Assembly: GCA_963758195.1 (NCBI GenBank)
Contig: CAVWUH010000002.1
Location: 4,427,958-4,491,957, forward strand
Length of the DNA stretch: 64,000 nucleotides
DNA from: an uncultured Acidobacteriota bacterium
GTDB taxonomy: Bacteria; Acidobacteriota; Thermoanaerobaculia; Gp7-AA8
Direction of reading: 5' to 3'
In this document: in pieces, positions 1-64,000 of the stretch
Layout: every line of letters begins with the position of its first letter
How positions within the stretch are numbered: position 1 is the stretch's first letter
The notes under the pieces: generated by a model
What the model was told of the DNA's origin: nothing
Databases searched by the model: none
The model's input: only the letters and a program-made list of their open reading frames with translations
Made by a program: the position numbers and the translations under genes

Positions 1-270
1 GTAGCCGTTGGTCTCGCCCATCACGCGCACTCGAATTCTGCGTCCGTCGTGTCCAGTCTCGAGCTCACCCCATTCGCGCGGCCGCGTGCGCAGCGTCGAC
101 TTCATGATCGACTGCCCGCTGCGCGCGTGCACCACCGCGATGTCGAAGGCGAAGTGTCCGCCATCCAGACTCGCTTTGTAGTGCAGGACGTAGTTACCCT
201 CGGCGAACGCCGGGACGGCGGCCAGGGTTAGGAAGACGAACAGCGCGGCGATGCGAGCCTTAAAATCCAT
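1..270 (-). CDS. hypothetical secreted protein (C-terminal part cut by window edge)
   Basis: Minus-strand ATG at 270-268, then MDFKARIAALFVFLTLAAVPAFAEGNYVLHYK... (signal-peptide-like). The frame stays open to position 1, so it is absent from the ORF track. Confidence 0.45.
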   Translation of the reverse strand, partial: MDFKARIAALFVFLTLAAVPAFAEGNYVLHYKASLDGGHFAFDIAVVHARSGQSIMKSTLRTRPREWGELETGHDGRRIRVRVMGETNGY

Positions 271-290
271 GGCTTCAGGAGAGCGAAACA

Positions 291-748
291 ATGAATGAAG
301 TGGTGCAACTCCTCCTCTCCAGCTTCGACGAAGCATACGAGAGAAAAGCATGGCACGGTCCAAACCTGCGCGCCTCGCTGCGAGGCGTCACGGCCGCCGA
401 GGCGCTGAAGCGGCCGGGGAAGGGGAGGCACAACATCTGGGAGCTCGCCGTCCACGCCGCGTACTGGAAGTACATCGGCCGCCGCCGTCTCACCGGCGAT
501 CGTCAAAGCAAGTTCGCGCTCAAAGGCTCGAACTGGACGATCGCACCGTCGCGCGTCAGTGAAGGGGATTGGCGCGAGGTCATCCGCCTTCTCGACATCG
601 AACATCGCGCACTGCGCGAAGCGATCGCCTCGGTGAGCGACGCCACTCTTCGCGATCCGAGAAGCTCCGCCTTCTCCGCGGCGTCATCGCCCACGACGTC
701 TACCACGCCGGCCAGATCCAACTCGTCAAGCGGCTGGTGCGGGGCTAG
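291..748 (+). pseudogene. DinB-family (DinB_2-like) protein with broken reading frame
   Basis: ORF 291.. gives the N-terminal part (..KAWHGPNLRASLRGV..AVHAAYWKY..). The family-typical C-terminus EKLRLLRGVIAHDVYHAGQIQLVKRLVRG* is in another frame and ends at TAG 746-748. The frames meet at ccg/gag near 659. The span is 458 nt, not a multiple of 3. Confidence 0.6.
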
Positions 749-751
749 CAA

Positions 752-838
752 CAGATCGCGGTTTGCAGATCGCAGATCGCAGGAAAGGCGGCTCTCGCCG
801 CACGTCGCAGCGATCCGCGATCTGCATTCTGCGATCTC
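752..838. repeat. oligomer-armed hairpin (CAGATCG-type units)
   Basis: The left arm cagatcgcggtttgcagatcgcagatcgcagg faces the complementary right arm gcgatccgcgatctgcattctgcgatctc. Confidence 0.8.
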
Positions 839-851
839 ATCCGGCGAGGGA

Positions 852-924
852 GTTTCACGCGGAGACGCGGAGAACGCGGAGAGAGTTCGTCTCGACTCCG
901 CGCCCTCCGCGTCTCCGCGTGAAC
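852..924. repeat. family A palindromic repeat, copy A1
   Basis: GTTTCACGCGGAGACGCGGAGAACGCGGAGAG...CTCCGCGCCCTCCGCGTCTCCGCGTGAAC. The same termini recur at 38654, 40928 and 53113. Confidence 0.85.
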
Positions 925-939
925 CCGAATCTCTGCCGC

Positions 940-1476
940 CTACATGCTCTTGGTGCAGGTCTCCTCGTCCATCTTCATCCACTTCCCGGCCTGCTCCACC
1001 CAGCCGGCGTGCACGAACTCGTCGGCGTTCTTTTTCGTGAACGTATCGCGCGCCTTCATCGTCATCGGGCCCATGTGCCACGAACCATCCCAGGTGAGCG
1101 TGTTGTCCTTCCAGCCGTCGGATGTCGCCGAGCTATGGCCGCCCATGTTGTCGACCGAGCTCATGACGTATTTCTTCTGCTCGGCGTCGTAGCCCATGAA
1201 GCCGCCGACGCTGAACGGCATCGGATTCTTGTCGCTCGACATCTCGGCGTAGGTGAAGGCGAGCCAGTAATCGCCCATCTGCCAGCCGGATGAAACCGTC
1301 CCCATCGTCGGATGCTCGGGGCTCATCGGGTTGGCGAACGCCGTCCCCTTGCAGCCCCACGAACCGGTGAGGTAATCGAGTTGCCGCAGCTTCGGATCGG
1401 GCTTCATCTCCGGGGCCTGGGCGAAGAGGGACGTGGCGACGAACACGAGGATCAGGGCGAGAGTGAATCTGCGCAT
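940..1476 (-). CDS. secreted protein, DUF1579-like
   Basis: From ORF 940..1491, with the start moved to ATG 1476 (GGAGG 7 nt upstream). Signal peptide MRRFTLALILVFVATSLFAQA. Family assignment is from memory of the sequence pattern. Confidence 0.6.
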   Translation of the reverse strand: MRRFTLALILVFVATSLFAQAPEMKPDPKLRQLDYLTGSWGCKGTAFANPMSPEHPTMGTVSSGWQMGDYWLAFTYAEMSSDKNPMPFSVGGFMGYDAEQKKYVMSSVDNMGGHSSATSDGWKDNTLTWDGSWHMGPMTMKARDTFTKKNADEFVHAGWVEQAGKWMKMDEETCTKSM

Positions 1477-1666
1477 GGGTACTTCCTCCATTCCGTTTGG
1501 ATGATTCTACGGCAGGTTCCGGCGATCGGATGGGTCGGGCGGCTCGGCAATAAACCTGCAGGGTCCGGCGTTGGGCAGGACTCAAAGGTTGACAGGATGC
1601 GATGGCGTCCGTATGTTGACGCCCTCGCCGGGCACCCACCGCCGGCATCGATCGTTGAAGCAACGC

Positions 1667-1741
1667 GGGCCCGTAGCTCAGTGGTAGAGCACCTGGCTTT
1701 TAACCAGAGGGTCGTAGGTTCGATCCCTACCGGGCTCACCA
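1667..1741 (+). tRNA. tRNA-Lys (anticodon TTT)
   Basis: Cloverleaf read by hand: acceptor GGGCCCG/CGGGCTC, D-arm GCTC-AGTGGTA-GAGC, anticodon loop CTTTTAA, T-arm GTAGG-TTCGATC-CCTAC, encoded CCA. Confidence 0.9.
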
Positions 1742-1751
1742 TCGCCTGCGG

Positions 1752-1814
1752 GATTGAGGATGCAGGATTGAGGATTCGCCGCCCCCGGCATTCTCAATTC
1801 TCAATTCTCAATTC
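1752..1814. repeat. oligomer-armed hairpin (GATTGAG units)
   Basis: gattgaggatgcaggattgaggatt ... attctcaattctcaattctcaattc, lying between the two tRNAs. Confidence 0.8.
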
Positions 1815-1820
1815 AAGTCA

Positions 1821-1896
1821 GTCCCCATCGTCTAGAGGCCTAGGACAGCGCCCTTTCACGGCGCCAACACGGGTTCGAATCCCGTTGGGGACGCCA
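1821..1896 (+). tRNA. tRNA-Glu (anticodon TTC)
   Basis: GTCCCCATCGTCTAGAGGCCTAGGAC..., anticodon stem GCGCC/GGCGC with loop CTTTCAC, T-arm ACGGG-TTCGAAT-CCCGT, encoded CCA. It closely resembles canonical bacterial tRNA-Glu. Confidence 0.9.
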
Positions 1897-1963
1897 ATGT
1901 TTGCTTCCGCCCACGCCCGAGGATGTCAAACGATGATCTCGTTGTCGTCGGCTCGGCGTCCGA

Positions 1964-2773
1964 TCACGGACGTTGGCTCCGGTCGCCTTCGCGTTCCTCT
2001 AATTGATCTTCGTAGAGTCGCAGTTTTCCTTTTTGCACAGCGTCGAGTAATGCCTGCTCTTCGTCGGAGTACGGTTCGCCGAACGCGAAGAACGGGATCG
2101 AGGGTAGCGCGGCGTTCGTTCCAGCCTCGATGTGCGCAATGGCCAGTTCACTCGACCGAGCAAGTGCCTCGCTGAACGAAAGGAATCGCGGTACCTGCTC
2201 TTCGAGGATCACGAGAACGCGGTCGACCTCCGCCCAAAACTCCACGTCCGGCTTGAACGTGAGGAACGCATGCGGCGCGACATTCAATTCGCGCGCGAGG
2301 AGCACCGTTGCAACCGTGGTGGAAGCGCTGATGTGGAGCGTCCCGGTTTCCTCCGAGGTCATCGAGATTGTCGGCTCCATCGCGAAGATCGCTCGACCGT
2401 GCTTGTAGGCCCCGGACACCTCCGCGTACAGATCATAGAAAGCACGGAGCTCCTTTTCCTCAGCTGTGAGCCGGGCCGCGCTGCGATCTGCAATCGCGCG
2501 GAACAGCCGGCGCGAATGGTCTGCGTCGAGTCCGATCCGCGTGAACGCGCTGTCGGGAACATCATCCATAAGCGGATACAGCCACACCCGATGGTGGTAC
2601 GTCGCTTCCTGCTCGGATGACCGCGGATTGTTGATGCGGCTGTCGAGGCTCCGCCGCTTTCCGGGATACCGCGCATCGACGTGACTCGCCGTGATCTCGT
2701 ACACCTTTCGGATCTGCTCTACGAGGAGCCACGTGTGGTACAGGACGTCGAGCGACCGGTAGAGCTCTTCCAC
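1964..2773 (-). CDS. hypothetical protein (may extend to ATG 2886 through a frameshift)
   Basis: 269-aa ORF with a GTG start. An upstream coding-like stretch (MRGNYLPRLYLHRSFVRRMAQRLEYISVLADRVREAG, high GC3) lies in a different frame and abuts it at the CCCC run 2775-2778. Confidence 0.5.
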   Translation of the reverse strand: MEELYRSLDVLYHTWLLVEQIRKVYEITASHVDARYPGKRRSLDSRINNPRSSEQEATYHHRVWLYPLMDDVPDSAFTRIGLDADHSRRLFRAIADRSAARLTAEEKELRAFYDLYAEVSGAYKHGRAIFAMEPTISMTSEETGTLHISASTTVATVLLARELNVAPHAFLTFKPDVEFWAEVDRVLVILEEQVPRFLSFSEALARSSELAIAHIEAGTNAALPSIPFFAFGEPYSDEEQALLDAVQKGKLRLYEDQLEEREGDRSQRP

Positions 2774-2914
2774 ACCCCGGCCTCCCGCACCCGATCGGCG
2801 AGGACCGAAATGTACTCAAGCCGCTGCGCCATCCGGCGGACGAAGCTTCGGTGGAGATAAAGCCGCGGGAGGTAGTTCCCGCGCATAGCGTCGAGCGTCA
2901 GCGGTGCAGGCGGC

Positions 2915-3618
2915 TTACGTGAGGGTGTAGTGGCCATCGTCGGAGAGCACCTTCTTTTCTGCCGGCGTGAGGTCGCGCGTGAGGAACGGGAACAGCCATC
3001 GCTCATTGGATGCAGGCGCGCCAGTCGGGCTCGCGTTCGCAATGATGTTGATGACGAGCTGACTGGCGACGGACGTGAGTCCCCGCGCGCCGCGCACGTC
3101 TCCGTGTCGAAGCGCTGTGTGCTCGAGTGCCCGCCGCTGCTCGTCCATCCGTGTGAGCGTCTCGATGCGCTCCGGCGTTGCCTCGATCTCTGCGAGCACC
3201 GCGACGCGGTCCTCGCCTGCGACCGGTGCGACGATCAGAGATTCATCCCACGTCAGCGACATCGGCAAGTGCCGCCACCACCGGGCGTTCTCCGCGTGCA
3301 TCCACCAAAAGCGAGCGACTTGCTCAATGACGAGTTGGAACCTCCGCACCAGCTTCGTCTGGACCCTCGCCACACGGACGGCATTCGTGCCGAACCCGGG
3401 CAGCACGCGCAGGCGGAGGAGCGTGCGGACTTCCGCGACGCTCCCACGCGCAGGCGGAGGAGCGTGCGGACTTCCGCATCCGACGCGGCGCCGGATCGGA
3501 GCGTATCGAAGAGCGCGTTCAGAGTCTTGTTGTCTGCAGCGTGAAACGGTGACGCCGACCGATCACGCATGTGGAGAAGTACCGTGCCGACGATCTCGCT
3601 GAGCTCCACCGCAGCCAT
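2915..3618 (-). pseudogene. hypothetical protein split by a short direct duplication
   Basis: ORFs 3253..3630 and 2915..3406 are two halves of one frame. Both copies of the repeat encode AEVRTLLRLRV, and the frame is lost between them. The likely start ATG 3618 overlaps the upstream stop (TGATG). Confidence 0.6.
3404..3477. repeat. 33-nt perfect direct repeat, offset 41 nt
   Basis: cacgcgcaggcggaggagcgtgcggacttccgc occurs at 3404-3436 and again at 3445-3477. The match extends to about 39 nt if a 4-nt indel is allowed. Confidence 0.9.
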
Positions 3619-3812
3619 CACGATTCCCACCCGAGGAACGCGCGTTCCTCTTCTGCCGATGCCCGTTCCATCCGCTCGAGGTTATGTTGCACGAGGTCAT
3701 TTGTCGCCGCCGCGGTCTCGCGCCAGGAATTCAATGCAAGCAAGACGAAGTCACTGTTTGCCGCGAGCTGCGAGCGAATGTGCTCCGGAATCGGGACGAC
3801 CTCGGTCGACAT
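3618..3812 (-). CDS. small hypothetical protein (64 aa)
   Basis: ATG 3812 (MSTEVVPIPEHIRSQLAANS...). The stop overlaps the next start. The IS end lies 7 bp upstream of the start codon. Confidence 0.45.
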   Translation of the reverse strand: MSTEVVPIPEHIRSQLAANSDFVLLALNSWRETAAATNDLVQHNLERMERASAEEERAFLGWES

Positions 3813-3818
3813 GAAAGA

Positions 3819-5540
3819 TCTAGCCCGCATTTCTCACCGATGTCGTCCCGGGGAGTCGTAGGGCCACGAAATCGTGATTGAAGTGAAAGAACCTGCGAAA
3901 ATCGTTGCGGACGCGATTGATGTCGCCTGGCAACGAGGTCGGCAAGGACAAGGCCCGCAAGTTATTGCACGTATGGGGTTCACCAGGCGATGTCTGAGCC
4001 GGTCGCGAACGCACCGATTCTGACGAACACCGGAGGGACGGTCATCGGTGGGTGTGGAGTAGTGCTCTACGGCGATGCGTGAGCGAGATTGCAGCAGACG
4101 CGAGCGAACAGGGACGCCAGCGGATAACTGCTCGAGAGCGACACTCGGATTTTCCGGGTCGTCACTCGGATGCGCGCTCCGATCTTGAACAACTTCAGAC
4201 GGATCGTGTCGCACTGGGCGTTGGCCAGATCCGTGTCCTTGAGCCCCAGTCTCCGCAACGCGCTCATCAGCAGATAGGCCACCGACGAGAAGAAAGGCGC
4301 AACTGGTTCGCGCGCATCGTTGCAGCCGACGTGCGATCGGAGAAAAGGAAGCTCTTCTGCTCTTTGATCCGATTCTCCATGTCGCCTCGGCCGCAGTACT
4401 CATCCTCATACAAGGTCTGAGCGGAATACGCGTCGATCGACAGTGATGTGACGACGAAGCGCGCGTTCGGCTTGTCGATCAGATACTCAGCTTTTGCCAC
4501 TACACGTCGAACACGGCTCCAGCTATCGAGGGTTTCGTACAGCATGTCCTTGTAGTCACGCCAAGGCGCACCGGTGCGCTCGGACTCGTGGCGAGTCTGC
4601 TTCATCTCATCCTCGATCATCCGCTCCAGGCGCTTGTTGCGCGCCAGTCCGAGCACGTAGTCCACCTCGTGCTTTTCGCACCAGGTCATGATGTCGTCAC
4701 GAGAGAATGCCGAGTCCGCGCGAATCGTGATCTCTACGTCCGGCCAGCTCTGACGAATCTGCGACACGATTCGTTCCAGTTCTTCGACCGTTCCCTCCGC
4801 CGGGCCGATGCTTGCCTGTCGCAACCGAGCGCACAGAAGAAACTCGCCGCAGAAGACATAAAGCGGGAGATAACAGTACGAACCGTAGTAGCCGTGGAAG
4901 AACCGGCCTTCCTGACCACCGTGAATTTCGTCGTCGGTCGTATCCAGATCGAGAACGATCCGTTTCGGCGGCTCCGCGTGGGCCTTCAGAAAGGCGTTGA
5001 CGAAGAAACGATCGATCGCCGCTTCGTCGTAGACGATCTTCTTGTACCGGTCCTTGCCTTGGTCATCTTCGCTCAGCTCCAACCGGTTCAGCGTGCTCTT
5101 GCCCGCCAGAGCTTGCGTCGGATCACTCTTCTCCACCAGCGTTGCGATCAAGGGATCGTGACGCAGCTGATCGTGATCGTTCAGATCCTCGTAGCCGAGC
5201 GCCAGTCCCATGACCCGTTGGCGGATCAGCGAGCTCACCGAGTGCTCCACCATCACCGCACTCCGATAGTCCCGAAAACAAGCCGCGAATTCGCCGAGCA
5301 ACCCCGTGCGCCGGTCGACCTCTCGCAGTAGGAGTCCGCCCCCGTCCGAGCTCAGTTGTCCGCCATCAAACCTGGCCACTACTTCGCGTCGGCCCACCCC
5401 TTGGAAACTCACCTCAATCTCGTTACACTCTGTCTGTCGCACGCCGCCGCCCCCTCTGCTTTTCAAGTTGTTCTAGACAATCAACTTAATAGCATGGTGC
5501 GGCGGCTTTTTCATTACCTCCGTGAGAAATGCGGGCTAGA
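3819..5540. mobile_element. IS1380-family-like insertion sequence
   Basis: 19-bp perfect terminal inverted repeats: tctagcccgcatttctcac at 3819-3837 and its reverse complement at 5522-5540. They enclose a DDE transposase gene. The element is 1722 bp. No flanking target duplication was found. Confidence 0.8.
4067..5466 (-). pseudogene. IS1380/IS4-like DDE transposase, frameshifted
   Basis: ORF 4267..5466 carries ..LGYEDLNDHDQLRHDP.. and GRFFHGYYGSYCYLPLYVF. The family-typical C-terminus (SVAYLLMSALRRLGLKDTDLANAQCDTIRLKLFKIGARIRV..) is in ORF 4067..4282 in another frame. The frames meet in a T/C-rich run near 4283-4300. Confidence 0.8.
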
Positions 5541-5733
5541 ACACGTCTCGTCTGAGGGTCATTGTAGGTGCTGGACGAATTTCATCCGCAACGTACCGCG
5601 CGAATGAGCCCCACATTCGGACCGCACGGCGCGGTTTCTCCGCATTGTCGGGCGTTGGCTGGATCAGAACGTCCAGTCACGCGTCGTGGTAGGGGATGTG
5701 TGTCAGCAATGCGATTTCCCCGTCCAACAATGA

Positions 5734-7851
5734 CTATGGCTTCGGCAACTCGACCGCCGCGAACGTCAACACGGCGGTGTTCCTGCCCGGTGTCACAGTC
5801 ATCGTAACGGGCGCCTGCTGTCCTATGCCCGCGAGCAGCATCTCCAGTTCAGCGACCGACCCGGCAGGCCAGAACTCGTACAGTCCAGGAGGCATGTGAT
5901 CGAGAATGATGTTGCCGTCTGTGTTCGAGCTCGTCCTCGAGCCCTGGATGTTGCCGAACGCCTGCACGACCTCTCTTGGGAGCACGGTCTTGTTGTAGCG
6001 TATGGCCACGGAGACATTGCCGATCGGTTGTCGGGATTCCGACTCGGTACGGATCTCGATGCGACTCGTACCCCAGGGAATCCTGATCGTCGCCTCCGGC
6101 GGAGAGGATGAAACCCGCGCGATGGCGAACGAGCCATCCCTCGGAACAACGAACACGTCGCGCGCTTCGCCTTCCGGCACGAGCACTTCGGCAATCCCGT
6201 TTTCGTCCGTGAGGCTCATGCGCGTTTGCTGGAGTCCTTTGTATTGCATTGCCACAGCACGGACGACCGGGGCGCCCGCGCCATCTAGGACACGAAGCTT
6301 GACTGAGACTCCGCCTTCGAGGCGAACGGTGACGTCACGGCTGTCGCTGGGCTCGGAAAATGTGTAGGTGATCCGTCCTTGCAGGTGCGTGGCCGATGCC
6401 GCGGTGATGGTGTGGCTCCCATAAGGAACAGGGATGAATTCAAAGCGTCCGGCGGGATCGCTGCGCGCTTTGACGGCGAAAGAGGTTTCGCCCCGAACTC
6501 TCAGTGACAGCACCGCATTGGGGATCGGCGCGCCAGTGCGGGCGTCCACGACGGTTCCGGTGATTCGTCGCGGGATGATTTCGAAATTCCACTCGAGGTC
6601 TTCGTCGTTCGCGAGCTCTTTCCGTTCGAAGTAGGGGATGTTCATGAGACCGCCGGAGAAGATCCCGGCCCTCGAAGGGCCGGTCTGCCAGAGAGCGAGC
6701 ATCACGTCACCCTCGGCTCCCGTCTTGAAGCTCGCCTCCCAGCGACCGTCGATGTTCTTATAGTTGATGCGCGCGCCGGTGAGAGGCTCGCCTGCCATGG
6801 TTGCCAGGAACCGCAGACGAACGGGGGCGATGTTCAGCTCGACTTTGCTTTCCGAGCCTTCATCGAGGAGTACTGTCTTTCCGTACTGCTCGCACGGTTC
6901 CTTTCCCTTTGCCAGGACGAGATATTGTCCCGGCTCGACGCCGTCGAACCTCGCCAACACTCCTTTGCCTGCGGCAGCCGGAGTCACGCTCCTCCAGGGT
7001 GTGCCGACCATGTCCCCGGACCTGAGTTTGCGGAGCTCGATCTGCACGATGTCACCGACGTTCGGATGGAACGTCTCGACGATGATGGACCCGCCGCGGT
7101 GAAGAAAGATGTCATCGAGTCTCGCTGTCCGCTGTGCTTTCGCGATCGGCTGCGTCGTCTCGGCGAAACCGGCCGCACTGACCAGGATGCTCGCCGGCCA
7201 TTTCTCCGGATCAGCTTCGAAGGCGAAGGAGCCATCCGCTTCCGCGATTGCCACTGTGTCGGCATTCGTCTTGACGATCGCGCCGCCGACACCGCGGGTC
7301 GTCCCGCGCTCAAAGACGCGGCCGGAGATCACCGGCAAAGGCTCGAGTACCGCTGTGAGCACTTCAGGCGTTTCTCCGATGCGCACGGTTTTGCGAATTT
7401 TCTGAAAGTGCTCTTTCTCGATCGTCAGGGTCCATGCTCCAAGCGCGGGAGTCCTGATCACGGAAGAGCGGAGCTGTTTCCCGCTCAGCGAAAGCTGCCA
7501 TGAGCGGTGTGATTCATCACCAATCGTCAGACGCACGCGACTGTCCCTCGCAAGGCGGGACGCGCTGACGCGTAGTTCAATCTTTCCTGGTGCATCGCAC
7601 GTGATTGCCGTTTCACCGGCGTTCAGCGTTCCAAGGATGTAAGTCGCGTCCTCGTCCGCGGCGAAGTGATATGCGCGCGAATCGGTACCCGGAGCAACTT
7701 TCTGTCCGCACTTGTATTCGACGCACTCGCTGCCGGTGATGCAGAGGCGTCCGATGACGATTTTCGATTCCGCTGCAGCGGGAAGCGCGGCGGGAAGCGC
7801 GATGCAAAGCGCCGTCGCCAATGTCCAAAGGCGCATCTCGAAAGACCTCAT
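5734..7851 (-). CDS. large secreted protein with carboxypeptidase-regulatory-like (CarboxypepD_reg) domains
   Basis: From ORF 5734..7995, with the start set to ATG 7851, which forms an ATGA overlap with the upstream stop. Signal peptide MRSFEMRLWTLATALCIALPAALPAAA. Segments such as ISGRVFERGTTRGVGGAIV and ITGTVVDARTGAPIPNAVLSL fit the domain. Confidence 0.7.
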   Translation of the reverse strand: MRSFEMRLWTLATALCIALPAALPAAAESKIVIGRLCITGSECVEYKCGQKVAPGTDSRAYHFAADEDATYILGTLNAGETAITCDAPGKIELRVSASRLARDSRVRLTIGDESHRSWQLSLSGKQLRSSVIRTPALGAWTLTIEKEHFQKIRKTVRIGETPEVLTAVLEPLPVISGRVFERGTTRGVGGAIVKTNADTVAIAEADGSFAFEADPEKWPASILVSAAGFAETTQPIAKAQRTARLDDIFLHRGGSIIVETFHPNVGDIVQIELRKLRSGDMVGTPWRSVTPAAAGKGVLARFDGVEPGQYLVLAKGKEPCEQYGKTVLLDEGSESKVELNIAPVRLRFLATMAGEPLTGARINYKNIDGRWEASFKTGAEGDVMLALWQTGPSRAGIFSGGLMNIPYFERKELANDEDLEWNFEIIPRRITGTVVDARTGAPIPNAVLSLRVRGETSFAVKARSDPAGRFEFIPVPYGSHTITAASATHLQGRITYTFSEPSDSRDVTVRLEGGVSVKLRVLDGAGAPVVRAVAMQYKGLQQTRMSLTDENGIAEVLVPEGEARDVFVVPRDGSFAIARVSSSPPEATIRIPWGTSRIEIRTESESRQPIGNVSVAIRYNKTVLPREVVQAFGNIQGSRTSSNTDGNIILDHMPPGLYEFWPAGSVAELEMLLAGIGQQAPVTMTVTPGRNTAVLTFAAVELPKP

Positions 7852-8231
7852 GCCCCGCTCTGTCGGTGGCGCCTGCCGCGCGACGGTGTCTGAATGCTTA
7901 CGCGAGCGAGCCGCCATGTTTCGGAAAGGATCTTCTGAGGTTCGCAACTCGTGGGTGCCGCTGGCTCGAGTAGCGCATGCTCTTCGTGATCGCACAACGG
8001 GTTGCCTTCACCACAAAAGTCTCCCTCGGTCACGCATGCTTCCGCACCCGGCGAATACTCTTCGATATGACAGAGAACAGCTCCGCAGTTCGTGCCTTCA
8101 CACCACCAGCAGTCATCGAGCCATGGCCAATACCAGTGCTCGACGCATGCCTGGCACTGCGCGGAGGCAGGAGCGGCAGGGATGGCGCAGAAAAGCAGCG
8201 CTGCTGCGATCACAAACATCGCTCGTTTCAT
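7848..8231 (-). CDS. small Cys/Trp-rich secreted protein (127 aa)
   Basis: ATG 8231 has AGGAG 7 nt upstream. Signal peptide MKRAMFVIAAALLFCAIPAAPASA. The mature part starts QCQACVEHWYWPWLDDCWWCEGTNCGAVLC.. and holds 10 Cys. Confidence 0.6.
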   Translation of the reverse strand: MKRAMFVIAAALLFCAIPAAPASAQCQACVEHWYWPWLDDCWWCEGTNCGAVLCHIEEYSPGAEACVTEGDFCGEGNPLCDHEEHALLEPAAPTSCEPQKILSETWRLARVSIQTPSRGRRHRQSGA

Positions 8232-8451
8232 CGGTCGACTCCTCTCGAGCACAGTGCCGTAAGAGCTACTACGGCATACTTATCGATGGAATTCTAAATC
8301 TAAAACTAGCTCTCGCGAACGCCTGCTCCTTTGACATCTCGGGTTTCATCACCCCTCCGCCCGCCTTCACCCCGGAATTCCGGACATTCATCCCAAACGC
8401 GTCACCCGCTCATCCATTCAGGCCTAGATTCTCGGCCTCAGGAGGTGTGAC

Positions 8452-9825
8452 GTGAAACTCTGCAGGCTGCTCGCAGTTTTGTTGCTCGTCTTTCCCGCGG
8501 ATGCAACGGTGGTGGATCCCGGCCCACGTGGCGGAGCTCCCGCTGCGGGAGGGGCGGTGGAATCCGTCAACGCGGACGAACCGGCCACGATCCTCGATTT
8601 CTGGACCACGGGCCGCGAGCGTTTCCAGGAGGTCGACGCCGTGGCCGACGGTCTCGGTCCGCGCTACAACGCGCTGAGTTGCGCGAGCTGTCACGCGCAT
8701 CCCGAAGTCGGCGGCAGTAGTCCGAGTGTGAATCCGCAGGTCGCCGCTGCGACCGCGAACGGCGCGACCAACACGGTTCCCTCGTTCATCACCAGCAGCG
8801 GCCCGGTGCGCGAAGCGCGCTTCATCTACTTCACGGATGGAAGCGGCAATCCGATCACCACCGAGCCGAACGGAGGAGTCATGCCTCTCTACACGATCGC
8901 CGGCCGCAGCGATGCGAGTACCTGCACGACGACGTACATCCAGCAGCCGGATTTCGCGTCGGCCGTGACGAACGACAACATCAGTTTCCGCATCCCCACG
9001 CCGCTCTTCGGCCTGGGACTGGTCGAGAACATTGACGACTCTTTACTGCAGGTCGTGTTGGAGCAGCACTACACCGGACCGTACTACGTCGGCGGCACGT
9101 TCAACCGCAGCCCGAACGATGGCACGATCAGCCGCTTCGGATGGAAGGCGCAGAACAAGTCGCTGGAGCTCTTCTCCGGCGAGGCCTACAACGTGGAGCA
9201 GGGCGTGACGAACGAGCTGTTCACGCAGGAACGCCCATCGCCGGAAGAGAATCGCGATCGGGGACCGGGCCTCGCGACGCAGTGCCGGCTCAATGCGACT
9301 CCCGAAGACCACACGAACTTCTTTGTCGCTCGGGAGGAGACGCCGAGCGACGCGGTGTCGTTCGCGCTCTTCATGCGCCTGCTCGCGGCGCCCGTGGAGG
9401 ATCCGGGGACTCCCGTCACGAATCCGAACTACAGCCGCGTTCTCAGCGGCGAGACGGTCTTCATCGACATCGGCTGCAACTCCTGCCATCACACCAGCTT
9501 CACCACCGAGCCGTCGGACATCACGGCCGACCTGGGCAGCACGGGCGCGAGGCTGTTCAGCGATCTGGAGATCCACCACATGGGCGGCGGCCTGAAAGAC
9601 ATGATCGTGCAGGGAAACGCGGGCGATGACCAGTTCCGCACCGCGCCGCTCTGGGGTCTCGGCCAGCGGTTGTTCTTCCTCCATGACGGCCGCGCCACGA
9701 CGCTGATGGATGCCATCACCGCCCATCAGTCGACCGGCTCCGATGCGAACCCGGTCATCCTCAACTACAACGCGTTATCAGACACCTCGAAGCAGGACCT
9801 CATCTACTACCTCCGATCCCTGTAG
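8452..9825 (+). CDS. di-haem oxidoreductase, DUF1111 family
   Basis: GTG start with AGGAGG upstream, a signal peptide, and two CXXCH motifs (CASCH, CNSCH). The overall pattern is typical of DUF1111 putative peroxidases. Confidence 0.8.
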   Translation: MKLCRLLAVLLLVFPADATVVDPGPRGGAPAAGGAVESVNADEPATILDFWTTGRERFQEVDAVADGLGPRYNALSCASCHAHPEVGGSSPSVNPQVAAATANGATNTVPSFITSSGPVREARFIYFTDGSGNPITTEPNGGVMPLYTIAGRSDASTCTTTYIQQPDFASAVTNDNISFRIPTPLFGLGLVENIDDSLLQVVLEQHYTGPYYVGGTFNRSPNDGTISRFGWKAQNKSLELFSGEAYNVEQGVTNELFTQERPSPEENRDRGPGLATQCRLNATPEDHTNFFVAREETPSDAVSFALFMRLLAAPVEDPGTPVTNPNYSRVLSGETVFIDIGCNSCHHTSFTTEPSDITADLGSTGARLFSDLEIHHMGGGLKDMIVQGNAGDDQFRTAPLWGLGQRLFFLHDGRATTLMDAITAHQSTGSDANPVILNYNALSDTSKQDLIYYLRSL

Positions 9826-9837
9826 GAGACCACGCCA

Positions 9838-10716
9838 ATGCCGCTGCTCATCGTGATGCTGTTGCTGTCGGCAGTAAACGCCGTGCCGAAGAACCAGATC
9901 CTTACGAGAGGAGCGGCGCCGAGTGCGAGCGACGCATCGACGCCCGTCCCGGAGACGGGACGCATCGCCGGCGGTCAGTATCGCAATCCCTATTTCGGTC
10001 TCACGTATCCGATTCCCGCCGGCTGGACTGAACAGCCGGCGGGACCTCCTCCATCCGATGCCGGCGGCTATGTCCTGACGCAGTTCGCGTCGCTGGAGGG
10101 CGAGCGCGTGAAGGCGCACGTGCTCGTCACGGCGCAGGATCTCTTCTTCATCCCATTCGCCGCGGCGACCGCGAAAGACGTCGCGGCGAAGACGCGGAGC
10201 ATGGTTCTGCAGCGGTATGAGCTCGAGAACGGGCCCGACGAGGTGACGATCGCCGGCCGTACGTTCTACCGTCTCGCGTACAAAGCCTCGCCGGCTTCAG
10301 GCCTGCACTGGCGGATGTTCACCACCGAGGCGAGATGCCACGCGTTGACGTTCACGTTCACGGGGACAGACACCAAACTGCTCGACGCGGCGGAGAAAGC
10401 GCTGCGCGAAGTACGCTTGAGCGGCGACTGGCCGGCGTGTGTCAACGATTACGGGCGCGAGAACGTCCTGGCGAAGACAACGCCGGATTTCTCGCAGCGC
10501 TACAACACGATCCCGGTGCGGCTGATCATCGACGCCGCCGGGAAGGTCCGGCACATCCACGTGCTCAGCGCGTTTCCCGAACAGTCGCAGCCGATCCTGA
10601 CCGCGCTGCGCGAATGGCGCTTCAAGCCGTATGTGGTCGGCGGGAAGGTCGACGGGAAGGCGGTCGAAGTGGAGACCGGACTGGTGTTCGGCCTGCGGCA
10701 GCTCGTCGTACGATGA
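9838..10716 (+). CDS. hypothetical exported protein with TonB C-terminal-like domain
   Basis: The C-terminus IPVRLIIDAAGKVRHIHVLSAFPEQSQPILTALREWRFKPYVVGGK..VETGLVF matches the TonB_C pattern. Confidence 0.6.
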   Translation: MPLLIVMLLLSAVNAVPKNQILTRGAAPSASDASTPVPETGRIAGGQYRNPYFGLTYPIPAGWTEQPAGPPPSDAGGYVLTQFASLEGERVKAHVLVTAQDLFFIPFAAATAKDVAAKTRSMVLQRYELENGPDEVTIAGRTFYRLAYKASPASGLHWRMFTTEARCHALTFTFTGTDTKLLDAAEKALREVRLSGDWPACVNDYGRENVLAKTTPDFSQRYNTIPVRLIIDAAGKVRHIHVLSAFPEQSQPILTALREWRFKPYVVGGKVDGKAVEVETGLVFGLRQLVVR

Positions 10717-10899
10717 CCCGTGGGACGGTTGCGACGAGGAAACTGATCGCGACGTTGCGCACCAACCGCGGCCGGCGCAGCGGAAAACGATTCGCGAGCG
10801 CGGCGACGAGCGCAAATCCTCGAAACACCCCTCCATCTCGCCATCAAAAACGCCAAGTCTTGACACCTACTCCTCGCGCGACGACCATACGCGCCGTCC

Positions 10900-11937
10900 G
10901 TGCTCAACACCTTTCGCAGGATTGCTCTCGGCATCGCCGTCGTCGCCGTTGCGTCGGCCATTCTTCTCCTTTCCGACCTCCAGCATCGCGAGCGTGCTGC
11001 GCGCCGTGCGCTGGCGAAGAAGCAGACCTGGAAGATCTACTTCGTCCAGTACAACGACGTGATCGACGTGAAGGATGCGGAGAGCGGGGTGCTCGAGGGG
11101 CTTCGCGAATCGGGTCTCGAGAATGGGCGTGACTTCGAGATCAAGATCCTCAACGCGCAAGGGGACATGGCCACGGTGTCGGCGCTGATCGACGCGGCCG
11201 TCACCGGCGGCGCGGACCTGCTGATCACCTTCTCGACGCCGACGCTGCAGGCGGCGCTGCGGCGCGCGCAGAACGTTCCCGTCGTCTTCAACTACGTCGC
11301 GTCGGGGCTGAAAGCCGGCGCGGGGAAGAGCAATACCGACCATGCGCCGAACGTCACCGGCGTCAGTCTCACGCCCGCGAACGACGAAGCGCTGGCGCTC
11401 GTGCGGACCTACTTCCCCTCCATCCACAAGCTCGGCTCGCTCTACTGTCCCGCCGAGACGAACATGGTCAACTACAAGATCTCGCTCGACGCAGCGGCGA
11501 AGCGCGCCGGCTTCGAGATCGTCTACGTCCCCGCGGAGACGGCGACGGACGTGCCCGACGCCGCGGCGGCGCTGATGTCGCGCGACATCGATGCCGTGCT
11601 GCAGATCCCCGGAAATCTCACCGCGTCCGCATTCGGCAGTATCAGCGAGTCCGCGCGTCGCGCTCACGTGCCGGTGTTCGCGTTTCAGAAATCGCAGGCC
11701 ATCGGCGGTGCGATGGTCGTCGTCGCCCGCGACTACCACGACAGCGGCCGTCATGCCGCGCATCTCGCCGCGCGGATCATCCGCGGCGAGAATCCGAAGA
11801 AGATTCCGCTCGAGGATTTCGCCAAGACGAGCCTGATCGTGAATCTCGATGCCGCGCGCGCTCTCGACATCACCCTCGCTCCGCCGCTCGTGCGGTCCGC
11901 GAAGGAAGTCATCGGGGACTCCAATGGAAATCGTTAA
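10900..11937 (+). CDS. ABC transporter substrate-binding protein (ABC_sub_bind / COG2984 type)
   Basis: 345-aa ORF with an N-terminal membrane anchor. The periplasmic-binding-fold pattern is ..DLLITFSTPTLQAAL..VPVVFNYV.. Confidence 0.8.
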   Translation: MLNTFRRIALGIAVVAVASAILLLSDLQHRERAARRALAKKQTWKIYFVQYNDVIDVKDAESGVLEGLRESGLENGRDFEIKILNAQGDMATVSALIDAAVTGGADLLITFSTPTLQAALRRAQNVPVVFNYVASGLKAGAGKSNTDHAPNVTGVSLTPANDEALALVRTYFPSIHKLGSLYCPAETNMVNYKISLDAAAKRAGFEIVYVPAETATDVPDAAAALMSRDIDAVLQIPGNLTASAFGSISESARRAHVPVFAFQKSQAIGGAMVVVARDYHDSGRHAAHLAARIIRGENPKKIPLEDFAKTSLIVNLDAARALDITLAPPLVRSAKEVIGDSNGNR

Positions 11938-13198
11938 GGAGCGCGCGGGCGGCATCGTTCACCTCCGGCTCTTCGGCCGGTTGGACAACCACTGGTCGCA
12001 GTCGCTCGATGAAGCGCTGCACGACGTCGCGCGCGAAGGTGCGCGTCACGTGCGGCTCGATTTCACCGGTGTGACCTATCTCAGCTCCGCCGGTGCCGCC
12101 GTTCTGCTCAAGCACTATCGCGATGCGACGGCCCTTCAGGGCTCGCTCCAGATTTCCGCGGCCTCGGAGCGTGCACGCAGCACGCTCCGCGCGATGGGGT
12201 TCGTCGAGTTGCTCATCGCCGGCGCCAGCAGCGACCCGACGCGGCGAAAGACGATGTCGATTCCGCTGCCGCTCGAATCGGAGCGCGCGACGTTCGAGAG
12301 CCGCGAGCTCGACGGAAGAAAGTCCGAGTACTCCCTGGTCGGCGATCCGAATCTGCGGGCACAGCCCACTCCCGTCTCCATCTACCGGGACGTGTTTGCG
12401 CTCGGGGTCGGAGCGCTCGGCGCGAATCCTGAGGAGGCTCGCGGCCTCTCCGGCGAATTCGTCGGCGCGGCCGGCGGCGCCGCGTTCATGCCGACAGACG
12501 GCACGCCCACCGCCGACTACATGCTCAGCGCCGTGGGACTCGTTCCGACGGTTCAGGCGCTGTACGCGATCACCTTTCGCGGCTCGCCCGGTTACCAGTT
12601 GCGCTTCGAGGCAAATACGCCCGACGCGGGCGTTCCGCTGAGCGAGATCGTGCGCGCGGCGGCTTCGCTGGCCGGGACCCCGACGGTCGGAATCGTGATG
12701 GCCGCGGACATCACAGGTCTCGTCTGCGCCCGACTGCGTCGCGCGCCCGCGCCGGGCGATCCGGTGCAATTCGATTTTCCGGCCGTGCGCGAATGGTTGT
12801 CGTTCACGCCGGAGCGGGAGTTCGCGCGTTTCAGTGCTCTCGTCGTCGGTCTCGCATCCGCAGCACCCTCCGCGTCGCTGGCGCCATTCCTCCGGCCGAT
12901 CGATGACGAATACCTGGGACACTTCCACGCCGTGGTGACCGCGTTCCGCTCGCTCCCCCGAGGAAAACTGGCGGTGGGGGACATCGTGTCGGCGTGGCTT
13001 CAGCCGCGCAGCGTGATCTCCGTCGTGCATCTCCTGCGCGACGCGAGACCGCGCGACGCGAGTCGCCTCGTCAGCGAAGGGGCGGGGGAGAGCGAGTTCC
13101 AACGCGGCGCGTGCTGGGTCTTTCCGATCGCCGAGCGACGCGAGTCGCCTTTGGATGAGCGGCGCGAGTCGCCTGAAGATGACGGAGGTCCCGCGTGA
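11924..13198 (+). CDS. STAS-domain protein with about 300-aa unknown C-terminal region
   Basis: Start ATG 11924 inside ORF 11849... The N-terminus GIVHLRLFGRLDNHWSQSLDEAL..VRLDFTGVTYLSSAGAAVLLKH is SpoIIAA/STAS-like. The stop overlaps the next start (GTGA). Confidence 0.65.
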   Translation: MEIVKERAGGIVHLRLFGRLDNHWSQSLDEALHDVAREGARHVRLDFTGVTYLSSAGAAVLLKHYRDATALQGSLQISAASERARSTLRAMGFVELLIAGASSDPTRRKTMSIPLPLESERATFESRELDGRKSEYSLVGDPNLRAQPTPVSIYRDVFALGVGALGANPEEARGLSGEFVGAAGGAAFMPTDGTPTADYMLSAVGLVPTVQALYAITFRGSPGYQLRFEANTPDAGVPLSEIVRAAASLAGTPTVGIVMAADITGLVCARLRRAPAPGDPVQFDFPAVREWLSFTPEREFARFSALVVGLASAAPSASLAPFLRPIDDEYLGHFHAVVTAFRSLPRGKLAVGDIVSAWLQPRSVISVVHLLRDARPRDASRLVSEGAGESEFQRGACWVFPIAERRESPLDERRESPEDDGGPA

Positions 13199-14136
13199 CC
13201 CTGCTCATCTCCGCCTGGACGATCGGTTTGATTTTGTCGCTGCTCGCCCTCGGCGTCTACATCAGCTACCGCGTGTTCAAGTTCGCCGACATCACGGCCG
13301 ACGGCTCGATCACCTTCGGCGCGGCGGTGGCGGCCTCGATGCTCACGCGCGGCGTGCATCCCGTGACCGCCAGCGTCGCCGCGTTTCTCGCCGGTTGTGT
13401 CGCCGGGCTCTGCACCGGCGTTCTGCATACGCGCTTCAAGATCAATCAATTGCTGTCCGGCATCCTGGTGATGACCGCGCTCTATTCGATCAATCTTCAC
13501 GTCATGGGATCGAGCAACGTTCCGCTGCTCGCGGTCACGACGCTCACCACCTACGCGCAGAACCTCGGCCGCTGGCTGACCGGCCACGACTCGGCGACGC
13601 TCCTCGGCTGGCCGGTGAGCGCGCGCGATTTCGGATCGCTGCTTCTGCTGTTCGCGATCGTTCTCGTCATCACGCTCCTGGCCTGGCTCTTCTTCCGGAC
13701 AAACCTCGGCAGCGCCATGCGCGCTTCAGGCGACAACGAGCAGATGATCCGCGCCCTCGGCGTCAGCGTCGAGAACATGATCGTCCTCGGCCTCTGCATC
13801 TCCAACGGACTCGTGGCCTTCGCCGGCGCTCTCCTCGCGCAGTATCAGGGATTCGCCGACGTGCAGATGGGAATCGGCATGATCGTCTGGGGACTGGCCA
13901 GCGTCATCATCGGCCGCGCCCTCGTCGGAACGGGCAGTCACGGGACGGACAGCGTCGGTGCCGCGCTGATCGGAACGATCATGGGCTCGGTCCTTTTTCG
14001 ATTGATCATCGCCCTCGCGCTGCGATGGGGGCTGAATCCGAATGACCTCAAGCTCGTGACGGCGATCTTCGTTTTCGGCGCGCTCGTGCTGCCGACGCTC
14101 ATGCAGAAAGTGAAACGACATGCTGCAGCTTCGTGA
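13195..14136 (+). CDS. ABC transporter permease (COG4120 type)
   Basis: GTG start with GGAGG upstream; multi-TM protein with a BPD_transp_2-like sequence. Confidence 0.85.
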   Translation: MTLLISAWTIGLILSLLALGVYISYRVFKFADITADGSITFGAAVAASMLTRGVHPVTASVAAFLAGCVAGLCTGVLHTRFKINQLLSGILVMTALYSINLHVMGSSNVPLLAVTTLTTYAQNLGRWLTGHDSATLLGWPVSARDFGSLLLLFAIVLVITLLAWLFFRTNLGSAMRASGDNEQMIRALGVSVENMIVLGLCISNGLVAFAGALLAQYQGFADVQMGIGMIVWGLASVIIGRALVGTGSHGTDSVGAALIGTIMGSVLFRLIIALALRWGLNPNDLKLVTAIFVFGALVLPTLMQKVKRHAAAS

Positions 14137-14932
14137 TTTGCAGAAAACATTCTTCGAGGGCACGCCCAACGAAGTGCGTGCCTTGCGAAGCGTGTCGCTG
14201 CAGATCGAGGAAGGTTCGTTCGTCACGGTCATCGGCACGAACGGCTCGGGGAAATCGACGCTGCTGAATGCGGTCGCCGGCACTTTCCTGGTCGATCGCG
14301 GCGCGATCGAGATCGCCGGCCAAAACGTCACGCGCTGGCCCGAGCATCGGCGCGCATCGATGATCGGCCGCGTGTTTCAGAATCCGTTCAGCGGCACCGC
14401 GCCGACGATGACCGTCGCCGAAAATCTCGCACTCGCCGCACGACGCGGCCTCTCGCGCGGACTCGGCCGCCTCCTTCCGGCGCGGATTCACAACGAGCTG
14501 CGCGACCGCGTCGCCACGCTGAACATGCAGCTCGAGACGCGCATGCACAATCCGATCGGGACCCTCTCCGGCGGCCAGCGCCAGGCCCTCACGCTGCTGA
14601 TGGCGACATGGCGACGTCCCGACCTTCTCCTGCTCGACGAGCACACCGCCGCACTCGATCCGAAGAGCGCCGATCAAATCGTGCGCCTCACCGAGCGCAT
14701 CGTGTCGGAGCACCGCCTGACCACGCTGATGGTCACGCACTCGATGCAACAAGCCGCCACGCTCGGCGACCGCATCGTGATGATGAATCACGGCAGCATC
14801 CACGCCGACTACGCCGGCGCCCACCGCCGCCACATCCGCGCCGAAGACCTCATCCGCCGCTTCGACGAGATCCGCCGCGACGAGCGCCTCGACGTTTCCG
14901 CCGCGGAGTTGCTGCGGGACGCGTACGTGTGA
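14120..14932 (+). CDS. ABC transporter ATP-binding protein (COG1101 type)
   Basis: Walker A GTNGSGKST, signature LSGGQRQ, Walker B LLLLDEHTAALD. Confidence 0.9.
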   Translation: MLQLRDLQKTFFEGTPNEVRALRSVSLQIEEGSFVTVIGTNGSGKSTLLNAVAGTFLVDRGAIEIAGQNVTRWPEHRRASMIGRVFQNPFSGTAPTMTVAENLALAARRGLSRGLGRLLPARIHNELRDRVATLNMQLETRMHNPIGTLSGGQRQALTLLMATWRRPDLLLLDEHTAALDPKSADQIVRLTERIVSEHRLTTLMVTHSMQQAATLGDRIVMMNHGSIHADYAGAHRRHIRAEDLIRRFDEIRRDERLDVSAAELLRDAYV

Positions 14933-14980
14933 CGCCGGATTGCGCGACCCCTCACCCTGCTGGGCACCTGATCAACTGGT

Positions 14981-15048
14981 CATCGGTTGGCAGTGATCGG
15001 TTCTCTGTGAGGTGTCGCGCCGAAGCCCAGACAACTGACAACCGAATG
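14981..15048. repeat. oligomer-armed hairpin (GTTGTC/GACAAC units)
   Basis: catcggttggcagtgatcggttctctg ... cagacaactgacaaccgaatg. It is related to 59408-59479 in the opposite orientation and starts 3 nt after the stop of the 662-aa gene. Confidence 0.75.
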
Positions 15049-15050
15049 CC

Positions 15051-17039
15051 TCAATGCGTCGCTCCTTCAGACTCGCGAAATCTGCGAATCGAGCTTCCGT
15101 GCTGTTTGATCCAGGCGAGCTCGTCGGACGTGAACTCGTCTCGATGTTCTAGCTCATCGAACACGGCGACGAGGCGAGCGATCTGGTCGGTGGACATTCG
15201 GGCGCGATTCACGACGAAGTCCGCCCAGGCAAAGGCTTCGATGATGTAGGGCGAGACTGCCACTCGTTCATTCGACTCGATCTCCGGCCTCAGGCGGTGC
15301 AGATGGCCTCGCACGGTGGACGTCGTCGCCGCGTCCAGGCTCTCGTTCTTTCCGATGAGAAAGTCGAGAAGGTTCGCGGATGCCTGGAGGCGCAGGTCCG
15401 CGCGCGTCGACGGATCGTTGATGACGGCGGTAGTCAGATCGATCGCCAAGGCCAGGGGAGGAGCGGTTTCGGAATGGGCGTGTTCGCGCCAGTAAAAAAT
15501 CTGCACGGCTCGTTCCACACGATAGCGAGGGTCGTCAGCCGGGCCGATGTCGGCAGCGCGCTCGGCGGTCGCTTCATCGAGGAGGCGCATGCTCTCCTGG
15601 AAGCGGGGCTGAGAGTGCGCGAGTTTTCGGTTTGTGACGGCGAGGAAGTACTTTGCCTCGTACTTGCGATCCGTGTTCGCCGTTAACGCCAGCCGGCAGA
15701 AACGTTCCGCTGAATACCACTGTCCGACGACGCCCATCAGGTAGGCGAGCAAGAGATGGATTTCGTAGGTGGCGTTTTTGAACAGCTCGGTCTTGACGAA
15801 CGTGGTGAACTGGTCCCACGCCGGCATCGGCTTGTCTTCCGGAAACAGCAACTCGAGGGACGTGAGGTCGGGGGAGAAGAACTCGATCTGAAACGGCACG
15901 GACGCATAGCGGCAGGAGATCGTCGTCCGGCCGTCACTCCTCGTGGCGCGGACGCTGTTTTCGCGCAGGCCCTTCCGTACCGACTGCTCTTTGATCAGGA
16001 ATGCGTGTAACCAGAGGCTCTTCTCGGTCTTGTCGAGGAGCTTCCGCCGTCTGGCTTCCACGCGATCGCGGATTGCTTCGCTGTTCTGGGTCGCGTCGAA
16101 AAAGCGCTGGAATCGAACCATGTCCTCCGACACTTCATGACTGATGAGCGGGTTCCATTGAGAAGAAACGGCGAGACGGGACAGGGATCGCCAGGTTTCA
16201 CTCAGTTGTTCGATCTCCGACTCCATCTCCTGGCGGCTCTCGTCGTTGTTCTCTCCCGATCCATCGTCGAGCACGAGCTCGATCGATTTGGCGATCTTCT
16301 CGGCTTGCCGTGCGAGCTCTTCGGTCGACGTCGCCGGTAGATGGCGAATGGCCGCGAACGCGCGCGGATGGCGAAGAATGGGCCACAGCTCCTGCCAGCG
16401 TTCCTTCTCCGCCTCTTCCGCGTGAACCTCGAACATGCTTTGGGCCCGAGTGATCAGACAGACTCGCTGATTGGTCGCTTTGAGTCGCTTGTTGGTTGCG
16501 TTGAGCAGCGCGATCGCGGATGCATCGAGGATCGCGCCGCGCCGGCGTTCGCGCCGTCGCTTCTCCGGTAATTTCTGAAGCCAATAGTCGTAGGTACGTT
16601 GATCGACCGTGATGGGAAGGTCGGTCGCATATTCGAAGTCGACGGTGTGACCAAGCTCCAGCAGCTCGGTCAATCGTGTCACCGGGGGCTCCGAAGTCGC
16701 GCGTAAGAACCAGTTGAGCGTGCTGGCCTTCGTTTCCAGATAGGTCACGATCTCACTGATGACTTCAGGCGAGAGATCCGATCCCGAGGCGACGAGATCG
16801 GCGAGGGCCAGGAATCGCGGCGAGCTGGCAATCTCTTCCGCCTCGGCGGAGATCATCTCGCGTTCTCGCTCGATCCGCTGCGCATCCTCCAGCGTGCTGG
16901 CCTGAACCGCGCCAATGAGCTTGCCGAATTCGAGCTGATGGCGGCAGCAGCAAGAGACGCATGTCCGTGAAAGCCGCGAGGTTTCCGAACAGCAGCTAGC
17001 GCATGGTCTGTTGCTCGTTCGCGAACGCCACACGGTCAT
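15051..17039 (-). CDS. hypothetical protein, Cys-rich N-terminus and TPR-like C-terminal half
   Basis: 662-aa ORF. High GC3 persists upstream of the alternative start at 16856, so ATG 17039 is preferred. No family recognised. Confidence 0.6.
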   Translation of the reverse strand: MTVWRSRTSNRPCASCCSETSRLSRTCVSCCCRHQLEFGKLIGAVQASTLEDAQRIEREREMISAEAEEIASSPRFLALADLVASGSDLSPEVISEIVTYLETKASTLNWFLRATSEPPVTRLTELLELGHTVDFEYATDLPITVDQRTYDYWLQKLPEKRRRERRRGAILDASAIALLNATNKRLKATNQRVCLITRAQSMFEVHAEEAEKERWQELWPILRHPRAFAAIRHLPATSTEELARQAEKIAKSIELVLDDGSGENNDESRQEMESEIEQLSETWRSLSRLAVSSQWNPLISHEVSEDMVRFQRFFDATQNSEAIRDRVEARRRKLLDKTEKSLWLHAFLIKEQSVRKGLRENSVRATRSDGRTTISCRYASVPFQIEFFSPDLTSLELLFPEDKPMPAWDQFTTFVKTELFKNATYEIHLLLAYLMGVVGQWYSAERFCRLALTANTDRKYEAKYFLAVTNRKLAHSQPRFQESMRLLDEATAERAADIGPADDPRYRVERAVQIFYWREHAHSETAPPLALAIDLTTAVINDPSTRADLRLQASANLLDFLIGKNESLDAATTSTVRGHLHRLRPEIESNERVAVSPYIIEAFAWADFVVNRARMSTDQIARLVAVFDELEHRDEFTSDELAWIKQHGSSIRRFRESEGATH

Positions 17040-17217
17040 CTTCGTCCGCCGTGCGAAAAGCCTTGCCCATGGCCGGCTCGAGGAACGAGTGGATTTCGGC
17101 GGAATCGATGGGGGGCCACGTCCTCGACTCGCCGCGGGTGCGCGCCTTCAGGTCATCGACGAGCGGGCGGATGTCGTGTAAGAGACGAATCCATTCCTTT
17201 CGGTTCGTGATGCTCAC
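16996..17217 (-). CDS. hypothetical protein (73 aa)
   Basis: GTG 17217 forms a GTGA overlap with the stop of the preceding gene. Confidence 0.5.
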   Translation of the reverse strand: MSITNRKEWIRLLHDIRPLVDDLKARTRGESRTWPPIDSAEIHSFLEPAMGKAFRTADEDDRVAFANEQQTMR

Positions 17218-17522
17218 GCGACGACCTTGCCTTTCTTCCTCAGTTTGCTCATCCAGGAGTCGCGGTCATGAGCGAGGCGGCGGTTGGTGACCCGGAAGAC
17301 ACAAGCGAGGCGCTCTCCGAGTGGAAATTCGAGCGGGAAGTGCAGGGCACTCCCAAGAATTGCCAGCACGATTTCGCCATCGTCCGTTGGTTCAATTCTT
17401 CCGGGACTTTCCGGATATCCGGCCAGGGCTCCCATGACTCGCTCGAATACAGGAAGATCGAAGGGATCGAGATCTTCGACGATCCGCGTCACGCCCACGC
17501 CGCGGATGATCTCGCGAATCAC
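17214..17522 (-). CDS. hypothetical protein (102 aa)
   Basis: This is the C-terminal part of track ORF 17214..17900. GTG 17522 forms a GTGA overlap with the stop of the 196-aa gene. The upstream part of the track ORF overlaps that gene and is discarded. Confidence 0.45.
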   Translation of the reverse strand: MIREIIRGVGVTRIVEDLDPFDLPVFERVMGALAGYPESPGRIEPTDDGEIVLAILGSALHFPLEFPLGERLACVFRVTNRRLAHDRDSWMSKLRKKGKVVA

Positions 17523-18109
17523 ACCGTCGATGTCGTAGGCATCGCGAGAGGTTCGTTGATTTCCCAGAAAAACATCAGATACCGGCGATAGTCGTCGGGT
17601 TTGCAGTTGCAAAGACCAGTCGTGAGGACCGCGGCATAGCGTGGCTGAAACCGGGGGTCGAAGAGCCAGCGGTCGAAGGCCAGACGAACCGAGGGCATGG
17701 GCGCGAAGCCGGCGATGACGCGCACCATGGTCTCGATGACATTCTTCAAGTCTTCGCTGGTCTTTGCCCACGATTGAAAACCGCGAAGACGTCCGGAGTC
17801 GATCAGGCGCACCAGCACGGGCACCACTTCGGAAGCACGGACGTACGCCGCGGCCAGAGCGAGTTGCCGCAGACCATCCAAGCCATGGGCCAGCGTCCAA
17901 TCGTGGATTGCGGATGTGATGCCGCTCTTGATCAATTCGCGATGGGCGGGGTCCGCTCGAAACAGAGTGCGCAGATCCAGCGATAGCGGCAACAAACCGT
18001 CGAACTTGAACGGTGATGTTGCATCCGGATCGATCTCCTGGAGCAGAGCGGAAGCCAGTGTTTCGGTGGAAGAGTTGGCGATGAACCGAAGGTTCTCGTC
18101 CCGATTCAT
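17519..18109 (-). CDS. hypothetical protein (196 aa, helical)
   Basis: ATG 18109 forms an ATGA overlap with the upstream stop. Confidence 0.6.
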   Translation of the reverse strand: MNRDENLRFIANSSTETLASALLQEIDPDATSPFKFDGLLPLSLDLRTLFRADPAHRELIKSGITSAIHDWTLAHGLDGLRQLALAAAYVRASEVVPVLVRLIDSGRLRGFQSWAKTSEDLKNVIETMVRVIAGFAPMPSVRLAFDRWLFDPRFQPRYAAVLTTGLCNCKPDDYRRYLMFFWEINEPLAMPTTSTV

Positions 18110-19014
18110 TTCAACAGCTCCTCGAGCTGATCCGCAAACTCAGGCCTCCAGGGGTCCGGCGTCTTGCTATGGAGGGTCACGGGGTTCGGTTGATGCCATA
18201 CCGCTTGCATGACGCCCACGCGTTGTACCGTGAAGTCCTCCGTGAAAGGCACCTGTCGATGCACTCCCTCTGGGAATCCGTCCGGGTAACTGGGAGAGCT
18301 CAAGTCGACGGCAACTCCCCAATTTCCGGTTCCCTCCTTCGAACGGTACACGACGAAGGTCGAGCCGTCGAGAAAGGTGGGGGGGACGAGCGGAACATTT
18401 TGAAAAGCGTTCTCCGGATACTGGACTTCCATCAGGTACAGATCTTCCAGTTCGAGAAATCGCAGAAGGCCGAGCTTCTGGCGTAGCACGGTCGCTCGCG
18501 TGGTCATGTTCCGGACGCCATCGACCGAAGCGGTGGGCGTGACCCAGGCTCGCGTCCAGGGGCTCGGAGGGATTGTGCCCCAGCGAGCGCGGGCAACCTC
18601 GATCTCACGAAGGTGATCGTCCGCGACGACATCCTGAATCGCCCATCCGGCCCGACTGTTCGTGTTGTCGGCGAAGAGCCATTGATCTGGAATGAAGTGG
18701 GAGCACGGAGGCGGAGAATCGATTGATTTGGTGGCGCCGCACGAGAAAGCGGGAGCAAACCGCTCGATGAGGCGCTTGACTGTCATGAGCTGGTTGGCCG
18801 GGTTGGAGTCCGTTTCGTCGACCGCGGCCAGGAGCGCGTCATAAAACCGACTTCGGGTCGGCCTGTCCACACGGTCGCGAAGGCAATCGTGATAAATGTT
18901 GGAAAGGGTGACCTTGCCTTCGTCCGAAGAGCCGACGACCTGGCACCAGTTCGTGAACTTCGTCATTTTTTGGGGCATCCCTCGCATAGGAGTGACGCCA
19001 CGGGGAAAATCCAC
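18106..19014 (-). CDS. hypothetical protein (about 286-302 aa; start uncertain)
   Basis: The ORF begins at GTG 19014. Alternative ATGs are at 18987, 18978 and 18966. No family recognised. Confidence 0.6.
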   Translation of the reverse strand: MDFPRGVTPMRGMPQKMTKFTNWCQVVGSSDEGKVTLSNIYHDCLRDRVDRPTRSRFYDALLAAVDETDSNPANQLMTVKRLIERFAPAFSCGATKSIDSPPPCSHFIPDQWLFADNTNSRAGWAIQDVVADDHLREIEVARARWGTIPPSPWTRAWVTPTASVDGVRNMTTRATVLRQKLGLLRFLELEDLYLMEVQYPENAFQNVPLVPPTFLDGSTFVVYRSKEGTGNWGVAVDLSSPSYPDGFPEGVHRQVPFTEDFTVQRVGVMQAVWHQPNPVTLHSKTPDPWRPEFADQLEELLK

Positions 19015-19102
19015 ACCCGTACGTCGTGGCGCACCCGAGGGTAGGAGAAAATCACGCTCGCGTCCCTCCTGAGTAAACAGTCGCAGGTCGAAGGGGGATT
19101 GG

Positions 19103-19393
19103 GTGAGAAGGACGATCGCAGTGGCGTCGTTGCTGTGGGCAATGGTGTGTCTGGCCGAGGATCAGTCGCTGCGTGGACGAACGCAGTTCAATTACTTCGC
19201 GTACATCGCGCCGAAAGAGAAACGCTGCTATGCGCTCAGCGAGAAGCAGAAGGACGACTGCAAGCCGTGCCAAAGGTGGGAAACGCGACTCTTCGATCAG
19301 GATCTCTCCGTCGAGCTCGACAGTGACCGCTATCTGTATCGGGCGGTCCGGGACGCGACAAGCTCGTCCGTGCGCGCGGCCTCGAGCTCCTGA
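19103..19393 (+). CDS. small secreted protein (possibly the 5' remnant of a longer degraded gene)
   Basis: GTG start, signal-peptide-like MRRTIAVASLLWAMVCLA. Coding-like stretches continue downstream in other frames. Confidence 0.4.
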   Translation: MRRTIAVASLLWAMVCLAEDQSLRGRTQFNYFAYIAPKEKRCYALSEKQKDDCKPCQRWETRLFDQDLSVELDSDRYLYRAVRDATSSSVRAASSS

Positions 19394-19821
19394 CGCGCCT
19401 TCGAGGCGACAACACCATCACCCAGCCTTACAACCTCTACGTCTACGGTCACACGCATTCCGCTTATGCGCCACGGCCGATCGTTGTCGATGCCACGTGG
19501 ACATTCTCTTCAGTGAACACGGTGCCTGGCAACGAATCGCATCAGCCGCACAATTCAAGGGGCTGGAATGCGGACGGTCGCCGGCAGAAGTGCTCCGCAC
19601 GTCGCTCTCGCTCCTCCCGCCTGTTATTCAGTCGTCCGCGTAAAACCCTATGCGACGAAGCCGGAGGCAGAGCTTCTGTACTGGCGCGACGCGGACGGTA
19701 CCTGGACGCTGTCGCCGTCCTGCGGCTGGACGCCTCCACCATGTTCTTAATGGCCCAATCGCGTTTGGCGCCGCGTGAACAACGCCAACGCCGAATATAT
19801 CAACAGTGAAATCACCTGCGT

Positions 19822-21375
19822 TCACTCACCATCAACACCATCCCTCGAAACATCCCCATACTTCGCAATCAACACATGAAACTCCGCCAGGAGTTGTTCC
19901 TCGGTGACGACGACGGATTCGATGTGCGCAACGATGCGCTTGTGTTCGGGATCGCCCGGCGGGAGGTTGGTGATGCGGGTGACGGCGGTGGGGATGGACG
20001 AGCGGGGGATTTTGGTGGCGCCGAGGGGGTCGGAGAGGTCGGAGCAGTCGAAGAGTTGGGTGTCGGGCCAGGTCGTGTTTTGCTGGTTCGTGATCACGGC
20101 TTCGAACGTGGGGGCGACGGCCGTGCGGGCGCGAAGCCAGCCACGGTCGGTGGGGTTGGTGTAGGGGATGTTCTGCCATTTCATCAGCGTGGCCAGCACG
20201 GATGTGTGGTCGAAGGGCAGGTTGTTGCTCGGAGCGTTGCTCGAGGCGCCGGGATACCACGGTCCGCGGAAGACCGTGCCGGGGGTGACCCAGGGGCTGA
20301 TCAGGAGCGTGGGTACGCGGACGCCGTAGCGGTTGAAGTCGGTCGACAGGGTGTCGGGGACGGGTGCGTTCATCGGTGGTGCGATGTGGTCGTAGGTGCC
20401 GCCGTGTTCGTCGAAGGTGACGATGAACAGCGTTTTCGCGAAGACATTGGGACGGCTGCGTAGGGTGTCGTACATGCGGCGGAGAAATTTCTCGCCTTCA
20501 TAGAGACTGCCGGGCGGGTGGTAGTCGGTGCCGAAGGTCGGCTCAGCTTCGCCGAAGAAGGTCGGCTCGAGATAAGAGAAGGTGGGGAGTTTGTCGGTGA
20601 AGACGGCGTATTGAAAATGCTTGATGGAGCCGCCGAGGTTTCCGGTGTTGAGGCCGACGGGGAACATGTACTCGGTGAAGTATTTTCCGGACGCCCATTT
20701 CCAGTAGTGGTCCGCGTACATCTTCGCGCTCACGCCGTTCTCGTTGAAGACGGTGAAGATCGTGCGCAGGTCGGTGAAGGGGACGCCGTTGAAGGATTTG
20801 TTGATCTTGCGGCCGAGCGAACTGCCGCCGAGGCTGAAGGCGCGGTTGGGATTGGTCTCGGTGGGCGCGGAGGCGAACCACATGTCGGAGACGGCGAACC
20901 CTTGCGCGAGCGTGTTGATGACCGGCAGGTCCTGGGGCGTCGACGTGGCGAGGATGTCGTCGGTCGAGCCGACGCCGGGCTGGTTCTGATAGTTCAGCCA
21001 GAAGCCGCGCATGAGTTTGTTCGCGGGCAAGTTCATGTCTTTGTTCGGACCGTAGATCTGCTGGAAGACTTCGTCCCATGGCTCGCCGGGATCGGACACC
21101 GGCATGTGGCAATAGCCCCAGTTGCCGCGATGGATCATCTTCTTTCTACCGGCGTAGGGGCCGGTGCCGAAGAAGCTGGGATGGTCGGGTTGCCAGGTCT
21201 CGCCGCCCGAATCGACGCCGTAGAACGGCAGTTCGCCGGGGCGCAGCGAAGGGATGTTCACGGCCGGCGCGGCGCCGTCGGCATAGAGCCAGCCGAGGAG
21301 CGTGTCGAAGCCGCGGTTCTCCAGCATCAGGTGGACGACGTGTTGGATGTTGCGCCGCATGTCGGCGAGTGCCAT
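19822..21375 (-). CDS. phosphoesterase family protein (phospholipase C / AcpA-like)
   Basis: Start ATG 21375 inside ORF 19822..21777. Motifs HVVHLMLENRGFD and IVTFDEHGGTYDH. No signal peptide. Confidence 0.85.
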   Translation of the reverse strand: MALADMRRNIQHVVHLMLENRGFDTLLGWLYADGAAPAVNIPSLRPGELPFYGVDSGGETWQPDHPSFFGTGPYAGRKKMIHRGNWGYCHMPVSDPGEPWDEVFQQIYGPNKDMNLPANKLMRGFWLNYQNQPGVGSTDDILATSTPQDLPVINTLAQGFAVSDMWFASAPTETNPNRAFSLGGSSLGRKINKSFNGVPFTDLRTIFTVFNENGVSAKMYADHYWKWASGKYFTEYMFPVGLNTGNLGGSIKHFQYAVFTDKLPTFSYLEPTFFGEAEPTFGTDYHPPGSLYEGEKFLRRMYDTLRSRPNVFAKTLFIVTFDEHGGTYDHIAPPMNAPVPDTLSTDFNRYGVRVPTLLISPWVTPGTVFRGPWYPGASSNAPSNNLPFDHTSVLATLMKWQNIPYTNPTDRGWLRARTAVAPTFEAVITNQQNTTWPDTQLFDCSDLSDPLGATKIPRSSIPTAVTRITNLPPGDPEHKRIVAHIESVVVTEEQLLAEFHVLIAKYGDVSRDGVDGE

Positions 21376-21489
21376 GCGGACATCTTGGCGGAAGGACGCG
21401 GAATCGGCAATGACGGCGCCCTTGTCCCGATGGTTCGCGCCCGAAAGGCGGAAAGGAGGAGTACTATTTCTCCGTAAGTGAGGTGCGTG

Positions 21490-24400
21490 ATGCGATCGAA
21501 ATTCTCTCTCGCTCTTTGCCTCTTCTTGTTCCCCTCCCTTGCCGGCGCACAGCCGAAATCCACCGACGGAAACCGGATGAACATCTTCGACCGTTTCTCC
21601 GTCGCCGTTCCGACGCGATGGAAGGCCGGCACGCGGACGGCCACGTCGGTCGAGATCTTCGCGCCGCTCTCTAAGGAAGTTCCTCGGCCGAAGATGTCGG
21701 ACGGGAATCCCAAGCCGGACTTTGTCATCAGTGTCGATATCGGGATGTTGATCACGATGGAGCGCCGCCGCGATCATCAGGAGGCGTTACGCCGCCTCGC
21801 CGAGATCGCCTCGGAGCAGCCCGAGCGTGCGACCACGCTGGTGATCTCCGGCTGGCCGGCGATCGAGCGGCGCTATCGCGATCTGATGCCGCAGCCCGGC
21901 GAGACCGAAGGGATGGGCGGCAACATCACGACCTGGTTCACCACCACGGCCGTTGCCGTCGATACGCTCGTGATCCGTTTCGATTCCATGCTCGCGCCGC
22001 AACTCGATCCGAAGATGCTCGAGGAGGCGATTGCGGTCGGACGTTCGTTCCTGGCGCCGAACGGAAATCCCGACGTCGCCGCGCGCGAGCTGGCGATCGT
22101 CGAGCGCGCGATGAAGCGCACACCGCCGGTCTCCGATCCGAATTCCAAACCGGGCGGCACGAAGAGCGGCGGGAAAGAGCCGGGCGTGGCGGTGTTCGTT
22201 CAGACCGGACGCGGTGAGCTGGAAGTCGCGGCTTCCAACGACGGCTCGCATGTCGTCGTCGCCGCGAACAGCGGCTTTTCCTTCTCCGATAACTTCGGCG
22301 GGACGTGGGCATTCGGCGGAGGAACGCCCTGCAACCAGGCCGCGTGCGATGGCGATCCGTCGCTGGCCGTCGGTCAAAGCGGCGCGATCTACTATTCCTG
22401 GATCGGCGGTCCCAACAGCGGTCAGCTCGGTGACGGATTCTCGCGCTCGACCGACAACGGTCACACGTTTCCGTTTGCGAGCATGGGCGTCAATTGTCCC
22501 GGCGCGTCCAATTGCTCCAGCGCCGACCAGGAGCACATCGCCGCCGATCGCGTCAACGCCGGAGGGAGCGGCGACCGGGTCTACAACGTCTGGCGCAATT
22601 TCACGGTGATGGGCGGCGGGCCGTTTTCGCTGCGCATCGTCTGCTCGAACGACAGCGCTGCCACGTGGAGCGCGCAGCAGGTGATCGGAGCGGGCGATTT
22701 TCCGCGCGTGGCCGTGGGCCGCGACGGGTTCGTCTACGTGGCCTGGGCGTCGGGCGGAAACATGATGCTGCACAAGTACAGCGACTGTGACGCCGGACTC
22801 AATCCGCAAGTCGGTTGGCCCGTCGTCGTTTCGGCGTTCACAAACGTCGTCTGTCCGGTTCCCGGACTCGATCGCTGCAATGGCCGCAACATTCTCTCGA
22901 GTCCTGTCATCGGCACGGATGATCTCGATGCGAATCACGTCTATTACGCATTCGCGACGTCGACGGGCGCCGGCAACGAGAACGTGATGGTGTTCGACTC
23001 CACCGACGGTGGCGCGACGTTTCCGCGCAATGTGCGGGTCAACAACAATGTCGCCGGACGACGATTCATGTCCTGGGTCTCGACGTACGGCGGCGTGGCG
23101 GCCGTGTCGTGGTACGACCGGCGCAACGCGACGTTGGCCAACAATGACCTGACTCGTTTCTTCATCGGTACCGCCTGGGTGAAGGGCCCGAATCTCGTGG
23201 CCGGAGTCGCGGAGACCGATCTCTCCGGCGTCAACGACACGCATTGCGCGGCGGGGTGGCCGTGCGCGACCAACACGTCGACGGATTCCGAATCGTGCTC
23301 GACGCAGCCGCAACTCGCCGGGCGCTGTCTGAATCCGATGACGAATCCTCCTTCGGGATCGAATACGCCCTGCGACTTTTCGGCGGCGACCTGCGTGGCG
23401 CCGGAGGCCTGTCTGAACGGGCGCGGCTGCCCGAAGTATGGCGATTACAACGGCAACGCTGCCGCCGCGGGCCGGCAGTATTCGGCGTGGGCGTCATTCG
23501 TGACGCCCGTCGGCGCCGCGGCGGGCGCGAACATCCGCGTGTTCACGTCGACGGATCTCATTCCGTCCGATTTCTTCGTGCGCGACTGGACCAGCAACGC
23601 ATCGTCGCACGACGGCGGCGCGCAGCCTTCGACGCATGCGAACTTCTGGTCATCGAGCGATGTCTGGAACCAGAACACGAACGTCGCCGGGGCGTTCCCC
23701 GCCGCGGACTGGATCCTCGGCGATCCTCCCTCGCGCGTCGGATCGAACTTCGCGTTCGCACGCGTGTCACGCCGCGCGGCCGCCGCGTCGACGGCGGCAA
23801 ACGCGGACGTGACGGTCACATTTCTCAAGGCGGACTACGGCCTCGGCGTTCCTTACTCCGTCGTCGGCGACGAGGTCGTGACGTTCGCCGCCGCGGACAT
23901 GACCAAGGTCACGCCAGGACACGCCTGGACGGTCGACGCGATGGCTTCGACGCATCTCTGCCTCGGTGTCCAGATCACGGGACCGAATGGCGATGTCTTT
24001 GCCGCGCCTTCGCTCGACACGCTGGCGGTCGGTCCCTCGGATCCGTTGATCCTCATCGACAACAACAAGGCGCAGCGAAACCTTCAGGACACGATCGGCA
24101 GCGAAGGCGGCTCGGAGATGTTCGCGATCATCGAGAACGCCGAGAAGTTCGCGCGTCCGATGGAAGTCGGCATCCGCTGGCCGCGCGACGTGAAAGTTAC
24201 CGGCCGCGTGTCGATCGTCGGAGGTGAGACGATCGAGCTGAGCGATCAGTACGAAGCGCGGATCAAGGTCGGGGAGCTGAAGCCGCGGGAGCGGCGCTGG
24301 CTGAAATTCAGCGTGAAGCCGCAATCCGAAAAACCGGTGATGGTCGACTTCTTCGACACGGCTCCGGCGAAGACTTCAGGCGGCGGACCGAGCAACGGCT

Positions 24401-24786
24401 TCACGATTCAGTTCGCGCGTGCGCCGATCGAGATCGTAGTCCGTCGGGATCTCGTGGCGCTCGCCGGCGTGCTGACGCGTTTGTCGATTCTGCAGAAGAA
24501 CGCCGAGGCGCAACGCGTGGCGTCGCAGATCCTGCGCTCGGTCGAGAAGGAACGGGTCACTGCCGCGACGTACCTGGCGCTCCTGCGATCGCTGCGCGCT
24601 GCTCTCGAGCGGATCGTCGCATCGCATCTGCGTCAGGCGGGCGGCAAGGACACCTTCGATATCGGCGCTGCACTCAAGGATCTCAACGCAGCGCTGTCCG
24701 CGAAGAACGTCGACGCGCTCGCAACCGCGAACGATGCGCTCAACGAGCGTCTCGACGCGCATTTGACGATGATGGTGCGGCCATGA
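21490..24786 (+). CDS. large secreted BNR/Asp-box repeat protein
   Basis: ATG 21490 with GAGG upstream, plus a signal peptide. Asp-boxes SDNFGGTW, STDNGHTF, SNDSAATW and STDGGATF. Confidence 0.75.
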   Translation: MRSKFSLALCLFLFPSLAGAQPKSTDGNRMNIFDRFSVAVPTRWKAGTRTATSVEIFAPLSKEVPRPKMSDGNPKPDFVISVDIGMLITMERRRDHQEALRRLAEIASEQPERATTLVISGWPAIERRYRDLMPQPGETEGMGGNITTWFTTTAVAVDTLVIRFDSMLAPQLDPKMLEEAIAVGRSFLAPNGNPDVAARELAIVERAMKRTPPVSDPNSKPGGTKSGGKEPGVAVFVQTGRGELEVAASNDGSHVVVAANSGFSFSDNFGGTWAFGGGTPCNQAACDGDPSLAVGQSGAIYYSWIGGPNSGQLGDGFSRSTDNGHTFPFASMGVNCPGASNCSSADQEHIAADRVNAGGSGDRVYNVWRNFTVMGGGPFSLRIVCSNDSAATWSAQQVIGAGDFPRVAVGRDGFVYVAWASGGNMMLHKYSDCDAGLNPQVGWPVVVSAFTNVVCPVPGLDRCNGRNILSSPVIGTDDLDANHVYYAFATSTGAGNENVMVFDSTDGGATFPRNVRVNNNVAGRRFMSWVSTYGGVAAVSWYDRRNATLANNDLTRFFIGTAWVKGPNLVAGVAETDLSGVNDTHCAAGWPCATNTSTDSESCSTQPQLAGRCLNPMTNPPSGSNTPCDFSAATCVAPEACLNGRGCPKYGDYNGNAAAAGRQYSAWASFVTPVGAAAGANIRVFTSTDLIPSDFFVRDWTSNASSHDGGAQPSTHANFWSSSDVWNQNTNVAGAFPAADWILGDPPSRVGSNFAFARVSRRAAAASTAANADVTVTFLKADYGLGVPYSVVGDEVVTFAAADMTKVTPGHAWTVDAMASTHLCLGVQITGPNGDVFAAPSLDTLAVGPSDPLILIDNNKAQRNLQDTIGSEGGSEMFAIIENAEKFARPMEVGIRWPRDVKVTGRVSIVGGETIELSDQYEARIKVGELKPRERRWLKFSVKPQSEKPVMVDFFDTAPAKTSGGGPSNGFTIQFARAPIEIVVRRDLVALAGVLTRLSILQKNAEAQRVASQILRSVEKERVTAATYLALLRSLRAALERIVASHLRQAGGKDTFDIGAALKDLNAALSAKNVDALATANDALNERLDAHLTMMVRP

Positions 24787-24830
24787 GGATCTTGCGTGCC
24801 GACGTTCGGAGCGCACGCATCCTGCCTGCC

Positions 24831-24984
24831 GGACCGCCGGCGTCTCGCCGGCTGGAGTGAGGGCGTCCCGCGCCCTCACCCTCTCGCCATCGCGATTACT
24901 GAACATCAGCACGCAACTCGTCCTTGGCACCCAGGGCGGCGGCGCGGGACGCCGCCGCACCAGCCGGCGAGACGCCGGCGGTCC
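24831..24984. repeat. family B palindromic repeat, copy B1 (with enlarged centre)
   Basis: GGACCGCCGGCGTCTCGCCGGCTGG ... CCAGCCGGCGAGACGCCGGCGGTCC, between convergent genes. Confidence 0.85.
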
Positions 24985-25001
24985 GGAAGCTTGCGCCGCA
25001 C

Positions 25002-25736
25002 TCACATCGCGACCGGCCCGAACGTCGCCGTGTAGCCGGGAAGAATCCGCAGCGACGGTGTGGCGACGCGGATCGCCAGGGCGATGCGCGTCTTGCCGCT
25101 CGTATTGCGGATGGAGCGGTGCACGAGGTTGTCGGAGAAAAGCACGAATTCGCCGGCGCCGAGTCGGAGGGGGACCGCGCTTCGTTCGAGGTCCGGCGGG
25201 ACGTCGAGGAAGGCGTTGCCGCTGTGGCGATCGATGTTGACCTTCGCGAGCGAGCGCCCCGCTTGAAGTGACGCCGGAAGGTATTCGAAACCGTTGTCGG
25301 TGTCGACGTCGGTCAGGGCGATGTAGGCGTTGATCGTGCTGCCTTTTCCTCGGAGGAGCAGCGGATAGGCGTCGTGGTGCCAGGCGGGGATGAGGCATTC
25401 GTCGGGACGGCTGAGCCAGATCTCCGAACGCCAGAGGATCAGATCGTCGCCGAGGTGGGCGACGAGTTGTTGCCGCAGCCGCGGGTCGTTGCAGAGCTGG
25501 CGCACGATCGCGGAGTCGTGGTGTCGCTCCATGAAAAAGTGACGCCGCTTCCGCTGAAATCGCAGCAGCTCGATCGAGCCCCATTCTCTGCGCCAGAGAA
25601 GACCGAGGAGCCAGGAGTAGCCGCGTCTCGGGGAATGAGGAAGGACGTCCTCGACGATGTGCCGCGTCGCCGCGCCGATCTCGCTGGCGCTCAGCCCGAG
25701 GCGATAAGGACCGTCGACGCCATCGATCTCGCTCAC
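25002..25736 (-). CDS. phytanoyl-CoA dioxygenase (PhyH) family protein
   Basis: This is the C-terminal 244 codons of track ORF 25002..26762. GTG 25736 forms a GTGA overlap with the GT2 stop. The pattern ..WHHDAYP..DNGFEYLP..VHRS.. fits the family. Confidence 0.8.
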   Translation of the reverse strand: MSEIDGVDGPYRLGLSASEIGAATRHIVEDVLPHSPRRGYSWLLGLLWRREWGSIELLRFQRKRRHFFMERHHDSAIVRQLCNDPRLRQQLVAHLGDDLILWRSEIWLSRPDECLIPAWHHDAYPLLLRGKGSTINAYIALTDVDTDNGFEYLPASLQAGRSLAKVNIDRHSGNAFLDVPPDLERSAVPLRLGAGEFVLFSDNLVHRSIRNTSGKTRIALAIRVATPSLRILPGYTATFGPVAM

Positions 25737-26518
25737 GGTGACAGGAGCTCCGCGGCGATCTGGCGGATTCGCAACTGGATTCCGTAGATTCTCCGGCGGG
25801 CACGATGCAGCCAGAGGAGCGGCAGATAGCGGACGCCGAACGAGCGTCGGATCAGTCCGGGCAAGTCCGCCTGAAACTGCGCGTCGTGGCCGGTATCGCT
25901 GATGCCGCCGCCTTCGTAGTCGGCGATGATCTCGTCGATGTACTCGACCTTCACCCGAGAATCGGCGAAGCAGCGGATGTTGAAATGCCAGTCCGCGGAA
26001 ATCGGATAGCGCTGATCGTACGGGCCGATGAGCGCGAAGAGCGAGCGATCGATGAACATCGCCTGATGGCAGATGCAGTGCGTGGTGAGGTCGCTTCTCG
26101 TGAAGACGCCGTCGTACAGCCGACGCCGGCTCGGCCAAGAGACATTGCCGTAGACGATGCTGTTCGGCGAGCAGCGATCGAGGCGATCCGCGATGCGCGT
26201 GAGGATCTCCGGTCGCAGCCGGTCGCCGGCGCCGATGACGTAGACGAAACGCCCGTCGCTGCGGGCGATCCCATGGTTGATTGCGTCGTAGATGCCGCCG
26301 TCGTGCTCGGAAGTGGCGTGAATGCCTGGCGCCGTGCCGCGGACGATCTCCATCGTCTGGTCGACGGAGGCTCCATCGACGATGTGGTAGTCGAAGAGCG
26401 ATCGCTCCTGCGATAGCACGGAGTCGATCGACGCGGCGATCTTCCCGCCCGCGTTGCGCGTGGGCGTGATGATGGAAATCAGTTTGGCCGTGACGATTCT
26501 TCCTTCGGAGGCGCGCAT
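25733..26518 (-). CDS. family 2 glycosyltransferase
   Basis: ISIITPTRNAGGKIAASIDSVLSQ..HIVDGASVD.. is a typical GT2 N-terminus. Confidence 0.85.
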   Translation of the reverse strand: MRASEGRIVTAKLISIITPTRNAGGKIAASIDSVLSQERSLFDYHIVDGASVDQTMEIVRGTAPGIHATSEHDGGIYDAINHGIARSDGRFVYVIGAGDRLRPEILTRIADRLDRCSPNSIVYGNVSWPSRRRLYDGVFTRSDLTTHCICHQAMFIDRSLFALIGPYDQRYPISADWHFNIRCFADSRVKVEYIDEIIADYEGGGISDTGHDAQFQADLPGLIRRSFGVRYLPLLWLHRARRRIYGIQLRIRQIAAELLSP

Positions 26519-26662
26519 CGTAGAGAGTGCGCGCAGGCGTCGTCAACGATGCCAGAAAGATCGGACACGGCAAGCACCCATCGGGGAGCGCAGCGGTCTC
26601 CCGCAAACCGCGATCGGACGCCTGGACGCATGGATCGATGCGCGAGACGTCAAAGTTAGTGG

Positions 26663-26690
26663 TTGATTTCGTTGCGGCTTTGTAGATAAT
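26663..26690 (+). promoter_or_regulatory. sigma70-like promoter candidate
   Basis: TTGATT (26663-26668), 16-nt spacer, GATAAT (26685-26690), in an AT-rich patch of a GC-rich divergent intergenic region. Confidence 0.35.
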
Positions 26691-26717
26691 GCGCGGACAC
26701 TCAATGAAGTCAAAAAA

Positions 26718-26748
26718 GGCCGGAGATCCCTCCGGCCTTTTTGTTTTT
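26718..26748 (+). terminator. intrinsic-terminator-like hairpin with U-tract (A-tract on the other side)
   Basis: aaaaaa GGCCGGAG atcc CTCCGGCC tttttgttttt. Stems at 26718-26725 and 26730-37. It lies about 30 nt upstream of the RBS of the 26779 gene. Confidence 0.6.
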
Positions 26749-26778
26749 CTGCGAGATTGCAAGAGGGAGGTTCATTCG

Positions 26779-27948
26779 ATGAAACGAAATCAGGAACGAT
26801 TCCGCCCAAGGAAAATCTCATTCGCCGTCCGGATCGTGGTCATGATGGCCGTGCTCGGTCTGGGACTCGTCGGCACACCGGCGTTTGCCTGTACCTTCGA
26901 CGTGCAAGTCAACGAAAGCGCGAAGGGGAATGCGAAGCTCGAATGGGAGCCCGTAGCGGGCGCCCTCTATTACGATATCTATGAGCAGACGGGGTACAGC
27001 TCGTTGATGTACGCCGGGACCGCTCGCCGGGGCGTGATCGAGATCCCGCCGGCGACCACGGATCAGCAGCAGCACAGCTATACGGTCTTCGCGCGCTCCA
27101 ACGATCCGAATTTTCTTTGTGTCGGCGGAAACCGGCTCATCATCGGTGATCGGGAGCTCGGTACGCTTACAGAGAAGAAAATCATTCCTCTTGTCGGTTC
27201 CGTGCGCGGCGCGAATGGTTCGGATTTTCGTACCTCGCTGACACTGACCAAGACGGCGCTGCGCAAGGGGAGAATCGTCTTCCGTCCGACCGGTACAGTG
27301 GCCAGCAGCGCCGATCCTTTCATTCGCTATGCATTCGGTGACAACAATGATGGAAGCCCCGAGGAGTTCCATTGGGACGACATCGTGTCGGCGATTGGCG
27401 CAACCGGGACAGGTTCGCTGGAGATCATTCCCGAGAAGACCGGCGGCGAGACTTCCTTGAGAACGCCTCCCATCAGCGCGCGCGTGTACAACGTGGCCGA
27501 GAAGGGGACGTTTGGCGCGCATGCGGACGCGGTTCGCCCGGCGGAGTGGTTCCTCTCTCCCGCCACGCAGCATGCCTCGGTCGGCATTTTCGTCCCCGCC
27601 GCACATGGAAATTCGCGGCGGAACATCGGCTTTCGCACGCTGACGTCGGTGATGTACCGCATCACCGTCTTTACTCCGGGTCAGCCCTCGTATCAAGTCA
27701 CCGGGAATGCGCCGGCGGCGTTCACGCAATTCAGCTCTCTCGATGCTTTTGTCGGGCAGCACGTGCCCGACAATGCCTACATCTATGTCAGCTTCATGGA
27801 TGGCTTCGCCATCGGTTTCTATACCGAGACGGACAACGTGACCAACGATCCCATCCTCGTCGTCGACACTCCTTCCGAGCTTGAAGACTCGGTGTCCTGG
27901 GGCTTCCAGGGAGGACTGCCCGAGAGCCGCACGGTGCAACAGCACTGA
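26779..27948 (+). CDS. hypothetical secreted protein with FN3-like N-terminal segment
   Basis: ATG 26779 with GGGAGG upstream, plus a signal/anchor. Contains KLEWEPVAGALYYDIYEQ. Confidence 0.65.
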   Translation: MKRNQERFRPRKISFAVRIVVMMAVLGLGLVGTPAFACTFDVQVNESAKGNAKLEWEPVAGALYYDIYEQTGYSSLMYAGTARRGVIEIPPATTDQQQHSYTVFARSNDPNFLCVGGNRLIIGDRELGTLTEKKIIPLVGSVRGANGSDFRTSLTLTKTALRKGRIVFRPTGTVASSADPFIRYAFGDNNDGSPEEFHWDDIVSAIGATGTGSLEIIPEKTGGETSLRTPPISARVYNVAEKGTFGAHADAVRPAEWFLSPATQHASVGIFVPAAHGNSRRNIGFRTLTSVMYRITVFTPGQPSYQVTGNAPAAFTQFSSLDAFVGQHVPDNAYIYVSFMDGFAIGFYTETDNVTNDPILVVDTPSELEDSVSWGFQGGLPESRTVQQH

Positions 27949-28054
27949 GCCTTTGTGGGTGGATTGTCGCGGCGACAAACGCGGCGGTCCACCTCGCGCC
28001 TTTGCGAAGCTTCGCGCACGAACGTGGCCGGAGCAATCGCAGCAACGATGAGTT

Positions 28055-28117
28055 CATTCGGAGGCGCGGAGAGAAAGTATTCTGACGACCTCCGCATCTC
28101 CGCGTCTCCGCGTGAAC
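28055..28117. repeat. family A repeat, degenerate copy A2
   Basis: ..ttcggaggcgcggagag...cctccgcatctccgcgtctccgcgtgaac. The left terminus is eroded. Confidence 0.65.
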
Positions 28118-28220
28118 CATCCTGTCGCCTCGCCGCAGGGGCGTGAATCACGACGACGTCATCCCATTTTTAAAGGCGGTGTGCCGGAGAGACCCGCTGC
28201 GCTCGTGTGCGACGAGACGA

Positions 28221-29309
28221 CTACTTCGCCACCGCGAATTCGGCGCGGCAGCCGTCGCTGACCCAGATGCCTTCGGGGCCGTAGCCCCAGGTGCGGTTGA
28301 GGACGCAGTCGTTGCTGCTGATCTGGCGCACGAGGCCGACGCCGCGTTTGGTGTCGACGGCGCATTGTGTTTGTTTGCCATCGGTCGATTCGCAAATCAC
28401 ACGTGCCGCGTTCTCGGGCACGGCATTCGCCGGAAGGCGGAAGCCGCCGAGGGCGAATTGGGCGCGGCAATCGTCGCTGACCCACACGCCGTCTTTATCG
28501 AAGCCCCAGGACTTGTCGAGGATGCAATCTCGATCGCCGAGCTGGCGGACGAGCGCGACGCCGAACTGCGTTTCGGCGGCGCAGTGATTGCGCGCGTTGC
28601 CTTCCGACTCGCAGACGATGGCCCGAACGGTTGCTTTCGGCTTGCTGCGCACGACGAACTCCGCGCGGCAACCTTTCGAGACCCAGATCCCTTTCGCGTC
28701 GTAACCCCACTCCTCGCCGAAGCGGCACAGGTTCTCGCTCAGCGCACGCACGATCTGCACGCCGCCCGTCGTGTCGGCCGCGCAGTCCTTGCGGCGCTTG
28801 CCCTCGGATTCGCAGACGATGACCGGCGAGTCGAGTGTTGCCGCCTTCGGTTGTTTCGCCGGTTTTCGTCCCAGCGTGAGCTCGGCGCGGCATCCCTGAT
28901 CGACCCAGATCAGATCGCGGTCGGGATCAAATCCCCAGCTCAAGCCCTCGAAACACTCCGCCTTGCTGAGCTGCCGCGAAACCCACGCGCCGTGACTCGT
29001 GTCGGCGGCACAGACTGCCCGGCTTCCATTCAGCGATTCGCAGATGACGCGTGCGCCGGGATTGACCTTGTCGATCGTGAACGTCGCGCGACAGCCGCGA
29101 TCCACCCAGACCACGCCACCCTCGCGGGTTCCCCAGGTGGCTCCTTCGAAGCACTGGCGGTCGCTCATCTCCATGACGAGCTTGATCACGCCGCCCGAGC
29201 CGATGCGGCACTCGCGATACGCGCCGCCGGTCGATTCACACGGCCAGGTTTGTGCGCTCAGAGGAACGACCACCAACAAGATCACCGCAAACGCGAGAAA
29301 CCTGCTCAT
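28221..29309 (-). CDS. DUF3011 repeat protein (five units)
   Basis: ATG 29309 with GGAGGAG upstream, plus a signal peptide. The unit CES..C..D....V.L.RQLS...C..G.SWG....IWV..GCRA.F repeats five times. Confidence 0.8.
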   Translation of the reverse strand: MSRFLAFAVILLVVVPLSAQTWPCESTGGAYRECRIGSGGVIKLVMEMSDRQCFEGATWGTREGGVVWVDRGCRATFTIDKVNPGARVICESLNGSRAVCAADTSHGAWVSRQLSKAECFEGLSWGFDPDRDLIWVDQGCRAELTLGRKPAKQPKAATLDSPVIVCESEGKRRKDCAADTTGGVQIVRALSENLCRFGEEWGYDAKGIWVSKGCRAEFVVRSKPKATVRAIVCESEGNARNHCAAETQFGVALVRQLGDRDCILDKSWGFDKDGVWVSDDCRAQFALGGFRLPANAVPENAARVICESTDGKQTQCAVDTKRGVGLVRQISSNDCVLNRTWGYGPEGIWVSDGCRAEFAVAK

Positions 29310-29347
29310 CGCCATCTCCTCCGTTGCGGAGATGATAGGAGAGAAAT

Positions 29348-29414
29348 GGTTCACGCCGAGGCGCGGAGAGCGCGAAGGGTTTTTAACTTCGCGTGCTCCG
29401 CGTCTCCGCGTGAC
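29348..29414. repeat. family A repeat, copy A3
   Basis: ggttcacgccgaggcgcggagag...gctccgcgtctccgcgtgac. It contains the stop codon of the NRPS-like gene. Confidence 0.75.
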
Positions 29415-32145
29415 GATTCTCTCCTCGCGCCTTTTCCAGCGCCCCGCGCATCGCCTTCGCCAGCGAATCGACGTCGCCGCGGATCACGGTGTGGTGTTCG
29501 CCTTTCACGGGGAGGATGTCGAGGTCGTCGCAGAGGGCGCGCCAGCCGACGTCGGGGGTGGTGCCGTCGAAGCCCCAGCCGTGGCGAGCGAGGAAGAGGG
29601 TGACGCGGCCGGCGTAGGGGAGGAGCGCGTCGCGGCGTTGAATCGAAGCGAAATTGCGATTCATTTCCTGCATGTCGATCGGCGCGGTGCGGCGCACGAG
29701 TCCGAGGGCGCGGCGCGCGATGGCGCGGGCGTAGCGCGGGGCCTGGCTCATCGGCTTCTCGCGCAGGAGGGAGAGGTGCTTGAGATAGCTCTTCCACGAC
29801 GGCGTGCGTTGCGATGTCGCGGCGGCGTCGATGAGTCCGACGAACGCGACTTCGTGTCCGGCACGCGAGAGGAGCCGCGCGACGTCGAAGGCGATCACTC
29901 CTCCCGCCGAGTACCCGGCGACGTAGTACGGCCCCTCGGGCTGCACTTCGCGAATGGCGTCGACGTAACAGGCGGCGAGCGCGGCGAAGGTTTTCGGGAA
30001 GGCTTCGGCGGAGAAGCCATGGTGCGTGAGTCCGTAGAACGTCTGCGCGGACCCGAGGAGCGCGGCGAGCTCGCGGAAGATCATCACGCTGCCGCCTTTG
30101 CCGGAAACGCAGAAGAGGGGCGGGAGCGTGCCGTCGCCGCGTTGGACGAGGATCGCGGTGCGCTCGATGTCCGCTTCTCCGCGCGCGCGAAGGTAGTCGG
30201 CCATCTTGGCGACGGTGTTCAGCTCGAGGAGCAGCGAGAGCGGCATCGCGCGGCCGAGGATGCGATGGACTTCGGTGACCAGATGCGCGGCGACGACGGA
30301 TTCGCCTCCGAGATCGTCGAAGAAGTCGTCGTCGATGCAGACGTTGGTGCCGGTGATGCGCGACCAGATCTCGAGGAGCGCTCGTTCGAGATCGTCCGCG
30401 CCGTCATCGGTGCGCGCTTCGATGACATCGACGCGGAGCGTCAGCGCGTTGCGATCGACCTTGCCCGCGCCGGTCATCGGCATCGCCTCGAGGGCGTGGA
30501 GCTGCGAGGGGATCATCGACGAAGGAATCTTGTCGCGGAGTGCGGCGCGAAGCTCGCGCGGGAGGAAGGGCTTGCCCGCGGGCATCACGACGTAGGCGAC
30601 GAGCCGAAGCTCGCCCTGCGCGTCGGGCTTGCCGACGACGACCGCTTCGCGAACGCCGGCGAAGGTGACGAGCGCGGTTTCGATCTCCAGCGGATCGATG
30701 CGGCGGCCGTGGATCTTGAGGCGCGAGTCGGTGCGGCCGATGAAGTAGTAGAGGCCATCGGCGTCGCGCTTGACGAGATCGCCGGTGAAGGTCGTGCGCT
30801 GTTCACCGGCGCCGTTGCTGTCGAGCGCGAACTTCTGCGCGGTGAGCTCCGGAGCGTTCCAGTAGCCGTCGGCGACGTGCGCGCTGCGCACGACCAGCTC
30901 GCCGGGCTCGCCGTCCGGAACGTCGTTGCCTTCGTCGTCGATGAGGCGGACGTGCACGCCGGGGCGCGGGCGTCCGATCGGAACGAGCGGTCCGGGGATC
31001 GGTGTGTCGTGCGTGATGCTCATGTGCATCACCTGTCCCGCTTCGGTGGAGGCGAATCCGCGCTCGAAGGTGCAGGTTCGCGGAAAGCGCGCCTTGAACG
31101 CGTCGATGTCGGCGACGGTGACGACGTCGGCGCCGATGCGGAGCTTGCGGACGCTGGAGAGGTCGAGATCGTCGGGCGCGCTCTGCATGAAGCGGCGGAA
31201 GAGCGCGGGCGTGAGGGTGAGGATGGAGACGCGCTCGCGGCGGATGAACGCCGCCAGTGCATCGAGCGTTTCGTTGCGGGCGTCGAAGGCGCAGAGCGTC
31301 GCGCCGTTGAGGAGCGAGCCGAGGATCTCGTAGGTCGCGCGGGCGAATCCGGGGAGCGCGGTGTAGCTCACGCGCTCGCCGGCGGAACGGCCGTTGACGG
31401 CGGCCTGCGAGACGACGCGTTCGACGAACGAGCGCTGCCGGCTGGCGACCGCTTTCGGCGAGCCGGTGCTGCCGGAGGTGTAGGTGATTTGTACCAACTC
31501 GTTTGGGCAGCTCGCAGCTGGCAGCTGGCAGCTCGCAGGAGATTCGCTGAGAGCTGAAGCCGAGATCGCAGCTGGCAGCTGGCAGCTCGCAGGAGATCCG
31601 CTGCGAGCTGAAGCCGAGATCGCAGATCGCAGATCGCGGTTCGCAGGGACCCTGCTGAGAGCTGCGAGCTGCGAGCTGAGAGCTGAATCGGGGATCGGGA
31701 TTCGTTGCAGTGCAGCAGTTGCTGTCGGGGGACGGTCGATGTCGACGAGCGCGAGTGTCGCGCCCGACGCGGCGAGGATCATGGCGATGCGCTCGTCGGG
31801 ATCGGAGGCGTCGATAACGACGAAGAAGTGACCGGCTTTGATCGCGCCGAGGACAGCGGCGACGAGGGCGACGTTGTCGCGGGTGGCGATGGCGATCGGA
31901 TGTGCTACCGGCGCCTTCGCTGCGAGAAGATCGACGGCGATCGCATCAGACCAGCGATCGAGATCGGCGTAGCTGTAGCGAGCACGCGGCGACGTCAGCG
32001 CGATGGCATCGGGCGCAGAAGCAACGATGTCGCGAAAGCGCTCGGCGATCGACGTCTCGGCAGTGACCGTCGCCGCGCGCTCCTGCGATCCGCGATCTGC
32101 GATCTGCGATCTGGTTTTCGCGATCTGCGATCCGGTTACTGCCAT
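29383..32145 (-). CDS. single-module NRPS-like enzyme (adenylation - carrier protein - thioesterase)
   Basis: A-domain cores ITYTSGSTGSPKAV, FTGDLV, GRTDSRLKIHGRRIDPLEIE and GAGKVDR. Carrier motif DDLGGES. Thioesterase motif GYSAGG. No condensation domain. Start ATG 32145, 10 nt inside the permease gene. Confidence 0.85.
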   Translation of the reverse strand: MAVTGSQIAKTRSQIADRGSQERAATVTAETSIAERFRDIVASAPDAIALTSPRARYSYADLDRWSDAIAVDLLAAKAPVAHPIAIATRDNVALVAAVLGAIKAGHFFVVIDASDPDERIAMILAASGATLALVDIDRPPTATAALQRIPIPDSALSSQLAALSRVPANRDLRSAISASARSGSPASCQLPAAISASALSESPASCQLPAASCPNELVQITYTSGSTGSPKAVASRQRSFVERVVSQAAVNGRSAGERVSYTALPGFARATYEILGSLLNGATLCAFDARNETLDALAAFIRRERVSILTLTPALFRRFMQSAPDDLDLSSVRKLRIGADVVTVADIDAFKARFPRTCTFERGFASTEAGQVMHMSITHDTPIPGPLVPIGRPRPGVHVRLIDDEGNDVPDGEPGELVVRSAHVADGYWNAPELTAQKFALDSNGAGEQRTTFTGDLVKRDADGLYYFIGRTDSRLKIHGRRIDPLEIETALVTFAGVREAVVVGKPDAQGELRLVAYVVMPAGKPFLPRELRAALRDKIPSSMIPSQLHALEAMPMTGAGKVDRNALTLRVDVIEARTDDGADDLERALLEIWSRITGTNVCIDDDFFDDLGGESVVAAHLVTEVHRILGRAMPLSLLLELNTVAKMADYLRARGEADIERTAILVQRGDGTLPPLFCVSGKGGSVMIFRELAALLGSAQTFYGLTHHGFSAEAFPKTFAALAACYVDAIREVQPEGPYYVAGYSAGGVIAFDVARLLSRAGHEVAFVGLIDAAATSQRTPSWKSYLKHLSLLREKPMSQAPRYARAIARRALGLVRRTAPIDMQEMNRNFASIQRRDALLPYAGRVTLFLARHGWGFDGTTPDVGWRALCDDLDILPVKGEHHTVIRGDVDSLAKAMRGALEKARGENRHAETRSTRS
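31507..31690. repeat. oligomer-armed hairpin repeat inside coding sequence, with a 54-bp tandem duplication
   Basis: CAGCTGG/CAGCTCG/CAGATCG units. Units 31514-31567 and 31568-31621 differ at 2 of 54 positions. The complementary arm is cctgctgagagctgcgagctgcgagctgagagctg. Confidence 0.85.
32083..32135. repeat. oligomer repeat (GCGATCT units) at the 5' end of the NRPS-like gene
   Basis: ctgcgatccgcgatctgcgatctgcgatctggttttcgcgatctgcgatccgg, translated as GSQIAKTRSQIADRGSQ. Confidence 0.8.
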
Positions 32146-32906
32146 GGCGCCATTCTCCGAAGCAGCCATTGGATCGGAACGTTGATCGTGATCCCCATCA
32201 GAGAGATCAACACGATCCCGGCGTAGAGATTCTCGGTGCGCATCGTCTGGAGCGACAGCCAGATGATGGACCCGATTCCGGGACTCATGACCGTGAACTC
32301 GATGGCGATGGTCACGAGAAGCCCGAGGTTCGCGGCGATGCGGATGCCGTTGAGGATCATCGGCAGGCTGCCGGGGAGGACCACGTGTCGGAACGTGGCC
32401 ACTCTGCCGCCGCCGTAGCCGCGGATGACTTCGAGATAAAGCGGCGAGATCTGGCGTGCGCCGGCGGCGGCGTTGATCAGTGCGGGAAAGAACACGGTCA
32501 TGGCGATGGAGACGATCTTCGCCCACTCGCTGACGCCGAAGATCACGATGAAGAGCGGGAAGAGGACGATCTTCGGCAGCGGATGAATCGCGGCGATGAA
32601 AGGGTCGACGATGCGCAGCAGGCGCGGCGACCAGCCGATGCAGAGACCGGCGAAGATGCCGGGGATCGCGCCGAGCACGAGCCCGCCGAGGAAGCGGATC
32701 AGCGTGATGCGGACATTCTCGAGGAGATCGTGGCGCCAGAGATCGGCCAGCGTCGCGGCGATGCGCGACGGCGGCGGGAAGATCAGCGCGTTGATCCAGC
32801 CGTTGCGCGCGGCGATCTCCCAGAGCGCGAAGAGCAGCAAGGCGATGGCCGCGGCGATCGCGCGGTCCTTCGCGTTCGCAATCTTCAGTTTCAGCGCGGC
32901 ACCCAC
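32136..32906 (-). CDS. ABC transporter permease (nitrate/sulfonate/taurine NitT-TauT type)
   Basis: 256-aa multi-TM protein with a BPD_transp_1-like sequence; GTG start. Confidence 0.85.
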   Translation of the reverse strand: MGAALKLKIANAKDRAIAAAIALLLFALWEIAARNGWINALIFPPPSRIAATLADLWRHDLLENVRITLIRFLGGLVLGAIPGIFAGLCIGWSPRLLRIVDPFIAAIHPLPKIVLFPLFIVIFGVSEWAKIVSIAMTVFFPALINAAAGARQISPLYLEVIRGYGGGRVATFRHVVLPGSLPMILNGIRIAANLGLLVTIAIEFTVMSPGIGSIIWLSLQTMRTENLYAGIVLISLMGITINVPIQWLLRRMAPWQ

Positions 32907-33667
32907 AGGCTTTCCCGGACCTCCTCTTCGAGAATGCTCCAGACCTGATGGCGGATCGTCTTCGCCGTCTCGCTCTCCAGCACGTCGAGCGCGCGCGGCC
33001 GCGGGAAGGGGACGGCGATCTCTTCGCGGATGCGGGCGGGGCGTCCGCTCAGGACGATGATGCGGTCGCTGAGCAGGATCGCTTCCTCGATGTCGTGCGT
33101 GACGTGCACGACGAGCTTCCGATGCTCCTGCCAGATCCGCAGCAGCTCCTGCTGCAGCACGAGTCGCGTCTGCGCGTCGAGCGATCCGAACGGCTCGTCG
33201 AGGAGCAGGATCTCCGGATCGGCGACGAAGGCGCGGGCGATGCCGACGCGCTGGCGCATGCCGATCGAAAGCTCGTGCGGCTTGTGATGGAGGAAGCGCT
33301 CCAGACCGACCTGCACGATGAAATGCCGCGCGCGCTCGAGCGCGTGCGCGCGATCGGATTCCTGAAAGCGAAGGCCGAGGGCGACGTTCTCGAGGACGTC
33401 GTACCAGGGGAGAAGGCCGTGATCCTGGAAGACGAGCGCGGTGCGGAGCTTCGCCGCGGTGCCCGGTTCATCGAACGTGAGCCGCCCCGAGGTTGGTGCG
33501 ACGAGGCCGGCGATGATCTTGAGGAGCGTCGTCTTTCCGCAGCCGCTCGGGCCGACGATGGAGAGGAACTCCGCGCCGCGCGCGGCGAGACTGATGCCGG
33601 CGAGGGCGGTGGTCTTGTGCGGCCCTGTGCCGTACTCCTTCGTGATTCCGTCGAGGACAAAGCTCAT
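32891..33667 (-). CDS. ABC transporter ATP-binding protein (SsuB/TauB-like)
   Basis: ATG 33667 forms an ATGA overlap with the upstream stop. Walker A GPSGCGKTT, signature LSIGMRQR, Walker B ILLLDEPF. Confidence 0.9.
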   Translation of the reverse strand: MSFVLDGITKEYGTGPHKTTALAGISLAARGAEFLSIVGPSGCGKTTLLKIIAGLVAPTSGRLTFDEPGTAAKLRTALVFQDHGLLPWYDVLENVALGLRFQESDRAHALERARHFIVQVGLERFLHHKPHELSIGMRQRVGIARAFVADPEILLLDEPFGSLDAQTRLVLQQELLRIWQEHRKLVVHVTHDIEEAILLSDRIIVLSGRPARIREEIAVPFPRPRALDVLESETAKTIRHQVWSILEEEVRESLWVPR

Positions 33668-34782
33668 CGTTTTTCTGCGGGGGCTTTCGCGGCGTTGACG
33701 AATGTCGGATTCCACCATTTCGACGTTGCGATCGGGCCGTCGAGATAGCGTTGCTCGAGTGCCCAGTCGAGAAAGGGCTGCACCGCGGTCGCGTCGATGC
33801 GGCCGTCGCCCGAGATGGGGATCCAGCACGCTCGCCGGATGACCTCGGGTGGAAGTTTCGTGTAGCGGCTGAGAATCGCGACGTTGCGATCGGTTTTTCC
33901 TTCGCCGTAGCGGCGGGCGCCGTGGAGATAAGCGCGCATGAAGCGCTTGCCGAGCTCGGGATCGTCGTGCAGTAAACGCTGTCCGAAGATGAGCACGGAG
34001 TTCTGATGGCCGGGCTGCACTTCGCCGGCGGTGGCGACGATCTTCGCCCAGCCTTCTCCGATTGCGCTGCTGAGATTCGGCTCCGTCGTGAGGCGCACTG
34101 CGTCGAGCTTGTCGCGCGAAGAAGCGGCGGTGCCGTTCGGCAACTGCAGGACGACGACGTCCGCGGGCCTGAGTCCGCGCCGCGCGAGGAGGCGCATGGT
34201 GAGGTACTCCATGAGACCGCCGCGAATCAGCGCGATGCGCTCGCCGCGAAGACTGCCCCCCGCGGCTTCGATCCGCTTCGCCGTTTCGATCGGCGCGATG
34301 AAGGCATCGGATGTACAGCCGCGAGGATCGGCGTGACCTTTGTCGGCGACGATCTGCAGCGGAACGCCCTTGATGATCAGATTGAAGATGCCGGAGCGAA
34401 GTCCGGCCGAGAGCACGTCGATCTTTCCGGCGGCAGCGGCAGCGACGGCGGAGTTGGAATCGAGCGAGACGAATTCGGCGTCGATCCCTTCCTGCGCGAA
34501 GAACCCTTCGTCCTTCGCGATCATGATCGGCGCGTAGGTGAGGGTGGGGTTGACGTTGAGACGCACTTTCGCGGCGCTCACGGGTTGTTCGTGGCGGGAG
34601 CAGGAGAGAAACAAGAAGAGAGCGACCAAGCCAAGAACAGTCCCCTCTCCCCGCGTGAGCGGGGAGAGGGTTAGGGTGAGGAGTCGTTCTTTGCGCGAGG
34701 CAGAGCCCCTCACCCTAACCCTCTCCCCACCGCGATGAGGCTGCGGCGGGGAGAGGGGACTGAGAACGTGCTTGATCGTCAT
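33664..34782 (-). CDS. ABC substrate-binding lipoprotein (NMT1/SsuA-like) with repeat-derived insertion in the signal peptide
   Basis: This is the last 372 codons of track ORF 33664..36438. ATG 34782 overlaps the receptor stop (TGATG). The N-terminus is MTIKHV, then a 43-aa repeat-encoded segment, then LGLVALFLFLSC. Confidence 0.75.
   Translation of the reverse strand: MTIKHVLSPLSPPQPHRGGERVRVRGSASRKERLLTLTLSPLTRGEGTVLGLVALFLFLSCSRHEQPVSAAKVRLNVNPTLTYAPIMIAKDEGFFAQEGIDAEFVSLDSNSAVAAAAAGKIDVLSAGLRSGIFNLIIKGVPLQIVADKGHADPRGCTSDAFIAPIETAKRIEAAGGSLRGERIALIRGGLMEYLTMRLLARRGLRPADVVVLQLPNGTAASSRDKLDAVRLTTEPNLSSAIGEGWAKIVATAGEVQPGHQNSVLIFGQRLLHDDPELGKRFMRAYLHGARRYGEGKTDRNVAILSRYTKLPPEVIRRACWIPISGDGRIDATAVQPFLDWALEQRYLDGPIATSKWWNPTFVNAAKAPAEKR
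34639..34762. repeat. family D repeat, copy D1
   Basis: CAGTCCCCTCTCCCC...GGGGAGAGGGTTAGGGTGAGGGG...CCCCTCACCCTAACCCTCTCCCC...GGGGAGAGGGGACTG. The first 58 nt (minus sense) are identical to copy D2. It is flanked by AGAAC at 34634-34638 and 34763-34767. Confidence 0.85.
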
Positions 34783-36824
34783 CAACGCGTTCCTCGGAGA
34801 TTCACGCGCACTCCCGCGGTCACGGTGCGCGGGAGGCCGCTGCGGAAGGACGTAGGGGCGAGGGCGAGGTAGTAGCTCTCGTCGAAGAGGTTCTCGACCA
34901 TCACGTAGGCGTCGATCCACGAGCGCAATTGCTGCGAGAGTGAGAGATCGACGACGCGATGCGCAGGGGAGAGGGAGACGTTCTGCGCTTCGCCGTAGGA
35001 GCGGCTGAGGATCCGTCCGCGCAGATCGGCGTGCGTACCGCGATCTCCATGGAATCGCACCGAGAATGATCCCATGTGCGGCGCGACCTCGGGGAGCCAT
35101 TTTCCCTGGAGGTCGGGACTCGGATCTTCGATGATCGTCGCGTCGGCATACGTGTAGCCGGCGTTCACGGACCAGCGGCGGGAGAGTCTCACGTCGGCGA
35201 GGAGCTCGAGACCCTGGCTGCGTCCCTTGCCAAGGTTGAAAAACTGGAAGACGTTCGCGGGCTGCCCGGCGACATTCGCACGCGACTGCAGGCCGTCGAT
35301 GACATTGCGGAAGAGATTCACTTCGACGTGCGTCGGCCCGTTCGCCCACTCCCAGCCCACTTCGCCGCCGACGAGCGTTTCCGGCTCGAGGTAGGGATTG
35401 CCGAGGATGATGCTGTTGCCTGTCTGATTCTTGCGGTAGAGATCGCGAAGCGTCGGGGCGTTGAAGGCGCGATAGGCGGAGGCGCGCAGCGCGGAGTGCT
35501 CGCTGAGAGCGAAGCGCGCGGAGACGCGCGGATCGATCTGCGTCGACGAAGAATTCGGATAGAACGTCGACGTGCCGCCGGCCACGACGTCGGAGCCATT
35601 CTCGTTGCGGAACGTGTCGAGTCTCGCGCTGCCGAGGATTTCGAGGCGATCGCTGGGATGCCAGCTCGCCTGCGCGTAGATGCCGGCGAAGCGCTGGCGT
35701 CCGCCGACGCGATTGCGCTGCGTGACCGCGCCGTTGCGGTTGTAGGTGACGCGATCTTCCGCCGCTTCGAGCTGCTGGAGATCGACGCCGACGGAGACGA
35801 AGGGGATGACGCCGCGCCGCTGCACGGCCCACTCGATCGATGCCCCTTCCGCGGTCGAAGGGATCGTGCCGTCCTGTGAGAGGAACTCGGACTGGCGCGT
35901 GCCGATGAGTGTCGAGTTCACGAGCCGCTCGCTCTGGCGTTGATAGAACGCATTCGCCGAGAGAAGGCCACTTGCGCCGATGCCACGGTGCATGCCGGCC
36001 GAGGTGGCGGTGATGTCGCGCTTCGAGTAGGTGACCGGCGTTCCCTGCGAGATGTCGATCCGCGAGGTGCTGGCATTGACGAACGCGCTGGCGCGATCGG
36101 AAAAGTTGTAGTCGGCGCGCGCGTTCGTGATCGCGCTCTCGATCCAGGCCGCGATGTCGATCGGTCCCGGGTCGGGGACGCGGACGAAGCCGTTGGAGTC
36201 GTTGCGATCGTGGCTGATGCGGAGCGAGAGCTTCGAGGTGATCGCGTGATCGATCGTCAGCGCCTGGTGTCCGGTCTGGCCGGTGCCGTACGAGGCATCG
36301 AGCATCACCGCGCTGGCGTCGACCGGCCGTGTGATGAGATTGATCGTGCCGCCGAGAGCGAAGTTGCCGAAGAGACTGGCGTTGCCGCCGCGCACGACTT
36401 CCACCTGGCGCAGGCTGTCGAGCGGTACTTTCTGCCATTGCACGATGCCGCTGTAGGGATCGTGGATGGGTACGCCGTCGAGCAGCACGAGCGCACGTGT
36501 GCCGCCGAGGCCGCGCATCGAGAGGCGCTGGTTGTTGGGAGTCGAGCCGCTGCCGCTGACGACCGACATGTGAACGCCGGGAATCGTGCGCACGAGGTCG
36601 TCGACGCTGCGCGCCGGAGTCTCGCGGATCTCTTCTTCACGGACGACGGTGGCGCTGACGGGAAGATCGCTGACGGCGCGCTCGCTGCGCGTTGCCGTGA
36701 CGAGGATCGTTTCTTCGACGACCGGTTGCGGCTTTTCGTGTTTTTCGTTGGGTCCCGACGGGGGCTGCTCGTCTGCGGGGCTCGTGGAAATCAGGACTGC
36801 GAACAGGAGCGCAAACACGCTCAT
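34782..36824 (-). CDS. TonB-dependent receptor
   Basis: ATG 36824 with GAGGTGA upstream. Plug region ..VTATRSERAVSDLPVSATVV..RGLGGTRALVLLDGVP... C-terminal beta-barrel. Confidence 0.85.
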   Translation of the reverse strand: MSVFALLFAVLISTSPADEQPPSGPNEKHEKPQPVVEETILVTATRSERAVSDLPVSATVVREEEIRETPARSVDDLVRTIPGVHMSVVSGSGSTPNNQRLSMRGLGGTRALVLLDGVPIHDPYSGIVQWQKVPLDSLRQVEVVRGGNASLFGNFALGGTINLITRPVDASAVMLDASYGTGQTGHQALTIDHAITSKLSLRISHDRNDSNGFVRVPDPGPIDIAAWIESAITNARADYNFSDRASAFVNASTSRIDISQGTPVTYSKRDITATSAGMHRGIGASGLLSANAFYQRQSERLVNSTLIGTRQSEFLSQDGTIPSTAEGASIEWAVQRRGVIPFVSVGVDLQQLEAAEDRVTYNRNGAVTQRNRVGGRQRFAGIYAQASWHPSDRLEILGSARLDTFRNENGSDVVAGGTSTFYPNSSSTQIDPRVSARFALSEHSALRASAYRAFNAPTLRDLYRKNQTGNSIILGNPYLEPETLVGGEVGWEWANGPTHVEVNLFRNVIDGLQSRANVAGQPANVFQFFNLGKGRSQGLELLADVRLSRRWSVNAGYTYADATIIEDPSPDLQGKWLPEVAPHMGSFSVRFHGDRGTHADLRGRILSRSYGEAQNVSLSPAHRVVDLSLSQQLRSWIDAYVMVENLFDESYYLALAPTSFRSGLPRTVTAGVRVNLRGTR

Positions 36825-36920
36825 TGACTCACCTCGTTGTGGGCTGGACCCGGGGACGGACGTTACGAGCGCAGTATACGTGGTGGTTGCAGAATTCACG
36901 GACGCGGGTCTCGCGTACGC

Positions 36921-37080
36921 GGAACGGTAGACAGGGGACGCTTGCACAAGTGGACCGCCGCCGTCTCGGCGGCTGGGGCGGCGCCGTCCCGGCGCCCGCG
37001 CGCGAGCGGCGAGACGCCGCTCGCCCAGCCGGCGGGACGCCGGCGGTCCGCTTGTGCAAGCGTCCCCTGTCCACCGTTCC
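36921..37080. repeat. family B repeat, copy B2, nested in a 30-bp outer inverted repeat
   Basis: Core at 36952-37049. The outer arms ggaacggtagacaggggacgcttgcacaag (36921-36950) and 37051-37080 pair with one mismatch. Confidence 0.85.
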
Positions 37081-37084
37081 CTGT

Positions 37085-37777
37085 CTACTCTGCGTCACGG
37101 TCGCACGCGACGCGAAATCCGTAATCGGCGTACCTCATCTCCGGCGGGAGGCTGGAGCGTGCGGCGCAGCGGCTGATCTTGACCTGGTGGCGCCAGGAGC
37201 CGCCACGTGAGGCGCGGCGCGTGCCGGTCTCCGGTCCGCGTGGGTTCCGTTCGGGCGATCGCGCGTAGGAGTCGGCGTTGTACCAGTCGCCGCACCATTC
37301 GTGAACGTTCTCGGAGATGTCGAAGAGGCCGAACGCGTTCGCTGGCTGTTGCGCGACGCGTTCCGGTCCGTGTAGCCAGCGCGTGGCGTAATCGGGTCGC
37401 GATTGTGGAGGTTCGTCGCCCCAGGGATAGAGCGCTTGCTCGATTCCTCCGCGCGCGGCGTACTCCCACTCTGCTTCGGACGGCAAGCGGATGCGCTCGC
37501 CTCGTGCGAGGCTCTGCCAGTCGCAGTAGGCGACGGCATCGAACCACGAGACGGCGACGACGGGTTGCGCGGGATCGTCGAAGCCGGGGTCGTGCCAGTG
37601 TGGCGGCTCGGGATGTCCTGTGGCTGCGACGAAGGCTTCGTATTCGGCGTTCGTTACCTGACAACGACCGATCTCGAAGGCATCGACGCGGATGCGATGG
37701 GCGGGCCGTTCGTTCTCCGGGCCTGCGACGGAGCCCATCATGAACCACCCCGCGGCGATGCGAACGCGCCCGGACAT
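37085..37777 (-). CDS. formylglycine-generating enzyme (SUMF1/FGE) family protein
   Basis: ..FMMGS..ERPAHRIRVDAFEIGRCQVTNAEY..RLPSEAEWEYAARGG..RGGSW..YGFRV. Start taken at ATG 37777. Confidence 0.8.
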   Translation of the reverse strand: MSGRVRIAAGWFMMGSVAGPENERPAHRIRVDAFEIGRCQVTNAEYEAFVAATGHPEPPHWHDPGFDDPAQPVVAVSWFDAVAYCDWQSLARGERIRLPSEAEWEYAARGGIEQALYPWGDEPPQSRPDYATRWLHGPERVAQQPANAFGLFDISENVHEWCGDWYNADSYARSPERNPRGPETGTRRASRGGSWRHQVKISRCAARSSLPPEMRYADYGFRVACDRDAE

Positions 37778-37789
37778 TGCAGCGATGAT

Positions 37790-38635
37790 ATGCCGCATGC
37801 AATCGTTTGGCGGTTTTCGCCGTTCTCATGCACGAGTCCGATCGTGAACGCCACCCTTCCGCTGGGACGCCTCCTTCTGATTTGTCCGCATCCGGACGAT
37901 GAGACGCTCGGCGCCGGTCTCCTGTTGCAGGAGGCGCTCGCTCGTGGCGCCGCCGTTCGCGTCGTGTATCTGACGGACGGCGAGCGCAATCCGATCCCGC
38001 AGTTTCTCCTCGAACGGCATTGGCCCTGGAGAACGGACGATCGCCGCCGCTGGGGCCGGCGTCGTCGCGATGAAGCGCGCGCCGCCTTGCACACCCTCGG
38101 TGTTGCGCCGGAATGCGCCGAGTTCTGGTCGCTCCCCGATCAGCGCGTGCGCCGGTTCGTCGAGAGCACGGCGCTCGTCGAGCGTCTGTCGCACTGCATC
38201 GCGGAGTTCCAGCCGACGGCCATCGTGACTCCGTCGGTGCACGATCTCCATCCCGATCACTGGGCCGCGGCCGGCATCGTCCGCGACGCACTCTTGATGT
38301 CCGAAGTGATCGCGGCGCATCTCGTTTATCGCGTTCACGGATCCTTTCCCGAGAATCTGCCGATCTGGGTCGCGCCGGCGAGTCCTTCGCGGCAGTTCCG
38401 CAAAGAGACCGCGCTGGAGTGTCACGAGAGCCAGCTCACCGCCAGCAGCCTCCGCATGAGGTATCTCGCGCAGCGCCCGGAAGTGTTCGCGCGCTGGGAG
38501 GACGACGCGCCGATTCCACCTCCGTCGTTCCGCCCGCTGCGCCGCGTCGCGCACGTGGTGTCCGACGGCGCCGCGCGCGGCATGCACGTGATCGTGAAAC
38601 GCCTGCATCCCGCGAACGTCTCGCGCGGCGCGTGA
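37790..38635 (+). CDS. PIG-L (LmbE-like) family deacetylase
   Basis: LLLICPHPDDETLGAG and a later ..HPDH.. motif. Start is ATG 37790 or GTG 37844. Confidence 0.75.
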   Translation: MPHAIVWRFSPFSCTSPIVNATLPLGRLLLICPHPDDETLGAGLLLQEALARGAAVRVVYLTDGERNPIPQFLLERHWPWRTDDRRRWGRRRRDEARAALHTLGVAPECAEFWSLPDQRVRRFVESTALVERLSHCIAEFQPTAIVTPSVHDLHPDHWAAAGIVRDALLMSEVIAAHLVYRVHGSFPENLPIWVAPASPSRQFRKETALECHESQLTASSLRMRYLAQRPEVFARWEDDAPIPPPSFRPLRRVAHVVSDGAARGMHVIVKRLHPANVSRGA

Positions 38636-38653
38636 ATGGGCCGCAAGCGAGGG

Positions 38654-38734
38654 ATTTCACGCGGAGGCGCGGAGGACGCGGAGAAAAAGATCATCACAGA
38701 TTTCTCTCCGTGTCTCCGCGTCTCCGCGTGAAAC
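38654..38734. repeat. family A repeat, copy A4
   Basis: ATTTCACGCGGAGGCGCGGAGGACGCGGAGA...CTCCGTGTCTCCGCGTCTCCGCGTGAAAC. Confidence 0.85.
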
Positions 38735-38749
38735 CAATCTCTGGCAGAC

Positions 38750-39154
38750 TCACTTGCCCGGCATTCGCACGAGCCTTTCAAACAACCCCTCCAGCGCGAC
38801 CTTCGGATCCGCATGCACTCCGGAATGGACGTCCGAGGTTTGGATGACCGTGCTGCGTGGCGCGACGAGCCAATGGAAGCGGGCGCGTTGCGGGAGACTT
38901 CCGATCGAGCCGGCTTCGCCGCCGCCCGCACAGATCGTGGGAATCGAATCGAGATAGCTCTGGACCACCGCCGTATCGATCGTCGGCGCGAGCGCTTGCA
39001 GACGCGCGTGATCGAGCTCGATGCGCGACTCGAGAAACCCGGCCGTCGAGCAGAACAGGATCACGCCCGCGTTCAGGAACTCGCCGCGATCCACTCGCGG
39101 CACGACGCGCACGACGGCGTAATCAAACACGAAGCGTTCGTGCACGAACGGCAT
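38750..39154 (-). CDS. DUF3037 family protein
   Basis: FDYAVVRVVPRVDRGEFLNAGVILF is the family-typical N-terminus (from memory). The gene overlaps the upstream kinase gene. Confidence 0.7.
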   Translation of the reverse strand: MPFVHERFVFDYAVVRVVPRVDRGEFLNAGVILFCSTAGFLESRIELDHARLQALAPTIDTAVVQSYLDSIPTICAGGGEAGSIGSLPQRARFHWLVAPRSTVIQTSDVHSGVHADPKVALEGLFERLVRMPGK

Positions 39155-39911
39155 CCTCCATCCATTCCCGCGGCGCGGTGAGTCGCCGCGTCAGGTAATC
39201 ACGATACGCGGCGCGGTGCTCTTCGACACTCGCGAAGCGAGGCTCGTCGTCCAGCCACGATTCGGGGATGAGCGCGATCACGGCGGCGATGACCTCGGGC
39301 GTCAGCGTCGCGCTCAGCTCGGCGTCGATCTCGCGAATCTCGTCCGCCCATCCGAGGAGCACGTGCTCGGCGATGCGCGGAAATGGCGCGCGGCTCTTCT
39401 CGAGATAGCCGTCCCAGTTGTGATGAAAGACGAGCGTCGCGCCGTGATCGATCATCCAGAGCTTGCGATGCCACACGAGCAGGTTCGTGTTCTTCACAGT
39501 GCGATCGACATTCGTCACCAGCGCATCGAACCAGACGATCGCCGAGGCCAGCCGCGATCGGTTCTCGATCGGCACGGCGACGATCGGATCGAACGTGATC
39601 GAGCCGGGGAGATAGTCGAGGGCGATGTTGAGCCCTTCGCTCTTCTGCAGCAACTCCTGAATTTCCGGATCGCGCTCGGTCTTGGCCATGCGCGGATCGA
39701 GCTCGGCGAACACGATCTCCGGCACCAGCAAACCGAGCGCCCGCGCGATCTCACCCGACACCAGCTCCGCGACCAGCGCCCTGGCCCCCTGTCCCGCTCC
39801 GCGAAATTTCACGACGTACGTGCCGTCGTCATCCCCTTCCACGATCGCCGGAAGCGACCCACCTTCACGGAGGGGCATGACGTACTCGGTGGCGGTGATG
39901 GTGCGAAGCAT
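39123..39911 (-). CDS. HipA-like kinase family protein
   Basis: ATG 39911. MLRTITATEYVMPLREGGSLPAIVEGDDDGTYVVKFRGAGQGARALVAELVSGEIARALGL.. matches the HipA-family kinases that accompany DUF3037 (from memory). Confidence 0.65.
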   Translation of the reverse strand: MLRTITATEYVMPLREGGSLPAIVEGDDDGTYVVKFRGAGQGARALVAELVSGEIARALGLLVPEIVFAELDPRMAKTERDPEIQELLQKSEGLNIALDYLPGSITFDPIVAVPIENRSRLASAIVWFDALVTNVDRTVKNTNLLVWHRKLWMIDHGATLVFHHNWDGYLEKSRAPFPRIAEHVLLGWADEIREIDAELSATLTPEVIAAVIALIPESWLDDEPRFASVEEHRAAYRDYLTRRLTAPREWMEDAVRARTLRV

Positions 39912-39963
39912 CGCGCGAGGATCATATTTGACGCGGATGACGGGAACCCGCAAACTTCGTGAC

Positions 39964-40341
39964 GTGACGACGAAACTGGATCTGCCCGACGATCTCATGG
40001 AGGAGATTCGGCTCCGAGCCTCACGAGAAGAACGCGAGCTCGACGAGACGATCGCTGAGCTGCTTCGCGCAGGACTCGCAGTGTCCTCCGTGCGTCCGTC
40101 GACGAGGGTGCAGGCGGATTCTTCGATGCTGGAAGAGCGTCAGCGGATCGCGGAAAAGTTTCTTGGCGGCGAGTGGGGTGTCGAGCTCACTCACCATTCT
40201 CTCGCTGATCGATGCGGACCGCCGGCGTCCTCGCCGGCTGGCGGGGTGCCGTCTCGGCGCCCCGAAAGGGTGGCGGCGCGGGACGCCGCCACTCCAGCCG
40301 GCAAGACGCCAGCGGTCCGCCGAACCACTCGCGCGCGTTGA
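39964..40341 (+). CDS. ribbon-helix-helix antitoxin-like protein with repeat-encoded tail
   Basis: VTTKLDLPDDLMEEIRLRASREERELDETIAELLRAGL is antitoxin-like. Start is GTG 39964 or ATG 39937. The last ~40 codons run through repeat B3. No toxin gene follows. Confidence 0.4.
   Translation: MTTKLDLPDDLMEEIRLRASREERELDETIAELLRAGLAVSSVRPSTRVQADSSMLEERQRIAEKFLGGEWGVELTHHSLADRCGPPASSPAGGVPSRRPERVAARDAATPAGKTPAVRRTTRAR
40216..40318. repeat. family B repeat, copy B3
   Basis: GGACCGCCGGCGTCCTCGCCGGCTGG...CCAGCCGGCAAGACGCCAGCGGTCC. Confidence 0.85.
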
Positions 40342-40415
40342 CGAGCTACTCAGACAATCCCGACGAACGCGATGCTCTCAGGCCGTGTTCTCTCCCATGA
40401 AAACGGAGGAGATTC

Positions 40416-40913
40416 ATGACCGAGCTGTTGACGGAACGGACGAACATCACCATCGCGGCAATCCCACAAGACTTTCTCGATCGCGTGCGCCGTGACGGGA
40501 TCGACGATCTCGGTCAGCCGGTGAAGCGGGTGGTGGCGGAGGGGGGCGAGCCGTGCCGGGATGTGTTGCGGCGCGCGCGGGCGGGGGAGGAGTTGATCCT
40601 GGCGAGTTTCAGTCCGTTTGCGAAAGTGGGTCCGTACCGGGAGCACGGTCCGATCTTCGTTCTTGCAGAGGCCAGTGATGAATCGGTGACTCGCGATGCG
40701 CTGCCGCAGGTCGGTTTGCCGGCGAGCTACGTGCGGGAGCAGTGTGCCGTTCGCGCCTACTCGATCGACGAAGAGATTGTCGATGCGGCGTTGATCCGCG
40801 CGACCGAGTTCGAGGAGACGGTCGAGCGCTTCCTCGGATCTCCGGCGACGGCGTTTCTGCACGTACGGTTTCCGGCCTACGGCTGTTTTGCGTTTCGAAT
40901 CGATCGAGCGTAA
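40416..40913 (+). CDS. DUF1203 family protein
   Basis: GGAGGAG RBS. ..GGEPCRDVLRRARAGEELILASFSPF..GPYREHGPIFV.. (family from memory). Confidence 0.65.
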   Translation: MTELLTERTNITIAAIPQDFLDRVRRDGIDDLGQPVKRVVAEGGEPCRDVLRRARAGEELILASFSPFAKVGPYREHGPIFVLAEASDESVTRDALPQVGLPASYVREQCAVRAYSIDEEIVDAALIRATEFEETVERFLGSPATAFLHVRFPAYGCFAFRIDRA

Positions 40914-40927
40914 GCCGCAGCGAAAGA

Positions 40928-41006
40928 GTTTCACGCGGAGACGCGGGGGACGCGGAGAGTCGCAGGTAACCCCCACTCTCCGTGCTTCCGCGTCTCCGCG
41001 TGAAAC
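40928..41006. repeat. family A repeat, copy A5
   Basis: GTTTCACGCGGAGACGCGGGGGACGCGGAGAG...CTCCGTGCTTCCGCGTCTCCGCGTGAAAC. Confidence 0.85.
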
Positions 41007-41017
41007 CGAATTGCTGC

Positions 41018-44000
41018 TCAGGCGGCGGGGATCGCGCTTCTCTCCATGAGCTTCGCCACTTCTCCACGGAGGGTGTCGAAGTCGTAGGGCTTGAGCAGGA
41101 GGCTGACGTTCGGTTTTCGCGTGAATTCACCGAGTTTGCCGGCATCGGCGTGACCCGACGAAAAGAGGATCGACAGCGTCGGCCAGCGCGCGGCAATCCC
41201 TGCGTAGACCTCGACACCGTCGAGGTCGGGGAGCCCGATGTCGAGGATGACCAGATCGGGCAGCCATCGCTCGATGGCGGGCACGGCGGCGGCGCCGGTG
41301 GAGACGACCTCGGTCGGAATCCCGTCGAGCTCCAGAAGGGACTGAATGCCGAAGGCAACCGCGGCTTCGTCCTCGACGATCAGCACGCGTCGCGGCTCGG
41401 TGATGATGCGATCCCTCGCATCGGTCACATTCTCGACGACCGGAGATGTGGCGGGAAGAAGGATATGGAAGGTCGATCCTTCTCCGAGCTGGCTCTCCGC
41501 GAACATCAATCCTCCATGCCGCGACACGATCTGGTAACTCACCGCGAGCCCGAGGCCGGTGCCCCCTTTCTTGGTGGTGAAGAGTGGCTCGAAGACCTGC
41601 GCCAGCTGTTCGGGAGACATCCCGACCCCATGATCGCGAACGCTGAAATGGATGTAGCGGTCGGGACTTGCCACAACGCCGAATCCGAATGAGCCGAAGC
41701 TCTTGCCCTGCTCGACGTCGATCTCGAGGATGCCGCCGTGCTCGTTCATGGCGTCTCGAGCGTTGACGGCCAGGTTGGTGAAGACTTGTGCGATCTGGAG
41801 CGGATCGGCTTCGATGTAATAGGAAGCGCGGTCGCTGATCTTCAATTCGATTCCGGATCCGAGGATCGGAATGATCTCCTGGCGCCAGCCGGCCATGAGC
41901 TGATCGACCGCTACGCATTGCAGGGACGGATCGGCCGGACGCGTGAATCGAAGGATCTCTTCGGTGATCCGTTTTCCACGGCGGACCGATTGCTGGACGT
42001 AATCGAGAGGGGCATCGAGATCCGCCGACGCTCGCGCGCGAATGATTTCGAGATTCGGCTGGATGCCCATGAGCACATTGTTGAACTCGTGGGCCATCGA
42101 TGCGGCGATTCGTCCCAGGCCGCTCACGCGTCTCGCCTGCGCCAACTGGTCTTCCATCTGTTTGAGCGGCGTGGTGTCCATGATCGCGCCGACCATCCGC
42201 AGCGGCTTCATGTTGGCGTCTCTCACGATGTAGGCGCGATCGAGAACGTTGGCGTAGGTCAGATCGCTCCGTCGCAGGCGATACTCGGAGGACCAGGCAT
42301 CCTGTCCAGCAGCGAGCGCTTCATCGATCGACTGGAGCACGCGTACCCGATCCTCGGGATGGAGCTGCCCTCGCCAGAAGGCGGCGTCGATCTCAGAGAC
42401 GTCGAAGCCGAACAGCGTATGAAATCCCTCGCCGCACCAGAGATTCTTCGTGACGAGATTCGAGTCCCAGACGGCATCGTTGGTGGCCCGTGCGATCAAC
42501 TGAAAGCGTTCTTCACTGGCGCGAAGAAGCTCTTCGACGTGGACGATCTCAGTGACGTCCTGAGCGCTGCCATAGATCCGGATCGGCTTGCCATGCGAGT
42601 CGTAGTCGACTCCTCCGTGGCAGCGCAGGGTCCGTTCGCTGCCATCGACGGCGTGCAATTTGAGCGTCCACTGCCCGCTGCCGGCGCTGATGAGTTGCTG
42701 GTGATTCTCGAGAAAAGCGGGGAGCGCATCCTCCGGGATGAACTCGAGGAACTTCGAGAAAGGGATCGGATAGTTGATGGGGTCGCCGGTTTCGACGTGG
42801 TAGAGCGCCTCGGTGCGCCAAACCGTGTTGCTGATGAGATCGTGCTCCCAGCTTTCGATCTTGGCGGCGCGCTGAGCGTCGGCGAGCATGCGCTCGCTCC
42901 GACGCAACTCGCGCTCGGCGAGCTCGCGCTCGGTGATGTCACGAGCCAGGCCGAGGTAGCCGGCGCCGTCGACCTGTGTCGAGAGAGACTTCGAGAACGA
43001 CGCGCCGTCCGTTCGGACCGTTGACGGTGGCCAGCGTCGGTGCGACGCCGCCGTTCGCGAGGGCATTGGCGATGTCGAGCTCGGCCTTCGCTCGGTGATC
43101 GTCGACGATCAGGTCGAGTGCCGGTTTTCCGATCCATCGATCCGCGGACGCGCCGATGATCTGCTCGAAGACTGGATTCAACGAGGTGATGACTCCGTCC
43201 TGATCGAGCGTGAAGATGATGTCGCGCGCCTGTTCCACGATTCCGCGGTAGCGCTTTTCCGAATGGCGCAACGCTTCCTCGGCGACGCGGCGAAGCATCA
43301 CCTCTTTGCTCAGTACGTCGATCGTTTGCATCAACTCCGAAGTTCGTTCGACGACGTGTTTCTCCAGCTCCGCGTGAGACTGATGCAGCGCATCCTCGGC
43401 GCGTTTGCGGCGCGTGATGTCGCGGGCTACCCAGAGAACGAGAGAGTTTCTCATCGGGGAGACCGATGCGGTGAACCAGAGATCTTGTCCGTTGACCGGA
43501 AGTGAATAGTCGACTTCGATCGTCTTGCGCTCGTCGAGCGCGCGACAGATGGTGTCGAGCACCAGGTCCGCTGTGTCGGGCGGCAATTGATCATGAACGT
43601 ACGTGCCGATCAGCGTGTCACGCGGCAGGATGAGAAGTTGATACGCGGTCGGACCGATCTCGACGTAGCGGCCATCCCGATCCAGCACGAGAATCAGATC
43701 GTTCATCGACGCCAGAAGCGCGCGCAGCTTCGATTCCGATTGTTGAAACTTCACGATTCGCGGACGCGCCGCCATCACGATGATGCCGATGCTCAGACAG
43801 AAGATCGCTTCGCCCGTCGTCGTCCCCGTGGGGAAGGAGGAGTGCGGTACCAGCGATGCCGTCAGGAATGCCAGTCCGAGAGCCGCACCCAACCAGCCGA
43901 CCGAATAGGCGGCGAGGGCGACGCCGGAACAGAGAAGGATGCCGCGCAGCCAGTCTGGGGATGAGAGCTGACGATCGAGCGCCGCGATGATCAACAATGC

Positions 44001-44063
44001 GGAAGCGACGAAGACCGCTACGGAGTGTCTGACCGGCTTGAACACGTCGAGGGTGCGGTCCAA
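41018..44063 (-). pseudogene. hybrid sensor histidine kinase (membrane N-terminus, PAS domains, HisKA, HATPase, receiver) with frame break
   Basis: ORF 42939..44063 and ORF 41018..43066 overlap by 128 nt in different frames, inside a PAS domain. H-box MAHEFNN. Receiver VLIVEDE..DLVILDIGLPDLDG. Confidence 0.8.
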
Positions 44064-44179
44064 AGCAGGTGCCGTTCGTGACTTTCGTTAATCATATGAG
44101 AAGACAGCTACTTACATCCGCGTGCCGGATGTCCTGCCTGTTCAAGTCCCGGAATCCGTCTGATTAACAGACGCAGGAC

Positions 44180-44995
44180 TCAGAACGGATGCTCGAAGCT
44201 CAGATAGAGGAAAACCGCCTTGTCGTCGCTGGTCATGGGAAAGGCGATGCCGGGGACGATCTGCAGGTCGCGCGGAAGGTTGTAGGACCAGCGAATGCCG
44301 GGACTGACGATGAATTCCGAATCGTCTCCCGCTGATTCCGTGGTGCGCGTCCAGACGGTCTCGACGAGCGCGTTGAATCGATGAGTCGTGAGCCAGACGA
44401 AGCTCGTGCCCGCGGTGATGGAGTGAGAGTCCGCGGCCGGCGTGAAGGTCGCGCCGAGGTTCCAGTGCGCGACGATCGACGGCGTGAGCACGGTGCTGAC
44501 CGGAAGCATGACCTGGATGCCGGCGTCGCCGCTGCCGAGTCCGCGGCGCTCGCTGCCGGTCGGCACGAGCAATGTGATACGAGGCGAGACCGCGACGCGT
44601 GCGTCGGCATCGCCGATCCACTGATAGCGATAGTTCAGCGCGATGTCACCGATGCCGCGTTCCCCATTCACGCTGGCGATGGGAATCGTGTAGCTCAGCT
44701 GGTGATGAAGATTCGGAGCGGGCCACTCCTGTGTGAAGGAGTAGGCCCAGTCGCTGCCGCGCGTTCCGTGCGAGAAGGTCGAAATGTGCTGCACGACGTG
44801 CGGGCCCTGGTTGTATGCCTCTTCGATGAGGAAACTGTTGTCCTGAATGGGCGCGTCGTCCGGCTGCCCGTTCGTCTGGGCGTCGGTCTGGGCGAGGACC
44901 GGAAGTGCGGCGAGAAGAACCAGGAGACAGACCGCAGACCGCAGATCGCGGATCGCAGAAGACACCGCGAGCGGGAAACGACTCGGCACAACCAT
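44180..44995 (-). CDS. outer-membrane beta-barrel protein (transporter/MetA-like family)
   Basis: ATG 44995, a signal peptide, alternating beta-strand pattern, and C-terminal ..YLSFEHPF. Confidence 0.6.
   Translation of the reverse strand: MVVPSRFPLAVSSAIRDLRSAVCLLVLLAALPVLAQTDAQTNGQPDDAPIQDNSFLIEEAYNQGPHVVQHISTFSHGTRGSDWAYSFTQEWPAPNLHHQLSYTIPIASVNGERGIGDIALNYRYQWIGDADARVAVSPRITLLVPTGSERRGLGSGDAGIQVMLPVSTVLTPSIVAHWNLGATFTPAADSHSITAGTSFVWLTTHRFNALVETVWTRTTESAGDDSEFIVSPGIRWSYNLPRDLQIVPGIAFPMTSDDKAVFLYLSFEHPF
44928..44957. repeat. oligomer repeat (CAGACCG/CAGATCG units) inside the signal-peptide coding region
   Basis: cagaccgcagaccgcagatcgcggatcgcag encodes ..SSAIRDLRSAVC.. on the minus strand. 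Confidence 0.7.
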
Positions 44996-45161
44996 TGGAC
45001 CTCCCGAATTCTGCAAACGGATCGCGTCTGCAAGGATTCGTCTTCGATTTCGGATACGTATACATCGCGATCCATGATCCGCTCAACCTTTGCGGTTTTC
45101 GTGCGGAACCAATCCGGCCACGGTCTCGCCGCGTACTTCTGAGAAAACAAGGAGGCGATTC

Positions 45162-45599
45162 ATGAAACGGATTCTCGCGTTCGCGCTTTGCTCACTCTTC
45201 GCGTTCTCACTCCTCGCCAAGGATCAGGCGGAAAAGAAGTCGCTGTATCAGCGGCTCGGCGGCTACGACGCCATCGCCGCGGTGACGGACGATTTCCTCG
45301 GCCGTCTCGCGTCCGAGAAACAGTTCGCGCGTTTCTTCGGCGGAGCCAGCGAGGACTCGATGAAGAAGCTCCGCCAGCACGTCGTCGATCAGCTCTGCAA
45401 CGCCACGGGCGGCCCGTGCAACTACACCGGCCGCGACATGCGCACCTCGCACAAGGGCCTCGGCATCACGCAGTCCGACTGGGATGTGGCCGTCCAGCAT
45501 CTCGTGGCCTCGCTCGACAAGTTCAAGGTGCCGGACGCGGAGAAGAATGAAGTGCTCGGAGCCGTGTCGTCGCTGAAGAAGGACATCGTCGAAAAGTAA
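45162..45599 (+). CDS. group I truncated haemoglobin with signal peptide
   Basis: [29 protein letters not shown] is followed by [43 protein letters not shown].., the trHb pattern. Confidence 0.8.
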
Positions 45600-45819
45600 C
45601 GACGAAGAGTGAATCCTAACGCGGCGAAGCCGCGGCCAAACACGCCGGAGGCGCGCCGCCACTGGTTTCGTCGTGTTTGAAAATGCACTCCGGCAGGAGT
45701 GCCGGACTTCTGCGACCCCGCCGGGGTCGAAATGGATGGCCTCAGTTCCGGTGGCGGCACGCCTTCGGCGCTTGCCACCGGCATTTCCGGCAGCGACAAG
45801 TCGTATGCTTTTCGTCGTC

Positions 45820-47349
45820 ATGTCGGAGCCGATTCCTGAACCGCCTTCGCAATCGTACTGGGACGCATCTCCCGATTTTCGAGCGTTGATCCGCCGCGGG
45901 CTTTCGCCCGCGGCGTTTGCGTGGGCCGAGCCGCAACTGGCGAGAATGGGCGAGCTCGCGGTGCGCGAGGTCGCGCCGCGCGCGGCCATCGCCGATCGTT
46001 GTCCGCCGCGGCTCGTGACGCACGACGCTCAGGGGCATCGCATCGATCGCGTTGAACATCACCCGGCCTATCGCGAGATGGAGCGCATCGCGTACAGCTC
46101 CGGGATGATCGCCATGAAGTACGAGGAGCACGAGCATGCCGCGGAGGCTCCGATCGCCGGCTTCGCACTCGGCTATCTCTTCGCCATGGCCGAAGAGGGA
46201 CTCTACTGCCCGCTCTGCATGACCGATGGCGTGGCGCGGGTGCTCACGCGTCACGGAACGCGCGAGCAAGTCGCGCGCGTCGTGCCGCATCTCACGTCCA
46301 GAGATCCGGCGACGCTCTGGACCGGTGGCATGTTCCTCACCGAGCGCGCCGGGGGCTCGGACGTCGGCGCGAATGAAACGATCGCGCGCAAGTCGGGCGA
46401 CGGCATGTGGCGGCTCTTCGGTCAGAAGTGGTTTTGCTCGAATGTCGATGCCCAGGCCGTGTTAGTGACGGCGAAGGTCGAAGGAGGAGGCGAGGGGACG
46501 CGCGGGCTGCGCACGTTTCTTCTGCTGACGCGCGAGAACATCGATCGCGGTGCGATGCGCATCGATCGGTTGAAGGACAAGCTCGGCGTCCGTTCGATGG
46601 CCACGGGCGAGGTGACACTCGACGACGCGCATGCCGAGGAGGTGGGCGGCTTCGCGGCGATGACGGACATGCTCAACCTTTCCCGTCTCTACAACGCCGT
46701 GGCCTCGGCGGCGGCGATCGGCCGCGCCGTGTACGAGGCGCGGCACTACATCGAGCGACGCCAGGCGTTCGGCCGCCCGATCATCGAATGGCCGCTGGCG
46801 CAGGAAACGTTCGCCGATCTCGAGGCCGAGCAGGTCGGCGCGATGGTGCTGACGTTCGATGCCGTCGGCGCGCTCGCACGCGCGGACGCGGGAGATGCGG
46901 ACGCGGCGAAGCTGCTGCGCATTCTCACGCCGATCGCGAAAGCGGTCACCGGCAAGCTCGTCGTTCCGTGCGTCTCCGAGGCGATGGAGCTCATCGGCGG
47001 CAACGGCTACATCGAAGAATCGCCGATGCCACGACTCCTGCGCGATGGCCAGGTCCTACCGATCTGGGAAGGTACGACGAACATCCTCGTCCTCGACGCG
47101 TTGCGCGTGGCCCGCAAGGAAGGCTCGCACGAATTGCTGCTCGCCCGAACGAGCCAACGCTTCCCAAGCGAATCCGCCGCGCTGGCGCAAACCTTCGCCT
47201 CCCTCGACGAGCGTGACGCCCGCGGCTGGCTCGATCGCCTCGCACGGCTGTATCAACTGACGCTCCTGCTCGACGCGGAGCACGGCGAGTACGCGGATCG
47301 CCTGGTGCGGCGACCGTTGGGTTTGATCCCGGGCGCGCGGGCGTCGTAG
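45820..47349 (+). CDS. acyl-CoA dehydrogenase family protein (AidB-like)
   Basis: Start ATG 45820 inside ORF 45673... ..GGMFLTERAGGSDVGANET..WRLFGQKWFCSNVDA.. and C-terminal ..IWEGTTNI... Confidence 0.8.
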   Translation: MSEPIPEPPSQSYWDASPDFRALIRRGLSPAAFAWAEPQLARMGELAVREVAPRAAIADRCPPRLVTHDAQGHRIDRVEHHPAYREMERIAYSSGMIAMKYEEHEHAAEAPIAGFALGYLFAMAEEGLYCPLCMTDGVARVLTRHGTREQVARVVPHLTSRDPATLWTGGMFLTERAGGSDVGANETIARKSGDGMWRLFGQKWFCSNVDAQAVLVTAKVEGGGEGTRGLRTFLLLTRENIDRGAMRIDRLKDKLGVRSMATGEVTLDDAHAEEVGGFAAMTDMLNLSRLYNAVASAAAIGRAVYEARHYIERRQAFGRPIIEWPLAQETFADLEAEQVGAMVLTFDAVGALARADAGDADAAKLLRILTPIAKAVTGKLVVPCVSEAMELIGGNGYIEESPMPRLLRDGQVLPIWEGTTNILVLDALRVARKEGSHELLLARTSQRFPSESAALAQTFASLDERDARGWLDRLARLYQLTLLLDAEHGEYADRLVRRPLGLIPGARAS

Positions 47350-47363
47350 ACGGGTAAACAAGT

Positions 47364-47457
47364 GGACCGCTGCCGTCTCGGCGGCTGGGGCGGCGTCGTC
47401 TCGACGCCCGCAAGCGGCGGGACGCCGCTCGCCCAGCCGGCGAGACGCCGGCGGTCC
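47364..47457. repeat. family B repeat, copy B4
   Basis: GGACCGCTGCCGTCTCGGCGGCTGGGG...CCCAGCCGGCGAGACGCCGGCGGTCC. Confidence 0.85.
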
Positions 47458-47499
47458 TCAGCGTTTTCCGTTGACGAGGCGATATCATTCGGACGTCTC

Positions 47500-47838
47500 A
47501 TGCGCGTTCGATCCCTCATCGTCGTGGCCGTCGTGCTCCTCGGACAGTTGTTCGGGGCGGTGCCGCCGCAGTGTGGGAAGTGCCCGGTTCGGATTCGGTG
47601 CTGTTCCGGCAAGGTGTGCACGATGGGGACGTCGAGAGCGAGCAACTGCGGGATGAGCTCGCAGAAACCTTCGGTGCAGCGCGAAGTTGTGCGAATGCTC
47701 GATCTTCCGCTCAGTCACCGTGCGCTTCCCGCGTTGGGTGTCGTGCGTGAGCTGCGGGAAGGTCGCCCATCGTCGACGTCGGCTGGTTATCCGCGCCTGT
47801 TCGAGGAGCCTCCTCGTTTCTTTCTCGTCCGTGTCTGA
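47500..47838 (+). CDS. small Cys-rich exported protein (tentative)
   Basis: ATG 47500. MRVRSLIVVAVVLLGQLFGAVPPQCGKCPVRIRCCSGKVC... GC3 is moderately high. The competing minus-strand ORF is Arg-rich and unconvincing. Confidence 0.35.
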   Translation: MRVRSLIVVAVVLLGQLFGAVPPQCGKCPVRIRCCSGKVCTMGTSRASNCGMSSQKPSVQREVVRMLDLPLSHRALPALGVVRELREGRPSSTSAGYPRLFEEPPRFFLVRV

Positions 47839-47875
47839 TCCATTCACGACGTCAAACGAGAAAGGATGTTTCCTG

Positions 47876-48895
47876 ATGAGGCTTCGCGCCGTCACCATCA
47901 TGCTGCTCGCGTTCGCGAGCGCGACTCCGTTGTATGCGAGCTGTGGCTCGTCTTCGTGTCCGCTGGACACGCACATGTTGAACCTTCCGGCGAAGGGCGG
48001 CTTTGCGCTCGACCTCTCCTTCCAATACGTCGATCAGGACCAGCCGCGTATCGGTTCACGAAGCGCGCACGTTGGCGAGATCGAGGGGGAGCATCACGAC
48101 GAGGTTCGGACATTGAACCGCATCGCGACGGCGCTCCTGAGCTATGCGCCGACGGATCGTCTGCATCTCAGCATCGCGGTGCCGTACGTTTCGCGCGATC
48201 ACTTCCATCTCGCCAGCAGTCACGATCACGGTGCGCTCTCGGTGCGGCCGGATCACAACACCGTTCCCGAGTCGTGGGATCTCAACGGGATCGGCGACGT
48301 GATCGTGCAGGCGCGCGCCGAGGTCCTGCCGGTCGATCCCGTGACGAAGTCGGGACTCTGGGTGATCGGAGGCGTCAAGTTGCCGACGGGCGCGCACGAC
48401 GTGCGCAATGACGATGGAGAAGCGGGCGAGCTGCCCGTGCAACCGGGAAGCGGCACGACCGACGGAATCGTCGGGCTGTCCTACCAGGGCGGATTCGTTC
48501 GCTCGTCGGGAGCGTCGGGGCCGATGGGCGACTTCGCCGTCGTGCCCTACTTCGTCTCCGCGATCTATCAGATCCGAACCGGCGAGACCGATGGCTATCG
48601 TCTCGGAAACGAATTGCAGGTGAACGCCGGTGGCGGATATCCGGTGTTGCACGGGCTCGATCTGCTTCTGCAGGTGAACTCCCGCTTCCGCGCGAAGGAC
48701 CGCATCGAAGAGGAGCCGGAGGAGGAGGCGTTCACCGGCGGCACGTACGTCTATGCCTCACCCGGGCTGCGCTTCTCGTTCGGCAATCGCGCGGCAGCGT
48801 ACGCGCTGGTGCAGCTTCCGCTGTATCAGCACGTGAACGGGATTCAGCTCACCTCGAACGCGAATTACGTCGTGGGCTTGCAGACGCGGTTCTGA
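47876..48895 (+). CDS. outer-membrane beta-barrel protein with His-rich loops
   Basis: ATG 47876, a signal peptide, ..GEIEGEHHDEVR..DHFHLASSHDHG.., and C-terminal ..VVGLQTRF. Confidence 0.6.
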   Translation: MRLRAVTIMLLAFASATPLYASCGSSSCPLDTHMLNLPAKGGFALDLSFQYVDQDQPRIGSRSAHVGEIEGEHHDEVRTLNRIATALLSYAPTDRLHLSIAVPYVSRDHFHLASSHDHGALSVRPDHNTVPESWDLNGIGDVIVQARAEVLPVDPVTKSGLWVIGGVKLPTGAHDVRNDDGEAGELPVQPGSGTTDGIVGLSYQGGFVRSSGASGPMGDFAVVPYFVSAIYQIRTGETDGYRLGNELQVNAGGGYPVLHGLDLLLQVNSRFRAKDRIEEEPEEEAFTGGTYVYASPGLRFSFGNRAAAYALVQLPLYQHVNGIQLTSNANYVVGLQTRF

Positions 48896-48908
48896 ATGCA
48901 GGTTGGTT

Positions 48909-49007
48909 GGACCGCCGCCGTCCCGGCGGCTGGGGCGGCGGCGTCCCGCCGCCCGCCCGACGAGCGGCGAGACGCCGCTCGTCCAGCCGGCGAGACGCCG
49001 GCGGTCC
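48909..49007. repeat. family B repeat, copy B5
   Basis: GGACCGCCGCCGTCCCGGCGGCTGGGG...GTCCAGCCGGCGAGACGCCGGCGGTCC, between convergent genes. Confidence 0.85.
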
Positions 49008-49013
49008 GCCAGG

Positions 49014-50420
49014 TTATCGCGCCATGGCCGTGAGCTTCACGAACTCCTGGTCATCCTTGAGCGACGAGAAGACGTAGTCGACGCGGGCTTCCCACATCTC
49101 CATGGCCCGCACGTCGTCGTAGCGCTCGTACTGATAGAAGTGGCGGTGGAGCAGCTCCATCGCTTTGCCCTTCTGTCCGAGGAGGGCGTAGATCGCGGCG
49201 AGGTTGTAGGAGGCGCTGAGCAGGTTCTCGTGGTCTTTGGCGATCTTCAGCGCTTCTTCGGGGCGGCCGCTGTCGGCCATGTACGTCGCGGCGAAGATGA
49301 GGTTGTACGCGTCGTTGGGATCGAGCTCGAGGGCCTTGTTCACGTAGGCCTGCGCTTTTTCGCGCACGCGCTCGGAGTTCCAGTAGACGGCGAGATTGCG
49401 ATACGTGAGCGCGAGCGGATACGTGGCGATCGATTCTTCGAAGAGTGCGAGACCCTTCGCCGAGTCGCCCATGTGGATCGTCATCTTGCCGAGGCCGTGA
49501 AGCGCGACGGCGCGCGAGAGCGGATCGGGCTGGATCGTGAGCAGGTGCTCGAAGGTCTGGCGGGCGAGAGCCCATTCACCGGTGTGATGGCGATAAAGCT
49601 CGCCGAGGAAACGCTGCGGGACCGGATCGGCAGGATCGATCTTCGCGGCCGCCGCGTAGAGCCTGCGGGCCTTCGCATAATCCTCGGCCAGCTCGGCGCG
49701 GAAGGCCGTGTCCATCGCCGCGGTCATGCGGCGGTTCATCGCCGGCGTGTCGATCGGATCTACGGTGCGGAGCTGCGCGTCATTGACGGTGACGCCGAGA
49801 CGAGCCAGCGCTTTCTGCGCGCCGCGTCCCTTCTTCGGCGCGAGGCAGCGTTGATCCCAGACCTGCTGGTAGAGCGCGATCGCGCCGTCCTTGTCCGCTT
49901 TCTCTTTCTGCTTGGCGTCGTCGAGCATCTTGTCGAGCGCGTTCTCGCGCGCGCGAAGCTCGGCTCGGACGATGTCCTCGACCTTGTTCATGCGCAGCTT
50001 GCCGCTCTCGTTGTCGACGCGCGAAACGACCTTGCCGTCAGCGCCGGCGAGGATCGCCGCCGGCAGCTTGTCCGCGACTTCCCACTTCGCGAGCGTGGCC
50101 GTGTCGGCGGGCACCACGATCTGCATCGCCACGCACTGCGCGGAGGCGAGTGTCAGCGCGCGCGAAGAGAGGAGATCGTTGCCCTTCACTTCGTCGTTCG
50201 TCGACGGAAACCAATAGAGGACCAGGGGAGTGGTCGCCGCGGCCTGGCCGACGTTGAAGACCTTCCAGGGCACGACGTACGCCTGCGGCTGCATGCCTCC
50301 CTGCGGCATCATCCCGCCGGTTCCGCCACCGCCTCCTCCCCCGCACGTGGCGTAGGCGGGAGTGAGAGCGATGGTGAACACTGCGAGGACAGCGAGACTC
50401 CGTAAGAGGTGCTTGCGCAT
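49014..50420 (-). CDS. TPR-repeat lipoprotein/exported protein
   Basis: ATG 50420. MRKHLLRSLAVLAVFTIALTPAYATCGGGGGGG. The C-terminal half is TPR-like. Confidence 0.7.
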   Translation of the reverse strand: MRKHLLRSLAVLAVFTIALTPAYATCGGGGGGGTGGMMPQGGMQPQAYVVPWKVFNVGQAAATTPLVLYWFPSTNDEVKGNDLLSSRALTLASAQCVAMQIVVPADTATLAKWEVADKLPAAILAGADGKVVSRVDNESGKLRMNKVEDIVRAELRARENALDKMLDDAKQKEKADKDGAIALYQQVWDQRCLAPKKGRGAQKALARLGVTVNDAQLRTVDPIDTPAMNRRMTAAMDTAFRAELAEDYAKARRLYAAAAKIDPADPVPQRFLGELYRHHTGEWALARQTFEHLLTIQPDPLSRAVALHGLGKMTIHMGDSAKGLALFEESIATYPLALTYRNLAVYWNSERVREKAQAYVNKALELDPNDAYNLIFAATYMADSGRPEEALKIAKDHENLLSASYNLAAIYALLGQKGKAMELLHRHFYQYERYDDVRAMEMWEARVDYVFSSLKDDQEFVKLTAMAR

Positions 50421-50502
50421 GACGGCTCCTGTCGAAATGGACATCGGATGAAAACGAACGGGGGCAGCTTGCGCTGCCCCCGGGTAAAACGCAATCGAAC
50501 TG

Positions 50503-53013
50503 CTATTGCATTCGTGTTACGAAAAGTCCAACACCGGCGAGCACGATCGCCAGAAGCAAGAGGGCCAGCGGCGAAAGCGCCGGCACCTCGGCGGACGTGG
50601 AGATCACCGACGTCGCGGCGTTGTTCGACGGATTCGAATCGGCGTTGTCGCTCGTCACTGTGGCTGTGTTCGTGACCGTGCCGAACGTCGGCGGCATCGT
50701 GACGACGAGTGCGATCGTGGCGGAGTTACCCGACAGCAATACGCCGAGATTGCAGGTGACGGTCGTCGTTCCGCTGCACGAGCCCTGACTCGGCGTGGCG
50801 GAGACGAAGGTCGTGCCGGCCGGGAGGATGTCGGTGACGACGACATTGGTCGCCACGGCCGGACCGTTGTTCGTTGCGGTGATCGTGTACGTCGCGTTCG
50901 AGCTCGGCGGGAAGCGGCTGCCGTTCGCGGTCTTGGTGATGCTGACGTCGGTCGTCGCCGGCGAGACGATGGCGGGCGAGGTCGACGTGCCGTTGCCCGG
51001 CGCCGGATCGCTGGTCGTCGAGGTGACCGTGGCGGTGTTGCTGATCGAGCCGGTCGTGGCCGGATCGACGTGCATCACGAAGTTGAACGTTGCCGAAGCG
51101 CCGGCGACGAGCGAGGCGATGCTACAGGTGATCGGGCCGGTTCCGCCGACCGCTGGCGTCGTGCAACCGAACGTCGGACCGCTGGTCTGGTTCGCGGAGA
51201 CGAACGTCGTGCCCGCGGGAACGTTGTCGGTGAGCAGCACCGATGCGGCGTCGGAAGGACCGGAGTTCGCGACGGTAACGGTGTAGGTGATGTCGGTGCC
51301 CGGAGCGACGGCGGCGGGTCCGTTCTTCGTAACGCTGACGTCGGCGCTCGTTGCCGCCGTGGCGGTGGAGGTGGATGAGTTGTTGCCCGGCGTCGGGTCG
51401 GTGGTGGAACTGGTCGCCGTCGCAGTGTTGGCGACGCTGCTGCCATTTGCCGTCGCAGAGGTGACGTGCGCGACGAGGTCGAATGTCGCCGACGCGCCGG
51501 AAGCGAGCGACGCGATCGTGCAAGTCGTCGTCGCACCACCGGTGCAGCCGAATGTCGGGCCGCTGGTCTGGTTGACGGAGACGAACGTCAGGCTCGCTGG
51601 AAGCGTATCGGTCCATGACACAGAGGTGGCGGTGGACGGACCGTTATTGGTGATCGTGATCGTGTAGGTAACGTCGGTTCCCGCGGTGACGGTTCCTGGG
51701 CCGCTCTTCGTGATGGCGAGATCGGCGCTCTGCGTGACCGTCGTGTTGGCGGTGGCGCTGTTGTTGGCCGGGTTCGTGTCGAAGCTGTCCGAGGATCCGG
51801 TGACGGTATTGGAGATCGAGGCGGCGCTGGCGCTGTTGATGACGAGCGTGAACTGCGAAGTTGCGCCGCTGCTGAGCGACGTGAAGTTGCAGCTCACGGT
51901 GCCGTTGCTTCCGACCGGCGGTGCGCCGCAGCCGGTCGGCGTGACGCCGCTGTCGTGCGTGATCGAGACGAACGTCGTGCCGGCGGGCAGGTCATCGGAG
52001 AACGTTGGAGCGCTCGCCGTGTCGGGTCCGTTGTTGGTGATGGTGATCGTGTACGAAACATTGCTGCCGGCAGTCACCGAAGGTGGGCCGGTCTTGGTCA
52101 TGGCGATGTCGACATTCGAAACGACGAGACCCGACTGCGACGAATCGTTCTCGGGATTGGGATCGTCGTTTCCGTTTCCGCCCGAGATCGTGGCGACGTT
52201 CGAATACGTCGTGCCCGCCGGCGTGCCGGCGGGGATGTGGGTGACCAGCGTGAATGAAGCCGATTCGCCCGCGGCGACGGGTGAGTTGGTGCAGCTCACC
52301 GTTCCGCCGCTGCCGCCCGAAGGCGTTGTGCAGTTCATCGGCGTGCCGCTGTTCTGCGTCAGCGAGATGAACGTCATCGTGCCGGGGAGGAGGTCCGTCC
52401 ACGTGCCGCTCGCGGCATCGTCGGGACCGGCATTCGTGAAGACGATCGTGTAGGTGACGTCGGTATCGGTGCCGGCAACCGAAGGGCCGGTCTTCTCGAT
52501 CCCGAGATCGCTCTGCGGCGGAGGCGGTGTGGACGTCACGGCGGTGCTGCTGTTGTTCTCCTCGTTCGGATCGGTGGGATCGGAGACCGTGGCCACGTTC
52601 GTGAACGAAGTGCCCGGGGCGGTTGCGGGGGGGATGTGGAAGACGAACGTGAAATTCGCGGTCGCCGAGGCGGCGAACAGCGCCGAGGTGCAGGTGACCG
52701 TCCCCGTTCCGCCGACTGCCGGCGCGGAACAACTGAACGCCGCGTCGTGCGATTCGGAGACGAACGTCATCCCCGGAGGGATGGGATCGTTCAGCGTGAC
52801 CGCGTTCGCGTCATCGGGACCGCCGTTCGAGACGACGATGCTGTACGAAACATCGCTGTCCGCCGCGGCCTGGTCAGGACCGGTCTTGACGACGATCAGG
52901 TCCGCGCTCTGCGCGAACGCGCAGGGGGCCACGACCGTGGCGGCCAGAATGAGAACGAGAAAGAAAGAGCGACGGAACGATGGCACGCATTGCGGGATTC
53001 GAACGAACGACAT
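50503..53013 (-). CDS. DUF11 repeat surface protein with IPTL-CTERM-like sorting tail
   Basis: ATG 53013 plus a signal peptide. Six units of the D(L/V).(I/V).K.GP....G..V.Y.I...N.GP..A type. C-terminus EVPALSPLALLLLAIVLAGVGLFVTRMQ. Confidence 0.8.
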   Translation of the reverse strand: MSFVRIPQCVPSFRRSFFLVLILAATVVAPCAFAQSADLIVVKTGPDQAAADSDVSYSIVVSNGGPDDANAVTLNDPIPPGMTFVSESHDAAFSCSAPAVGGTGTVTCTSALFAASATANFTFVFHIPPATAPGTSFTNVATVSDPTDPNEENNSSTAVTSTPPPPQSDLGIEKTGPSVAGTDTDVTYTIVFTNAGPDDAASGTWTDLLPGTMTFISLTQNSGTPMNCTTPSGGSGGTVSCTNSPVAAGESASFTLVTHIPAGTPAGTTYSNVATISGGNGNDDPNPENDSSQSGLVVSNVDIAMTKTGPPSVTAGSNVSYTITITNNGPDTASAPTFSDDLPAGTTFVSITHDSGVTPTGCGAPPVGSNGTVSCNFTSLSSGATSQFTLVINSASAASISNTVTGSSDSFDTNPANNSATANTTVTQSADLAITKSGPGTVTAGTDVTYTITITNNGPSTATSVSWTDTLPASLTFVSVNQTSGPTFGCTGGATTTCTIASLASGASATFDLVAHVTSATANGSSVANTATATSSTTDPTPGNNSSTSTATAATSADVSVTKNGPAAVAPGTDITYTVTVANSGPSDAASVLLTDNVPAGTTFVSANQTSGPTFGCTTPAVGGTGPITCSIASLVAGASATFNFVMHVDPATTGSISNTATVTSTTSDPAPGNGTSTSPAIVSPATTDVSITKTANGSRFPPSSNATYTITATNNGPAVATNVVVTDILPAGTTFVSATPSQGSCSGTTTVTCNLGVLLSGNSATIALVVTMPPTFGTVTNTATVTSDNADSNPSNNAATSVISTSAEVPALSPLALLLLAIVLAGVGLFVTRMQ

Positions 53014-53112
53014 GTCGATGATGACCTCTCCATGAGTCTTTCTACCTGCTGATGCAAGGATTCGCAAGGGTGTTTTGGGATGACGCGGTCGAGGCCGTTT
53101 ACGGGTTGAAGG

Positions 53113-53191
53113 ATTTCACGCGGAGGCGCGGAGGGCGCGGAGAGAAATGTCCGGCGATTCCTCCCGCGCCCTCCGCGTCTCCGCGTGAAAC
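53113..53191. repeat. family A repeat, copy A6
   Basis: ATTTCACGCGGAGGCGCGGAGGGCGCGGAGAG...CTCCCGCGCCCTCCGCGTCTCCGCGTGAAAC. Confidence 0.85.
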
Positions 53192-53254
53192 TCCAAGCGC
53201 ACCTCGACGTTGCCGCTCCGACAGCCGTACCATCGATCACAGGAGACTTCGCTC

Positions 53255-54451
53255 ATGCTCAGAAACGCTGCCTTCGCCGCCGTGATGCTCGTTGCTGTTG
53301 CGATGAGCGCGCAGCCTCGGTTCGTGACGACTGTTGCAGGAACGCCGGGCGTTGCCGGCGCGCAGGATGGACCGGCGAGCGTGGCGACGTTTCAGCGGCC
53401 GACGTGGATCGACGTCGTCAAGGAGAGCGACGTCTACGACGGCAGCGCCGTGGACGATCTCTACGTGATCGATCGCGCGAACCAGAAGATTCGAAAGGTC
53501 TCGATGGGGAACGTCACGACCGCCAGGATCCTCGATTTCTCGCGCGAGCCGGTGCCGTTCGACTTCGGTGGCCCGTTCGGCGGCGGCATTCTCATCGAGC
53601 CGCCGGCGGCGGGCTGCGGCTACGGAATTTATGACCGCGGCATTTTCGTCGTCGGGAGCGGCGCGGAGCAGATTTCACTCATTGCCATGCGTGGCGATGC
53701 TTACGCCAACCGCGACGACATTTCGCCGGTCATCGGCAGCGGCGTCACGGGATCGGCGGACGGGACTTCGACGCAAGCGCAGTTTCATACGCCGACCGGC
53801 ATCGCCCGCTCGTGGGTCTATCCCAACTTCGACAGCGTGCGCCAGCGGCATGTGTACATCGCCGACACCGGCAATCATACGATCCGCCGCGTGAGCTACT
53901 TCCTCTCGTTCGAAGCGTGCCCGCAGCATCGCGTGATCGACACCTTGGCCGGAACGCCCGGGGTGATGGGCTGGCGCGACGGGGAAAGCGCGCTCTTTTC
54001 GTCGCCGCGCGGGCTCGTCGGCGCGCCCGATGGCAGCGTCTACGTCGCGGACAGCGGCAATCATGTGATCCGCCGCGTGATTCCGAACGGCATCGTGACG
54101 ACGGTGGCCGGTGAGCCGGGCGTGCGCGGCAGCGACGACGGTCCGGCGCGGCAGGCCCATCTCGACACGCCTGCCGGCATCGACATCGACGCGGCAGGGA
54201 ATCTCTATATCGCCGACAGCGGCAACCACACGATCCGCATGTTGACGAAGGAGGGGATGCTCGTCACGATCGCCGGCACTCCCGGGATCGCCGGATTCCG
54301 CAACGGTGCCGCGGAGACGTCGCTGTTCAATGGTCCGGTCGGGATTCGTCTCGACGCCAATGGAACGATCTTCGTCGCCGACACTTCGAACAATGTGATC
54401 CGCCGAATCGACACCTCGCACGACGAGCGCCGCCGCGTCGTGAGGCACTGA
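53255..54451 (+). CDS. NHL-repeat beta-propeller protein
   Basis: AGGAGA RBS and a signal peptide. Repeated ..P.G(I/L)....G..Y(I/V)AD.GNH.IRR(V/I).. motifs. Confidence 0.8.
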   Translation: MLRNAAFAAVMLVAVAMSAQPRFVTTVAGTPGVAGAQDGPASVATFQRPTWIDVVKESDVYDGSAVDDLYVIDRANQKIRKVSMGNVTTARILDFSREPVPFDFGGPFGGGILIEPPAAGCGYGIYDRGIFVVGSGAEQISLIAMRGDAYANRDDISPVIGSGVTGSADGTSTQAQFHTPTGIARSWVYPNFDSVRQRHVYIADTGNHTIRRVSYFLSFEACPQHRVIDTLAGTPGVMGWRDGESALFSSPRGLVGAPDGSVYVADSGNHVIRRVIPNGIVTTVAGEPGVRGSDDGPARQAHLDTPAGIDIDAAGNLYIADSGNHTIRMLTKEGMLVTIAGTPGIAGFRNGAAETSLFNGPVGIRLDANGTIFVADTSNNVIRRIDTSHDERRRVVRH

Positions 54452-54454
54452 CGT

Positions 54455-54552
54455 CAGTAGGCAGTCGGCAGTACGCTTCGCTTGCAGTAGGCAGGAGCGG
54501 GAGCGCCGGTTGGTTTCGCTCCTGCCAACCGCCAACCGCCAACTGCCAACTG
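54455..54552. repeat. oligomer-armed hairpin (GGCAGT / CCAAC units)
   Basis: cagtaggcagtcggcagta...gcagtaggcaggagcg / cgctcctgccaaccgccaaccgccaactgccaactg. Confidence 0.75.
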
Positions 54553-54611
54553 ATTCAGCACACCGGTTACAATCCCTCGATCCGCTCCATCCACTCATCC
54601 GAGGTGAATCT

Positions 54612-55712
54612 GTGACCAGGATCCGCTCCACGTTTGTGCTCCTCGTGTTGCTCGCTGGCGTCGCCGCATTCGGGCAGCAGCAGGCGGCGAATCCCTACGA
54701 TCCCGCGACCGCGCCGCACGTGCTGAAGGCTGTCGGTAGCGTTCGGAATGTAAGCGCGGGGCTCGGCGATCGCATCAGCGTGTCGGTGCGCAATTTCTCG
54801 CAGTTGCTCGCTGAGGTCTCGGGCAATTGCCACGCGATCGTGCTCTACCTGGACGGTCTGCCATTGCGCGGGATGCCGCCCGAGTCGTGCAATCCGTACG
54901 ACGGCACGGTGCGCTACCTGCTCGATCGCGTTCCCGACGAGAACGACGAGCAGTGGCATCGTCTTCTCGGCAGTCCGAACGGGTTTCAACGGCCCGTGCG
55001 CGTGAGCGTCGGCGCGAACGATCAGTTCCCCGTGCCCACCGACGTCACCGCCTTCCCGCTCGAAGTCGTGCCGCGGATGATGTTCTATCTCTTCATCGTC
55101 CTGCTCGTTCTTTCGCTGGCGCTCTTCATTCACTTGTGTCGCACGACGTCGATCATTCGCTCGCCGGTCCAGCCGAACGAGGCGGGTCCGCGTCCTTACA
55201 GCCTGTCGCGGTTTCAGATGGGCTTCTGGTTTTTCCTCGTGATCGCCGGCTACGTGTTCGCCTGGATGGTGACGGGCGAGCTCGACACGATCACCGACTC
55301 GATCCTCGCGCTGATCGGCATCGGAGCCGGCACCGCACTCGGAGCCGCGCTCATCGACTCCGCACCGGCCGCCACCGCGACGTCGACGACGACGACGACC
55401 AACGGTGCCAGCGAGACCACGACGTCCGTCGCCGTTCCACTTCCGGCGCCGCGGCCGCACGCATCCGAGGGCTTCCTGCTCGACGTGCTCTCCGACAGCA
55501 GCGACGGCATCAGCATCCACCGCTTCCAGATGTTCGCCTGGACGCTGATTCTCGGCGTGATCTTCGTCGCCTCGGTCTACAAGGACCTGGCGATGCCCGA
55601 GTTCAACGCCACGCTCCTCGGCCTCATGGGAATCAGCTCCGGCACCTACCTCGGCTTCAAGTTCCCGGAGAAGAAGCGCAGCGATCAGGACGGAGTGGCG
55701 GCGCCGGGGTGA
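54612..55712 (+). CDS. hypothetical membrane protein
   Basis: GTG 54612 with GAGGTGA upstream. A signal peptide plus about four hydrophobic segments and a Thr-rich linker. Confidence 0.6.
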   Translation: MTRIRSTFVLLVLLAGVAAFGQQQAANPYDPATAPHVLKAVGSVRNVSAGLGDRISVSVRNFSQLLAEVSGNCHAIVLYLDGLPLRGMPPESCNPYDGTVRYLLDRVPDENDEQWHRLLGSPNGFQRPVRVSVGANDQFPVPTDVTAFPLEVVPRMMFYLFIVLLVLSLALFIHLCRTTSIIRSPVQPNEAGPRPYSLSRFQMGFWFFLVIAGYVFAWMVTGELDTITDSILALIGIGAGTALGAALIDSAPAATATSTTTTTNGASETTTSVAVPLPAPRPHASEGFLLDVLSDSSDGISIHRFQMFAWTLILGVIFVASVYKDLAMPEFNATLLGLMGISSGTYLGFKFPEKKRSDQDGVAAPG

Positions 55713-55762
55713 TTGGGTTCTGTATTACTCACCATTCGTTTCTTTGTGGATCGCGAAGACTC

Positions 55763-55900
55763 CAGTCCCCTCTCCCCGCCGCAGCCTCATCGCGGTGGGG
55801 AGAGGGTTAGGGTGAGGGGCGATTTCTCGCGCAAGGGACGACCCCTCACCCTAGCCCTCTCCCCGTTCGCGATGAGGCTGCGAACGGGGAGAGGGGACTG
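55763..55900. repeat. family D repeat, copy D2
   Basis: It has the same 58-nt start as D1 in the opposite orientation, and ends ..GGGGAGAGGGGACTG. Confidence 0.85.
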
Positions 55901-56052
55901 AAAACGACAATGCGCATTTTTGGTTGGGGCCTCGCCGCGCTACGCGGTGACTGCCGTCCTCGTTCCTGGCGCGCGCGGCCGGCCGAGGGCGGCCAGCGCT
56001 ACACAGAAGCGCACTTCGCTTCGCTCAGAATGAGGTGGGCAATCGCGTGACG

Positions 56053-56907
56053 TCAAGGCAACGGAACGTTGCTCAGCGTGAACGGTTGCCGCACGAGATT
56101 CTTCGGCGTCTTCATGCTGATGCGCAGGCCCCAGTCGGGTTGCGGTTTGTCGCCCCAGGAGGAGAGGAGGACGAAGCCTTCGTCGTCGCGCATGGAGACG
56201 CGGCGCTCTTCGCCGCCGGCGAGGTAGTTGATGTCCTGGATGCGCTTGTTGGGATCCTTGAGGCGCACGAGCACTTCGCCGTCTTCGACGTTGAGCAGGC
56301 TCTCGAGGTAGTACTTCACGACGTTGTCGAGATCCTCGCCTTCGTAGCCGCTCTCCTTCGCTTCCTTCCGCTTCGCTTCGCCGAGGCGCTTCTTCTCCGC
56401 TTCGATCTGCGCGGGACTGACGAGCGAGATCTCGACGCCGTTCGCCTTCAGCGCCTTGTGTGCAAGCGGTTTCCCGGAGAACGAAAGGAACTTCGGAATC
56501 TCGGCGATGCTGTTCGGATCCTTCGACGGCATGTAGAGCTCGATCTCGCCGCGCACTTCCTTGACCGACGTCGACTTGCGATCGGGATTCTTGAGCTTGA
56601 GCGAGACCGAGGCCGGTTCCGTGGCGTCCTGGCCCATCTTCGGCGTCTGCATAAGGTCCGGGACCTCGGCGTCGGCGGCGATGAGACTTTGTCCGGCGTT
56701 GTCGACGGCGGACGTGACGAGCACACGCGCCGCGACGACATCCGCCGCGCGAACCTTCGGCAGTTCCAGCGCGATGGAAAGCTCCGCGAAGAACTTGCCG
56801 TTGGTGCGGCGGTCGTTCACCTGTTTGATCGTGACTTCCGCCGGCTTCTGCGCGAAAAGCGGTGAGGCGAGTGCGGCGAGTGCGAGTGCGACGATGGTCT
56901 TGTTCAT
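56053..56907 (-). CDS. hypothetical secreted protein, paralogue 1 (ends ..SNVPLP)
   Basis: 284-aa ORF with signal peptide MNKTIVALALAALASPLFA. Confidence 0.65.
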   Translation of the reverse strand: MNKTIVALALAALASPLFAQKPAEVTIKQVNDRRTNGKFFAELSIALELPKVRAADVVAARVLVTSAVDNAGQSLIAADAEVPDLMQTPKMGQDATEPASVSLKLKNPDRKSTSVKEVRGEIELYMPSKDPNSIAEIPKFLSFSGKPLAHKALKANGVEISLVSPAQIEAEKKRLGEAKRKEAKESGYEGEDLDNVVKYYLESLLNVEDGEVLVRLKDPNKRIQDINYLAGGEERRVSMRDDEGFVLLSSWGDKPQPDWGLRISMKTPKNLVRQPFTLSNVPLP

Positions 56908-56917
56908 GGCGGTTGCC

Positions 56918-57808
56918 TCAGGGCAGCGGCACGTTCATCTCGAACGGAAACGAGAGACGCGATTTGTCGGTGAGGAGGAAGATCTGCAGCGCGGCGCTGG
57001 CGGGAGGGGGTGCGTTGGGCTGCATCATCATGACCGAGTCGTCTCCTCGGGTTGACGTGCTGCGGCTGCCGACGTCGACGGGCTTGCCGTCCGCGCCGAG
57101 GACTTCGACGCGGAAGATGCGTTCGAAGGCGCTCTTCTTGCCGGAGAGGATCACCGAGCCGTCGGGCGCGCTCTCGTCCATCCCTTCCATCGCCTTGGCG
57201 AAGCCGATCATCGCTTCGACTTCTTTCTCCGACACGCCGCGCTTCTTTCCCTCGGCGCGGATCTTCTCGATGTCGGCGTCGGTGATCTTGCGCGTCTTCA
57301 TGAGCGTCGAATAGCCGGCAGGGGAGAGGAGCGTCAGATCGACCTTCGCCGCCTTCAATCCTTTCGAGGCCAGCGGTGCGTCGGGTTTCGCCAGCGCCTT
57401 GTCGATCTTGACGATCGCGTTCGGATCGCGCGCCGGCACGTAGAGCTCGACGGTTCCTTTGATGCGCACCGTCGTGGCCGCGCGCGCCGGTTGTTTGAGC
57501 GAGAACTGCAGGCTTCCGCTGTTCTGATCGCGCGGCGTGAAGTCGTTGCTCATCGGCTCGTCGTAGAGCGAATTGCCGCGATCATCTTTCGCTTCCTTCA
57601 CGACGATGCGCGCCGCCGAGGCCTTGTCGAGTCCGTTCCCGGTCAGGTTGACGCGCAACCTGCAACCGCCGGTGAGCATCCCCTCCGAGTAACGATCGTC
57701 CGTGACTTCATCGAGCTCCACGCCGACGGCCGACTGGGCATGGGCGGCGAGAGACACACTGAGTGCGAGAAAGGCGCAACCAACAAATGCCCGCATGATG
57801 CTGAGCAT
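56918..57808 (-). CDS. hypothetical secreted protein, paralogue 2 (ends ..MNVPLP)
   Basis: 296-aa ORF with a signal peptide. Its layout matches the downstream neighbour (..ELY(M/V)P(S/A)(K/R)DPN(S/A)I..). Confidence 0.65.
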   Translation of the reverse strand: MLSIMRAFVGCAFLALSVSLAAHAQSAVGVELDEVTDDRYSEGMLTGGCRLRVNLTGNGLDKASAARIVVKEAKDDRGNSLYDEPMSNDFTPRDQNSGSLQFSLKQPARAATTVRIKGTVELYVPARDPNAIVKIDKALAKPDAPLASKGLKAAKVDLTLLSPAGYSTLMKTRKITDADIEKIRAEGKKRGVSEKEVEAMIGFAKAMEGMDESAPDGSVILSGKKSAFERIFRVEVLGADGKPVDVGSRSTSTRGDDSVMMMQPNAPPPASAALQIFLLTDKSRLSFPFEMNVPLP

Positions 57809-57855
57809 ACTCGGGTCGCGCGTGGCGAAACGCGGTGACTGGGATCACGGAACCC

Positions 57856-57969
57856 GAATTGAGGATTGAGGATTGAGAATTGAGAATCGGAGGACGGGCA
57901 TCTTCTTCGCGTCTTCGCGTCTTCGCGTGAGACCGTTTCTCACGCGAAGCCGCGAAGAACGCGAAGGAC
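57856..57969. repeat. composite repeat: GATTGAG-unit arm (57856-57890) plus a CTTCGCGT-unit hairpin (57902-57969)
   Basis: gaattgaggattgaggattgagaattgagaat; cttcttcgcgtcttcgcgtcttcgcgtgagaccgtttctcacgcgaagccgcgaagaacgcgaagg. Confidence 0.8.
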
Positions 57970-59392
57970 CTACGCAACGCGAACGTATTCGTAGTCGACG
58001 GGCAGGCTGTTGATGCCGCGCTCGGGCGCGGCGATCCAGCCGGCGACTTTGCCGGGCTCGAGGACCGGATGCATGACCGAGGCGACGAAGGCTCGGTCTT
58101 CGGGCATCGGGATCCACGACGAGATTCCGGCGGCGAAGGCTTCGGGGCTGATCGGCTGACCCGCGGGCGTCGTCGGGACGTTGGCCCAGGCGCCGACCGT
58201 GCGGCGGAAGCGCGCGCTCGGCAGACGAAGCTCGAAGGAGATCCCGCCCTTTTCGATGATCTTGTTCCAGCGCTTCACGCCGTTCTCGCAATCGCGGATG
58301 TAGGCGCTGCGCATCACTTCGTTCATGGCGTTGCGCATCGAGACCGTCTCGCTCTTCACGCCGCCCTTGCCGTCCGGCACGTCGAGCGCGTAGTCGCCAT
58401 CGGCGCGATGTTCATCGTAGAGCGATTCGTCGGGACGTCCTTTGAGACCGTTCGCGAAGTAACTGGCTGCGTTGGAGGAGATCTCGGATCCAAACAAATC
58501 CAGCGCCGAGCTGAACCAGAAGTTCATGTACTTCTGGATCGTGTTCAGATCGATCGCGCCTGCCGCGCGAATCTTCACCGGATCATCCGTGCGCAGCTCG
58601 TTCATCACTTCGACCGTGCGGCGGACGACGCGTCCGATGCCGTTGTCGCCGACGAACATGTGATGCGCTTCTTCGGTGAGCATGAACTGGCAGGTGCGCG
58701 CCAGCGGATCGAACCCGCTCTCGGCGAGCGCCTTGAGCTGGAACTTGCCGTCGCGATCGGTGAAGTAGGCGAACATGTAGAACGACAGCCAGTCGCTGAT
58801 CGGCTCGTTGAACGTCGAGAGGATGCGCGGCTTGTCGGCATCGCCGGAGTGGCGCTCCAGCAATCCTTCCGCTTCCTCGCGGCCGTCGCGTCCGAAGTAG
58901 GCGTGCAGCAGGTAGACCATCGCCCAGAGATGGCGCCCTTCTTCGACGTTCACCTGAAAGAGATTGCGCAGGTCGTACAGCGACGGCGCGGTCGATGCCG
59001 AGGGCGCGCTGCTGCTCGACGGACGCCGGCTCGGTGTCGCCCTGCGTGACGATGAGGCGGCGCAGCGTCGAGCGATGCTCGCCCGGCACGACGTGCCACG
59101 CCGGCGCGCCGATGTGATCGCCGAAGCCGATCGTGCGATCGTTCTTCGGATCGGCGAGGAAGATGCCCCAGCGATACTCCGGCATCTTCACCATGCCGAA
59201 CGTCGCCCATCCCTGCGCATCGACGGACGTCGCGGTGCGCAGATAGACGTCATTGTTCTTGAAAATCGCCGGCCCGAGGTCGCGCCACCAATCGAGAAAC
59301 TGCGGCTGCCAATGCTCGAGCGCGCGCTGCAGGGTCTTGTTCGTCGACAGGTCGACGTTGTTGGGAATGCGATTCTGGTAGTCGATGGTCAT
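57970..59392 (-). pseudogene. boxB: benzoyl-CoA 2,3-epoxidase (oxygenase) subunit B, frameshifted
   Basis: N-terminus MTIDYQNRIPNNVDLSTNKTLQRALEHWQPQF..VTQGDTEPASVEQQRALGI, then the other frame TAPSLYDLRNLFQVNVEEGRHLWAMVYLL..TEEAHHMFVG... One extra base lies near 58990-58996. Confidence 0.85.
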
Positions 59393-59407
59393 GGTGAGCT
59401 CCCGCTT

Positions 59408-59479
59408 GGTTGTCAGTTGTCGGTTGTCGGTTGTCTGCGAGACAGCGCATAACCTCACAGACAACTGACAACCGACAAC
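59408..59479. repeat. oligomer-armed hairpin (GTTGTC units)
   Basis: ggttgtcagttgtcggttgtcggttgtctg ... cagacaactgacaaccgacaac, between boxC and boxB. Confidence 0.8.
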
Positions 59480-59485
59480 GCCTCT

Positions 59486-61132
59486 CTAGATCCTTTCCCA
59501 ATTGAACTTCGGTTTCGTCCCGCTGCCGAACAGCTTCAGCGCGCCGTTCTCGCCGACCGCGTTCGGCCGGATGAAGATCCAGTTCTGCCAGGCCGAGAGG
59601 CGGCCGAAGATTTTCGTCGCCAGCGTCTCGGCGCCGCCGAAGCGGAGGCTCGCTTCCATTCCGGTGAGCGCGTCGGGGGAGAGGCTGGCGCGCTCTTCGA
59701 TCGCCAGGCGCAGCTCGTCCTCCCAATCCAGTTCATCGGGCGCGAACGTGATGAGCCCCGCTTCGAGCGCTTCGTTCGCGTTAAGGAGTTGCTCGAGTTG
59801 CTCGCGCGCGATCTCCGGCGCCGCGCCGAAGCGCGTCTGCAGCCGCGTCGCGTTGTTCGCCATCGCGTACGGTCCGTAACCTGCACTGAGCGTAGCCGAA
59901 GTGTTCATCGCGCTCAGCGCGAGACGCGGCCCGTTGTCCGCCGCCAGCATGTACGCGCGATCGGCGGCCAGCGCGAGCTCGAGGAGCGTGCCGGCGAAGG
60001 CCGAGCCTTCGTCGATCATCGCGTAGATGCTGCGCGACGAAACTTCGAGGCGCGAGAACGTGCGGCGGATGAAATTGATCGTCTCGCGCACGAACCAGTG
60101 CTTCGCGTGCTCGTCGAGCGCGCGATCGATGCGCAGGACGTTGTCGATTACGCCGCGTGTCTTCACGATCCAGATCCCGCCCTCGCGCACGTTCGTGCGC
60201 AGATGCAGGATCGCGTCGTCGAGCTCGCGCGCCATCGCCAGCGGCCACCAGCTCGCACCCGCGGCCACGATCGCGTCGATCGTGGTTGCCTCGTCGGCGG
60301 ACGGCGCGTTCACCGTGATCGTCACGATGCGCGTCTCGCTGTCGATGGCGACGTCGACGTGGTCGTAGTGCAGTCCCTTCTCATCGACCGTGCGATGAAC
60401 CGGCGTCAGCGCGATGCCCTTCGCATTCGCGGGACGATCGGTCTGGGCCGCGAGTGCCTGCGCGCGCTCGTTCACCTTTTCCGCGAAGAGCCGCGGCGGC
60501 ACGACGTCATCGACGAGTCCCATCGCTTTCGCTTTCGCGCCACCGAATCCCTCGGCGGTCGTGCAGAAGACGTCCGCGAGATCGCGCCGCACGTGGCGCT
60601 TGTCGACGAGCCGCGTGAGTCCGCCCGTTCCGGGCAGCACCGCCAGCAGCGGCACCTCGGGGAAGCTGACCGTGCTCGAGCGATCGTCGACGAGCACGAT
60701 CTCGTCGCAAGCGAGCGCCATCTCGTACCCGCCCCCCGCCGCCGTGCCGTTCACCGCCGCGAGGAACTTGAGTCCCGAGTGCGCGCTCGAATCCTCGATG
60801 CCGTTCCGCGTCTCGTTCGTGAACTTGCAGAAGTTCACCTTCGTCGCGTGACTGGCCTTGCCGAGCATGTAAATGTTCGCGCCGGCGCAGAACATCCGCT
60901 CCTTCGCGCTGGCGAGAACCACCGCGCCGACTTCCGGATGCTCGAAGCGAATCCGATCGAGCGCATCGCGCAACTCGATGTCGACGCCGAGGTCGTAGGA
61001 ATTGAGCTTCAACTTGTAGCCGGGATCGATCCCGGCATCCTCGGCGACGTCGAGACTCAACGTGGCGACGGGTCCGTCGAAGGTGAGACGCCAGTGCTGG
61101 TACGTCTCGGGCTCACGGTCGAACGTGATCAT
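59486..61132 (-). CDS. boxC: 2,3-epoxybenzoyl-CoA dihydrolase (benzoyl-CoA-dihydrodiol lyase)
   Basis: ATG 61132. MITFDREPETYQHWRLTFDGPVATLSLDV.., a crotonase-like N-terminal half, about 548 aa, adjacent to boxB. Confidence 0.85.
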   Translation of the reverse strand: MITFDREPETYQHWRLTFDGPVATLSLDVAEDAGIDPGYKLKLNSYDLGVDIELRDALDRIRFEHPEVGAVVLASAKERMFCAGANIYMLGKASHATKVNFCKFTNETRNGIEDSSAHSGLKFLAAVNGTAAGGGYEMALACDEIVLVDDRSSTVSFPEVPLLAVLPGTGGLTRLVDKRHVRRDLADVFCTTAEGFGGAKAKAMGLVDDVVPPRLFAEKVNERAQALAAQTDRPANAKGIALTPVHRTVDEKGLHYDHVDVAIDSETRIVTITVNAPSADEATTIDAIVAAGASWWPLAMARELDDAILHLRTNVREGGIWIVKTRGVIDNVLRIDRALDEHAKHWFVRETINFIRRTFSRLEVSSRSIYAMIDEGSAFAGTLLELALAADRAYMLAADNGPRLALSAMNTSATLSAGYGPYAMANNATRLQTRFGAAPEIAREQLEQLLNANEALEAGLITFAPDELDWEDELRLAIEERASLSPDALTGMEASLRFGGAETLATKIFGRLSAWQNWIFIRPNAVGENGALKLFGSGTKPKFNWERI

Positions 61133-61205
61133 GTGAGGCTCTCCTGAGGGTCGGCAATATAGTTCCGAATGCGTGCAACACTCTGAATTATTTCTCGGAG
61201 CGAAG

Positions 61206-62159
61206 TCATCTGGACCGCCGCCGTCTCGGCGGCTGGGCGAGCGGCGTCTCGCCGCTCGCGCGACGGCGGCGGGACGCCGCCGTCCCAGCCGGCGAGGACG
61301 CCGGCGGTCCACCGGATGGCGCTCCCCTGAGTAGTGTCTGCAAAGTCTCCTTCACCGAATGCCCTGTCGTTTCCACGACGAAATCCGCCCGCGAATACAA
61401 CGGCGTCCGCTCCTCGAGAATCCGCCGCAGATCGTCCATCGCCTGCGCCGATCCCGCCATCGGACGGTGATCCCCCTGCGCAATCACGCGCGCCATGTGC
61501 TCCTCGGGCGTCGCGCGGATCCACACCGTGAAGCAGTGCCGCAGCAGCGTCTCGTACGTCGCCGTCTCCGACACGATGCTCCCGCCCGTCGCCACGATGA
61601 AGCGCGGATGCGCTTCGAGCAGTTGCTGCAGCGCCTGCGCTTCGTAGCGTCGATACGCCTGCTGCCCATACAGCTCGAGAATCGAGCCGAGCGACGTGCC
61701 GGAGAGCCGCTCGATCTCGCGATCGAGCTCGAAGAACGGCACGTCCAACTCCCGCGCCAGCGCCGCCCCGATCGTCGTCTTTCCCGCGCCGCGCAGCCCA
61801 ACCAGCGCGATGCGATGCGCGCGCGACACATTCGCATCCGCCGCAAACCGCGACGCCAGCGACGCATGCGCCTCCTTCAACTGCTCCGGCGACAACCGCG
61901 CCAGAAACTGCCGCAACAACGTCATCTCCGCCGACGGACTCTCATCCTCCACGAGCCGCGTCAACGGCAACCCCAACGCCGACGCAATTTGCCGCAGAAT
62001 GAGGATCGAAGCGTTCCCCTTCCCCGACTCGAGCTGCGTGATGTACCGCTCCGAAATCCCCGCATGACTCGCGAGGAGCTTGCGACTCATCCCGCGCCGA
62101 GCGCGTTCACCACGAACGCGCTCGCCAAAGGCGCGGAGGAAGTCTTCGTCGGGGGTCAC
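61206..62159 (-). CDS. boxR: XRE-HTH plus shikimate-kinase-like transcriptional regulator (BoxR/BzdR type)
   Basis: HTH ..MSRKLLASHAGISERYITQLESGKGN... P-loop LVGLRGAGKTT. The last ~35 codons lie inside repeat B6. Confidence 0.7.
   Translation of the reverse strand: MTPDEDFLRAFGERVRGERARRGMSRKLLASHAGISERYITQLESGKGNASILILRQIASALGLPLTRLVEDESPSAEMTLLRQFLARLSPEQLKEAHASLASRFAADANVSRAHRIALVGLRGAGKTTIGAALARELDVPFFELDREIERLSGTSLGSILELYGQQAYRRYEAQALQQLLEAHPRFIVATGGSIVSETATYETLLRHCFTVWIRATPEEHMARVIAQGDHRPMAGSAQAMDDLRRILEERTPLYSRADFVVETTGHSVKETLQTLLRGAPSGGPPASSPAGTAASRRRRASGETPLAQPPRRRRSR
61212..61310. repeat. family B repeat, copy B6
   Basis: GGACCGCCGCCGTCTCGGCGGCTGGG...CCCAGCCGGCGAGGACGCCGGCGGTCC. 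Confidence 0.85.
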
Positions 62160-62279
62160 GAGGAGGAATGATAGTGCTTGAGTAGCTCGCCTTTCGGAGA
62201 CCGGCTACGCCGAGGTAGGGAAACCCTCCTCCCGAGACACTCCTTGGGTGAATCGTCCATTTACGAGAAGGGGATCGGC

Positions 62280-64000
62280 ATGCGGAAGAGTGTTCTGGTG
62301 CTCACCGTCATCGTGGTCGTGATCGTCATCGGGCTCGTCGTGCTCAGCCTCGTGCTGCCCAGCAAGCCGAAGCCGGGGACGGTCAAGGACGAGGCGTTGC
62401 TCGTCGGCCGGGAGGCGGCGTCGTTTCCGGCGGCGGATGAGGATTACTTCAAGGACATGGACTACGGGATCTCCCAGCATCCCGAGGAGGTCCAGGCGCG
62501 GCTGGCGCCGTACATGCCGGGGATTTATGCGGCGGATGCGGTGAGCCATTTCGTGAAGGGGCGGAACAACTGGATCGTCTGGAGCGGCGGGAACGACCGG
62601 CTTTGGGATCAGCTCTACGTCGTGAGCTTCGGGACGCTCGATCTGCTGAAGACGGTGTCGAGTCATCCCAAGATGCGCTACGGCCGGCTGAAGAAGAACC
62701 GCTGGTCGTACCTCGGGCTGGTCAATGATCCCTGCTATCAGGCGCCGCGCGGGCCGCGCGGGGATCGCTTCGGGCTGTGGCTCGATGAGCGGAAAGAGAC
62801 GCCGGAGTGCCAGAACGATCCGTTCGAGAATGAAGCGAAGTATCCGGGCGTCAGGATCGGTGCACGCGGCAAGAACATTCCGGCCGGGTCGTTCTATGGC
62901 TACGGCAGCGGCATCATGGGGCTGCGGCTCTTCCCGAATCCGGCATTCGACGGGAAGGCGCAGAAGCACTGGAATGCGGAGCGCTATTACACCGATCCGA
63001 GCTATTACAACGACCGGACGCTGGTGAAGCCGTATCGCGTCGGCATGTCGTGCGGCTTCTGCCACATCAGTCTGAATCCGAGCCGGCCGCCCGAGGATCC
63101 GGAAAATCCGAAATGGGAAAACCTGAACAGCAATCCGGGGGCGCAGTACTTCTGGGTCGATCGGATCTTCGTCTGGAATCCTGTCGAGAAGAATTTCGCC
63201 TATCAGCTTTTCCACACGTCGCGTCCCGGCGCGCTCGATACGTCGCTGGTTTCGTCGGATCAGATCAACAATCCGCGCACAATGAATGCCGTTTACAACT
63301 TCCCGGCGCGCATGGAGATGGCAAGGCATTGGGGAGAGGAACAGATCGAGGGTCCAGAGACCGACAACAAGCAGTTCAATGACTATGTGCCGGCGGGCAG
63401 CGCGTTGCTGGCGTTCTATGACAAGAACACGCACAAGGTGAAGACGCCGCGCGTGCTCAAGGACGGTTCCGATTCCGTTGGCGCGCTCGGCGCCCTCAAT
63501 CGCGTCTACATCAATATCGGTCTCTTCAGCGAGGAGTGGATGCTGCACTTCATCCCGCTCCTCGGCGGTCCGGCGATTACGCCGATTGTAATCGCCGACG
63601 CGGAGAAGAATTCGTCGTATTGGAAAGCGACTGAGGCACAGACGCCGGATGTGGCGCTCTTCTTCCTGGCCAGTGCGACGCCGGATCTGTTGAGCGACGC
63701 GCCCGGCGGCGCGGCGTTCCTGACCTCGGACACGGCGCAGCTCGATCGCGGCAAGGACGTTTTCGCCGAGCGCTGTGCGCGTTGCCATTCCAGCAAATTG
63801 CCGCCGAAAGCCTACACGCAGTTTTTCCAGGGCTCGTGCATGGGGCCGAATTACCTGCAATGCTGGGACAAATACTGGCAGTGGACGAAAACGACTGAGT
63901 TCAAGGATCAGATGAAGGCGATCGTCCATTCGCCCGATTTCCTCGTCGACGCCAAGGGGAATCGCAATGCGCTGACGATGGATGCGCGCGTGCCGGTGAC
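62280..64000 (+). CDS. membrane-anchored cytochrome c family protein (two CXXCH), 3' end beyond the window
   Basis: ATG 62280. MRKSVLVLTVIVVVIVIGLVVLSLVL... Haem motifs CGFCH (near 63050) and CARCH (near 63775). The frame, checked by hand at three points, stays open to 64000. It is absent from the ORF track. Confidence 0.7.
   Translation, partial: MRKSVLVLTVIVVVIVIGLVVLSLVLPSKPKPGTVKDEALLVGREAASFPAADEDYFKDMDYGISQHPEEVQARLAPYMPGIYAADAVSHFVKGRNNWIVWSGGNDRLWDQLYVVSFGTLDLLKTVSSHPKMRYGRLKKNRWSYLGLVNDPCYQAPRGPRGDRFGLWLDERKETPECQNDPFENEAKYPGVRIGARGKNIPAGSFYGYGSGIMGLRLFPNPAFDGKAQKHWNAERYYTDPSYYNDRTLVKPYRVGMSCGFCHISLNPSRPPEDPENPKWENLNSNPGAQYFWVDRIFVWNPVEKNFAYQLFHTSRPGALDTSLVSSDQINNPRTMNAVYNFPARMEMARHWGEEQIEGPETDNKQFNDYVPAGSALLAFYDKNTHKVKTPRVLKDGSDSVGALGALNRVYINIGLFSEEWMLHFIPLLGGPAITPIVIADAEKNSSYWKATEAQTPDVALFFLASATPDLLSDAPGGAAFLTSDTAQLDRGKDVFAERCARCHSSKLPPKAYTQFFQGSCMGPNYLQCWDKYWQWTKTTEFKDQMKAIVHSPDFLVDAKGNRNALTMDARVPV

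Follow-up and report, generated by a model that had tools for sequence, protein, structure and literature searches.

What are the palindromic repeats that crowd a 64-kb window of a soil Acidobacteria genome (the window being the whole stretch of DNA analysed), and why do they lie where they do? The window holds about twenty very strong DNA palindromes, which fall into four kinds and lie mostly directly 3' of genes. We consider, with a probability of roughly 0.55, that the window represents a lineage-specific accumulation of non-autonomous palindromic repeats of four kinds that are unrelated to one another (families A, B and D, and the short-unit class H), the core modules of A, B and D being common to many phyla.

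The initial annotation listed 24 palindrome loci, and the sequence described was found at every one of them (Table 1). Three are not local hairpins as had been supposed: the array at 32083 is one arm of an inverted repeat with its partner (31616-31646) 434 nt off, and those at 44928 and 57856 are solitary tandem arrays in which the partner arm is absent. The status of A, B and D as repeat families was borne out by motif counts in the 64-kb window, allowing up to 3 mismatches and with expectations taken from dinucleotide shuffles: 12 matches against 0.05 expected for the family A arm, 10 against 0.00 for the family B unit and 4 against 0.00 for the family D core. When 18 elements were folded, each against 200 shuffles, 17 hairpins gave z-scores of -4.2 to -16.7, the exception being that at 14981 (z = -1.5). 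A sliding 140-nt fold of the whole window placed 16 of the 23 most extreme windows on 14 of the listed elements.

Table 1. Palindromic elements and related arrays in the 64-kb window (z, fold z-score against shuffles).
Element	Position	Strand	Type	Context and fold
H1	752-838		hairpin, GCAGATC heptamer arms	-58.2 kcal/mol, z -8.3
A1	852-925		family A hairpin, arms TTCAC + (GCGGAGNN)3	end 14 nt from DUF1579 gene stop; z -9.0
H2	1747-1816	+	GATTGAG-armed hairpin	between tRNA-Lys and tRNA-Glu; z -4.5
H3	14981-15050		degenerate hairpin (GTTGGCAG / GACAAC units)	convergent gap; weak, z -1.5
B1	24826-24989		family B, long centre (about 50 nt)	convergent gap
A2	28055-28118		family A, left arm degenerate	convergent gap; z -4.3
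A3	29348-29416		family A	overlaps NRPS-like ORF stop; z -7.1
H4	31507-31686		composite GCAGCTS + GCAGATC heptamer arrays	in coding region, AMP-binding domain
H5	32083-32142		GCGATCT array, inverted partner of 31616-31646	overlaps upstream permease gene stop
D1	34639-34766		inverted pair of BoxC/TMECO-type triplex motifs	15 nt past TonB-receptor stop; z -9.8
B2	36921-37080		family B core (36952-37049) in loop of 31-bp outer palindrome	FGE-sulfatase gene stop 4 nt upstream
A4	38654-38734		family A	convergent gap, stops 18 and 15 nt away; z -11.3
B3	40216-40318		family B	divergent gap; z -8.0
A5	40928-41006		family A	convergent gap, stops 14 and 11 nt away; z -10.7
H6	44928-44960		solitary CAGACCG/CAGATCG array, without partner	divergent gap
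B4	47364-47458		family B	14 nt past acyl-CoA dehydrogenase stop, next start 228 nt on; z -7.1
B5	48909-49007		family B	convergent gap, stops 13 and 6 nt away; z -8.1
A6	53113-53191		family A	divergent gap, DUF11 / NHL genes; z -10.3
H7	54455-54553		GGCAGTW / TTGGCRG heptamer-armed hairpin	stop 3 nt upstream; z -4.2
D2	55763-55901		inverted pair of BoxC/TMECO-type motifs	convergent gap; z -16.7
H8	57856-57887		solitary GAATTGA/GGATTGA array	adjoins A7
A7	57902-57969		GCGAAG variant of family A, inside-out (TCAC at loop side)	abuts stop codon; z -8.0
H9	59408-59480		GGTTGTC heptamer-armed hairpin	5 nt past enoyl-CoA hydratase stop, next start 454 nt on; z -7.9
B6	61212-61311		family B	last ~35 codons of shikimate-kinase ORF read through B6; z -8.2

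A feature of which the initial annotation took no account is the sharing of each family's module across phyla. The family A arm was found at more than 118 genome loci, in Acidobacteriota, Sphingomonadales and other Proteobacteria, Gemmatimonadota, Verrucomicrobiota, Planctomycetota, Armatimonadota, Nitrospirota, Chlorobiota and Sumerlaeota, and the family B unit in Acidobacteriota, Planctomycetota, Alphaproteobacteria and Armatimonadetes. The family D core occurs at more than 120 loci, from Enterobacteria to Chloroflexota, CPR bacteria and an archaeon. Arm A and core D were also detected in 70 and 76 viral contigs, respectively, although contigs classed as 'viral' in IMG/VR can include host DNA. 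In other Thermoanaerobaculia loci families A, B and D are rare, and the density of elements is specific to the lineage. Copy number appears dynamic: in one and the same set of soil runs, word depth was several-fold higher at the arms, which were joined to many different flanks and loops. The copies within the window are about 75-85% alike and no nearer to one another than to copies in other genomes, a degree of likeness that fits constraint or old age equally as well as mobility. Their arms are conserved while their loops differ wholly, which is unusual for whole-element copy-and-paste.

The arms of family A are tandem 8-9-mers of the formula [T/C]TCAC + (GCGGAG/GCGAAG + 2-3 nt) x 3, and in A3 the innermost unit reads GCGAAG/CTTCGC, a compensatory change. 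The family consists of gene-less copies of an octamer-armed inverted repeat that elsewhere brackets GxxExxY (PD-(D/E)XK) gene cassettes, a link that the initial annotation did not notice. Arms of family A flank all five GxxExxY genes in 2.9 Mb of retrieved loci, and arms of its type flank 56 of 70 (about 80%) of those in metagenomes, as well as those in plasmid records of Sphingomonas, Bacteroides and Bernardetia. The cassettes (TIGR04256 / PF13366, between inverted octamer arrays) share with family A the TTCAC prefix, the GCGGAG/GCGAAG units and the flank GTGAA-CC-R-AAT, the last being conserved between the window copies and sphingomonad cassettes, whereas the window copies have loops of 10-22 nt without a gene; no GxxExxY gene is present in the 64-kb window. 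In the fabD/fabG cassette both arms change together from genome to genome, indicating that their pairing is maintained. Hairpin-bounded gene cassettes have a loose analogue in the intervening sequences of 23S rRNA, in which an ORF lies within a stem-loop. The bracketing of GxxExxY genes by these repeats is seen in many bacterial phyla, and no description of the association was found in the literature searched. PF13366 has been given as 'function unknown', with a phylogeny that indicates 'multiple transfers' (PMC3424549).

The arms of class H are tandem 7-mers. Like the cyanobacterial STRR, Xanthomonas GGGAATC and Nostoc GGGGAYT repeats (PMC4692102), H arrays are intergenic, hold 3-5 copies and sometimes form inverted pairs between convergent genes, and the unit GATTGAG is one base off the Nostoc GATTGGG. 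Unlike those repeats, most H arrays are paired as hairpins with short unique loops, and several units coexist, none with quadruplex-capable G-runs. H2 folds better on the + strand (-32.7 against -20.2 kcal/mol) because of G-U pairs. Compared with solved adenylation domains, H4 is an insertion that adds about 45-50 codons in frame. As with Rickettsia palindromic elements (RPE) and other MITEs inside genes, a palindromic insertion lies in a surface loop of an enzyme domain with the frame kept; unlike RPE, it consists of heptamer arrays plus an 18-codon (54-nt) tandem duplication, without target-site duplication or related autonomous element.

Mainly for class H and the arm lengths of family A, one may suppose that every locus is home-made, the arrays arising by polymerase slippage and the hairpins arising and growing by intrastrand template switching (quasi-palindrome correction), without any mobility. 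Many bacteria show an excess of heptameric repeats, for which slippage has been put forward as the cause (PMC4692102). The duplication in H4, the solitary arrays at 44928 and 57856, the uniqueness of each loop between like arms and the homogenisation of variants within an arm (in H2 the left units are all GGATTGA and the right-arm complements all GAATTGA) agree with such local events. However, the same units and the TTCAC prefix recur at many loci in many phyla, making independent local births unlikely; the flank GTGAA-CC-R-AAT is common to the window copies and sphingomonad cassettes, and family A arms travel with one specific gene family. We regard a purely local origin as quite improbable.

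Family B elements are BIME-like clusters built from 25-nt REP-like stem-loops, four to a cluster, of which the first two share one orientation and the last two are reversed. Covariation supports these small hairpins: 93.4% of cells are paired, 7 pairs show double changes and none of 500 shuffles was as good. A long-hairpin model of the same family performed no better than shuffles, breaking exactly at the covarying S positions. The outer 31-bp palindrome of B2 is unique, and in one related-strain contig the family B core is missing from this outer hairpin.

The closest match to family B is the REP/BIME/REPIN group of E. coli and Pseudomonas, which are RAYT-mobilised, short, GC-rich imperfect palindromes in inverted grouping, likewise multi-copy, extragenic, mostly 3' of genes and without target-site duplication. 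Family B differs in that its units have no GTAG or CGTC foot (CGTC is seen at the loop side only), stand in a fixed array of four in which the TCY / RGA loops are conserved, and are found as one and the same unit in four phyla, with no RAYT found. Alternatively, the elements, mainly families B and D, could be of REPIN/BIME type and moved by a Y1 (HUH) transposase whose gene lies elsewhere in the genome, the candidates being RAYT, TIRYT (subclass 2.1) and a class 3 TnpA-Y1 as in Acidobacteria and Planctomycetes. Such an origin would account for the inverted grouping of 25-nt imperfect palindromes. No target-site duplications beyond chance were detected at the elements, as expected of Y1 transposition; classical DDE-type MITE transposition is therefore not supported. 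Moreover, GGGGAGAG of family D fits the TIRYT flank motif GGGG[AT][CG]A[CG], and Acidobacteria possess a TIRYT group of their own as well as class 3 enzymes with 'atypical secondary structures' (PMC3733652, PMC6006769). Set against these points are the missing foot of the family B units, the absence of a Y1 transposase from the window, where the lack of a REP-associated transposase (RAYT) noted earlier was confirmed, and a survey of about 380 module-bearing loci that gave one weak match, not adjoining a module. In addition, E. coli BoxC sites were never found beside transposases (PMC4666352), and CGTC-type REPs also occur without a dedicated transposase (PMC3733652). Y1 mobilisation is, in our judgement, unlikely. 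The window does carry a transposase, that of an IS1380-type insertion sequence at 3819-5540, unrelated to the repeats.

Family D carries CCCTCTCCC-loop-GGGAGAGGG-TTA-GGGTGAGG, a type A motif, and its members are inverted pairs of an already known motif, the BoxC/PIT/TMECO triplex motif, matching the TMECO pattern except for a longer first loop (10-23 nt against 3-6) (PMC4666352). As at five E. coli BoxC loci, they are intergenic and paired in inverted orientation (PMC4666352). In E. coli a type A motif is paired with one of type B, whereas in family D the two motifs of a pair are both type A-like (TTA or CTA); the published survey listed Proteobacteria (PMC4666352), whereas the present host is an acidobacterium; and, unlike described BoxC, each pair folds into one hairpin of 123-136 nt.

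A role at the level of DNA structure has been proposed for both BIMEs and TMECO, and the elements could likewise form cruciform, triplex or G-quadruplex sites where nucleoid proteins or gyrase bind, replication pauses or recombination is promoted. The arms are near-perfect as DNA and without strand bias, the family D core has four G-runs, and each family B unit is a small palindrome of a kind suited to extrude as a cruciform. On the other hand, triplex formation was detected neither in vivo nor in duplex context (PMC4666352), the inner units of family B have stems of variable sequence, which speaks against sequence-specific duplex binding, and the spacing of 0-15 nt from stop codons is left unexplained. 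We therefore hold this role to be very unlikely.

Most likely, the elements are non-autonomous, horizontally spread repeats that are tolerated, or perhaps co-opted, at gene 3' ends. They would spread and change as DNA, with enzymes whose genes lie beyond the window mobilising or copying them in trans; within the window no mobilising enzyme was found (GxxExxY gene and RAYT both absent). After mobilisation they may be reshaped by slippage within arms and by copying between arms. They would survive chiefly within about 15 nt of stop codons, since a very stable hairpin there harms neither promoters nor coding sequence; effects on transcript 3' ends would be secondary and possibly co-opted.

The placement itself is real: the claim that most copies sit just after stop codons, often between convergent genes, agrees with 15 of the 24 loci being at most about 20 nt away from the 3' end of a gene and with seven of nine convergent gaps holding an element. 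Elements in tandem gaps overlap the upstream stop or are separated from it by 0-15 nt, even where the gap measures 161-532 nt, and in long tandem gaps they are near the stop and not near the following start. The final codons of the upstream ORFs run into the elements at 29348 and 61212. The annotated stop at 748 belongs to an ORF of 62 codons with a weak coding signal and is doubtful. Among the elements placed otherwise are 40216 and 53113 between divergent genes, 1752 between two tRNA genes and 31507-31686 in a coding region.

From this placement the initial annotation proposed a REP-like role as terminator or mRNA stabiliser. The elements are indeed REP-like extragenic palindromes, but a terminator role is unproven. 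Like intrinsic (Rho-independent) terminators they are GC-rich hairpins a few nt past the stop, often between convergent genes; unlike them they belong to repeated families and have stems of 20-60 bp instead of 5-12 bp. Selection may nevertheless have kept them at gene ends because the hairpins, once transcribed, would stop transcription in both directions without a U-tract and/or block 3'-5' exonucleases, the longest stems possibly serving as RNase III sites instead, an explanation that we hold only tentatively. Besides the preference for stops over next starts and for convergent gaps, the window shows no enrichment of canonical terminator-like sites, leaving many genes without another obvious terminator; the mean fold past stops in the window is -50.0 kcal/mol, against -38.4 kcal/mol mid-gene; the arms of the fabD/fabG cassette covary; and REPs are generally 3' of genes, many being transcribed (PMC3733652). 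Yet a U-tract follows none of the elements, while hairpin-plus-U terminators exist at 26713 and 50482, and in tandem gaps the better-folding strand (G-U asymmetry) is not tied to the orientation of the preceding gene. In other Thermoanaerobaculia loci there is no excess of 3' hairpins (-39.2 past stops against -40.3 kcal/mol mid-gene), indicating that the class does not need them. Full copies also lie in two divergent promoter gaps, a tRNA spacer and an ORF, and BoxC/PIT showed neither terminator nor promoter activity in E. coli (PMC4666352). The tightness of placement (0-15 nt) is beyond what simple tolerance predicts, and could reflect a real 3'-end function or targeted insertion.

The palindromes are real. 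The described sequence was present in the window at every coordinate of the 24 loci listed in the initial annotation, and with up to three mismatches allowed the family A arm gave 12 matches in the window against 0.05 expected, the family B unit 10 against 0 and the family D core 4 against 0. Upon folding of 18 elements, 17 gave z scores from -4.2 to -16.7, the sole weak fold being that of H3 (z = -1.5), and a sliding fold of the whole window in 140-nt segments placed 16 of the 23 most extreme segments on 14 of the listed elements. Using Tandem Repeats Finder, the arms of family A were resolved into tandem 8-9-mers and the 'short-unit' arms, here class H, into tandem 7-mers. The REP-like label proposed at that stage is broadly right, while three of its details had to be revised: H5 is not a local hairpin but one arm of an inverted repeat, with its partner 434 nt off; H6 and H8, also described as hairpins, are both solitary arrays; and the stop codon noted at 748 belongs to a doubtful ORF of 62 codons. 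An Rfam scan of the window detected two tRNAs only, with no known RNA family on any element. The G+C content is 59-68% across the window, the best matches to its histidine kinase all come from Thermoanaerobaculia metagenome-assembled genomes (39-45% identity), and its sequence was matched in soil-metagenome DNA runs only, no RNA run containing it. The source is therefore an uncultured acidobacterium from soil that lacks a close reference genome.

Palindromic elements and other features with coordinates (window positions unless an outside locus is named)
Feature	Position	Strand	Remark
A1	852		family A hairpin
A2	28055		family A hairpin
A3	29348		family A hairpin; last codons of upstream ORF run through it
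A4	38654		family A hairpin
A5	40928		family A hairpin
A6	53113		family A hairpin; between divergent genes
A7	57902		family A hairpin; GCGAAG units
B1	24831		family B element
B2	36952		family B element
B2 outer palindrome	36921-36951 / 37050-37080		unique, 31 bp; B2 core in its loop
B3	40216		family B element; between divergent genes
B4	47364		family B element; 14 nt to stop, 228 nt to next start
B5	48909		family B element
B6	61212		family B element; last codons of upstream ORF run through it
D1	34639		family D
D2	55763		family D
H1	752		heptamer-unit locus
H2	1752		heptamer-unit locus; between tRNA-Lys and tRNA-Glu
H3	14981		heptamer-unit locus
H4	31507-31686		heptamer-unit locus; inside NRPS-like ORF
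H5	32083		heptamer-unit locus
H6	44928		heptamer-unit locus
H7	54455		heptamer-unit locus
H8	57856		heptamer-unit locus
H9	59408		heptamer-unit locus; 5 nt to stop, 454 nt to next start
Inverted GCAGATC arrays	31616-31646 / 32083-32113		H5 and its partner
NRPS-like ORF	29383-32526	-	AMP-binding, PP-binding, thioesterase
IS1380-family IS	3819-5540		complete
DDE_Tnp_1_4 ORF	4267-5466	-	IS1380 transposase, E = 3e-125
Sigma-70-like promoter match	1589-1617	+	TTGACA-17-TATGTT
Intrinsic terminator	26713-26742	+	also with upstream A-tract
Intrinsic terminator	50482-50459	-	directly after DUF11 gene stop
DUF3037 / HipA_2-type kinase genes	38750-39998	-	overlapping genes
fabD/fabG cassette	L083 3304-3745		sphingomonad-like genome
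Planctomycetota element	L320 3757-4800		contains B unit

On a gene map of the window, called by third-position G+C and then checked with Pfam, the elements adjoin gene ends as initially described: 7 of the 9 convergent gaps are occupied, together with 10 of the 20 tandem gaps, plus B6 overlapping an ORF end, and 3 of the 9 divergent gaps. Elements of tandem gaps overlap the upstream stop codon or are separated from it by 0-15 nt, even where the gap is long; exceptions to the 3'-end placement are B3, A6, H2 and H4. This very tight spacing to stop codons, together with the maintained pairing of the arms, is in agreement with a 3'-end role as terminator or mRNA stabiliser, but for termination the proposal is unproven and meets several counter-indications. 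An intrinsic terminator is composed of a short GC-rich stem-loop and a following U-tract, whereas no U-tract or T-run follows any of the elements; the sole element-linked terminator-like match was a sub-hairpin of D1 with a weak tail, and canonical terminator-like sites were not enriched over shuffles (found versus expected, 15/13.9, 19/12.6 and 16/13.9). The better-folding strand, as judged by G-U asymmetry, showed no consistent relation to gene direction, and strand asymmetry was rejected as a sign of RNA-level selection, with the exception of H2 in the tRNA spacer. Sequences downstream of stop codons folded at -50.0 kcal/mol in the window versus -38.4 kcal/mol mid-gene, whereas other Thermoanaerobaculia loci lacked a 3' hairpin excess (-39.2 versus -40.3 kcal/mol). 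In addition, BoxC, the motif to which family D is assigned below, showed neither promoter nor terminator activity in E. coli (PMC4666352).

Two textbook intrinsic terminators, each with a stem and a T-tract, were observed elsewhere in the window, and some genes of the organism therefore do end in canonical terminators. Just upstream of the tRNA-Lys, H2 and tRNA-Glu unit lies the window's best sigma-70-like promoter match, and H2 would therefore be transcribed inside the tRNA precursor.

Judged by its sequence, family D is already known, its core GGGGAGAGGGTTAGGGTGAGG and upstream CCCTCTCCCC representing type A of the intrastrand triplex motif BoxC / PIT / TMECO, for which the pattern CCCTCNCCC - N3-6 - GGGNGAGGG - N3 - GGGNGAGGG has been published (PMC4666352). 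Each of the 4 modules contains the three 9-nt blocks and a second loop of 3 nt, whereas the first loop, published as 3-6 nt, is 10-23 nt in the family D of the window. BoxC is intergenic and multi-copy, with inverted pairs occurring in E. coli (PMC4666352), and family D likewise comprises two loci, each an intergenic inverted pair. Genome loci with the exact D core number more than 120, spanning Enterobacteria, Pseudomonas and Rhizobia as well as Planctomycetes, Chloroflexota, CPR bacteria and one archaeon, and 76 viral contigs have it too; for BoxC / TMECO, a very wide distribution and an association with genome rearrangement, without any link to transposases, have been described (PMC4666352).

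Family B is a new BIME-like family. Each element consists of four small stem-loops, the first two in one orientation and the next two in the opposite one, with conserved TCY / RGA loops, and the window carries 12 units of 25 nt per 64 kb, 10 of which are recovered by the pattern with no more than 3 mismatches. Nine copies were aligned, five of them from the window and four from other Acidobacteriota; on this alignment the small-hairpin model left 93.4% of cells paired, with compensatory changes on both sides in seven pairs, a result reached by 0 of 500 shuffles. A long hairpin made by the outer arms performed no better than shuffles (62 of 500) and breaks at precisely those S positions that vary; these covary within an arm (five copies with CG, four with GC), while the inner units vary in stem sequence among copies and keep their self-complementarity. 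What is conserved is therefore the REP-like unit of 25 nt. As imperfect palindromes of 25 nt (20-40 nt for the class) with many extragenic copies, clustered four per element in inverted orientation, the B units resemble REP/REPIN sequences and BIMEs; in contrast to the foot GTAG or CGTC of REP/REPIN hairpins (PMC3733652), however, they start with GGAC and end with GTCC, CGTC being found only on the loop side, and so they fall outside the tagged REP super-families (PMC3733652). The unit was found in Acidobacteriota, Planctomycetota, Alphaproteobacteria and Armatimonadetes, and whole four-unit elements in other Thermoanaerobaculia at 75-82% identity. On a contig of a related strain (run X2), the outer hairpin of B2 has a short loop and the B core is absent, indicating a presence/absence polymorphism; insertion into pre-existing hairpins was rejected as a general rule, the outer palindrome being found at B2 only. 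In a Planctomycetota metagenome-assembled genome, a B unit forms part of a multi-copy element about 1.05 kb long (also at L333, L342 and L343), with copies 84-88% identical and a 357-aa ORF of unknown function.

The classical case of heptameric repeats, defined as intergenic tandem 7-nt units in at least 3 copies, is that of the cyanobacterial STRRs, and the hairpins of class H are a new STRR-like set. All H loci are period-7 arrays of 2.7-8.3 copies, intergenic except for H4, and their units (GCAGATC, GCAGCTS, GATTGAG, GGTTGTC and GGCAGTT) are repeated at several loci of the window and at other Acidobacteriota loci. Since in soil runs the H arms are joined elsewhere by other short loops and word depth is several times higher over the arms, these too are multi-copy families, in which the arms are conserved and the loops free. 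Over-represented heptameric repeats, occasionally as inverted pairs between convergent genes, have been described in Xanthomonas and Nostoc (PMC4692102). H4 lies in the AMP-binding (adenylation) domain of the NRPS-like protein, where it adds about 45-50 residues in frame, as compared with solved adenylation domains, immediately ahead of the YTSGSTG motif; it holds an 18-codon tandem duplication (2.8 copies). The two inverted GCAGATC arrays flank the 5' part of the same ORF; in three soil-metagenome runs a 17-nt loop connects the same two arms, presumably reflecting plain hairpins at other loci.

Turnover of the elements is indicated by the B2 polymorphism between strains, the in-frame H4 insertion, an element density specific to the lineage and the spread of modules across phyla and viral contigs. 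As initially stated, no REP-associated transposase is present in the window: a search with E. coli RayT gave no match there, no match among the viral loci, and one weak match, not adjoining a module, among about 380 loci that carry a module (up to 8 kb each). Like DDE-derived MITEs, the elements have inverted-repeat arms, but direct repeats in the flanks, as expected of target-site duplications, were not above chance, and no autonomous IS with matching ends was found in the window. The only IS there, of the IS1380 family and unmentioned in the initial annotation, was rejected as a mobiliser, its 25-nt terminal inverted repeats (TCTAGCCCGCATTTCTCACCG...) being unrelated to the palindrome families. 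Integron attC sites (RYYYAAC ... GTTRRRY), defined by one site per cassette in a same-direction array adjoining an integrase, were also rejected: family A starts with GTTTCAC and ends with GTGAAAC, the wrong order, the neighbouring genes converge or point in mixed directions, and an integrase is lacking.

Family A is, by its arm sequence, a new variant, with arms belonging to GxxExxY cassettes. The arm starts with [T/C]TCAC, followed by about three GCGGAG units, each with 2-3 further bases, and encloses loops of 5-22 nt unrelated among copies; the TCAC prefix recurs even at arrays not chosen for having it. Genome loci matching the 19-mer TTCACGCGGAGRCGCGGAG of this arm exceed 118 and come from 10 or more phyla; 70 viral contigs match as well. 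Each of the 5 GxxExxY genes (TIGR04256 / PF13366) in 2.9 Mb of fetched loci has inverted A arms on either side, and the same arrangement was found on plasmid records of Sphingomonas (GCGAAG units), Bacteroides (TTCAC plus CACAGAGGA units) and Bernardetia. Metagenome contigs were scanned with a five-sequence GxxExxY profile, a profile of nine diverse GxxExxY proteins being too divergent. At the 70 loci with flanks long enough to judge, an inverted repeat scoring at least 14 was present in 49, and at least two octamer units of A type on each side in 56, the purine arm being upstream in 47 of the latter and reversed in 9, with a median of 9 nt separating the start codon from the last unit. A1-A7 conform to the arm type of these cassettes, [T/C]TCAC plus inverted tandem (RCRNAG + 2-3 nt). 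No GxxExxY homologue was found anywhere in the window, and so the A elements there are the gene-less form.

An arm-flanked GxxExxY gene was also observed in the fabD/fabG intergenic space of sphingomonad-like genomes (also at L065, L090 and L491, and at least 11 metagenome loci). The unit at this orthologous site is GCGGAG, GCGAAG, GCAAAG or GCAGAG depending on the genome, and both arms change in step. At a Sphingomonas cassette locus, RNA contigs covered the neighbouring conserved genes only.

The GxxExxY link of family A, drawn from data outside the window, is the most interesting lead. PF13366 is a family of unknown function with multiple horizontal transfers (PMC3424549); a GxxExxY sequence search against solved structures gave no match. 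No description of its association with octamer arms was found in the literature searched, and exact-string literature searches for family A and B sequences gave no match. We put at about one in five the probability that the A hairpins are the gene-less form of a selfish cassette and that GxxExxY drives the spread of the arms. The cassette would be pan-bacterial, with a minimal PD-(D/E)XK nuclease, GxxExxY, in the loop of an octamer-armed hairpin, and the A hairpins would be its empty sites, its remnants or its miniature derivatives. This nuclease would recognise or cut the hairpin or cruciform made by the arms and thereby carry cassette and arms from genome to genome, by homing-like or recombinational spread. 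Hairpins with heptamer arms could be the same type of structure with other cargo. If true, this would give the orphan nuclease family a role and define a repeat class mobilised by neither DDE nor Y1 transposases.

Extragenic palindromes make up a noticeable part of many bacterial genomes, and here four kinds occur together in one window of a poorly studied soil phylum. The range of BoxC/TMECO and of a BIME-like family is widened well past Proteobacteria, and the tie of family A to one orphan gene offers a candidate partner enzyme and a testable model for the origin and movement of hairpins. For annotation, palindromes create spurious ORFs, lengthen real ones (A3 and B6), insert in frame into genes (H4) and break short-read assemblies; spotting them should improve the annotation of metagenome-assembled genomes.

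Both the A and the D module were also seen together on some viral or proviral contigs of IMG/VR (L355, L365 and L408), for which host DNA is possible, and one of them has eight listed A-arm positions in 15 kb, with a match count of 9 in the scan. Within the window, family A and B elements flank the overlapping DUF3037 and HipA_2-type kinase genes, which look like a two-gene module, possibly of toxin-antitoxin or defence type.

What the first reader, a model, noticed from the sequence alone, without database searches (positions are those of the whole stretch)
31507..31690. Hairpin repeat embedded in frame inside the adenylation domain of the NRPS-like enzyme, with an 18-codon tandem duplication
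The same kind of oligomer repeat that is otherwise intergenic lies inside the A-domain coding sequence. It sits just upstream of the core motif ITYTSGSTGSPKAV and downstream of AIKAGHFFVVIDASDP. It is translated as an Ala/Ser/Leu-rich low-complexity stretch of about 60 residues (..ALSSQLAALSRVPANRDLRSAISASARSGSPASCQLPAAISASALSESPASCQLPAAS..). Units 31514-31567 and 31568-31621 form a 54-bp (18-codon) tandem duplication with 2 mismatches. The frame stays open, so the insertion is either tolerated in a loop or selected.
Basis: seen in the sequence. Interest (0 to 1): 0.65.

Follow-up and report, generated by a model that had tools for sequence, protein, structure and literature searches.

The report
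In-frame heptamer hairpin inside NRPS gene
A 180-base hairpin-forming repeat made of 7-base units sits in frame in a surface loop of an otherwise intact, selected peptide-synthetase-like enzyme of a soil acidobacterium; it looks like tolerated selfish or slippage-made DNA, a known kind of event and not a new mechanism.

Summary
Window 31507-31686 (minus-strand codons 154-213 of a 920-aa A-T-TE enzyme, 29383-32145) is made of heptamer arrays. It lies in frame between adenylation motifs A2 and A3.

Only the two closest orthologues (87% and 77% identity, same operon) carry repeat DNA at this site. One has a near-perfect (AGATCGC)4-loop-(GCGATCT)4 hairpin whose loop and right arm align in register with the window. 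The insert therefore predates their split, and the 2x54 nt are a later, lineage-specific duplication. More distant orthologues have a short, length-variable, non-repetitive linker.

The gene is under purifying selection (dN/dS 0.17-0.32) and all catalytic residues are intact. AlphaFold gives pLDDT below 50 essentially only in the insert and at the termini. The a2-a3 site is a documented permissive site.

A 63%-identical orthologue independently carries different 9-mer and 7-mer arrays, in the same loop and in the A-T linker.

Best reading: a tolerated, disordered loop insertion derived from the genome's heptamer-repeat hairpins, growing by slippage. This is a new member of a known kind. The copy number of the 54-nt unit is not independently confirmed.

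The parts
29383..32145 (-). A-T-TE (adenylation, carrier, thioesterase) NRPS-like gene, 920 aa, identical to database protein P0001. Its ATG at 32145 overlaps the stop of the upstream ABC permease gene.
   Evidence: ORF and translation. Pfam AMP-binding 1.5e-62, AMP-binding_C, PP-binding and Thioesterase. P0001 is a 100% match. Foldseek best hits are EntF, SrfA-C and AB3403.
31507..31686 (-). Repeat-derived in-frame segment, codons 154-213 (SALSSQLAALSRVPANRDLRSAISASARSGSPASCQLPAAISASALSESPASCQLPAASC).
   Evidence: Pfam finds no domain in it. pLDDT is below 50 at residues 159-165 and 179-211.
31654..31686 (-). 5' (left) arm in gene orientation: (CAGCTCN) x about 4.7.
   Evidence: TRF period 7, 92% matches. 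Aligns in register with (CAGATCG)4 of L003 and (CAGCTCG)4 of L001.
31646..31653 (-). Hairpin loop (coding strand AGGGTCCC), shared with L003 (GGGTCCCC).
31617..31645 (-). Original 3' (right) arm, coding strand TGCGAAC CGCGATC TGCGATC TGCGATC T. It is almost identical to the right arm of the L003 hairpin, including the shared CGCGATC variant unit.
   Evidence: TRF 31617-31646, period 7. DNA comparison.
31563..31616 (-). 54-nt (18-codon) unit, copy 1. It contains a 10-bp stem, CAGCTCGCAG / CTGCGAGCTG, followed by (CCAGCTG)2.
31509..31562 (-). 54-nt unit, copy 2. It differs from copy 1 at 3 bases, all of them non-synonymous (R>L, G>E, I>S). Its (GCCAGCT) arm pairs with the 5' arm in the predicted fold.
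   Evidence: The substitutions were read directly.
31453..31485 (-). Adenylation core motif A3 (TYTSGSTGSPK, residues 221-231), immediately downstream of the insert.
   Evidence: invariant T223 S224 G225 T227 G228 K231.
31810..31845 (-). Adenylation core motif A2 (AIKAGHFFVVID, residues 101-112), upstream of the insert.
32076..32134 (-). Second heptamer array (AGATCGC family) in the same gene, translated as the N-terminal extension GSQIAKTRSQIADRGSQ. No ATG, GTG or TTG lies in frame between it and the start of the A domain.
   Evidence: TRF. Sequence. The extension is present only in the three closest relatives. pLDDT is below 50 at residues 1-22.
753..837 (.). Intergenic hairpin built from the same unit, (AGATCGC)n - spacer - (GCGATCT)n. 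This is the non-coding counterpart of the insert.
   Evidence: (I7: 28-nt arms, 86% complementary).
44928..44959 (-). Heptamer array (CAGACCG/AGATCGC) that encodes the positively charged n-region (SAIRDLRSAVC) of the signal peptide of a MetA-pathway-like outer-membrane protein.
   Evidence: Pfam Phenol_MetA_deg.

Best explanation
The segment is a tolerated, in-frame insertion in the a2-a3 surface loop of the adenylation domain. It derives from the heptamer-array hairpins that litter this Thermoanaerobaculia-like genome.

Shown:
- The ancestor of the window lineage and its two closest known relatives already carried a hairpin at this site, of the form (AGATCGC)4 - GGGTCCC loop - (GCGATCT)4.
- The enzyme has stayed under purifying selection since then, with all catalytic residues intact.
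- The insert is predicted to be a low-confidence, domain-less loop between two beta-strands just before the P-loop.

Inferred:
- In the window/L001 branch the left arm was homogenised from AGATCGC to AGCTCGC, a concerted change in every unit.
- In the window lineage a 54-nt block carrying arms complementary to the new left arm was added. It was then tandemly duplicated by replication slippage or unequal exchange between the short direct repeats CTGCGA(T/G)CT that bound it.
- Only length changes that are multiples of three survive, because frameshifts would destroy a selected enzyme.
- The units themselves have no stop codon in any frame, so the open frame comes for free.
- The peptide is a disordered Ala/Ser/Leu/Pro-rich loop with no required function.
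For: Orthologue alignment: only P0001, P0002 and P0003 carry repeat-derived residues at this site. The a2-a3 linker is otherwise short and varies in length.

Synteny: the operon TonB receptor - NMT1 - ABC ATPase - permease - A-T-TE is the same in L001 and L003, so these are true orthologues.

Shared origin: L003 carries an in-frame near-perfect heptamer hairpin (MFE -75.2 against -42.1, z = -8.4). The left arm, loop and right arm of the window and L003 align in register.

Selection: dN/dS is 0.17, 0.32 and 0.25 at dS of about 0.46-0.63. The A3 P-loop, A10 Lys562, the Ppant Ser616 and the TE residues Ser746/Asp773/His884 are invariant columns.

Structure: AF2 gives mean pLDDT 85 and pTM 0.81. 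Segments below 50 are only 1-22, 159-165, 179-211 and 914-920. The insert is flanked by strands 147-151 and 217-222.

Extra length: against LgrA, HMMER splits the alignment so that about 51 query residues face about 7 in the solved structure.

No domain in the insert.

Permissive site: natural and engineered methyltransferase-domain insertions are documented between a2 and a3 (TioN, MarQ; PMC11355689).

Independent recurrence: the L050 orthologue has different period-9 arrays in the same loop, and a perfect (ACGGACA)4.3 array in the A10-T linker, both in frame.

The same heptamer sits in frame in the HrpB helicase inter-domain linker of another acidobacterial MAG.

The three differences between the two 54-nt copies are all non-synonymous, so there is no sign of constraint on the peptide.
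Against: Hairpin potential is retained in two lineages. The newly added 54-nt units restore complementarity to the altered left arm. This could mean the structure itself is maintained, by selection or by a templated mechanism.

The loop and right arm are about 91% identical between the window and L003 despite dS of about 0.48, somewhat more conserved than expected for junk. The sample is small (45 nt).

There are no expression, proteomic or enzymatic data.

Independent reads confirm only 31618-31762 of the insert.
Confidence: 0.7

Rival explanations
1. The hairpin is functional as nucleic acid. A stable mRNA (or DNA cruciform) structure inside the coding region is maintained by selection. It might pause ribosomes between A-domain sub-structures, or control mRNA stability or processing.
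For: There is strong excess folding energy in the window (z = -4.1) and in L003 (z = -8.4). The L003 arms stay near-perfect despite dS of about 0.5. The window's new 54-nt units pair with the changed left arm.
Against: L001, the closest relative, has lost the loop and right arm and keeps only (CAGCTCG)4, yet the gene remains under strong purifying selection. More than 30 orthologues function without any such structure. There is no terminator-like tail and no Rfam match. Near-perfect arms are also expected from slippage-driven homogenisation of tandem units.
Confidence: 0.1
2. It is a contingency (phase-variation) locus. Slipped-strand gain or loss of single 7-nt units switches the enzyme on and off.
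For: The unit length is not a multiple of three. There are two arrays in the same gene, at the N-terminus and internally. The copy number and composition of the arrays differ among the three relatives.
Against: The tracts are short and imperfect (at most 4.7 units, 86-94%), so slippage rates should be low. All three relatives are in frame. The one truncated orthologue examined (L061) is broken by frameshifts outside any repeat. No raw-read population data were available.
Confidence: 0.05
3. It is an assembly artefact. Either the whole insert, or the number of 54-nt copies, is wrong because the stretch is repetitive.
For: Short-read contigs from other runs break inside 31509-31617. Only 31618-31762 is matched exactly by an independent soil-metagenome run.
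Against: Homologous repeat DNA sits at the same codon position in two independently assembled relatives. An exact independent contig spans the right junction. The two copies differ at 3 bases, which a collapse or expansion artefact would not create. Any copy number of a 54-nt unit keeps the frame, so the main conclusion is unaffected.
Confidence: 0.08
4. The inserted peptide has a selected protein-level role, for example a flexible docking or regulatory loop, or heptad-like amphipathic helices.
For: AF2 draws two weak helices (155-163 and 169-180) in the insert. The stretch NRDLRSAIS is shared with L003.
Against: Confidence in the insert is low (10-residue blocks spanning 151-210 average pLDDT 30-62, with pLDDT below 50 at 159-165 and 179-211). 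There is no domain. The content and length of the insert differ completely among the three relatives (16, 25 and 58 residues). All 3 differences between the duplicated units are non-synonymous.
Confidence: 0.05

Closest known systems
Rickettsia palindromic elements (RPE), selfish palindromic repeats inserted in frame in protein-coding genes (Ogata et al. 2000, from my own knowledge; reviewed with other in-frame MITEs in PMC10969869, listed)
   Same: Both are hairpin-forming dispersed repeats found in intergenic DNA and also in frame inside functional genes. The inserted peptide sits in a place compatible with the fold, and the host gene stays under selection.
   Different: RPEs are copies of a defined consensus of about 100-150 bp. 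Here the element is built from tandem 7-nt units. Its length and unit sequence change between close relatives, and no fixed consensus or transposase association has been shown.
Heptameric simple-sequence repeats of GC-rich, large bacterial genomes, such as the Xanthomonas GGGAATC and Nostoc GGGGA(T/C)T arrays and the Beggiatoaceae TAACTGA repeats (PMC4692102, PMC4679880)
   Same: Both are tandem 7-nt units, typically about 4 copies, strongly over-represented and mostly intergenic. Inverted arrangements able to form stem-loops have been noted. Copy number varies between relatives. The exact (AGATCGC)4 array occurs in 43 GTDB loci from many phyla.
   Different: Those repeats are reported as under-represented in coding regions and are discussed as regulatory or G4-forming. 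Here the array-hairpin is translated inside a conserved catalytic domain.
Interrupted adenylation domains, with methyltransferase domains inserted between a2 and a3 in TioN and MarQ (PMC11355689)
   Same: The insertion point in the A-domain fold is the same, between core motifs a2 and a3. This shows that the site tolerates large insertions without loss of adenylation.
   Different: Those inserts are folded catalytic domains with a function. This insert is 60 residues of low-complexity, domain-less, low-confidence sequence.

Membership tests
NRPS-type adenylation enzyme (ANL superfamily), A-T-TE architecture | AMP-binding, AMP-binding_C, PP-binding and thioesterase domains in this order | tested here: met
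   Pfam hits 1.5e-62, 5.6e-15, 9e-12 and 7.9e-28. Foldseek finds EntF, SrfA-C and AB3403.
NRPS-type adenylation enzyme (ANL superfamily), A-T-TE architecture | Catalytic residues intact: A3 P-loop, A10 Lys, Ppant Ser, TE Ser/Asp/His | tested here: met
   T223 S224 G225 T227 G228 K231, K562, S616, S746, D773 and H884 are invariant in 35 orthologues and present in the window protein.
Interrupted adenylation domain | Extra segment located between core motifs a2 and a3 (or a8 and a9) | tested here: met
   The insert lies between AIKAGHFFVVID and TYTSGSTGSPK.
Interrupted adenylation domain | The inserted segment is a folded auxiliary catalytic domain (M, KR or Ox) | tested here: not met
   There is no Pfam domain (best E-value 0.052, below cut-off). 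The segment is 60 aa of low complexity with pLDDT below 50 at 159-165 and 179-211.
Heptameric simple-sequence repeat (long SSR) | Head-to-tail copies of a 7-nt unit, at least 3 copies, more than chance | tested here: met
   Four period-7 arrays lie within 31507-31686. (AGATCGC)2 occurs 10 times against 0.16 expected.
Heptameric simple-sequence repeat (long SSR) | Copy number or composition varies between close relatives | tested here: met
   The window, L001 and L003 differ in arms and length at the same site.
RPE-like in-frame palindromic element | Hairpin-forming repeat inserted in frame in a gene that remains functional | tested here: met
   Fold z-scores are -4.1 and -8.4. The insert is in frame. 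dN/dS is 0.17-0.32.
RPE-like in-frame palindromic element | Copies of one conserved consensus element dispersed in the genome | tested here: not met
   The 54-nt unit occurs only here in the window. Its 26-nt core has no match in the GTDB genomes. Other hairpins in the window share the architecture and sometimes the unit, but no long consensus. The rest of the 5 Mb genome could not be searched.
REP/REPIN or MITE | Association with a RAYT/TnpA transposase, or terminal inverted repeats with target-site duplication | not tested
   I did not search for a transposase. No target-site duplication is evident at the insert borders by eye.
Phase-variable contingency locus | A long, perfect tract of a unit that is not a multiple of three, inside the ORF | tested here: not met
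   The unit is 7 nt, but the tracts are at most 4.7 units and 86-94% perfect.
Phase-variable contingency locus | Frame-shifted length variants in the population | tested here: inconclusive
   All three relatives are in frame. Only assembled contigs were available, not raw reads.

The most novel reading that the evidence does not exclude
Oligomer-array hairpins may be a self-renewing class of element in Thermoanaerobaculia and related Acidobacteriota. On this reading their complementary arms are regenerated by a templated process, such as strand-switch or fold-back copying, and not simply inherited. They would repeatedly colonise the same permissive spots of genes: the a2-a3 loop, the A-T linker, N-termini and signal-peptide n-regions. 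That would make them a systematic source of new peptide segments with 7-residue periodicity. The window insert, whose newly added 54-nt units re-create pairing with a mutated left arm, would be a snapshot of that process.
Probability: 0.12. Interest if true: 0.55.

Novelty: new member of a known kind. Interest (0 to 1): 0.33.

Why it matters
It is a clean, datable example of repeat DNA becoming part of a conserved enzyme without breaking it. The insertion can be followed through three states in orthologous operons. It lands at the a2-a3 site that engineers already use for domain insertion. A more distant orthologue has been colonised independently at the same loop.

For annotation, Ala/Ser/Leu-rich low-complexity stretches and odd N-terminal extensions in proteins of these GC-rich soil bacteria can be translated heptamer arrays, not sequencing errors or pseudogenes.

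For NRPS engineering, it adds natural evidence that the a2-a3 loop accepts about 50 extra disordered residues.

It does not reveal a new mechanism.

Tried and rejected
- Closer relatives: the metagenome-contig scan returned only orthologues of 55% identity or less. The GTDB scan returned 65% or less, and the source genome is not in that collection.
- The 54-nt unit as a dispersed element: its 26-nt core has no match in the GTDB genomes and none elsewhere in the window.
- Independent read support: four soil-metagenome runs were laid twice. Only 31618-31762 and the flanks are matched exactly. Contigs break in the duplicated part, and most depth there comes from other organisms' heptamer arrays.
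- RNA evidence: no RNA run holds the gene.
- Known RNA families: nothing but two tRNAs.
- Internal terminator or promoter: none.
- Truncated orthologue P0019 as a possible frameshifted, phase-off allele: its locus L061 has several frameshifts and truncated neighbouring genes, and no repeat in the a2-a3 loop. It is unrelated decay or assembly error.
- Hairpin in the L050 loop: the fold is not significant (z = -1.55), so I call it arrays with partly complementary arms only.
- Census of in-CDS arrays: the scripted screen of the 43 (AGATCGC)4 loci used a crude ORF and GC3 filter. The script machine was then lost, so only L022, L004 and L030 were checked by hand. L022 and L004 are convincing. In L030 the only ORF of 150 aa or more listed over the array was not the coding-like one flagged.
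- 'Stop-free unit' as a special property: rejected, because most GC-rich units in the window are also stop-free in all frames (direct reading).
Full report
**1. What is there**

The finding lies on the minus strand inside a 2,763-nt gene (29383-32145). The product has AMP-binding, AMP-binding_C, PP-binding and thioesterase domains. It equals database protein P0001 (920 aa), which comes from a 5.08 Mb contig. The nearest named relatives are Thermoanaerobaculia (Acidobacteriota) MAGs. GC content is 59-68% along the window.

The ATG at 32145 overlaps the stop codon of the upstream ABC permease gene.

The repeat-derived stretch is 31507-31686, which is 180 nt or codons 154-213. TRF reports a period-54 array (31512-31664, 2.8 copies, score 227) and four period-7 arrays inside it. 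The repeat finder gives copies at 31509-31562 and 31563-31616 that differ at 3 bases, a degenerate third copy, and 12 inverted-repeat pairs.

The repeat is far beyond chance:
- The 54-mer occurs 2 times against 0.00 expected.
- The AGATCGC dimer occurs 10 times against 0.16 expected.
- The fold of the insert is -99 kcal/mol against -80.4 +/- 4.6 for shuffles, z = -4.1.

**2. Anatomy in gene orientation**

Reading 5' to 3' on the coding strand, the parts are:
- A left arm, (CAGCTCN) x about 4.7 (31686-31654).
- A loop, AGGGTCCC (31653-31646).
- A right arm, TGCGAAC CGCGATC TGCGATC TGCGATC T (31645-31617).
- Two 54-nt units (31616-31563 and 31562-31509).

Each 54-nt unit holds a small perfect 10-bp hairpin (CAGCTCGCAG-8 nt-CTGCGAGCTG) followed by (CCAGCTG)2. 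In the predicted fold the left arm pairs with the (GCCAGCT)-type arm of the last unit, so the whole 180 nt forms a composite hairpin.

The duplicated block is bounded by the short direct repeats CTGCGATCT and CTGCGAGCT. This is the signature expected of slippage or unequal exchange (an inference).

**3. Comparison with orthologues**

I aligned thirty-five orthologues. Thirty-one of the thirty-four orthologues of the window protein have a short, non-repetitive a2-a3 linker whose length varies by about 10-15 residues. Only the two closest carry heptamer DNA there: P0002 (87% identity) and P0003 (77%). P0014 carries a different repeat (see below).

P0002 and P0003 sit in the same operon: TonB-dependent receptor, NMT1-type binding protein, ABC ATPase, permease, A-T-TE.

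L003 has an in-frame, near-perfect (AGATCGC)4 - GGGTCCCC - (GCGATCT)4 hairpin (-75.2 against -42.1 kcal/mol, z = -8.4). Its left arm, loop and right arm align in register with the window. They share the odd CGCGATC unit, and about 41 of 45 bases are identical across the loop and right arm.

L001 keeps only (CAGCTCG)4.

Parsimony therefore places an L003-like hairpin in the common ancestor. A concerted A>C change of every left-arm unit followed in the window/L001 branch. L001 then lost the right arm, and the window gained 2x54 nt.

The two 54-nt copies differ by 5.6%, against dS of about 0.46 to the nearest relative, so the duplication is recent. All three differences are non-synonymous (R>L, G>E, I>S).

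**4. Is the gene alive, and where does the insert sit?**

dN/dS is 0.17 (window-L001), 0.32 (window-L003) and 0.25 (L001-L003).

The P-loop, A10 Lys562, Ppant Ser616 and TE Ser746/Asp773/His884 are invariant columns, and all are present in the window protein.

AlphaFold2 with the orthologue alignment gives mean pLDDT 85.1 and pTM 0.81. The only segments below 50 are 1-22, 159-165, 179-211 and 914-920. The insert lies between strand 147-151 and strand 217-222, the strand that leads into the P-loop.

The model matches EntF, SrfA-C and AB3403.

Against LgrA, HMMER breaks the alignment so that about 51 residues of the query face about 7 of the solved structure.

The insert matches no Pfam family.

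The a2-a3 position is the site at which methyltransferase domains interrupt TioN and MarQ, and at which they have been inserted experimentally (PMC11355689). This shows the site is permissive.

**5. The repeat family**

The window holds many hairpins whose two arms are tandem arrays of a 7- or 8-nt unit and of its reverse complement. The units differ from locus to locus:
- AGATCGC at 753-837.
- ACGCGGAG with TTTCAC/GTGAAA ends at 854-923, 38643-38745, 40917-41017 and 53114-53190.
- GGATTGA/GAATTGA at 1747-1814 and 57856-57887.
- TCTTCGCG at 57902-57966.
- GGTTGTC at 59408-59479.
- CAGTAGG/CTGCCAA at 54453-54552.

Most of these are between genes, but the AGATCGC family is also translated at two other places:
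- It forms the N-terminal extension of this same gene (32076-32134, GSQIAKTRSQIADRGSQ). There is no alternative start codon downstream of it. The extension is present only in the three close relatives.
- It encodes the n-region of the signal peptide of a MetA-pathway-like outer-membrane protein (44928-44959, SAIRDLRSAVC).

The exact (AGATCGC)4 array occurs in 43 loci of GTDB genomes from many phyla, often next to other heptamer arrays. In an acidobacterial MAG it lies in frame in the linker between the two helicase domains of HrpB (L022, RSQIADRRSQ), and in a membrane protein (L004).

A 63%-identical orthologue of the window gene (L050) carries its own, different arrays in frame:
- (GGACAGATG)2.4 - CCGCGGTT - (GTCCNATNC)4.8 in the same a2-a3 loop.
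- A perfect (ACGGACA)4.3 in the A10-carrier linker.

The fold of that loop insert is not significant (z = -1.55). Another orthologue (L047) has no such arrays.

Colonisation of loops and linkers by oligomer arrays is therefore recurrent in this lineage.

**6. Explanation**

The best-supported reading is a tolerated insertion. A heptamer-array hairpin entered the a2-a3 loop in an ancestor. It persists because the site is permissive and the units contain no stop codon in any frame. It changes by slippage, homogenisation and duplication, and selection on the enzyme removes every length that is not a multiple of three.

The following are shown:
- The in-frame presence of the insert.
- Its shared origin with L003.
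- Purifying selection on the gene.
- The loop location and the low predicted order.
- Independent recurrence in L050.

The following are inferred:
- The mode of origin.
- The slippage mechanism of the 54-nt duplication.
- The neutrality of the peptide.

Rivals:
- A selected RNA or DNA structure. In its favour, pairing is retained, and even restored, in two lineages. Against it, L001 lost the pairing with no sign of relaxed constraint.
- Phase variation. Against it, the tracts are short and imperfect and all three relatives are in frame.
- Assembly artefact. Against it, homologous inserts occur in two independent assemblies, and an exact independent contig covers 31618-31762. The number of 54-nt copies remains unconfirmed.
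- A functional peptide. Against it, the content differs completely among the three relatives.

**7. Relation to known things**

The insert behaves like the in-frame Rickettsia palindromic elements and like in-frame MITEs, but it lacks a fixed consensus.

Its building blocks are the heptameric simple-sequence repeats known from GC-rich, large genomes. Those are reported as mostly intergenic, with occasional inverted arrangements (PMC4692102, PMC4679880).

Its position is that of interrupted A domains, but it is not one, because it holds no domain.

I found no paper on such repeats in Thermoanaerobaculia.

**8. Verdict**

It is an ordinary, if neat, case of repeat DNA tolerated in an enzyme loop, and a new member of a known kind. 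Interest is about 0.33.

Noticed in passing
window 32076-32134 (minus strand, codons about 4-24 of the A-T-TE gene): A second heptamer array (AGATCGC family) forms the N-terminal extension of the same enzyme (GSQIAKTRSQIADRGSQ). No in-frame ATG, GTG or TTG lies between it and the A domain. Only the three closest relatives have this extension; other orthologues start at M(T/A)SIAERF.
   Followed up: partly
window 44928-44959, within ORF 44180-45016 (minus): A heptamer array (CAGACCG/AGATCGC) encodes the arginine-rich n-region (SAIRDLRSAVC) of the signal peptide of a Phenol_MetA_deg-family outer-membrane protein. Repeat DNA appears to have been recruited as a signal-peptide segment.
   Followed up: partly
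L050 3304-3375 and 4436-4465 (Thermoanaerobaculia MAG SMAG_U2052): A 63%-identical orthologue carries different in-frame arrays. Period-9 arrays with partly complementary arms sit in the same a2-a3 loop (IGQMGQMGPRLSHSSPSSDSSYPSHP). A perfect (ACGGACA)4.3 sits in the A10-carrier linker (HGQRTTDNGQ).
   Followed up: partly
L022 2390-2417 and L004 4861-4888 (Acidobacteria MAG BP6.bin107): (AGATCGC)4 lies in frame in the linker between the DEAD and Helicase_C domains of an HrpB helicase (RSQIADRRSQ). It also lies in frame in a multi-pass membrane protein (RDQIADRRSQIA).
   Followed up: partly
window 854-923, 38643-38745, 40917-41017, 53114-53190 (partial copy at 28088-28113): A REP-like hairpin family with conserved ends, TTTCAC(GCGGAGNC)n ... 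(GNCTCCGC)nGTGAAA. At least four copies lie between genes.
   Followed up: no
window 34661-34728 and 55797-55864: Two copies of another hairpin, GGGGAGAGGGTTAGGGTGAGG(GG) paired with its complement (21-23-nt arms, 96-100% complementary). The first lies upstream of the NMT1-type binding-protein gene of the same operon.
   Followed up: no
window 36921-37080, 24826-24989, 48953-49000, 61197-61325: A further GC-rich inverted-repeat family is built on GGACCGCCGGCGTCTCGCCGGCTGG. At 36921-37080 it forms a 160-nt palindrome (80-nt arms, 85% complementary, no spacer) that spans the 5' end of the TonB-dependent receptor gene at the head of the operon.
   Followed up: no
window 1747-1814: A heptamer-array hairpin, (GGATTGA)n ... 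(ATTCTCA)n, fills the 79-nt spacer between tRNA-Lys (1667-1741) and tRNA-Glu (1821-1896).
   Followed up: no
L061 2560-3060 (GCA_037975565.1, JBBCBH010013946.1): A 68%-identical orthologue is called only from A3 onwards. The upstream A1-A2 part is present but is broken by several frameshifts. The neighbouring receptor and binding-protein genes are truncated, and the ABC ATPase and permease genes are missing. This is either a decaying locus or an error-rich assembly. There is no repeat in its a2-a3 loop.
   Followed up: partly
L001 9776-10442 and 11122-12165: Downstream of the orthologous operon in the closest relative lie a 211-nt tandem repeat (2.7 copies, 93%) and a 354-nt repeat (2.9 copies, 80%) inside a large minus-strand gene.
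   Followed up: no
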